From assembly GCA_964200075.2 (NCBI GenBank), contig CAXNAA020000016.1, forward strand, positions 1-36,727: DNA of 36,727 nucleotides, read 5' to 3'. Positions 1-36,727 of this stretch are shown here, piece after piece. Source of the DNA: Sphacelaria rigidula. Lineage: Eukaryota. Made by a program: the position numbers and the translations under genes. Position 1 is the stretch's first letter; each line of letters opens with the position of its first letter. The notes below the pieces were generated by a model that made no database searches, was not told where the DNA came from, and saw only the letters and a program-made list of their open reading frames with translations.

Positions 1-218
1 CGCTCCGTACCATATAAAAAAAATCCGCACCGCACCGTGACATTTTCGTTGGCGGATATCCGCTCCGCAATAATCCGTGACATTTTCGTTGGCGGATATC
101 CGCACCGTCATAATCCGTGATTTTGGATACATACGGATATCCGCTCCGCTCCGCTCCGTGAGGTTTCGAAAAAAAAAATCCGCACCGCGGAGCGGATTGT
201 CCTCCGTACACATCCCTG
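1..218. mobile_element. End of a hAT-like non-autonomous element with subterminal repeats
   Basis: Ends in CATCCCTG (reverse complement CAGGGATG, an Ac-like terminus) where cassette homology begins; 40-bp tandem (35-114) and many ccgca/ccgct motifs; other end outside the window. Confidence 0.6.
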
Positions 219-592
219 ATATTTTGTAGGAGGTATTTGTTGTTTCGTGTAACTATACGGTTCAAGTGGGGCTTATGTTAGGTTACGGCAGCAGAATACA
301 GTCAGGGTTGTTTAGCTGAGTTTCTTGGTTTGTTTGTGCTAACCATCGATCGGTTCAAATCGCCTTTTCCGGCTCCAAACTATCCTCCGTGTTTTCAACG
401 CGGTATCATTTGCAACCCTTCGTTTTTACGTCGGTATTCGGCTGGTACTGTAAGAGCATCGAGAAGTATGAAGGCTGTCGTCGTGGAGTACCACACTTCA
501 CGCGGCGCATTCCAACTGGTGCGTGTTGCAGATGTGCAACAGCCGGGCACCCAGGCGCATTTTGAAGCGTTATGTTCGTTTTCCCGCCGCAG

Positions 593-673
593 GTGCATTC
601 TATGTAACTTCCAGCGACATCACGATCGATGGCGATATGACTTTCGCCAACAATACTGGAGTACGTCTTGGAG
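593..673 (+). CDS. Repeat exon 1 (81 nt, phase 1-1): GAFYVTSSDITIDGDMTFANNTGVRLG
   Basis: cccgccgcAG|GTGCA...GGAG|GTgagac; length is a multiple of 3; FANN motif. Confidence 0.85.
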
Positions 674-3600
674 GTGAGACACGATGTCTTTCTAGGCGCA
701 TTCAGCATGCAGCAATGCTGTCATACGACGGCAAAGTACTATACCTGCGGAACCGTCATAGTGGAAGTTTGTGATAAACCGCTTGCAGCGACATCGTAGA
801 CATGTAGTAGTATGGAGCACCTCGTTAAATCACCAGAACGCCACGGCAACAGGCGTTGTATGGTTGAAAACCCAACCGAGTTCTTCGAGAGTGTATGTAC
901 CGCTGTAGACACATATTGTAACATGGGTGTGCCGATTGTTGTGCGTTATTGTGTGGAACTGGATCATAGTGCCGTTTCCATACATTGTACATATGGGGGG
1001 CGGGAGGGGTATGGACAATCTGGGAAGGAATCGCTGAGGACGCTTCTTGTAGACAGGAAACGGCTTCCCTGAGATCTGGCCCTTTTCAGTCGTTCATCGC
1101 GGAGTTTTGGCGGAATACGGTCCTTGGCGGAGTAGGCCTCCTCTCAAAGATTTGCTCTGTTTTCCCGTAGGATTCTTGCGCATTTTTCCGTCGTTCGTGC
1201 GCCCAGCTCTACTTTTGGCCGGTTTCCCCATTTTTCCAGTCGCCCCAAATATTTTCCTGTTGTCGAGGGACAACCCGTGTGTTGCGGAATTTCAGGGCGA
1301 CTGAAAAATCAGGAATCCGGCCTAAAGTGAAACTGGGCGTATGGAAAATGGGGGAAGTGCGCTAGAATCCCCTTGGAATGCATAGCAAATCTTTCAGAGC
1401 AGGCACTATCCGCCAAGGCCCATATTCCGCCAAAGCTCCGCGATGAAGAGCGTACAAAAGGCAGTTCTCGTAAAGTTCGTTTCCTGACTATTAGAGGCGG
1501 CCTGAGCATGTGTAATAGTACAGGTGTGGAAGATACCGCTTGGATCATTGTCATCCGTCAATCTCACATACCGAAATGCAATGCATCGAAGTCTTCTATG
1601 TTGATTCCAACGAAAGAATCTTTTGTGCAGTCCTTACGTGAGAATGCAGGAGGTTACGACTTGGGACAACCATCTTGAGTGTAGCGATCAGGGAAAACCG
1701 CAGGAACGGCAGCGGAGATTCCTACATGTTCTGGCCGCAGCCAAGCCATTCCACAGGGATATTGCGGTCCCGGCGTATTTGGCCCTCACCTGTAGTCGAA
1801 GCGACATGTTTGCCAGCTAGCTTGGATGCGGGATCGCACCCGAAAGGGAAATCGCAGGGAAAACGTTTACGAGGGCTGAAACACCTCTCCTTGATCTTTG
1901 ATGCCATGCTCGATGCTGCTTTCAGGACGACGTATCTCGTTTCGAACGCGATATCCCATTGCCTGACGCCGTTCGCCGTTTGAGTGAAGTTTAAAAGAGA
2001 GAGATTTTTTGTAGCACTCGGTGAATGGGGCGACACCGTTATCTCCCGCGCGGTCTTTCGCGGAACTCCTTACCATTCACCGCGCTTTCAACGCGGGACC
2101 TTTTGCAACCCTTCGTTTTTGTTTCGGTATTCTGCTGCCATCCGTCACTAAGGCAGACTGGGTGTGCAGGTAAGAGCATCAAGAGTCAAGAAGACTGTCT
2201 GCGTGGAGTACCCCATCTCAAACAGCGTATTCTAACTGGTGTGTATTGCAGATGTGTGACAGCGAGGCACCCAGGCGCATTTTGAAGCTGTTTGTCCGTT
2301 TCCCCGCCGCAGGTGCTGCCTATATATCTTCTAGCGACGTCACCATCGATGGCGATATGACTCTCGTCAACCACGCTGCTACATTTGGAGGTGAGACACG
2401 ATGTGTTCCAAGGCGCATTCGGCATGCAGCAATTCGGTCATCGACGGCAAAATGATGTTACTGCCGAACCGTCATCGTGGAAGTTGTAAATGAACACTTG
2501 TGGCGACATCCTAGACATGGAATAGTACGGACCACCTCATGAAACTACCAGAGCGCCACGGGACCACGCGCTGGACGGCAACAGGCTTCGTGTGGTCGAA
2601 ACCCCGCCGAGTAGTCCAAGAGTGTATGTCTCGCTGTAGACACGAAGATGTGTCGATCGTTGCGCGTTGTTGTGGGGAGTTGGATCGTAGTGCCGTTCCA
2701 TGTCTCGGCGAAACTCATGCGGGTCATCATCGCTTTGTTGGCCTCCAGTTTCCCGTCAGCACTCAATGGCATTGCACTGGTGTAGAGGAGGTACTTCGCG
2801 GTGAACGGCAATACTCGTCCGTGATGTATGAGGTACTGGTTGGTGATCACGACCTGTAGTCTGGTGCACACTTGTAGGTATCGACCTACCCTTCGTAGGT
2901 GGTATTTGTTGTTCCGTGTAGCTATAAGGTTCAAGTGGGGCGTATGTTAGGTTACGGCAGCGAAATGCAGTCAGGGTTGTTTAGCTGAGCATCTTGGTTT
3001 GTTTGTGCATGCCATCAGTTCAAGTCGCCTTTTCCGGCTCCGAACTATCCACCGTGTTTTCCACGCGGTATCAATTTGCAGCCCTTCACTTTTCTTTCGG
3101 TATCCGGCTGCCACCCGTCACCAAGACAGAACGGGTGTGTAGGCAAGAGCATCGACAGGCATGAAAACTGTCGTCGGGGAGTACCACACCTCACGCGGCG
3201 CATTCCAACTGGTGTGTGTGTTGCAGATGTGTGACAGCCCGGCACCCAGGTGTATTTTGAAGCTCTTTGTCCGTTTCCCCGCCGCAGGTGCAGTCTATGT
3301 GACTTCCAGCGACGTCACCATCGATGGCGTTATGACTGTCGCCAACAATACTGCAAGAAGTCTTGGAGGTGAGACACGATGTCTTTCTAGGCGCATTCAG
3401 CATGCAGCAATGCGGTTATTGACGGCAAAACGCTATTACTGTGAACCGTTATCGTGGAAGTTGTTGATGAACCCTTGTGGCGATATCCTAAATATATAAT
3501 AGTACGGAGCACCCCATGAAACCACCAAAACGTCACGAGACCACGCGCTGGACGGCGATAGGCTATGTAGGGTTCAAAACCCCACCGAGTAGTCCAAGAG

Positions 3601-6600
3601 TGTATGTATCGCTGTAGACATTTTTTCTTGTCGCACTTTGAGCCCCTCACCTTTCTCAGGACGAGTCCATGATCTCAAGGGATCAACCCATCTCTCCCCG
3701 GTACACGCCTTGCAGCCACTTTCTACGATAGCCCCCCCCCCCAAAACAAGTGCATGTTTTTTGGGGGCAAAACCTCCACGTAAATCGAAGTGGGAAAAGC
3801 CGATCACAACGAGCCGCTGGGAATTCCCACGCTTGGGTTCGCTTTAGCCAATGTTGCCAATATGAAGCGCTTTATGCAGCCTAAACACAAACATCAGGCG
3901 CTGTATGGCCATTTTTCTATTGACACTTTTGGGCTGGTTTTGGGGAGGGGCTATCGTAGAAAGTGTCTGCATTTTGGTCTCGAGGATCTAATCAACACTC
4001 CCGCACCGCCTCAACTCACGTCAAGCTATGACAAACGTCCCTTATTTCTTCCAATCGAGAATGCACAGGACACCTTGAGACAAACTCCACGTTTGTTCCT
4101 GGTCACTTAAAGAAGGAAAATGAGAACAACGTCTTTCCCAGAACAAGTCCGTGCCGTCGGGTAATCCGCCGCAGTTTTTACCAACAATCTCGGAACATTA
4201 TACTGGATGTCGCGCTCTTGCATCTCAACCTGTTCCCCATGAGTCAAATTGCCACATGACCGACACCCTCACTAATTTTGCACATTGGGAATTCGAACAC
4301 ATGAAAAACAAATGCACTCACGGAAATTGGTGGAACACTTCAAAGTTTGAACCCTCAAAAACCAAATGTTCCCAACGAGCACGAGTCGCATCCAAGCTAA
4401 GACCAGAAGATAGCCTGGCCTCGACTTATGATACGGATTTCATGAGAATGCCCTTTAACCCTAATGGGACACACTAAGTTAAAACTCTCGGCGGCATTTT
4501 AATCAGACCGTTCATAGCTTGACATATGACCCGTACAAGGTTCGAGACTCATACCTCAGTCGACAAAGTTGCTTAAGTTACGTGATGTTCATCGAAACAT
4601 TCCTGTGGCACCGGATACTATATGCAAAGCTGACGGTTTCGTCAGCACATCAGCATGCTGTTGAGCTATCGGGACATACTCCACTCAAATGACCTACTTA
4701 GACACCAACTCTCCAAAAAATGATGACGTATATCTATATGCTCACTGTTGTGGGAGCTTCGCGGATTATTCGCGAGCTAAAAAGCTCCCTGGTTGTCCTC
4801 GTATACTGTTACCCGAATGCAAAGCTCTTTCCTCTGCGGTTGCATGAATTTCAGTACCGCCTTCACAAAAAAGACATCCTTCACCACATCCCTCATCTCT
4901 ACATACTCAGCTTGAGTCGTAAACAACGTTACATTCTTATGAGTCCGAGAGAAAAATCCGACCACAGCCCCACAGAAAGATATTGCCCCTTCCGACACTG
5001 GACGTCGATCGTCGAGTTTTGCGTAGTCAGCATCCGCATACGCTACCAACTTGTCGCTCGAACCCCTTACATACGTAATTCCAAAACCTATTGTAGTCCT
5101 CAGGTATTCAAAACCCCTCAACACTTTCCGCCCGTCCTCTGCTGTCGGGTTCTCGTTGTGCCTGGAGGCAGCTCTCACGGCGTCGGCGATATCCGGACGA
5201 GCGTTACTAGAGAGCCACATGAGTGATCCTACCGCCTCGCAATACCTCCCCCTAAAGTCTTCTCCCTCATCAACCTTGAAAGAAAGTGAAACATACGCGG
5301 GGGTCGCTGCGGTCCTAGTGATGGAAACCCTGTCCAGAATCCGTTGGATATATGCAGTCTGTGACAACTCTAGAGTACCCCTCTCGAGGTCGTGCCTGTA
5401 CTCGCACCCCGCATACAAGACCAGTTCTCCAAGACTTTTCGTCGGAAAATGAAGGTTGAAATCTGCAGCCGACTTGTTGCACACCGCCTCATCACCCACC
5501 ACGAACATGTCATCGACGTGCACCACAATCAGAACCTTAACCTTCTCCCCGTTCATCAACCTGTAGATGCACGGGTCGACCAAACTCTGGTCCAAACCCA
5601 GAGTTTTCAGAGTTTTCCCCAGCTCACCAAACCATTCCCTAGCCGCTTGTCGAGTCCCGTACAACCTGTTCCTCAGGTGTACAAAAGTACCTGACCGTCC
5701 ACTCAGACCTGGTGGCAACCGCATGTACACTTCATCATTCAGCTCAGATTATACGAAAGCTTCCTCAACTTCAAAGTGAAAAATGGTCTTCTCCTCAGCG
5801 CAAGCTACCGTCGCAGCTACTCTGTTGATTGTTGAGGAAGGGGTAGGTGAAAACGTTGAAATATCGCCCCATCTCTTGACGATCACCCCTGAAAAACAGT
5901 CGAGCTTTCGCCTTTATCACGTAACCATGCTCGTCGGTCTTCCACTGAAAAACCCGCTTGGAATCTATTACTTTATCTCCTGCTGGCGGTGAGTCTACAA
6001 CTACCCACGTGTTTTTACGTTCCAATCCTTCCACCTGTATGTTCATTGCATCAATCCACACTCCCTTGAACTGAGAATTGTGTACATCATTTACCGTCTT
6101 CGGTGCTACCTTCATCTCATCAACAGGAACGTATGGAATAACCTCCAGCTCAGACTCCCCTGTTTTGCTTGGGTCGTCCGTGTGGCCCAGGAATGCCAGT
6201 ATCCTGTCGGCGCCCCACAAATCCTCCGTCGTTACCCACAACGCACTGTGATCGCCTTACACATGCTGTAGATCAGGAACATGGTGATGCAGTCGCTGTT
6301 CATGGCGTTCTTGCTGCAGCAGTCGTGTTTGTTGCCTCGTCCGACCCAGCGTCGGTTAAACCGAATCTAGTTGGTTCGCGGCATCTCCGCCACCGACAGA
6401 CGATGTCTCCGACGAATCACGACCGGAAGATGGTGCAGACGATGTAGGCGACGCAGGCGGCTGCTCCATTGTGTTCTCGCCGTCGTCATTATGTGGTCCC
6501 TGCTCAGGTTCCGACCGCTCATTGCCATTTCTTTCACGCTCCTCGGACACCGCATCATCCGTGATTCCCCTTCCCCACTTCGAGGTCCGACTCCCCTGAA

Positions 6601-9600
6601 ACAGAGTCCTCGGCATCACCCTCCCCGCTCTCTACATCCTGCGAAATTTCCCTACCCCGCGTAGAGAACGGGACCGCTGTTTGCGAACGTGAGGGGGATA
6701 AACGACACCAAGTGACATTGCGAATGGTGATGACATATCTACCGGTCGCCTGCACTCTCATGGAGTCACGAGGGTAGTTGTCACCAGGTCTTACGTAAAA
6801 ACACTCCTGTGCTCTGGGCATACACTTCGACGTTCTCTTGTACTTATGAAGAAAGGTGAAAGCTTAACCTGGGGTACTACACCATGGTATAGTTTATCTG
6901 GAGACTTCTTACCCAGCGTTAGCCGTGGTGGCAGAGCAATTTAATGCGTCTGCTGCCCAACGATACGATTCAGCTCACATTCTTGCCAGAACATCGTATA
7001 GTACCTCCGCCTGGATTCGTGCAGCCATAGCGGTCTGTCCAACCATAGCTATCGCACGCTCAGCCACACCGTTAAACTCAGGACTGTCTACTGGGGTGTA
7101 CTCCTGTCCAATCCCTCGTGTCCTACACAGGTCGCTGAAAGACCTAGCAATCTCTCCATCGCCGTCCGACCTTGAAGTTTCCACCACCGAGGGAACGCAC
7201 TTTGCACCCTTACTGCTCGAATGCCTTCGTAGTGGCAGACCTGTGTTTCCTCAAATACATCCAGATTTTCCGCGACAAAGTATCCCGAATTAGAAACGAA
7301 TACTTCATTCCTCCCGTACTCTCAACTAGCTTTGGTCCGGACGCATCCATGAACATGCGCTCGAGCGGTTTTTCTGCTCTAGTGTTGGTTGAAATCGTAA
7401 TGGGCTTTCGCAGCCCCTTGGCTATGGAGCACCCCTTGCACTCCTCCACCTTTCCCACCAGAGACACCCCCTGCTGTTTCGCGGTTTCCCGCAACAAGCC
7501 CTCAAGCAGGTGGCCATGAGACTGATGAAACATACTGATGTCCACCTGATCTAGGTTGATTTGCATCTCTCCAGGGGTGAGAACAGCATTAGCAGACTCA
7601 TCGTCATCAACGTTGCGATCCGTCGAGGTGGTTGATGGTGAAAATCGAGTGAATACCACGATATCATTCCTTCCCTCCTTCGTGAAAAACACTTCCCTCT
7701 CATCAGGCAAAGTAATAACAGTCCCTCTCTTGGTCACACTAATCGGCAAATCATGTTCCACGGCCACACTCTGCAGGGAAATCAAATTTACGTCTAACTC
7801 CGGGACATGTGCCACTCTGTTGGTACCAAAAATTTGTTGATCATCGTCACCAACCGTTGATACCAAGCGTTTGCCAGACCCTGCTACCGGTACTTTATGG
7901 CTGTTTGCTACGGTGACCAAGACACCCGTGCAAGGCTCGTGATCACACATTCTCTCTCTCGATGGAGTCATGTGGTATGATGACCAGCTATCCGCTATCC
8001 AAATCTCCTTGCCCCCTTCATCAGAATTGGGCAGTCATCTTGTGCACTGTCTGCTGCGGACGTGCGTTCACTAGTCTTGGTCTCCGTTGCAACGTATCCA
8101 AATTCTCCGGAATCCTCGAAATTGTCCGACGTACACATCGCGACCATCTTATGAAACCCTTCGGAGTGTCCGTTATCTCCACATCCCTCACATATACGTT
8201 CAGGGCATTCCGACATGAAATGACCAGTCTTACCACACTCGAAAGACGTTGGATTCTTCCTTCCAGTTTTTTGTGTGTTTGTTGGAATGCTGCCGCCAGT
8301 ATTTCCAGTCGCACCGCCGTTACCCTGAACCTTGCTAGTGTGCTGTCTCTGATTTTTGCGACTTATGCCTACCCCTTTTACTCTTACCCTTGGGGGTGGA
8401 CCCTTCGTTGCCTGTGTAGAGGGTATGGTTGTGGTCTGCACGAGGCGAACCACCTGTTTTGTCGAGCGACACATATTCATCTTTGACAACGGGTTGTGTT
8501 TCATCCGTTAGTTTCGACGGCTCGAAACGTAGTTTCTCTCGTACAGTGGTGTACCCAGAGGGAAGTGAATTAAAAGAGACTTGTCCACGACAATCTCTTG
8601 AGCAATCCCCAATCCCAGCGACCTAGCACGCGACTGCAGCGACCGTAATCGAATCCAGCACTCATCAGTGTCTTGACCCTTGCTGTACTTATGGTTGTTG
8701 AACTCGGTCAAAGCGCCCATCTTTGGGCTTGATGTTTTCGGAGGAAACTCTTATTCCAAAGCACGCTTTGCTATAGAAGGAGATCGCGACTCGAAACGTG
8801 TGTGTCTACCGACCCCATCCTCAACAGTGTTGAGCAACAAAACATACGCAAATCGTGCTCGTTTGATGTCGTCCGAACTCACACCCAACCCTAGTAGCTG
8901 CTGCTCATTCAAAGGATCCACACAGAGCGCAGGGTCTCTGAATAAACCCTCGCCGAATCCGTACATGAAAGCATACCGCTCAACTCCTCGCTTAAAATTC
9001 ACCCATGCATGACCCTCATTGCTGTAGAAGGGGCGAATTTGTCGAGCCTCCCATGTTCGAGAATCGACACTCAATAGTATCGACGTACCTTGGGGTGTTA
9101 CTTTGCCTTCGTCCATCAACACCCGCACTCAAAATCCGTTGCATTTGGGAATCCAATACCGGACACCCTACCCAACGCCGTCATGTTGACTTGAGTACCT
9201 GCAGCTTCTCCGGATTGAGCACCGGTCCAGCTGTTGAGCGGTGCTGCCCTTGCTCCGAAGTCCATTGGAGAAGCTTCCTGCCGTGGTGGGTCTTCTGTTC
9301 TCAAGGTTGCAGAAGCCTCTCTAGCCCTACTAGCTTGCCATTCCTTGAAACTATGGTAATCTACCGGCGAGACTGACCACTCTTGCGCGGAAACGTCCCC
9401 CTCTACTACTAAATTTCTTCTCGTTCGCTGCTCGCTTTCGGCACCGCTCATGGTAAAAGCGTACCTACTAGCCCAAGTCTATCGTAAGTACTAAACGCTA
9501 CAGTAGCGTGTCGCTATACTTCGAGCACACACTGATTCAAGCAGCACCGACTGCTCACCCAGAAAGTGGAAGGCAGCTCGTACAACGCCAGTCGTCGAGA

Positions 9601-12600
9601 TGGAAACACTTTAAGAGAGGTATGGTACAAATAGCTTCGTTATCACGTTAAATGCCACCGGCATAAGAGAGAATACACACACAGTGATCACCCAGGGGCG
9701 AGAGGTGCGGGAGTGCACCTCCTCACATCCTCCGTAAGCTATGACGAATGTCCCTTATTTCTTCCAATCGAGAACGCACAGTATACCTTAAGACAACTCT
9801 TCATTTGTTCCTGGTCGCTTTGAGAAGGAAAATGAGAACGACATATCTCCCAGAACAAGTCCTTGCCGTCGGGTAATCCGCCGCAGTTTTTACCAACAAT
9901 CTCGGAACATTATACTGGATGTCACGCTCTTGCATCTCACGCTGTTCCCGATGAGTCAAATTAGTACATGATTAATATCCAGAACGACCAATGAGGCTGG
10001 TTAGGAATGACGTGTCTGGCAACAGTGGCTTCATGTTGCTGAAAATCCACGTGTATAACCACAAGGCTATCAGGAAGTCGAAAGTTTCATCCACTCTACT
10101 TTCTGGTGCAGGTACAAGCTGTATCTCGGGTGTTGTGAGCATCAGGTAATGTACAGATGTGGCAAGCAGTAGAAGTCGTCGTGGAGAGCTTTCAACAGGA
10201 TGTGGCGACGGCCGCCCGCCACTTGTGACCTTGGATGATATTATTGTTCCCATCACCTTGCCACACAACCCTTTGTGGTCGGGATGGGCCGCGATTTCCC
10301 TCCTCGTTGCAAGCAGCATTCTCTTCGAAGGGCATCGACGTTGCGCCGCACATACAGTACAGTACGCCTCTCCGACTGCAGCAGCGGCTGCCGCTGCATA
10401 CTCCCTTACACGTTCTCGGCAGTTTTCCGCGACGGAGATCAGCTATCTTTACACAACTTGCTTGTTCCCGCCAATTACAAATGGCTTCACTGCACGCTGT
10501 ACCGCCTCAATAGAGGGATACGCAGAAGTCATGCCTGTAGCTCCGTCTCTCGTTCCTCTACGTTGCTAGATTCAGTCGCCTTCTGAACATGACCACATAT
10601 ACAGTAGGGTACATTTATTCCCGAATTTCCCCCAAGCACCCTGTGTTAGTGTAATCATTATTACTAAAGGATGGTGACCCGAAACAAAATTCGGGGGAGT
10701 GGGGGTCGGACCTATATAAAATGTAAGTAAATGATGAAAAAATTGGCAAAGCAAGCAAGCCCCGACCATCGCGACTTTCTTTTGCTTCGAATGCTTTTTG
10801 TGGGCCAGGGACAGGGTACGCACACCAACTTGGCAATGACATCACTCCCAGCGACACAGCCCCCCTCCCAGGGGTCGTTCGGATGTGGTCAATAATTTTC
10901 GCCTCGCCGTGATTGGGCAGGTGCTCCTAGACGTGTTTAGTATTATTTCACTGAAACATGGTGAACCCCTTGTTACTGAGCTCCAGTCCCAAAATGGTTT
11001 AAACCATTGCGCTGGTTTAGAGGAGGTACTTCGCGATGAAGAGCAATACTCGTCCATGATGTGTCAGGTATCGGTTGGTGCTGACGGCTTGTAGTCTGGT
11101 GCATACTTGTAGGTGAAAACTTACACTTTGTAGGTGATATTTGTTGCTCCGTGTAGTTATATGGTTCACGTGAGGCGTAGAGTAGGATGCTGCAGCGAAA
11201 TGCAGTCAAGGTTGTTTAGCTGAGCTCCTTGGTTCCTTCGTGCATGCCATCTATAGGTTCAAGTCGCCTTTCCCGAGACTAGCGGTTACGGTCGCGCAAA
11301 CCGATAAACCCCGCGGTAGAGGAAACAGAGAGGCGAGAGCGAGATCGAGGAAGCTCCCTCTGTGTTCGCTCATCGCAACATACGTTGAGTGCGTTCCTGA
11401 TTGTATGCCAAAGTCTAGCCCGCCATAGTACGTTGTACGTATGGGGGTGGGAGGGCTATGGACAATCTGGGAAGGAGTTCCGAAGACCGCTTCCTATAGC
11501 TGGGAAACGGCCTCTCTGAGAACCGGATCATTCAAGCCTTCCGCCGTTTTGGCGGAATACGGGCCTCGGCATAGTAGACCTCCTCTGAAAGATCTGCTTT
11601 GCTTTTCAGTAAGGTTTTAGCGCACTGTCCCGTCTTCCGTACGACCAGTTCTACGTTTTGCCGCATTTTGAAGCTGTGTGTCTGCTTTCCCGCCGCAGGT
11701 GGTATGATTTTAATTCACAGCAACGTCACCATCGATGGCGATATGACTCTCGCCAACAACATTGCAGGAGAGACTGGAGGTGAGACACGATTTGTTCCTA
11801 GGAACATTCAGCACGCAGCAATGTCGTCGAGGCAAAGTGGTGATATTGGCGGACCGTCATCGCGGAAGTTGTTAATGCACACTTGTGGCGATATCCTAAA
11901 TATAGAATAGTACGGAGCAGTAAGGTCGAAAGCCCCGTCGAGTCGTCCATGGGTATGTGTATCGCTGTAGACACGTATTACATAATAGCTGTGTCGATTG
12001 TTGTACGTTATTGTGAGGAATTTGATCGTAGTGCCGCTTCATGTTTCCACCAAACTCACGCTGGTCATGACCGCTGTGTCGGCCTCCAGTATCCCGTGAG
12101 CTCTGAATAGCATAGGAGCTGTGTAGAGGAGGTGTAATGCGTGACAGGACCGTGTGGTAAGGGGACCGCGTTGTAGTTCGAACCACCTCAGGGCCGACGT
12201 TTGTCAAAACCAATCGGGCCAGTCCCTGCAGGAACCACGCCCCTGACCTTAACCCCAACACTAACCCTCACCCTGACGCCTACCATAGGGATGCTGAGAT
12301 TTCGATGTGGTCCCCTAACCACGCGGTCCTCTAACGCATTATAAAGGTACTTCGCGGTAAAGGGCAATACTCGTCCATGATGTATCAGGTACTGGTTGGT
12401 GCAGGCGACCTGTAGTCTGGTGCATACTTGGAGGTATAAACCTACACTTTGTAGGTGATATTTGTTGCTCCGTGTAGCTATAAGGTCAAAGTGAGGCGTA
12501 GAGTAGGATGCTGCAGCGAAATGCAGTCAAGGTTGTTTAGCTGAGATTCTCAGTATGTATGTGCATGCCATCTATCGGTTCAAGCCGTTTTTTCCGAGAC

Positions 12601-15600
12601 TAGCGGTTACGGTCGCGCAAACCGATAAACCCCGCGGTAGAGGAAACAGAGAGGCAAAGCGAGATCGAGGAAGCTCCCTCTATGTCCGCTCATTGCAACA
12701 TACGTGAAGTGCGTTCCCGGCTGTATGCCGAGGTCTAGCCCGGGTAGGAGGGTTATGGACAATCTGGGAAGGAGTTCCTGAGGCCGCTTCTCATGGTCAG
12801 CAACAGGTATCTCTGGGAACCGGATCATTCGAATCTTTCATCGCGGAGGTTTGGCGGAATACGGGTCTTGGCGCAGGAGGCCTCCTCTGAAGGATCTGCT
12901 ATGCTTCCAATAGGATTCTGGCGCACTGTCCCGTCGGATTCCCGATTTTTCCAGTCGCCCCAAACATCTCCGAGTTGTCGAGGGAAAGCACGTGTTTTCC
13001 CGACAACTCAAACAGCTTTAGGGCGGCCGAAAATCAGGAATCCGGCCAAAAGTGAAACTGGCGTTCCGGAAATCGGGGAAGTGCGCTAGAATCCTCTTGG
13101 AATACATAGCAAATATTTCAGAGGAGGCGCTATCCGCCAAGGCCCTTCATCCACCAAAGCTCCGTGATGAAGGGCTCAAAAAAGGCAGTTCTCACGAAGT
13201 CCGTTTTCCGGCTGTTAGAAGTGGCCTGAGTATGTGTAATAGTGCAGGTGTGGAAGATACCGGTCGGACCATTGTCATCCACCAATCTCACATACCGAAG
13301 TGCAATGCATCGAAGTCTTCTATGTTGATTCCAATGATAGCATCTACCATGCAGTCCACACGCAAGAGCGCAGGAGGTCAAGACTTGAGACAAACACCTT
13401 GATTGTAGCGTTCTGTGGGAAACCGCGGGAACGGCAGCGGGCATTCTTACATGTTCGGGCCGCAGCCAACCCATTCCACAGGGATATTGCGGACTCGGCG
13501 TATTTGGCTCTCACCTATAGTCGAAGCTACATGTCTGCCAGCTAGCTTGGATGCGGGATCTGTGACGGTTTCAGAGACAACCAACTAGACTACTGACCAG
13601 TCAGCGCTGACTAGTCAGTAGTCTAGTTGGTTGTCTCTCGAACCGTCACAGATCGCACCCGAAAGGGAAATTGCGGCGGAAACGTTCACGAATGTTGGAG
13701 CACTTCTCCCTGCTCTTTGGTGCCATGCTTGATGCTGCTTTCAGGAGAGGGTTGTGCATCGTGACGACGTATCTCGATTCGAACGCGATATCCCATCCCC
13801 TGAATGATTGTACCCCCTATCGAATCATACCAGTGACGTGAGGAGGTAAAAGGGTAACTCGGTGGATGTGACTACGTTGTCCTACTAAAACAGCTCCTGT
13901 TGAGAAAGTTTGAAACCGTTCCACCCGCACCTCGGACGAGAGATGGGGTTCTAGCCATCGCTAGCCCGCTGTAAATTAAGCACAACGCCAGTCATGACGA
14001 GTGTGCCAATTCCGAACGATACGATGAAATCAATCCACCAACGGCCCAGTGTAGGTTGTAACCCGCAGCGCTGCGAAAAGAGCATATAGTGTCGACGACG
14101 GCCCGACGATCGATCGTCGCCAAAGGGAAAGGAGGGGGCGACAGATCTCCGCACATCTTGGTACTTGCTTCACGCAAGGATGGCGGGCCCTACTGAATGT
14201 AGCCACAGCATCCCCGGTGCGTGCTCAAATGAAGCAATACTGTGCAGCTCACCGCGAACGACACTATGATGGAAACGCCTCGATAGTCGCCGTTCAAGTG
14301 AAGCTCAAATCATAGAGACTTTGGGGTAGCATTCAGTGAATGGAGAGACACTGCTGTCTCCGACGCGGTGTTTCGGGGAGCCCCGAACAAATCACCGTGT
14401 ATTCAGCGCGGTATCATTTGCAATCCTTCGTTTTTGTTTCGGTGTTCTGCTACCATCCGTCACTACGACAGAACGAGTGTGTAGGTAAGAGCATCGAAAG
14501 GCAAGGACACTGTCGTCGTGGAGTGTCCCACCTCACGCGGCGTATTCTAACTGATACGTGTTGCAGATGTGTAACAACCGGGCACCCAGGCGCATTTTGA
14601 AGCTGTATGCCCGTTCCCCCGCCGCAGGTGCCATCATTGTACTCGGCAGCAACATCACGATCGACGGCGACATGACTTTCGCCGACAACGCTGCAGGAGT
14701 TAACGGAGGTGAGACACGATGTGTTCCTAGGCACATTCAGCATGCAGCAATGCGGTCATCGACGGCAAGGCTATATCACTGCCGAACCGTCATAACCAAA
14801 GTTGTTGGTGAAGACTCGTGGCGATATCCTAAAGGCAGAAAAGTATGGACCATGTCATGAAACCATCATAACGCCACGGGAACACGCGCTGGACGGCAGC
14901 AGGTAAGGTTTGAAACTCCCACCGAGCAGTCTAAGGGTATATGTATGGTTGTAGACACATGCGTGTGTCGATCGTTGTGCGTTGTTGTGGGGAATTGGAT
15001 CGTAGTGTCGTCTACTGTTTCCGCCGAATCAATGCGGGTCATCATCGGTTTCTCGGCCTCCGATATTCTGTGAGCTGTTAATAGCGTTGGACTGGGGTAG
15101 ATGAAGTGCTTCGCGGTGAAGGGCAATACTCGTCCATGACGTACCAGGTACCGGTTGGTGCAGGCGACCTGTAGTCTAGTTTATACTTGCAGGTATAAAC
15201 CTACACTTTGTAGGTGATGCATGTTGCTCCGTGTAGCTTGTAGTTAGTTCTGGCAAGGACCTCCTTGCTAACCTGGGTTCAAAGTTTACACCTGGTTCAC
15301 TTATTCACGGTTTAATTGACTTGCTTCAGTCTCTCAAATAGCATGAGTACCCTATACACTCGGTTCGAGTACCTTGCTCGTATTTTCTAATTCCAGATCA
15401 AACAAGTTACCTCCATAGGTTTGAATATGTTCCGTCTGCGACCCGCAACATGATAACGGAGTTCCAGCCAACAGTCAGCCCCTATGGTTTGCGGATGCGC
15501 CGTCAGCCATCATAGAGACGATACGTCCGCGACGTGTAAGGAGATCGACCCCCTTCTTCAGCTTCAGCGTTTTGAAATGGACACGATAGTATGAAGAACG

Positions 15601-18600
15601 GCCGGATGATTCTACTTGCAACAGGCTCGAAAAGAGACGACATGGTTCCTATATCACGGTGTGTACTACACGCGGAAGACAGCAGACTCGAACATGGAAG
15701 CACCACAGGCCCAGATGCATGGTCCACCAACGCACACTGCGGCACGCGGCAAAGGATACGAAGATGATGAACGCTGCGGCGCTCCCATTTTGGTGAAAAC
15801 AGGGAATGGAGAGGATACATGACAGAGTGCTCTCACATAAGGGGAAAACCGATATTTTGGTCCCATGCTACGGGGAGCTTCGAACGTCCTACCGTGTCTC
15901 CAGCGCGAAAATATCTGCAACCGTGTTTTTTGCACAGATGTTCCGCTGTTATCTATTCCTCAGACTGCACGGGTGTTCACTGTAGCGCATCGAAAGGCAA
16001 GCATTACCATCGTGGCGTACCTCGCCTCCGACGGAGCACATTCCGACTGTTTTGCAAAAACAAACTAGTGACAAACCAAAAAACCCGTCATCCATGCGCG
16101 TTTGAACGCTGTGTGCGGCCTTTTTTCCCGCCGCAGGTGCTCTCGTTTTATCTTCCAGCAACGTCGCCATCATGGGCTATATGACTCTCACCAACAACAC
16201 TGCAGGAGAGGATGGAGGTGAGATACAATGCACTCCTAGCACGTTGAGTATGGCGCAATGCGCTCATCGATGGCAAAGCGATAGTACTCCCGAACCGTCA
16301 TCGTAATTTGTTTTTATCACCGAAACCTCATGAGGATACAATACACTAGTTTTCATCTGAAAATATGATATTTTAGTCGTTTCTTGTGGTCGGGGATATT
16401 CGAAAGTGTATTCACTATCCCCGCTCTTTCTAGTGAACGTTTGATCCCACAGTTTGGGGACCGGGAGTGACTAGGCATCTCCTCCACATTCCAAAAAAAG
16501 ATCACATTTGGGCCCATTGTTAGATGATTCACGGGATGTCCAGTTTTCGTGAATCCTGACACTACCCAGCCCCAGAGTCTGACCCTTGAGTATTTTTGCT
16601 CGATTGAAGCAATCTCAATCGTTTCCGTGAACAAGTGATTTTTGGTTTTTCAAGTTTCACCTATATATTGCGCTGGAGCCGAAAAACTGTGTTGTGCGGA
16701 CCAGTGGCGGTCGATAACACCCCCTGATGAACAAGGTACTTCATCCATATCACCCCGACTACACCAGTTGAGGATTCTGTTCTGAGCACGATCTCCTTCT
16801 TTTCCCAATATCTGTCGACGCTACGACTTTTCAAGTGCGTAGGACGGGTACTACACGAGAAAATTCAGAAAAGTACCCAACAACGAAAATTGCTCAACGG
16901 TGCTCCGCATGGTACAGGTGGGGGTGAACCACTTCCTATCACTCTGATGAATGATTTTATGAACCCCTTCTTTGTCTCTTTACATATTGATTGCGCTGGA
17001 GCCGACAAGAAATGTGATTTGGACCAAAAACGATCGACAACACCCTGCCATTTCAGCTCGTGAGTCGTTTAATATTGAGCGCAGAGACAATTTTTGTTCC
17101 GGAATGTGGAGCGTATGCTCAGTACCTCCGGACTCCCACACGTTGGGATCAGCCGTTTGCTGGGATGAGCGATGGCACGCGAGAAAACCGTTAGAAATCG
17201 CCGACTACGAAGAATTGCACAAGTCTTCTACTTCAGATGAAAAGTACTACAGTACGCGCAGCACCTCAGTGAATCACCAGAACGTCATGGGACCGCGTGC
17301 TGAGTGGCGGCGGGCTCGCGATGCCATCGTCGAATCGACCCATCGTTGAAAACCTCCACCGAGTAGTCGAAGAGATATGTATCGTTGGACGCACGCAGGC
17401 GTGTCGGTCGTTGTGTGTTGTTGTGGCGATTTTGATCGTAGTGCCGTTTCGTGTTTCCGCCGAACGCATGCGAATCACGTTCGCTGTGTCGCGTTCCAGT
17501 ATCCTGTGAGCTCTGAAAGGGATACTGGAGCCGAGGAGGTACTTCGCGGTGAAGGGCAATACTCGTCCGTGATGTATGAGGTACGAGTTGGTGCTGACGA
17601 CCTGTAGTTTGGTGCATACTTGTAGGCATGAACCTACCCTTTGTAGGTGGTATTTGTTGCTCCGTGTAGCTATATGGTTCAATGGGGCATAGCTTGAGAA
17701 ACTGCAGCAAAACGCCGTCAGGGTTGCTGAACTCAGTTCCTTTGTGCATGCCATCGCTTCAAGTCGCCTTTTCCGAGAGCAGCGGTTGCGGTCGCGCAAA
17801 CCGGGGAACCCCGCAGTGGAGAAAACAGAGAGGCAAAGGCTATTGAAAATATGGCTGTGGGTTGAGTACCACACACAGTGTTCAAACTTTCAACTTGACG
17901 GGAACGATCGGTTCAACTCGTGAACCCAGCTCTAACAGGGGAGCTCGCAGAGGCTGCATGCACAGTGTTGGGTAAACCCTTGCTTCGTGCAAAAAAAGAA
18001 TAGAATAGATGGTTTACACTCGGCGCTTCACCTGGTCGAACACAGAATAAAATACAATAAAACGCCTGGTTTCTTATTCACGCAGAAGCGGATGACACGC
18101 TGATAGGCTTGTTGAGTAGATAAAAATAGAGGGTGAACACAAGATGCTCTCTCCGAAAAGTGTCCTATCTCCACAAAATATTTTGAATCATGAACGGTAC
18201 GGCTCAAGTTATACAACCATGAACTGTACATCCACCAAATCTTGATGCTACAGATTCTTCCGCTCAAGCTCTTCGCTATTCGGGCACTGATAGTTCAATC
18301 TGTCCATTCATCCTCATATACGGCTAAACCCGTTCGTACTGCCCGTATTAGGTAATAGGCTGGACAATAGACGGCATCTATTGCAATAGCAATAGAATCT
18401 GCTGCAGGAAATGCCAATATTGTCGCCCATAATGGCCATCAATCGGCAAGTTTCTCCTTCTATTGTCGTCGGCAATGTCTATCGATATATCTGTTTCTCA
18501 CACTCTTGTCCGGGCAGCAGTCTGTTGTGGCGATGGATAGTTTTTCGAATCTACTGATGACGGCGATGACTCTCGATAGACGGCGTGCCAAATCTATTGA

Positions 18601-21600
18601 CGACGATAATGGCTATTGACAGATGGTATACCAATTCGTTTGATGACGGCAATCGCTATTGATATAGATTGCGTACAAAATCTATGCATGGCGACAATGA
18701 ACATAGATCGATACATACCAGAATCTACTGTGGTATGCAACGCCAACCGATAGATATTATCTGTCTATTGTCACACCTACATCGCAACATACTACGTGTA
18801 CAGCATATTATACTCCGTTAAAGTACAATAGAGAAGTCGCAGATGGACACGCAGTGGGTATATAATGCGTATACTCGTGAATATATGGCGTCCCGTTTCT
18901 ACAATTTTGGAAAGCTTGTATCTTGTAGGAATCTGCAATAAGTGTGGACGAACGTTTACGAGTTTTGTTGGTGGTGTGGTATTGGTACCTGTGGTTGTCC
19001 CTGTGATGGACCTGAGCGCCTACAGTACTTTTGTGTGTGGGTGAGATGTGCTTACAACCTGGACAATAGACTATGTAATAGAACATTGGCGCTGCAATAG
19101 CCCCAAAAGTTTGACTATCAATATTCACTGTCAGTCATAATAGACTGGCATCAATGTCTATCAACAGCTATTGTAGGCGACACTAGATTCGAGACAAGAG
19201 ACAGAATGTATCATTGCCGTGACAATGGAGCGGCCAAGCTGTCTGTCGATGTATTTTTTTTTGTTGCAATAGGCGTTGAATTGCGGTCACCAATGTCTAT
19301 TGCTAACCACAATAGGATCCATCACGCGGCCACCAATACATATTGTTGGCCACAATAGGATCTAAATTGTGCCCACCAATGTCTATCGAGGGTCGCAACA
19401 TCATCTGAATCGCGGCCACCGATGTATATCGCTGGTCACAATGCAATCTGAATCGCGGCCACCAATATCTATTGCTGACCACAAAAGTAGCTGAATGGCG
19501 CCGGTCACTAGCGCTATGTATGCACATTTTTCGGTGCATATTTCCACCTTATTCTACATAAGCTATGACCAGCTTTCGCCTCAGGTAGGTTTGTGTTCAT
19601 GTGTGAGGGTTATTGCCGTTGATACCACAAGACCATTGCTGAGGGTGATATGTTCATCAAATCCTATCGTTGGCGTCCCTGGCTATCGATAGGTGCTTCC
19701 GAGAACAATCGGTTGTTAACGGCAATGACCATATATATATATATGTATATATAGATACACACAAGGTTCTCCTTTGGGAGGTTGGTACTGGCCTCCCGGG
19801 GGTGACGCAAGTCGAAAATATACCAGTGCTATTCCTTTTCCATATTATGAAGGCATTTGTGTGGGAGAATATGTACCTTCCAGAGTATACTGTCATATTC
19901 CGCACTTTCAATTGTCTCAGACCAAGAGCGGAGATCATCACGGGAAGAGGGGTGGGCACTTCCAGCATGAAAAGCTCGCGTTACGGGCGGTGTGCGGAGC
20001 TGGGGAAAGCACCATCGTGCACGAGACCCTTCACAGCACACATCGCACGTGATTGCTACTGAAAAAGACCGCGTCCCGGTAGTACAAGGCGAACTTGTGT
20101 AAGGTTCTCTACGTGCCGACCCAACCCCGCGCGCACGGATTTCAAATCACACTTGGTAGACCTAAATAGATGTACGTAAACAATGATTGGTACTCGATTT
20201 TATTTGATTTCCGACTGAAGAAAGTTCCGAGAAAAATAATGATTTGTGGCAGGTGAGCAGTGGTGAGTAGTAGACCCAGCTCATCCGGAACGTGTTTTGG
20301 TCCAAAATTGGCTCAAATGGGTCGATTTGAGCTCTCGCAACGCACGCTTTAGTTGAGAAACACTCTGCACCCCCCTTGCCCGAGGGTTCTCGGTATGCCT
20401 TTGTCGGTGTTAGGGTTGGGGTTAGCGTCAGGGTTGGCGGTATCTCCATAATACCAACCATTGTTTACGTACATTTCTTTAGGTCCCCTCTGTGAAGTAC
20501 GTGCGTAGGGATGCACCCCTGTCACAAGGACATCTCTGTCATCCCTGTCACAAGGACATCCCTGCGCCGGTACTCGCAGGTGCATCCTGTGAGGGAACTC
20601 TCTGTTACGGGTTGCATGATCACAAGGATTTCGGAACCCCCTGCGCTGGTCCTCCACAACAGGTGACCCACAGTAGTGGGGACATTTGCCCGCGTATGTG
20701 CCTTGTTCAACTCACCAACGGCTCATTGCATGATCTTGTGTTTGCTGCTGACTGAGGCGAAGGCGATGTTCAATGGTTTTCAACTGCATACTTGTAGTCT
20801 TCGTGCTCCCAAATCAACGAAAACGCGAACAAAATCATGGTGAAAAAGTACCCCACCATGAAAAGGCTTTTGTGGTTCGGGCTCCTGTTTGAAGTTTTCC
20901 ATCATTTTGGAGAGGGTTGTATGGTTCGGGATCGACACCCCGCGAAAAAGAGCCAGTGTGGGCGACTTTCGATGGCCAGAATATGCGCCACAGGTATTAG
21001 ATGACACCCAAACCTGAAAGGTAATGTACCGCTGCACCTTCTTCGTGCACTGAAAAAAAAAGCGCGTGATAAGACACCTTGCCGCCTGAGGAAACTCGAC
21101 AAGAGTGGTGAAAAAAGTTAAATGATACATGTACATATACCCAAACATGCGTTGTTGGCGGCAGAGGCCGGAGGACCCGGAAGATTCAACGATGCATACA
21201 GGGCGCATGTGTGCCGGAGCTCACAAAGATCCAAGGAACATGTGTTGACGTCTTGCCGACACACGCGCCCGCACGGCGGTGACGTGGTGACAACGTCAGA
21301 CGGTTGCGGGATCTGCAACTTGGGGCTCGGAATCAAAGATGGGCACCGATCGGTTTCCGGCTTGGAGAAAGAACGCGTGAATCCGATTACGTAAACTGTA
21401 CAATCGAATGTCCTCCGATCCTCGCTGTTGCATCCATGGTTCATTCTAGACCAGCACTACGGATTTGTAGTTTGCAGGCCCATTCTTTCCTCAATCTTCA
21501 GAGCTAGACCCTAAAATTTGATATGGACAATGAATGCGGCACAAATGGTCAAATTATTTATATGCCCGAAGATTATTTCATCTTCATGAGTTGACGGAAT

Positions 21601-24600
21601 ATTCGAAGAAATTGTGTCTGTATCCCTCACAAAATTTCATTCGAATTTTCGCGCGACACCTTTGTGACCCGAGTTTTCTGCACATCAACTACATGCCGAT
21701 GCAGTTAGTAGGTCTTGCATCACGAGGTTTTTTCAGTGCCCAAACACGATGCACATCCCTCAACAGCACCCACCACCTAAACAAACGGCCAAAACAATCT
21801 GAAACGGAAGCAAACACCATCACCGAGTAGAAATTCCGCAGAGCATTCGCTTCATCTCAGAGGAAAATTCACACCAGATGTATGTTGTCACGACGAGTAG
21901 GAGTAGATCGATCTACTCTACCTGTTGCCCATATTAAACGTTTGACCGCGAGCATAGATACGTACAATATTAGTTTTAATCAGCATCAAATTGACTTAAA
22001 AATGACTACATAGAACAACATGTTTGTGAGATGAGGAATGGATTTTGTTTTCCGGAGCGGAAGGTTTTTCGTGATCTACACCAATGCGGTCGCATCGTCC
22101 GACACGGCCGTCACCCCCCCTCAAAGCCCATGATCTGACGGGAAATACGGTATAAATTGTTTTGAAATAGATGTGGTCAGTACAGATTTAGAAGGAAGAA
22201 TGCGTCCGAATACGGTAAAAAGGCAAATGCATATTTTTAGCCGTATCTCATGAGAGGCGTCACCGATTTTAAATCTGATGCGCTGAATTCCCGTCAGATC
22301 ACGGACTTCCATGGGGGTGACGGTTTTTTCGGGCGGTTAGACCGCCTTGTGATAGATGACGGAAAACCTCCCGTTCCAAAAACAAAGCCCGTTCCGAATC
22401 TCGCGAACATGTCGTTATAGCCAGATGATCTACCCTCGCGGTCAAGGGGTTGGGCGATTCCGTTCAAGCTATGGCTCGTGACTGAACTCCTCGTACATAC
22501 ATCGAAAGATATGCCCCATGTGTTCAGCACCAAATCACAGCTGCTTCGGAGGATTTTGAGACTTTCTTTTACCCTTGTTGCGCAGACACCGACTGGTGGT
22601 GTACGTAGTTGAAATCAATGAGCCGGATTTCGTTCACTCTGGCAGTTGGATGCTTGAACATAGGTACACCACTACACTGTTCGCACCTGCGTGTGTACTG
22701 CAGTGCCGCACCGTTTTGGCGTCATCTCACCGTACGACTTCTGTACTGTCCCCGAGAGCATAAGGACCAAGGGTTGCTTGATGCGCTCAAATGTAGATGT
22801 GCGAATATGTTGTCCTGGTGCATGTGTCGTGTTAATGATACGAAATAATCTCACCCTTTCACCGCCACCATATATAGGTCATCTGTTGAACCGTCAATGG
22901 CCCAGATGGTCTACCGTGGCGGTCAGAGGGTTGTCCCTCAGATCGCAAGGTTAGGCCATCTATTGGGTCGGCATCGCTCACACCTTGAGTTAAGATGAGT
23001 GGTGCCGGTTCAACAGATCACCCACGCTCGCGGTCAAAGGGTTAACCGTTTGACTGCGAGGGTGTTACATCTGGATCATGTGTACTTCTTTCAGGTGAAA
23101 TTGATGTCCATTCAAGAGATGACTTACGCTCGCCGTCAAAGGGACTTTTTGACCGCGACAGTACTTCATCCTGGATCATATCCAGCCATAAACAGCGGCA
23201 CAGCAGGTTGGCGGCTGAGAGGATGTACAGAAGGACCCGTTGTCAACGTTCACGGCGTGGCGCACTTTCGCCGAGCTCGACTATCCGTGTATGGAAAAGC
23301 TGAGAAGCGAAGAAGTCTCGACAACAGTTTGGCCCGCTCAATCTGTGGAGGAAAAGACTGGTATAGCAGTGAACGACCATGATGTTACTGTAGAACATAC
23401 CCCGGTAGTGACACACGCTCGGTATACCACAAACACAAAGATAGAGAGATGGAGACACAAGTGATAAAATACGGAATAGACAGGCGGCGAGAGGTACAGT
23501 GGGCGTGTTCTATCGTGAAAGCTACCGTTCGTTGATTGCTGCTTTTTGCTCCCAATGTCCATATTTCTCTCTATGTCGACAGTAAAATGACCTCCAAACG
23601 CATCCATTGGAGTGCGAGCAACTCCCTGCTTAGTTTAGTCACGGTTGTGTGCGTGCACGTAGCTCAACTTCCCACCCCCGCCCCCCTCCCGCCAAAGAGT
23701 TCGAAAAGAAATGCGATCAAGCAGCACTACAGTATACTGTTTGGTAAAAGGGAAGTAGAAAGTGAGGGAGAAAACTTCCGAGTCGCGATAGGACAGATAG
23801 CGAGCAAGGAGTGGGACAGAATACTCGTAGAGACAGTGAGGTGTGGGCATTGGTTGGAAGGGTAGGATGGAGAATATGCAGAGCCAATAGAACAACGAAT
23901 CTAAGACGCAGCCCTTGAGGAAACGGAGGGGAGGGAAAGCAGTGACAAGTGGATGCCCAGAAGAGAAAGGGGAGGGGAAATAGCGGCCCAAAGCAAGCAG
24001 ATGAGGACCAAACCGGAAAACGAAAGAAAAATCAAGCAAGGGAGAATGGAAGTGAAAACGGTGGAGGGAGAACAATAGACAAATGGGGAGTGGATAATGG
24101 TTAGAAAGGGAGGTCGGGAATAGGATTGTGAAACGTGCCTGGATTCGTTACGGACGAGCTCAAAAGAGCGGAGATAACCGAACGACCACCTAAGCGCGAT
24201 CTAGATATAGGAGGAACCAGGAGGCATGGGAGAAAGAGGGTGTAGAAATACGATGCAAAGTTAGAGAACTCGTACGCATAGATAAGGAAAAGGCGGAAAG
24301 GAGAGAGAGAGGAAGAGTAGGGGAGCGGGGGAAGTAGGACTCGGGCAATACCTGTGCGACATGCTGCAAGTGATCAAAGACACAAACATCGACGACAGCA
24401 TATGGAAAAGCAGGAGGGCGGGGAACGATTTTGTTTCTGGTAGGCAGCGTCTGTGTTTCCTAGGAATCGAAGAGTGTGGTAAACCACATGTAGAGAAGTT
24501 TGGAGAGATAGCAGCAGATGTACGTAAATGTAGAAGGCAAGGAGAAGTCATGTCAGTGGGGAGTTTTAATGCAAGAATTGGAAAATCAAGTCAACCGGAT

Positions 24601-25855
24601 GATATCATTGGGCAACGAAAAAGGACCACCACTTTTCAGCTTTCGTGAACAAACTAGCTCACGTCGTGGTTCACGTGTTTTTAACGTGCCCGTGCGGCAG
24701 CTTCTCCTAGTCTAGCCCATAAGACACACTTAACGCAAAATTCGTCCATGTCTACGACTGAGATAACTATGCTAGTACTGGTTGTCACATGCAGACAATC
24801 AGATGACCTCCTCGAACTGGCGTCGTGAACGTGTCGACAGCACCTGGTCGAAACGGCTACTGCCACCCGAACAGCCTTTCGAAGAAATTAGCATTTTTTC
24901 GTGCTACGCCGTATTTTGTTCTTGCTATCTACTCGCTCTTCAAAAGCTGACGGGAACATCGCGCTCATTTATTTGATTGTTGCTGTTGATGCCCATGATT
25001 ACTTTGACTCGTCTGGCAGGTGCACTCCATGTTACACACGACTCAGAAGTGGTCATGGCCAGCGTCGGCATATTGTTCGTGGACAACTCCGCAGAAAGAA
25101 ACGGAGGTAAGAGCAGCAAAGCGGCTAGTGTAGAAGAGAACCGTTGGGGATCCGCCCCCTTTATTATGGAGGTATGGTGCCTTCGAGCGTGGTAAGCTGA
25201 TTTGAACGTACAAGCGGTATACGTTTTTGCTTTTTTTTCCCGCCAGGCAGTGCTTGAACGAATCCCACAGCAGCCGATCAAGCGAGGAAACAAACAATTC
25301 CCCATAATATCGATCAAGACTGCGAACGACTCATCCTACGGAACCGGCGTACGTTCGCGAACCAGTTGCACGCTTGCGGCTACGGTCCTGCGCGGCAATC
25401 TAACTGGGCACCGTTTTGGATGCCTGTCGGCCCTTGCGTTTTCCTCCTTGAGACTTTGCGGTTGTTTTCCCCATCCTGTTCGTGTCGCCCGCCCGTCGAC
25501 GCAGGAGCTGTGTCAGTTGAAGACGACTCTTCTTTGACAATGAAAGGCCCGATAACATTTGTGGACAACAGAGCACAGGAAAATGGAGGTGAAGATCTAG
25601 AGTGGCTGCCGTACGGCCGGTAGAGTCGACGGGCCTCATGGTTAAACAGGTACCCGTACTTGCCTCATATTTTCACCGCGTCTAGACTGCAAGTGTCTCT
25701 TTGGCACAGAACCAAGGGGGTTGTCACGAATCCTTGCTCGTCTCGAAGCCCTGTGCTTGAGTCCCGGCAACGGAGAGGGGCCACGGAGTGGTATTCATAA
25801 CACACTGCCCCAAACTACTATGCCAAGGGTTGTCAAACACAAACACACACACACA

Positions 25856-25888
<33 letters not shown>

Positions 25889-28800
25889 CACTGGAGTGCA
25901 CAAGCGCTGTAGAGAAGCAGAGATGCAGCAAAAGATGGAAACGTCGTGGGAACGACATGCATGCAGTTACGTAGAGCAACCTGACATGTGTCGTCACAAG
26001 AGTACGCACGAGACACTACTTGACAAATGTCAAATCGGATGATGAAAAAATCCATGCGTGCTGTTGAAACAGCACACACAAGCAACACGACAGTAGGTGA
26101 AGAATGCACTATGGAGTAGAAACAAGCCACCGCAACGGCAACCGCGAGTGAGTTGATTACCCACACAGCCCTTTTTCAACTGGGTTTGTATTGGTTATTA
26201 TTGGTATTGCTAGTTTATTTGCCATCCGACAATTGGTAGATTTTATGGCGTAGTGCTCATTCGAGGAACATCTCAAGCATCGTATCATACAACCACTTCC
26301 CGAACATTGCAGATAAGCTCCAGTCCAAATCTTCGTATAGTCTCATTCACCCTCTACAACAAATCCCTACGAGCTGGGCCAGCCTCAGAACGGATTGAAG
26401 ATCTCAAGGCAATATCTCATCGACATGGAAGAGTTGGGTCATGATCCGCATATCGTATTCATCGTCTAATCAAGGGGAAGGTGCCCATCTCCTCAAAACT
26501 CTAGACCATTTTTTTTATCGTTGATCAAACCCCATGTCCAGTAATTCCTACACCGTATGGAGATAGCATCGACACTAAAATCTATATGAAACCTCGAATG
26601 ATGCATTCAGCGGATGAGGATGATTTTTGGTGTGGACCTTCCCTGGAGCACCGGGAGACGAGAGATACCCTCACCTTCGCCTAATTCGTAAGCTATCTCG
26701 TGACATGGCGCACATGAGGTTCCGTACTAAAATCAATATATTACGAGCAGAAGCACTAGAGGCCCTTAAACCTTTTGGGACCGGACCCCCACTAACACAG
26801 GGTTGACCCTGTACCCTGTGTTAGTGAAATTATCAAAAAAAGTCTTCGAGCGACCTGCCCAATCACGGCGAGGCGAAAATTATCGACCAGACTCGAACGA
26901 CCAGCGCGGGGATTGTTGTCGAGTGTGATGCCACAGCAAAGATCGTGTGAGTGGCCTATACCTGGCCCAGATAAGCCTCTCCAGGTTTCCAAGTGCAGCG
27001 TGGTCGCGGCTTGGTTTTATGGTATTACTTGCACTCAGTATACCGTTCCCGAGCTTTTCCGGAGTGTTTTTTGGGTCCCAATTATATATTAAAACGTAGT
27101 AATTTACACTAACAAAGGGTGGCCCGGGAAAAACCGGGAAGTAGTGTACATGTCACCATGTGGTCACTTTCACGAGGCTCAAAATCCAGATGGACTGTGG
27201 AAAGACAAAAGGAGCTACCGTCATGAAGTCTGCGTATCCCTCTGCGGATTACTTGCAGTGTGCAGTTCACATGTATGTTGTGGACGGGGATGATAAAGCT
27301 GTATATAGGCAACTGATTTGAGAAGCTGAGAAATGCCCAGAACGTGCAAGGGAGTATGCAGCGGCAGCTGCTGCTTCAGTAGGAGAGCCGTACTAGACTA
27401 TACTGTACTATACTGTTGTATGCATGCGGGCCGCAGCCCTAATACCCTCCGAAGAGAATTGGTCGCATGCAACAAGGTGGGAAATGGCGGCCCACCTCGA
27501 CTACAAAGGACTGTGTGGCAAGGTGATGAGGACAAAAGTATAATTCAAAGCCACAAGTGGCGGGCGGTCCGCCGGTCGCCGCATCCTGTGGGAAACTCTT
27601 TACCACGACCCATACTGCTTGCTGCATTAGATGTACACCACCTGATGTGCACCCTGCACCTGAAAATAGATTGGAACTTTCGGTCTTTTTCATAACCCTG
27701 CGGTTACATACGCGGATTTTCAGCAACACGCCACCGTTTCGTGCAGACGCCAGACACGTCATTCCTGAGTCTCATTGGTCGTTCTGGAGGCCCGGTCCCA
27801 AAAGGGTTAATCTGGATTTCGCGTCTCAGGTTTTGAGAGTTTTGCTGTGAAATTTGGTATGGAGAACCGCTAGTGCATTATGAAATTAAAAAACAGCTTT
27901 GCACTTTTTGTTTCGTGTTTGTAGGGTCACTTTTTGTAGTTTTGAGGAGAAATGAACATTGCTCTTGGCCCTCATCTCAATGTTTTAGCCCAGTTTTTAG
28001 AATTGTGATCTGGAACTTAGCGTGGAGGACGCCCGAACCTCTCCCAAAAAACAAAATGGGCCTTTAATTTTTGTGGCGGGCAAGGGTTCGGGCGTTCTCG
28101 TGAAAAACTGGTCATTATCATACCAAAACGCCATGAACCAGTGAAGAAATAGAATGAAAAAACTGACCCACTGAGAATTGGTAATAATGCCCTAGAGGGC
28201 CCACACAAAATTTCAATACACAAAACCCAAACGTGGGCCGATGAGCGGTCTGCGAAATACTGTTCCGAATCTTTAGCGACCCGGTTTTGAAAGGCGGGTG
28301 CGACGGTCACTATTTAGAGTTGGAGCGTAAGACTTGGTATGGACAATGCATGGGGCATAAAAATATATATATTGAAGCACCACAATTTGTTTTTCGTGAG
28401 TTAAGGGCAACAATCAGTTTTCAGGTATATGACTAGAATGCTCTTAACTCACGAAAAAAAAAACTTCTGGTGCTTCTGAAATATGTATAAATATATATAT
28501 TATGCCCTGTGCATTGTCCATACCGAAGTTTACGCTCCAGCTCTGAATATTGGCCGGCGAATTCGCCTGCAAAGTTCAAATCCGCCTCTAGGCTGGCCCA
28601 GCTCGTAACTGAAATTCATCGATACCAATATTGATATATTCAACCTTTTCGAAGAATATTCCAGAGAGGAACCGAAACCATCGATTAAGGTCACAATTAT
28701 GTGTATTCTTTCTCGCCGATAACCTACACAGGCGGCGCAGGAAAATCATCGAACATCTAACGAGATTTATGGCGAATTTTTACTATTATTATAAAAAGAG

Positions 28801-31800
28801 AAGTACCAAACTTCTCTACAATGGAATATGAAACGCGATGAGTAACTAATTCCTGCTCAATCTTCCAAACCATGGATTTCAATTCCGTGCGTCCTGCCAC
28901 ACCATCATTATCATAAATCCAACCTCCGACCCCGAGCCAATGGTGTTGAACCGCCCACACGGACTGTTTACCGGTAGCCCCTTGACACCCCCTCGAAAAG
29001 AGCTGATACCGATGAACCCGATTAAGATCGCCACTTGTGTAGCCACCGATATGAGCTGAAGAAGGCGCTCGTTGCTGCTGTTTTTTTTGTCAAAGACCCT
29101 CCGTCTCTCCAATCTTGCGACATATGTCGGCAAGTCGTTAGTATACTCGCATCCCTCCTTTCCAAGGCCCCCGACCCTTCCCACCGCAGGGGTGGCAAGT
29201 TTAGCTGCACTCATTAGAGGGTACGTATCCTGGACAATCGTAGTGCCCACGCCTTCGCGCCTCGGAACGTGGTGCAGCAGATCCATCACGAATACTATCT
29301 CCTCTTAAGTAGACGTTTCCCGTCGGGTCCACGTGGATCACGTGCGAACAGCATGCCTTTGTTACGGTACTTTGGGGACGACGCGCCTCTGAGATCTTTT
29401 CGTCTGATGACGGTGTTTATGCTTACTACAGGTCTGTGTCCACCGTGAAAAGCCCCTCACTTTCCGCCTCGTGTTGAGCTTACCGGTCGGCAGAGGCCCG
29501 AGATGGAGTACTTGAGCGGCTGATGCATGTTGACCTGCGTCGCGTCTCGGTCTATGTTCTATCACTTGTTTTTCGGATAACTTACGAATTGGACTCAACT
29601 ACAAGTTGAGGGTGTCCGCTGGATTATGACTTCGGTTCCGTACATAAAACCCACGAAATACCGCAGCGTGTTTGCTCATTGTATTTTTATAATAAGCACG
29701 CACAAGAAAGACAACAACGGGGTGGAGCATGCCGCTAAGCGTCGTATGTTACGATGTTCCCCTCATTGGTCAGCCTTACCCAGAGCCGCCTTCCCGTGAG
29801 ACATGTGATGTAGGGAAATCAGCACTACCAGGGTAGTGTATTAGGCGCACCAGCCTTCAGTGTCTTCGACTGATGTTCGTGCGCCACCCCAGTGCGCCCC
29901 CGGAGGAAGCATCACCACCACCTCCCGAAGAGGGGCCTTGCAGCATATATCTCCCCATACAGACTTCAGACTCCAGTTTTTTTACTTCCAGTACAAAAAC
30001 CAGGACCACAGAACCTCGATAGGGCAGGAAAACCTAGGAGGGATAGCAGGACATCATCGATACCACTGGATGTCTTTGTGGAAACCCAGAAGGCGTTACG
30101 TGTTTCAAAACTGTTCAGAGAACTTTGCGATGGACTCGAGGTGACCTCATGCAGTGCACCACATCTTGTTTGCGCAAAGCACAAACTCTCCCAAGACTTA
30201 TGAGAACGTTTCTGGCGAGGTTACAACGGACGCGGCGCGTATCGTCCCGTTCCAAAATAAGATATATACACGTGGGTGCACGGCCGCAGGGGCGAGCGAG
30301 CGGTGTTGAGTGACTCCTGTGACAGATCAAAAGCGTTGGCCAAACTAAGGTCCGGTGCCGTGCAGTGTTCCCGATATCGCCGTTTTCAGACGTGATGCAT
30401 GATACCTCAATAAACGTTCTTGCGCGCAGTAGCAGGGCAAAGGGAGATGCATCGAATGTCCCTATCGGAGGTCGTCGACCGCACCCCCTCCCCCCTCCCT
30501 TTCGATCGAGTGCGAGAGATGTGTCTTCACTCTGCCCGGAACTGGTATAATAGTGCTCGAGCATACCACTCACTCCGTTTGCCATGTGACAACCCCTCTA
30601 GTAAGCACTTTGCTCTGCCGAACTCGCACTTTCGTGTGAGACGTCTTTTCTCCATCCTTTAGGTGTCCATAATAGAGGTCTAGGTGGTATGTGGCAAATA
30701 CCAAACCGCCAAAACGAACCCCCCCCCCCTCCCGTCTCCACTTTGCCGATTTGCGTTGTAAACTGTGCGTTTCTTTCGCAAGGTGCCATCGCCGTGTATG
30801 CCTCTACAATTCTAGTGGAGGAAGGGACAGTTTTCAGTGGCAACAGCGCCATCAGCGGAGCAGGGGGCGGGATATACTGCTCTCTTGCGGTGGCTTCTTT
30901 CAGAGAATCCATTTTCACAGCGAACGAGGCAATCTGGGGTGGAGGTCGGTGCCAGGTTTTCGTCGGGTCCATTCCTGGGCTCTCTCCTTGCCTCTTGGGT
31001 CGCAATGATACTCGTAGTCTATACTGTAAACTTGATCCAACCAGCGTTTTTCAAGTTTTATGCATCACATCTCTAGAAGTGGGATGCCGCTACCGTTCAA
31101 GTTTGGTGCAAAAGCCAGACCGAAGGGCAACACTCCTGCTGCGAAGATGACGAAGCAGTCCGGGTATTGTTTGCTATCAAGAGTGTGGCAGCGGTATCCG
31201 GATCTGCATTTCAAGCCAAGATATCCGATACTTGGAACGTACCCTGTGGGAAGTAAACTGATTGATCACTTCAGAACTCGCCAAAATGTCCGGGGAACGA
31301 AACAATCGCACTCCCTCCCTCACGCTTGCCCCCTTCCCTGCCCTGTGTGGATGGATCAATGACATCCGAGACCAGGTTTGGCTCTTTTCTCCTCTGGTTT
31401 TGTGTGGAATGCACAGGCACCCGACACCTCCGGGCCTGCGAATGTGACCTTGTGTGTCTTTGACCGGAACAAGGCTGTCGACGGGGGTGCCATGTACAGC
31501 GTCGCAGGGTACGACATGATCAACAATTCCTCGTTTGAGGAAAATCGGGCAGGTATGGGTCCCATCGGAGTGCCTAGCAATTCGCAGAAGGAGCAAGTTC
31601 TTGCAGAGTATGGTGCCTCCGAATCCTTCGATTCGAAGCCCTCCTCAAGTGCACAGCGTAGTGATGCCGCGTACACGGAGTTCCCCCGAAAAACAAGCCC
31701 CAAATCTGTCACGAAGCAGCACATGACAGTTGTTTTCCGACTGCGTGAAGGACCTCATATGGGGCGACATTGACGAAAGCGGCCCTAAGCGTGGGAGTTT

Positions 31801-34800
31801 CCAGCTGCTCAGAGCGCTCGGCCTTTGTCACTTAGATTTATATATAGATACTACCACCTCGAACCAGCCTCATTGCTGGGGAGAGCTATCGCGGCATTAG
31901 TCACCGTGGTATTCGAATGAGAGGGGCTGGGCAGAGGTCGGAAGGGCTGTATACGATGAAGATACCAAATCACGCGTCAACGAAGATGGCGATAAAAGGT
32001 TGGCTCACAACCGAGAGTGTATGCCCAGTACAACTGCTGTCTTTCTCACGATGTCCCGTGTTACATACTATTGCCCCTTCCCGCAATAATATCCAATTCA
32101 TTCGTTTCACGGCAGAGGGGTCTGGCGGGGCGTACCTGCATTCCGGAGTTCTGGTTGGACTTCGCGGCTCTACATTCGCCGGAAACAGAGCCGGTGATGA
32201 TGGCCTGGCCATCATGAGTCACGGAATGGTCGAACTTGACTCCTTTGAAAATACTTCCTTCAGGTCGAACACCTACTACTGCCCTTCTGGACAGTACGGC
32301 TACGAGGTGACGAAAATTGGTGGATTTGAAGACGAGGTGACTGAACTACAGCATCGCCGACTCGCTCGCCAGTAGGCACATAGTCTTCATCAGTTCGTTG
32401 CATGTAGTATGTAGCGTGCAGTTTTTACACTGATGAAGCGTTACACTACGTCGCTCTCGCTGACCTCTGCGCAGTTGATTCGCCTGGAAATTTGCCACCT
32501 ACGGAGCTACGTTTTTGGCGCTATTTTACTTGCAGCCAGCACATGTTTCACCAATCATACGCGCTCGCCGCCGTCATATTTGTGAGCCTCGCCGAAAATG
32601 TTATGATATACTGGGAATACTTGTGGCCTCCCGAGGGAGTATCCCTTTTCGACAAGTAATGGAGCATCCTCACCCACTGGTTCGGAGAAGCCGCCCTCGA
32701 TTTTCCTGAGAGTTTTCTCAACCTAGAATTCAAGAACCCCTCTCCCCCGGACAACGGAAGCAGGTGGACGGTCATTAAAGCCAGTCCTCCCTTGAATGCG
32801 CTATGAAGAGCTCCGATACTGAACGTCTACGCTCTGGCTTGCATCTTTCGCTTGACAGGTTTCAGGAACCTGCCGTTTCGATCTTGTCTGGGAGGACTGC
32901 CCGGTCTCGTGTGAAGAAATCCCGGAGAGCATCGACGTGCTCAACGACAGCTTTGTGCCAACATGCGAAACGGTGCGAATTCGTCCGATTTCACGGGGGG
33001 TAGCACAGCGGGAGTGCTACCGCATGCATCACAAATTCCTGCCCAACTGCTTACGCAACAACTCTCTGTCGAGCAAACCCGCCGTGTCAGATGTACAAGA
33101 CATTTCGAACTCGGATATGACGTCAAATGTTCCACACTGCTGATATCGATCACCGTGACTGATGGAGCAGCAGTTGCAGGTGCGCAACGCTACAAGTCTT
33201 TCGACTCTGAGTCACACATTCGTTAATTTCGTCCTACCCATTCAGGCTATGACGGGTGTCGACGCGTCCGGCGATGGAGGCATGACGCTTTCAATGCTAA
33301 AGCTGGATCATGGGTACTACCGCACGTCTGTCGAGAGTCATGAGGTTCTGAGATGCCACCAAGAGAACGCTTGCATCGGGGGTGCGGAGACCAGCCAGTA
33401 CTGCGAAACGGGTTACCAAGGACCATGTAAGATCAACCTGCAAGGCGTCTTGCACGGTGACTGTATGAGGTTTTCGATGATGGCCTAAAGCGGCTGCCCA
33501 AACGATGCATGTGCAGCTACCAAACCGTGCTGCCTACACCCCGCCGTAGGTGAGGCCTTCGACTCGCAACGCTCTTGCGTTTTCGGTGCGACATTGTTTC
33601 GAGGTCTCCCCGTTAAGAATGTGCTTGTCTAAGGACTCGCGCAAGAGGGAACGAGCGAACTCGCACGAAATGACAAAACCATGGGTCTGACGCGCATGTC
33701 GTTGGTCGATACACACCCTCTCCTGTACCTGACGCATTGCAGACTGTGCTGTATGCGAAGAGGGCTATGCCTCCGGATACCAGTACAGCTGTTCCAGCTG
33801 CTTCGGCGAGAACAAGCGGTCAGCCATGGGTGAGCCCTTGCTTTTCTGCGTGGAAGTCAGAGTAAGGACGCTCATGATATCGGACTCACTAATGGCGTGT
33901 CTCGCTGTTCGAGTATCTTCGTCGCACGTTGGAGAACGGCATCCCACCACCAGTCCAAATTGGGTGGTTACAGGTTCTGACATGTTCGACTGAACATTAA
34001 TGCTCGCAGTCGACCCTGGACACGGATCGTCGGTGCTACTGGTCGCGTTGGCGCACGGGTTTATAAAAACAGTGGACACAGAGAGGCGAAGGAGTATTTT
34101 CCCGTATTCTTAACAGCAAAGGCCACTACTCCCCCCGTTCTCGTGAGACAGGACAACTCAGCCGAGATGCCTCTCCGTCCCGTGGGTTGCCGTCGGCTGG
34201 CCGCTACGTTGTAAAACACGCAGCTTTGCCAGGGAAAGCCAAACAACGAGATTAAAGCTTTCGTTTTTCGCGATGACCGTGAATGGTGTTCGAGTTTGAC
34301 CATTTTGTGCGGTCTGGGGAGGTTCAACTCACCTTAAACGGGGATGATCGGACTATGTAGCGTGAATATGATGATGCGCTCACGCGGTAGTCAAATAGCA
34401 TGTATCCATGATTGTTTCCGGAAGTGGCAAGACCGGAAAGCAAACCAAGTCATGCAAAGTTGTCATCTATACACGAAAACAGGCACAGCTCTCCGAACAC
34501 ACCTTGTGGGATACAGTCATCCTTGCTGCGATTTGGTAGACATCCCGCGGCGCTTCGTGCTGTGTACAAGGTTTACTCACATAGTTCGATGAAAGTCCTG
34601 TGTGCCCCACCCCGTCGTAGTAAGGGATGCGAGGTTTACGGTCTAATATCCACGGTATGCATGGTCATGAGCACACCCCGTCCCCTCCCCGTGCTCGCGC
34701 TCCCCCTTGCGTCGCGTGGCGTCATGGATTGGCGTAGGCACATCAATAGCTCTACTCTTAGTTGCGCTTGTTATCATTACCATGGTGATCGCGAATCTCA

Positions 34801-36296
34801 TCCGGGTCTTGGATGAGAACAGTACAGACACGGCGTCCATATTGGAGAAGAGACTCACTTCTTGTCGAGAGCGGATCGCCAACATCATCCCGCTCACGTC
34901 GATCAAGATCGTCGTGGTTGTATGGCAAATTGTTACGCAGGTGAGAGTGGGTGAGGTGATGGAGCAATATTTCGACGGCTATTTGTTTCGGGAAGGCAAG
35001 CGCACTAGCTAAGGGTGCTTCTAGGCACTGAACTCGGGAGTGGTCCATGCAAAGTCCAAGTTCCAGCGTGTTACCTTTGCGCCAGCGCTCTCTCTGATAT
35101 TTGACAACGATTCGAATTTTGCCGACATGCTCTGACTCGAGTATCGATCCCTCCCTTCGTTTCTCTCGATCGTTGAAAAAAACACACAGTTTTCGTCAGT
35201 GGTGAACGTGGTGTATCCCGATGTGTACGAGAGGTTCCTGTCCGCGCTGAACCTGGTAAACCTCAATCTCGGCTTCATCCTATCCGTCTCGTGCATCGTC
35301 GACATCAACTTCTACGGCCAGCTCGTTTTCGTGACAATCAGTCCACTGGTTGTGGCTGGAGTTCTAGCAGGGACGTACGCCGTGTCTAGGTCACGGAACC
35401 GCCACTCTCCCGCGGGAATGCAAGCTGCCAAACACAAGCATCTATCGATCGCGCTCCTCGTTGCGTATTTCATCTACTCTTCGGTGTCGTTCACCATATT
35501 TCAAACGTTCGTTTGCGAGCCGCTGGATGACGGGATGAAGTACTTGCGTGCGGACTACAGCCTCACCTGCTCGACAGGCATCCACACGGCGATGCAGGTG
35601 TACGCCGGTCTGATGATCTTCGTATACCCAGTAGGCATCCCGGCCTTTTTCGCTTGGTGGCTCATTTCTCACCGACACGACCTCGTGAAGGTTGGCTCTA
35701 CCAGCACCTCCTCAGAAGCATCTAGGACACTGGACCACCTGCAGCCCATGCGAGATCTCTGGGATCCCTATAAACCCCGCCGGTACTATTATGAGGTGGT
35801 GGAGTGTTGTCGGCGGATAGCGTTGACAGGGCTGGCTGTATTTCTGCTGCCTGGCAGCGCGGCGCAGGTAGCGATTGAGGTGGTGCTCGCTGCTGTGTTT
35901 ATCGCGTTGTCCGAAAAGCTTTCGCCTTTTGCGGACCCCTTGGATGCGTGGCTATATCGTTGCGGCGTTTGGGTTGTTTTTTTCTCCATGTACCTGTGTC
36001 TGTTGTTGAAAGTCGATGCTTCGGACGAGGACAGTCGAAGCCAAGTGGAGTTCGCGAAAGTGCTAATCACGGCGCATGTTTGCATGGTTTTAATGGTAGC
36101 GTTCCAGGCCGTGCTCTCGTTGAGGAGGGGCCTCGATTCCGTGCGGAATCGGCGGGTTGCTAATCAACGCTTCCGAGGTTCGCGTTTCGCACAGGTGCGC
36201 GGCAGGACTGTTAAGGTTGATGCTGAAGACGGATCCGAGCCACAGTGGTCGACAGGAGCTGATGACACCGCTTGCAGAGCTGCAACACCAGGATGA
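593..36296 (+). CDS. Spliced, 5'-partial gene: PMP-repeat (GGA[ILV]/FxxN right-handed beta-helix) + Cys-rich + multi-pass membrane protein. Exons: 593-673, 2313-2390, 3288-3368, 11699-11779, 14628-14708, 16137-16217, 25020-25106, 25505-25588, 30783-30944, 31376-31552, 32116-32336, 32859-32972, 33246-33426, 33743-33829, 34738-34940, 35190-36296
   Basis: All 16 segments have AG acceptors and, except the last, GT donors. Intron phases are mutually compatible and give one stop-free frame (about 968 aa) ending in TGA at 36294-36296. GGA and FxxN motifs form across exon junctions. Confidence 0.85.
1033..1507. repeat. Foldback element: about 195-bp imperfect inverted arms (1033-1227 / 1312-1507)
   Basis: e.g. 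ttcatcgcggagttttggcggaata pairs with tattccgccaaagctccgcgatgaa; further copies at about 12778-13230 and about 11480-11660 (left arm only). Confidence 0.85.
2313..2390 (+). CDS. Repeat exon 2 (78 nt, phase 1-1): GAAYISSSDVTIDGDMTLVNHAATFG
   Basis: Same splice contexts as exon 1; one codon shorter, frame preserved. Confidence 0.8.
3288..3368 (+). CDS. Repeat exon 3 (81 nt, phase 1-1): GAVYVTSSDVTIDGVMTVANNTARSLG
   Basis: cccgccgcAG / GTgagac flanks, open frame. Confidence 0.85.
3711..3971. mobile_element. MITE, about 260 bp, with about 38-bp terminal inverted repeats
   Basis: tgcagccactttctacgatagcccc...caaaac versus gttttggggaggggctatcgtagaaagtgtctgca; no clear TSD. Confidence 0.7.
4003..4265 (-). 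repeat. Copia 3' LTR (homologous part)
   Basis: 263-bp match to 9715-9977; starts TGTCGG on the minus strand next to the polypurine tract; outer end not resolvable. Confidence 0.85.
4580..9451 (-). pseudogene. Copia gag-pol polyprotein, frameshifted and stop-interrupted
   Basis: Zn knuckles CGKTGHFMSEC and CEGCGDNGH; protease WIADSWSSYHMT (about 7965-8000); HHCC (HQSHGH...CKGC); integrase core D-ASGP, RSDGDGE, NGVAER; RT KARL and HVDD; RNase H YADAD, EDNQGA, HIDIRHHF; split over many ORFs. Confidence 0.93.
9715..9977 (-). repeat. Copia 5' LTR (homologous part)
   Basis: 263-bp match to 4003-4265 with many substitutions; primer-binding site not recognised. Confidence 0.85.
9978..10998 (-). 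mobile_element. piggyBac-like non-autonomous element, second copy of 26770-27806, inverted and truncated at the copia LTR
   Basis: 9978-10315 matches the reverse complement of about 27465-27788; 10637-10998 matches the reverse complement of 26770-27121; ends cccaaaatggt|TTAA. Confidence 0.8.
11699..11779 (+). CDS. Repeat exon 4 (81 nt, phase 1-1): GGMILIHSNVTIDGDMTLANNIAGETG
   Basis: cccgccgcAG / GTgagac flanks, open frame. Confidence 0.85.
12133..12343. mobile_element. 211-bp MITE with TGT..A(T)A ends, 35-bp TIRs, approximate 4-bp TSD (gagg/aagg) and internal telomere-like hexamers
   Basis: tgtaatgcgtgacaggaccgtgtggtaaggggacc versus ggtcccctaaccacgcggtcctctaacgcattata; paralogous cassettes show the empty site gaggaggtacttc. 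Confidence 0.85.
12778..13230. repeat. Second copy of the foldback element
   Basis: Homologous to 1033-1507, with a small deletion in the left arm. Confidence 0.8.
13561..13650. mobile_element. 90-bp palindromic insertion (TGT...ACA) with GATC target-site duplication
   Basis: 42 of 45 positions pair, no loop; GATC at 13557-13560 and 13651-13654; empty site gcgggatcgcacc near 1828-1840. Confidence 0.92.
13797..14275. other. About 480-bp segment absent from the paralogous cassette (insertion of unknown class, or deletion in the other copy)
   Basis: Flanks 'gaacgcgatatcccat' and 'tcgccgtt' are nearly adjacent near 1945-1980; no TIR or TSD recognised. Confidence 0.5.
14628..14708 (+). CDS. Repeat exon 5 (81 nt, phase 1-1): GAIIVLGSNITIDGDMTFADNAAGVNG
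   Basis: cccgccgcAG / GTgagac flanks, GGAI and FADN motifs. Confidence 0.85.
16137..16217 (+). CDS. Repeat exon 6 (81 nt, phase 1-1): GALVLSSSNVAIMGYMTLTNNTAGEDG
   Basis: cccgccgcAG / GTgagat flanks; not recovered by the ORF track in this frame; flanking cassette more diverged. Confidence 0.8.
16310..17245. other. About 0.9-kb insertion interrupting cassette 6
   Basis: Cassette homology stops after 'gaaccgtcatcgt' (about 16304) and resumes at 'agtacgcgcagcacctc' (17251); contains a duplicated 'attgcgctggagccga'. Confidence 0.5.
19278..19492. repeat. Minisatellite, 5 x 43 bp (consensus about gaatcgcggccaccaatgtctattgctggccacaataggatct)
   Basis: Five contiguous equal-length diverged units at the end of a CAATAG/CTATTG-rich tract (about 18350-19500). 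Confidence 0.85.
20159..20485. mobile_element. MITE, about 327 bp, with 34-bp TIRs and an internal telomere-like tract
   Basis: gacctaaatagatgtacgtaaacaatgattggta versus taccaaccattgtttacgtacatttctttaggtc; ttagggttggggttagcgtcaggg near 20410. Confidence 0.8.
21938..23041. mobile_element. piggyBac-like non-autonomous element (second family) with TTAA TSD
   Basis: TTAA|acgtttgaccgcgagc ... gctcgcggtcaaaggg|TTAA. Confidence 0.7.
22108..22323. mobile_element. Nested MITE, about 216 bp
   Basis: ccgtcacccccc...tgatctgacgggaa versus ttcccgtcagatca...gggggtgacgg. Confidence 0.75.
23700..24625 (+). pseudogene. Degenerate non-LTR retrotransposon (LINE) fragment, AP-endonuclease region
   Basis: GEVMSVGSFNARIG resembles the GDFNA(R/K)xG APE motif; strongly purine-skewed strand; boundaries approximate. 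Confidence 0.6.
25020..25106 (+). CDS. Repeat exon 7 (87 nt, phase 1-1): GALHVTHDSEVVMASVGILFVDNSAERNG
   Basis: ggcAG / GTaaga flanks; GGAL and FVDN motifs; flanks not homologous to the cassette. Confidence 0.8.
25505..25588 (+). CDS. Repeat exon 8 (84 nt, phase 1-1): GAVSVEDDSSLTMKGPITFVDNRAQENG
   Basis: cgcAG / GTgaag flanks; GGAV and FVDN motifs. Confidence 0.8.
25835..25885. repeat. (CA)n microsatellite, imperfect
   Basis: Direct reading of the sequence. Confidence 0.95.
26770..27806 (+). mobile_element. piggyBac-like non-autonomous element with TTAA TSD
   Basis: TTAA|accttttgggaccgg ... ccggtcccaaaaggg|TTAA; internal inverted motif accctgtgttagtg; second copy at 9978-10998. Confidence 0.82.
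28311..28549. repeat. Hairpin with about 100-bp arms and about 30-nt loop at the right end of the mariner-like element
   Basis: tggagcgtaagacttggtatggacaatgca versus tgcattgtccataccgaagtttacgctcca; tttttcgtgagttaag versus cttaactcacgaaaaa. Confidence 0.85.
29025..29400 (-). pseudogene. Relic of the C-terminal restriction-like-endonuclease region of a non-LTR retrotransposon (CRE/R2-like)
   Basis: KLATPAVGRVGGLGKEG...ERLLQLISVATQVAI resembles the P(L/F)AVExxGxLG RLE tail; recognition from memory, not from a search. Confidence 0.5.
30783..30944 (+). CDS. Exon 9 (162 nt, two PMP repeats): GAIAVYASTILVEEGTVFSGNSAISGAGGGIYCSLAVASFRESIFTANEAIWGG
   Basis: Pyrimidine tract + caAG acceptor, GTcggt donor; FSGN, GGGI and FTAN motifs. 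Confidence 0.8.
31376..31552 (+). CDS. Exon 10 (177 nt): GLALFSSG...FDRNKAVDGGAMYSVAGYDMINNSSFEENRA
   Basis: ccAG / GTatgg flanks; FxxN and GGA motifs. Confidence 0.8.
32116..32336 (+). CDS. Exon 11: EGSGGAYLHSG...FAGNRAGDDGLAI...FRSNTYYCPSGQYGYE...DE (end of beta-helix, start of Cys-rich region)
   Basis: gcAG acceptor; phase-0 donor at 32336 (alternative at 32306); CPxGxY motif. Confidence 0.78.
32859..32972 (+). CDS. Exon 12: VSGTCRFDLVWEDCPVSCEEIPESIDVLNDSFVPTCET (Cys-rich)
   Basis: gacAG / GTgcga flanks, phase 0-0, 114 nt. Confidence 0.75.
33246..33426 (+). CDS. Exon 13: AMTGVDASGDGGMTLSMLKLDHGYYRTS...RCHQENACIGG...YCETGYQGP
   Basis: ttcAG / GTaaga flanks; GYYR..C..AC.GG..C..GY.GP Cys-rich juxtamembrane pattern. 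Confidence 0.85.
33743..33829 (+). CDS. Exon 14: YCAVCEEGYASGYQYSCSSCFGENKRSAM
   Basis: tgcAG / GTgagc flanks; CxxC..GY..CxxC continues the GP-Y-CAVC motif across the junction. Confidence 0.85.
34738..34940 (+). CDS. Exon 15: first transmembrane segments (GTSIALLLVALVIITMVIANL...IKIVVVVWQIVTQ)
   Basis: gtAG / GTgaga flanks, phase 1-0, hydrophobic stretches. Confidence 0.85.
35190..36296 (+). CDS. Terminal exon 16: multi-pass membrane domain and short C-terminal tail
   Basis: cacAG acceptor in frame with the 365-aa ORF; about 7 hydrophobic helices; YLRADYSLTC, YPVGIP and YKPRRYYYEVVECCRR motifs. Confidence 0.92.
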   Translation, partial: FSSVVNVVYPDVYERFLSALNLVNLNLGFILSVSCIVDINFYGQLVFVTISPLVVAGVLAGTYAVSRSRNRHSPAGMQAAKHKHLSIALLVAYFIYSSVSFTIFQTFVCEPLDDGMKYLRADYSLTCSTGIHTAMQVYAGLMIFVYPVGIPAFFAWWLISHRHDLVKVGSTSTSSEASRTLDHLQPMRDLWDPYKPRRYYYEVVECCRRIALTGLAVFLLPGSAAQVAIEVVLAAVFIALSEKLSPFADPLDAWLYRCGVWVVFFSMYLCLLLKVDASDEDSRSQVEFAKVLITAHVCMVLMVAFQAVLSLRRGLDSVRNRRVANQRFRGSRFAQVRGRTVKVDAEDGSEPQWSTGADDTACRAATPG

Positions 36297-36499
36297 GGGT
36301 TACAGCTTGTTTATCAGCCAACACCTTGGCTCGAAGGGTGTTGTGTGAGACTACGTGTTGATAGGATCACTCACCGGGATCGGATGCGTTATTTCCCTGG
36401 GAAAGCCAATGAGGACCATCGGGTGATGATTTCACCGTTGATTTGGACTTCTCGTGATATTCTATATTGATGTTTCAGTAGAAACCCCCTCCCCCCCCC

Positions 36500-36727
36500 C
36501 CGCGCGCCCTAAGGAGGAACGGGACGTGCTATAGGACGAATTGCGGGACGTGAAGAAAGGTGGCATGAAATCGTTTGATGCATCAGACAGTAGGGAGAAA
36601 ACGATGGCTGTACTAGGGGATGGATGGTGGCCACAGACGGCGAAACAGGACGGGGATAAGACATGTAAAAGGTTCCGTGTGTAATGTATGGAAGAAACGT
36701 AATGAGCTACGGAAGAAACGTCATGAG
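36500..36727 (+). mobile_element. Probable LINE 3'-end fragment downstream of the gene
   Basis: Translates as EERDVL*DELRDVKKGGMKSFDASDSREKTMAVLGDGWWPQTAKQDGDK, a pattern I recall from brown-algal interspersed repeats; unverified. Confidence 0.45.

What the first reader, a model, noticed from the sequence alone, without database searches (positions are those of the whole stretch)
593..25588. Receptor ectodomain built from one-repeat-per-exon symmetric cassettes: candidate diversifying (immune-like) receptor system
Seen: eight 78-87 nt exons are all phase 1-1 and all multiples of 3. Each splits a Gly codon of the GGA motif and encodes one GGA..FxxN repeat. Six sit in a duplicated exon+intron cassette. 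Any subset could be skipped, duplicated or swapped without a frameshift. Established: GGA[ILV]/FxxN repeats form beta-helix rungs in Chlamydia Pmp adhesins, and one-repeat-per-exon shuffling has been described for Ectocarpus LRR-ROCO and NB-ARC-TPR candidate pathogen receptors. Inference: this is an analogous modular system using a beta-helix scaffold on a surface-exposed multi-pass membrane protein, generating variants by copy-number change, exon exchange or alternative splicing. I cannot confirm whether it has been described for this family.
Basis: partly seen in the sequence, partly recalled or inferred. Interest (0 to 1): 0.88.

Follow-up and report, generated by a model that had tools for sequence, protein, structure and literature searches.

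The report
One-rung-per-exon beta-helix membrane protein
A brown-alga gene builds the outer part of a rod-like surface domain from short, duplicated, frame-neutral exons that are really spliced into its RNA, but nothing found here shows that this produces an immune-style variable receptor.

Summary
The window is a 36.7-kb contig of the brown alga Sphacelaria rigidula. It carries eight 78-87 nt exons, all AG|G...G|GT and all phase 1-1. Each encodes one GGA..FxxN rung. Six of them sit in duplicated exon+intron units.

RNA-like contigs join 11779>14628, 25106>25505 and 25588>30783. The exons are therefore spliced onto the downstream gene, whose public model is 'partial' and starts only at 30782. 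All 16 exons joined give a 967-aa open frame that is colinear with the orthologues.

The protein has a PMP-type beta-helix ectodomain, a Cys-rich stalk and a multi-pass C-terminal domain distantly like Pfam PF06011 (TRP-like).

Rung number differs between genera, and the distal rungs cluster by lineage. That fits tandem exon duplication.

The immune-like 'diversifying system' reading is not supported:
- Three close Ectocarpus species have identical rung number and order.
- Their repeats diverge no faster than the membrane domain.
- No pseudo-exons or reversed exons lie in the introns.
- No skipped-exon junction appeared among those listed (depth only 2-3x).

dN/dS of about 2 at family-variable positions is suggestive but underpowered. 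Verdict: an ordinary mechanism in a family where it has not been described. Structure prediction could not be completed.

The parts
593..673 (+). Cassette exon 1: 81 nt, phase 1-1, one PMP-type rung (GAFYVTSSDITIDGDMTFANNTGVRLG)
   Evidence: Not tested with RNA because it lay outside the laid stretch.
2313..2390 (+). Cassette exon 2: 78 nt, phase 1-1, one rung, one codon shorter than the others
   Evidence: Not tested with RNA.
3288..3368 (+). Cassette exon 3: 81 nt, phase 1-1, one rung
   Evidence: Not tested with RNA.
4003..9962 (-). Degenerate Copia-type LTR retrotransposon inside the intron between exons 3 and 4. LTRs are about 4003-4250 and 9715-9962, 88.8% identical.
   Evidence: RVT_2 E 1.6e-19, Pol_BBD E 6.9e-13, weak zf-CCHC. 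Its ORFs lie in several frames.
11699..11779 (+). Cassette exon 4: 81 nt, phase 1-1, one rung
   Evidence: Spliced to 14628 in RNA-like contigs: X10 record 9 and X9 record 22.
14628..14708 (+). Cassette exon 5: 81 nt, phase 1-1, one rung
   Evidence: (matches P0002 157-189, E 1.5e-7)
16137..16217 (+). Cassette exon 6: 81 nt, phase 1-1, one rung. It is the most diverged cassette, with donor GTGAGATACAAT.
   Evidence: RNA support is by inference only: the unplaced last 34 nt of X9 record 22 match the bin depth 0.16 = 3.2 x 34/667.
25020..25106 (+). Single-rung exon 7: 87 nt, phase 1-1. Not part of the cassette family.
   Evidence: Spliced to 25505 in X6 record 16.
25505..25588 (+). Single-rung exon 8: 84 nt, phase 1-1. 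It is the positional orthologue of the '...ISGP..F..N.AQ.NG' rung of other species.
   Evidence: Spliced to 30783 in X10 record 14.
30783..30944 (+). Two-rung exon: 162 nt, phase 1-1. It is the first exon of the public partial gene model.
   Evidence: RNA-like contig X6 record 21 lies within it.
31376..31552 (+). Exon: 177 nt, phase 1-1, last regular rungs
32116..34940 (+). Five exons (32116-32336, 32859-32972, 33246-33426, 33743-33829, 34738-34940). They encode the last irregular rungs, the Cys-rich stalk and the first membrane helix.
35190..36296 (+). Last exon: multi-pass membrane domain, 368 codons to the stop. The public model stops 31 codons earlier.
223..3620 (+). First block of duplicated exon+intron units (three cassettes)
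11005..17838 (+). Second block of duplicated exon+intron units (three cassettes plus exon-less intron fragments). It is colinear with 556-3036 as a two-exon block.

Best explanation
The window is the 3' part of one Sphacelaria rigidula gene; the 5' end lies off the contig. The gene encodes a member of a large protist family of surface proteins.

Domain order:
- a right-handed beta-helix ectodomain built of 26-30-residue PMP-type rungs (GGA..FxxN);
- a Cys-rich stalk;
- a C-terminal domain of about 9-10 helices, distantly related to Pfam PF06011 (the TRP-like / Flc type).

The membrane-distal rungs are each encoded by one phase 1-1 exon that splits the Gly codon of the GGA motif. Six of these exons arose by repeated tandem duplication of an exon+intron unit, including one two-exon block. 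I infer unequal crossing-over between the repeat-rich introns as the cause. Because the unit carries its own intron, each duplication adds one in-frame rung and one more intron.

The exons behave as ordinary constitutive exons of the gene. Variation in rung number arises over evolutionary time, between genera and between deep Ectocarpus lineages. Nothing shows that it arises as a standing or somatic repertoire.

After duplication the surface positions of the rungs changed quickly, while the structural positions stayed conserved.

Likely function (inference): a cell-surface or cell-wall ligand or adhesion sensor coupled to a channel-like membrane domain.

Shown: exon anatomy, duplication, splicing of 4-5 of the 8 exons, colinearity with orthologues, domain families. 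Inferred: the crossing-over mechanism, topology, function.
For: Identity of the locus. The annotated protein P0001 is 100% identical to the window, comes from a contig of 36727 bases and is named Sphacelaria rigidula, partial.

Exon anatomy. Units of 180-960 nt including introns are duplicated at 74-84% identity. The block 556-3036 is colinear with 11662-15238.

Splicing. RNA-like contigs join 11777|14626 (X10 record 9, X9 record 22), 25104|25503 (X6 record 16) and 25586|30781 (X10 record 14). A 2-nt 'AG' ambiguity places the true junctions at the GT-AG boundaries. Intron bins 13651-14317, 14985-15651, 25657-26323 and 28992-30325 have depth 0 in those three runs, against 67-94 in the DNA run X1.

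Gene model. All 16 exons joined in a script give 967 codons and one terminal stop. The product aligns in single HSPs with five orthologues: 58.6% with P0002, 62.4% with P0049, 57.2% with P0005, 53.4% with P0008 and 55.2% with P0007, over 921-988 columns.

Domains.
- Chlam_PMP scores 25.1 bits against a cut-off of 20.6 on P0001, and is found on 27 of 30 relatives. Beta_helix is found on 5 of 30 (best 4e-12) and DUF7630 on 17 of 30, weakly.
- Atlas look-alikes of the ectodomain are Chlam_PMP / Beta_helix clusters, score 0.94.
- Hydropathy shows about 9-10 hydrophobic segments.
- PF06011 hits 5 of 10 sampled homologues of the membrane domain (E 6e-8 to 2e-4, one above the cut-off). It also hits P0019 and L007 weakly, and appears in Atlas clusters at 12-25% of members.

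Lineage-specific duplication.
- Rung counts are 8, 11, 9, 9 and 23 in five orthologues.
- Distal rungs are most similar within one protein (window 0.62-0.74; P0007 0.77-0.85; P0008 up to 0.85). Exon 8 instead matches its positional orthologues.
- Rung-sized indels of 29, 29, 32, 41 and 44 aa separate P0049 from P0005.

Constraint. Variability among the six cassettes tracks family-wide column entropy (Spearman 0.51, p 0.007). dN/dS is 0.67 in family-conserved columns and 1.97 in family-variable columns.

The abstracts of PMC11166332 and PMC10715098 (search listing) state that Pmp GGA/FxxN repeats form beta-helix coils.
Against: - No structure model was obtained. The solenoid fold therefore rests on Pfam families and the literature.
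- Exons 593, 2313 and 3288, and the junction 16217>25020, have no RNA evidence.
- The RNA label of runs X6, X9 and X10 is the tool's guess. All three come from one study and depth is 2-3x.
- Overall the cassette exons are no better conserved than their introns. Exon identity is 0.72-0.86 against intron 0.77-0.87, and is lower in 7 of 9 between-block HSPs. Pairwise dN/dS is 0.53-8.8, above 1 in 9 of 15 pairs. Constraint is therefore weak, or selection is partly positive.
- A rung conserved in three orthologues ('W.GN') is absent from the window. An exon may therefore be missing from my model.
- The PF06011 link is below the cut-off for the window's own protein.
- Rung counts come from predicted proteins. 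This very gene's public model misses eight exons, so such counts can be wrong.
Confidence: 0.72

Rival explanations
1. The cassettes are a diversity-generating, immune-like receptor system. Copy-number change, exon exchange and alternative splicing produce many ectodomain variants that recognise variable (pathogen) ligands, as proposed for the Ectocarpus LRR-ROCO and NB-ARC-TPR genes.
For: - The exons are frame-neutral with one rung each.
- Nonsynonymous change exceeds synonymous change at family-variable rung positions: dN/dS 1.97, dN 0.57. That dN is above the intron distance implied by 0.77-0.87 identity.
- 9 of 15 exon pairs have dN/dS above 1.
- Two gene products of one Ectocarpus species, P0015 and P0061, are 99.7% identical and differ internally by exactly one 27-residue rung.
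- Each species has several paralogues.
- The ectodomain diverges much faster than the membrane domain between metagenome paralogues L002 and L003.
Against: - Orthologues of Ectocarpus sp. 12, 13 and 6 have the same rungs in the same order, with no rung indel in 1016 aligned residues.
- Differences are 7-18 of 317 in the distal repeats and 10-21 of 392 in the membrane domain. The repeat region was not the most diverged part in three further close pairs, apart from one N-terminal 100-residue window.
- No inactivated or reverse-strand rung exons lie in the introns.
- No near-identical rung occurs in other retrieved proteins, including a Sphacelaria paralogue.
- The spliced contigs listed join neighbours only.
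- No NB-ARC, ROC-COR, kinase or TIR domain is present.
- Intronless homologues also vary in rung number (26, 20 and 9 GGA motifs), so exon modularity is not needed for that.
- The dN/dS figures rest on 26 codons in six non-independent copies.
Confidence: 0.12
2. The symmetric exons serve regulated alternative splicing. Exon skipping gives ectodomains of different length, tuning the reach or stiffness of the beta-helix, without any immune role.
For: - Every subset of the ten consecutive 1-1 exons can be skipped in frame.
- The one-rung difference between P0015 and P0061 could reflect a skipped exon in one gene model.
- The first 40-60 nt of the flanking introns are the best conserved part of the cassettes: 0.85-0.93 in some pairs.
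Against: - No skipping junction appeared among the contig pieces listed. All three junction types join adjacent exons, though depth is only 2-3x and 62 joints were not shown.
- No conserved inverted repeats lie in the cassette introns that could act as competing RNA structures.
Confidence: 0.08
3. The distal cassettes are drifting, dispensable rungs. The three at 593-3368, upstream of the retroelement insertion, may no longer be used. On this view the exons evolve neutrally and the pattern has no function.
For: - Exon identity is about equal to or below intron identity.
- The median pairwise dN/dS, read from the 15 values, is about 1.3.
- A 6-kb retroelement sits in the intron 3368>11699.
- There is no RNA evidence for the first three exons.
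Against: - All six cassette exons keep open frames, AG/GT sites and the invariant structural residues S, I, G, M, T and G.
- Variability follows the family-wide conservation profile (Spearman 0.51, p 0.007), and conserved columns have dN/dS 0.67.
- Cassettes 4 and 5 are in spliced RNA.
- The full chain is colinear with orthologues.
Confidence: 0.08

Closest known systems
Exon-shuffled LRR-ROCO and NB-ARC-TPR candidate pathogen receptors of brown algae (Zambounis et al. 2012, PMC3341825: passages and section 17 read; PMC11378527: passages read)
   Same: One structural repeat per short symmetric exon. Tandem duplication of exons. Lineage-specific expansion. dN/dS above 1 at variable positions, though only weakly shown here.
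   Different: - Repeat type and size: a 26-30-residue beta-helix rung in 78-87 nt, against a 24-residue LRR in 72 nt.
- Phase 1-1 here; phase 2 is reported for ROCO LRR exons (PMC11378527).
- An extracellular domain of a multi-pass membrane protein, against cytosolic GTPase or NB-ARC proteins.
- No intronic inactivated or reversed repeat exons.
- No rung-level variation among three close Ectocarpus species.
[quoted passage not shown] This family is not named there; the paper's supplementary table 2 could not be seen.
Chlamydial polymorphic membrane proteins (Pmp autotransporter adhesins; abstracts of PMC11166332, PMC10715098 and PMC2997323 in a search listing)
   Same: GGA[ILV] and FxxN motifs, recurring every 26-30 residues here. 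Pfam Chlam_PMP and TIGR01376 match the window's protein and its orthologues. The repeats form beta-helix coils according to those abstracts.
   Different: Those are bacterial, intronless passenger domains followed by an autotransporter beta-barrel. Here the gene is eukaryotic and intron-rich, with a Cys-rich stalk and an alpha-helical multi-pass C-terminus. No autotransporter family was hit.
Fungal PF06011 'TRP-like' membrane proteins (Flc1 / TrpR type; abstracts of PMC9600462 and PMC8618638 in a search listing)
   Same: An N-terminal ectodomain followed by a C-terminal domain of many helices. PF06011 is the only membrane-domain family that recurs among homologues: 5 of 10 sampled and Atlas clusters at 12-25%.
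   Different: The window's own protein does not reach any PF06011 threshold. The ectodomain is of another kind. No fold comparison could be made, and no solved structure is related by sequence.
Intronless homologues in marine metagenomes (L001-L004, L007)
   Same: The same order of signal peptide, N-terminal domain, PMP rungs, Cys-rich stalk and membrane domain. The membrane domain is 46% identical in L001-L004 and 34% in L007.
   Different: The whole protein is one open frame of 1253-1391 aa without introns. The one-rung-per-exon layout is therefore a feature of the brown-algal gene and not of the family.
Pmp-like surface proteins of trichomonads (PMC9203502, passages read)
   Same: Eukaryotic proteins carrying PF02415 repeats, regarded as surface adhesion factors.
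   Different: The relation to the membrane domain found here was not tested, and their exon structure was not examined.

Membership tests
PMP repeat (Pfam PF02415 Chlam_PMP / NCBIfam TIGR01376) | Recurring GGA[ILV] and FxxN motifs about 20 residues apart | tested here: met
   All eight exon peptides read G[AG]x...[FLV]x[ND]N...G, and the GGA motif is rebuilt across each junction.
PMP repeat (Pfam PF02415 Chlam_PMP / NCBIfam TIGR01376) | Profile score above the curated cut-off | tested here: met
   P0001, the window's annotated part, scores 25.1 against 20.6 (PF02415) and 15.5 against 15 (TIGR01376). Single-exon peptides alone gave no hit: 2 of 2 and 4 of 4, because the models span the exon junction. 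The eight rungs align colinearly with PMP-positive orthologues.
Chlamydial Pmp autotransporters | C-terminal autotransporter beta-barrel; bacterial outer-membrane protein | tested here: not met
   No autotransporter family was found on 5 proteins or 30 proteins. The C-terminus has about 9-10 hydrophobic helices. The gene is eukaryotic, with 15 GT-AG introns.
Brown-algal exon-shuffled candidate immune receptors (ROCO / NB-ARC-TPR type) | One repeat per symmetric exon of near-constant length | tested here: met
   Eight exons of 78-87 nt, then exons of 162 and 177 nt, all phase 1-1.
Brown-algal exon-shuffled candidate immune receptors (ROCO / NB-ARC-TPR type) | Extra inactivated or reverse-strand repeat exons in the introns | tested here: not met
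   nhmmer --max found only the six cassettes plus exons 7 and 8. Minus-strand hits have E of 0.59 or more. Inverted self-matches are intronic only.
Brown-algal exon-shuffled candidate immune receptors (ROCO / NB-ARC-TPR type) | Positive selection at solvent-exposed repeat positions | tested here: inconclusive
   dN/dS is 1.97 in family-variable columns and 0.67 in conserved columns, using an a-priori partition over 26 codons in six copies. The exon is significantly more diverged than its flanks in 2 of 15 pairs, uncorrected, and in 1 of 9 HSPs.
Brown-algal exon-shuffled candidate immune receptors (ROCO / NB-ARC-TPR type) | Repeat number and order vary between close relatives | tested here: inconclusive
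   No rung indel among orthologues of three Ectocarpus species. One 27-residue indel between P0015 and P0061 of one species, which may be real or an annotation difference. Rung-sized indels at 60% identity. Only predicted proteins were compared, not DNA.
Brown-algal exon-shuffled candidate immune receptors (ROCO / NB-ARC-TPR type) | NB-ARC or ROC-COR signalling module | tested here: not met
   No such family was found.
Pfam PF06011 TRP-like membrane domain | Profile score above the cut-off (28.5 bits) | tested here: inconclusive
   The window's membrane domain gave no hit. P0019 scores 21.3. PF06011 hits 1 of 30 relatives at E 0.044. It hits 5 of 10 more distant homologues, with only P0203 above the cut-off at 32.3. 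L007 scores 18.7.
Right-handed parallel beta-helix fold | Rungs stack as a solenoid in a structure model | not testable with these tools
Indirect support: PF13229 on 5 of 30 relatives and on P0205.

The most novel reading that the evidence does not exclude
Brown algae hold a third class of exon-modular recognition domain besides LRR and TPR: PMP-type beta-helix rungs. Their surface residues are driven apart by positive selection after each exon duplication. The rungs are mounted directly on a TRP-like channel domain, so that binding of a variable extracellular ligand (a microbe or a cell-wall fragment) would gate ion flux. This would amount to a 'pattern-recognition channel'.
Probability: 0.1. 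Interest if true: 0.65.

Novelty: new member of a known kind. Interest (0 to 1): 0.35.

Why it matters
1. It corrects a public gene model. Eight real exons, about 218 codons, lie upstream of a gene annotated as partial, and spliced RNA supports them.

2. It adds a third repeat type, and an extracellular one, to the brown-algal examples of one-repeat-per-exon expansion. Zambounis et al. 2012 judged exon shuffling in Ectocarpus to be essentially restricted to LRR and TPR loci.

3. It flags a large, uncharacterised protist family. The membrane domain has 7680 cluster representatives at E up to 1e-3. The family couples a beta-helix ectodomain to a TRP-like membrane domain, which makes it a plausible surface or cell-wall sensor worth testing.

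4. It does not yet give evidence for an adaptive, repertoire-generating system.

Tried and rejected
- Own genome: none is held for this window. A genome-wide search for the cassette flanks was therefore impossible.
- Sequencing runs: no RNA holder listed. Three runs guessed to be RNA (word share 0.04-0.06) were laid together with one DNA run.
- No cover or no listed contig for:
  - the junction 16217>25020;
  - exon 16137 directly;
  - the five letters upstream of exon 7 in X6 record 16.
- Exons 593-3368 lay outside the single 20-kb stretch allowed.
- 62 joints were not shown, so absence of exon skipping is not established.
- Structure: the job on alignment A2 was polled up to and had not finished. 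No fold search could be run.
- PDB by sequence: there is no relative of the membrane domain. The only hit is weak, to Rhombotarget A in the rung region (E 0.0036).
- Rfam: 0 matches. tRNAs: 0.
- Conserved inverted repeats in two cassette introns (docking-site idea): none shared.
- A 'W.GN' rung exon: no W.[GDN]N in any + frame.
- Pfam on nine other ORFs in the window: one weak zinc-knuckle hit on a retroelement ORF, none on the other eight.
- Metagenome scans:
  - the 30-sequence alignment was too loose;
  - the single protein found nothing;
  - a closer alignment gave 44 loci.
- The post-hoc core/edge dN/dS split was set aside as circular and replaced by the a-priori split.
- Literature: searches, and a term search inside the Phaeoexplorer preprint, found no description of this family's exon structure in brown algae. 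Supplementary tables of PMC3341825 and of the preprint could not be seen and may list it.

Full report
WHAT THE WINDOW IS

A search with the long 3' open frame (35136-36296) returned a 718-aa protein that is 100% identical. It comes from a contig of exactly 36727 bases and is named 'unnamed protein product, partial [Sphacelaria rigidula]'. The same search returned dozens of brown-algal relatives of 700-2000 aa, most of them carrying Pfam PF02415. The window is therefore a contig of a brown alga.

The public model starts in phase 1 at 30782, at '..GAIAVYAS'. No whole genome is held for the window.

THE OBSERVATION

| Exon | Coordinates | Length (nt) |
|---|---|---|
| 1 | 593-673 | 81 |
| 2 | 2313-2390 | 78 |
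| 3 | 3288-3368 | 81 |
| 4 | 11699-11779 | 81 |
| 5 | 14628-14708 | 81 |
| 6 | 16137-16217 | 81 |
| 7 | 25020-25106 | 87 |
| 8 | 25505-25588 | 84 |

- All have AG before and GT after.
- All begin with G[T/A] and end with G, so every junction rebuilds a Gly codon of the GGA motif.
- All are phase 1-1.

The two flank motifs are far above chance for the acceptor side and moderately so for the donor side:
- Acceptor: 10 matches against 1.84 expected; 0 of 100 shuffles reached 10.
- Donor: 8 matches against 3.49 expected; 3 of 100 shuffles reached 8.
- The six exact acceptor matches, and the five exact plus one 2-mismatch donor matches, are the ones that abut the six cassette exons.

Self-comparison shows that whole exon+intron units are duplicated: 180-960 nt at 74-84% identity over 223-3620 and 11005-17838. 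The stretch 556-3036 is colinear with 11662-15238, which indicates duplication of a two-exon block.

A profile of the six exons finds no further copy, intact or decayed, on either strand.

The next two exons, 30783-30944 (two rungs) and 31376-31552, are also phase 1-1. That makes ten consecutive symmetric exons.

ARE THE EXONS REAL?

One call was allowed for laying public runs, and I laid 11650-31649. Three runs that the tool guesses to be RNA (one study, depth 2-3x) hold contigs that join:
- 11777|14626 (two runs);
- 25104|25503;
- 25586|30781.

These are the predicted junctions once the shared AG is allowed for. The same runs have depth 0 in several intron bins where the DNA run has 67-94.

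The unplaced last 34 letters of one contig match the small depth seen over exon 16137. This is my inference.

So exons 4, 5, 7 and 8, and probably exon 6, are spliced in order and onto the annotated gene. Exons 1-3 and the junction 16217>25020 remain untested.

Joined in a script, the 16 exons give 967 codons and one terminal stop. The product aligns with five orthologues in single colinear matches of 53-62% identity over 921-988 columns. Those orthologues extend 160-550 residues further at the N-terminus and start with signal-peptide-like sequences (read by eye). The 5' end of the gene therefore lies off the contig.

One rung that three orthologues share ('W.GN') is absent from the window.

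WHAT THE PROTEIN IS

Rungs:
- Chlam_PMP is above its cut-off on the window's protein and is found on 27 of 30 relatives.
- Beta_helix (PF13229) is found on 5 of 30.
- A Cys-rich DUF7630-like stretch is found weakly on 17 of 30.
- TIGR01376 agrees.
- Atlas look-alikes of an orthologue's ectodomain are Chlam_PMP / Beta_helix clusters.
- Published abstracts state that the GGA/FxxN repeats of chlamydial Pmps are coils of a beta-helix.

Glycosylation sites: five of the eight exon peptides carry an N-x-[ST] sequon (read). This fits an extracellular location, which is an inference.

C-terminal domain:
- It has about 9-10 hydrophobic segments.
- It belongs to a very large family: 7680 representatives at E up to 1e-3.
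- It has no solved relative by sequence.
- Its only recurring annotation is Pfam PF06011 'TRP', found on 5 of 10 sampled homologues with one above the cut-off. Weak hits also appear, and Atlas clusters carry it at 12-25% of members.

I could not obtain a structure model.

HOW THE CASSETTES AROSE AND EVOLVE

Rung counts in five orthologues are 8, 11, 9, 9 and 23. These rest on predicted proteins, and this gene shows such models can miss exons.

- Distal rungs are most similar to other rungs of the same protein.
- The membrane-proximal rung (exon 8) groups with its positional orthologues.
- Exons 1-3 form one group (support 94/95), and exons 4 and 6 form another (90/77).

This is the pattern expected from lineage-specific tandem duplication at the distal end.

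Homologues in marine metagenomes have the same domain order in one intronless open frame, with 26, 20 or 9 GGA motifs. The exon layout is therefore not a property of the family. It follows from duplicating a unit that contains an intron.

The introns hold high-copy repeats (DNA depth up to 236,000 against about 70 for unique sequence) and a degenerate Copia-type element. These could serve as substrates for unequal exchange, which is an inference.

IS IT A DIVERSIFYING SYSTEM?

For:
- Pairwise dN/dS among the six cassette exons is 0.53-8.8, above 1 in 9 of 15 pairs.
- With columns split beforehand by conservation in 135 rungs of other proteins, dN/dS is 1.97 in variable columns and 0.67 in conserved columns. 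Cassette variability follows the family profile (Spearman 0.51, p 0.007).
- Exons are slightly less conserved than their flanks. This is significant in only 2 of 15 pairs and 1 of 9 comparisons, uncorrected.
- One pair of gene products from a single Ectocarpus species differs by exactly one 27-residue rung at 99.7% identity.

Against:
- Orthologues from three Ectocarpus species (95-98% identical) have no rung-level indel.
- Differences in those orthologues: 7-18 of 317 in the repeats, 10-21 of 392 in the membrane domain.
- Three more close pairs show the same, except one N-terminal 100-residue window.
- There are no pseudo-exons or reversed exons.
- No rung is shared with paralogues: best identity 0.48-0.67 of 158 rungs.
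- There are no conserved intronic inverted repeats.
- No skipping junction appeared among the contigs listed.
- There is no immune signalling domain.

The data fit rungs that diverged after old duplications. The cassette units are 74-84% identical, and the LTRs of the inserted retroelement are 88.8% identical. An ongoing repertoire mechanism is not indicated.

COMPARISON WITH WHAT IS KNOWN

The closest system is the one-LRR-per-exon ROCO and NB-ARC-TPR genes of brown algae. [quoted passage not shown] PMC11378527 gives 72-bp phase 2 LRR exons.

The present gene shares the modular exon logic. It differs in repeat type, phase, cellular location and signalling partner, and it lacks intronic spare exons.

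It is not a chlamydial Pmp autotransporter, because no beta-barrel is present. Membership of PF06011 is unproven.

Four literature searches and a term search in the Phaeoexplorer preprint found no account of this family's exon structure.

VERDICT

This is a new member of a known kind of gene architecture, of moderate interest.

Noticed in passing
window 4003-9962 (- strand): Degenerate Copia-type LTR retrotransposon inside the intron between exons 3 and 4. RVT_2, Pol_BBD and a weak zinc knuckle lie in different frames. The LTRs are 88.8% identical. Two of the 'cassette flank' motif hits (4165, 9877) are in its LTRs.
   Followed up: partly
window 26324-28991, also 11650-12316, 12984-13650, 19654-20987: Intron segments with very high summed depth in the DNA run (about 52,000-236,000 against about 70 for unique sequence) and in the RNA-like runs (up to 3358 in 28325-28991). 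They are high-copy, apparently transcribed repeats of unknown type. There is no Rfam match, and one ORF tested within 26324-28991 (28879-29304) gave no Pfam match.
   Followed up: partly
window 36198-36296: The public protein model ends at '...RFAQV'. The open frame runs 31 codons further to a stop at 36296, and that tail resembles the orthologues' C-termini ('EPQWS', '..TPG'). The 3' end of the model may also be wrong.
   Followed up: partly
window 16218-25019: An 8.8-kb intron. A rung conserved in three orthologues ('W.GN') has no counterpart in the window. Small RNA-like depth (0.1-2.7) in bins 21655-24322 is unexplained.
   Followed up: partly
proteins P0015 and P0061 (one Ectocarpus species): The two are 99.7% identical over 987 residues, apart from one missing 27-residue rung (GGAINAY...TAEE) whose ends fall at the GGA Gly. 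This is either an exon-level polymorphism or an annotation difference.
   Followed up: no
L001-L004, L007 (metagenome contigs): Intronless genes of 1253-1391 aa with the same PMP-rung, Cys-rich and membrane-domain order. L002 and L003 are 60% identical overall, with a far better conserved membrane domain and a rung-sized gap.
   Followed up: partly
window 19277-19500; 25837-25891; 23-120: A 43-bp tandem repeat (5.2 copies), an (AC)27 microsatellite, and a 40-bp tandem repeat at the very start of the contig, which may be why the assembly breaks there.
   Followed up: no
proteins P0024, P0025, P0031: Some relatives carry a Notch LNR domain (PF00066) ahead of the PMP rungs. The family therefore combines its membrane domain with more than one kind of ectodomain module.
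   Followed up: no
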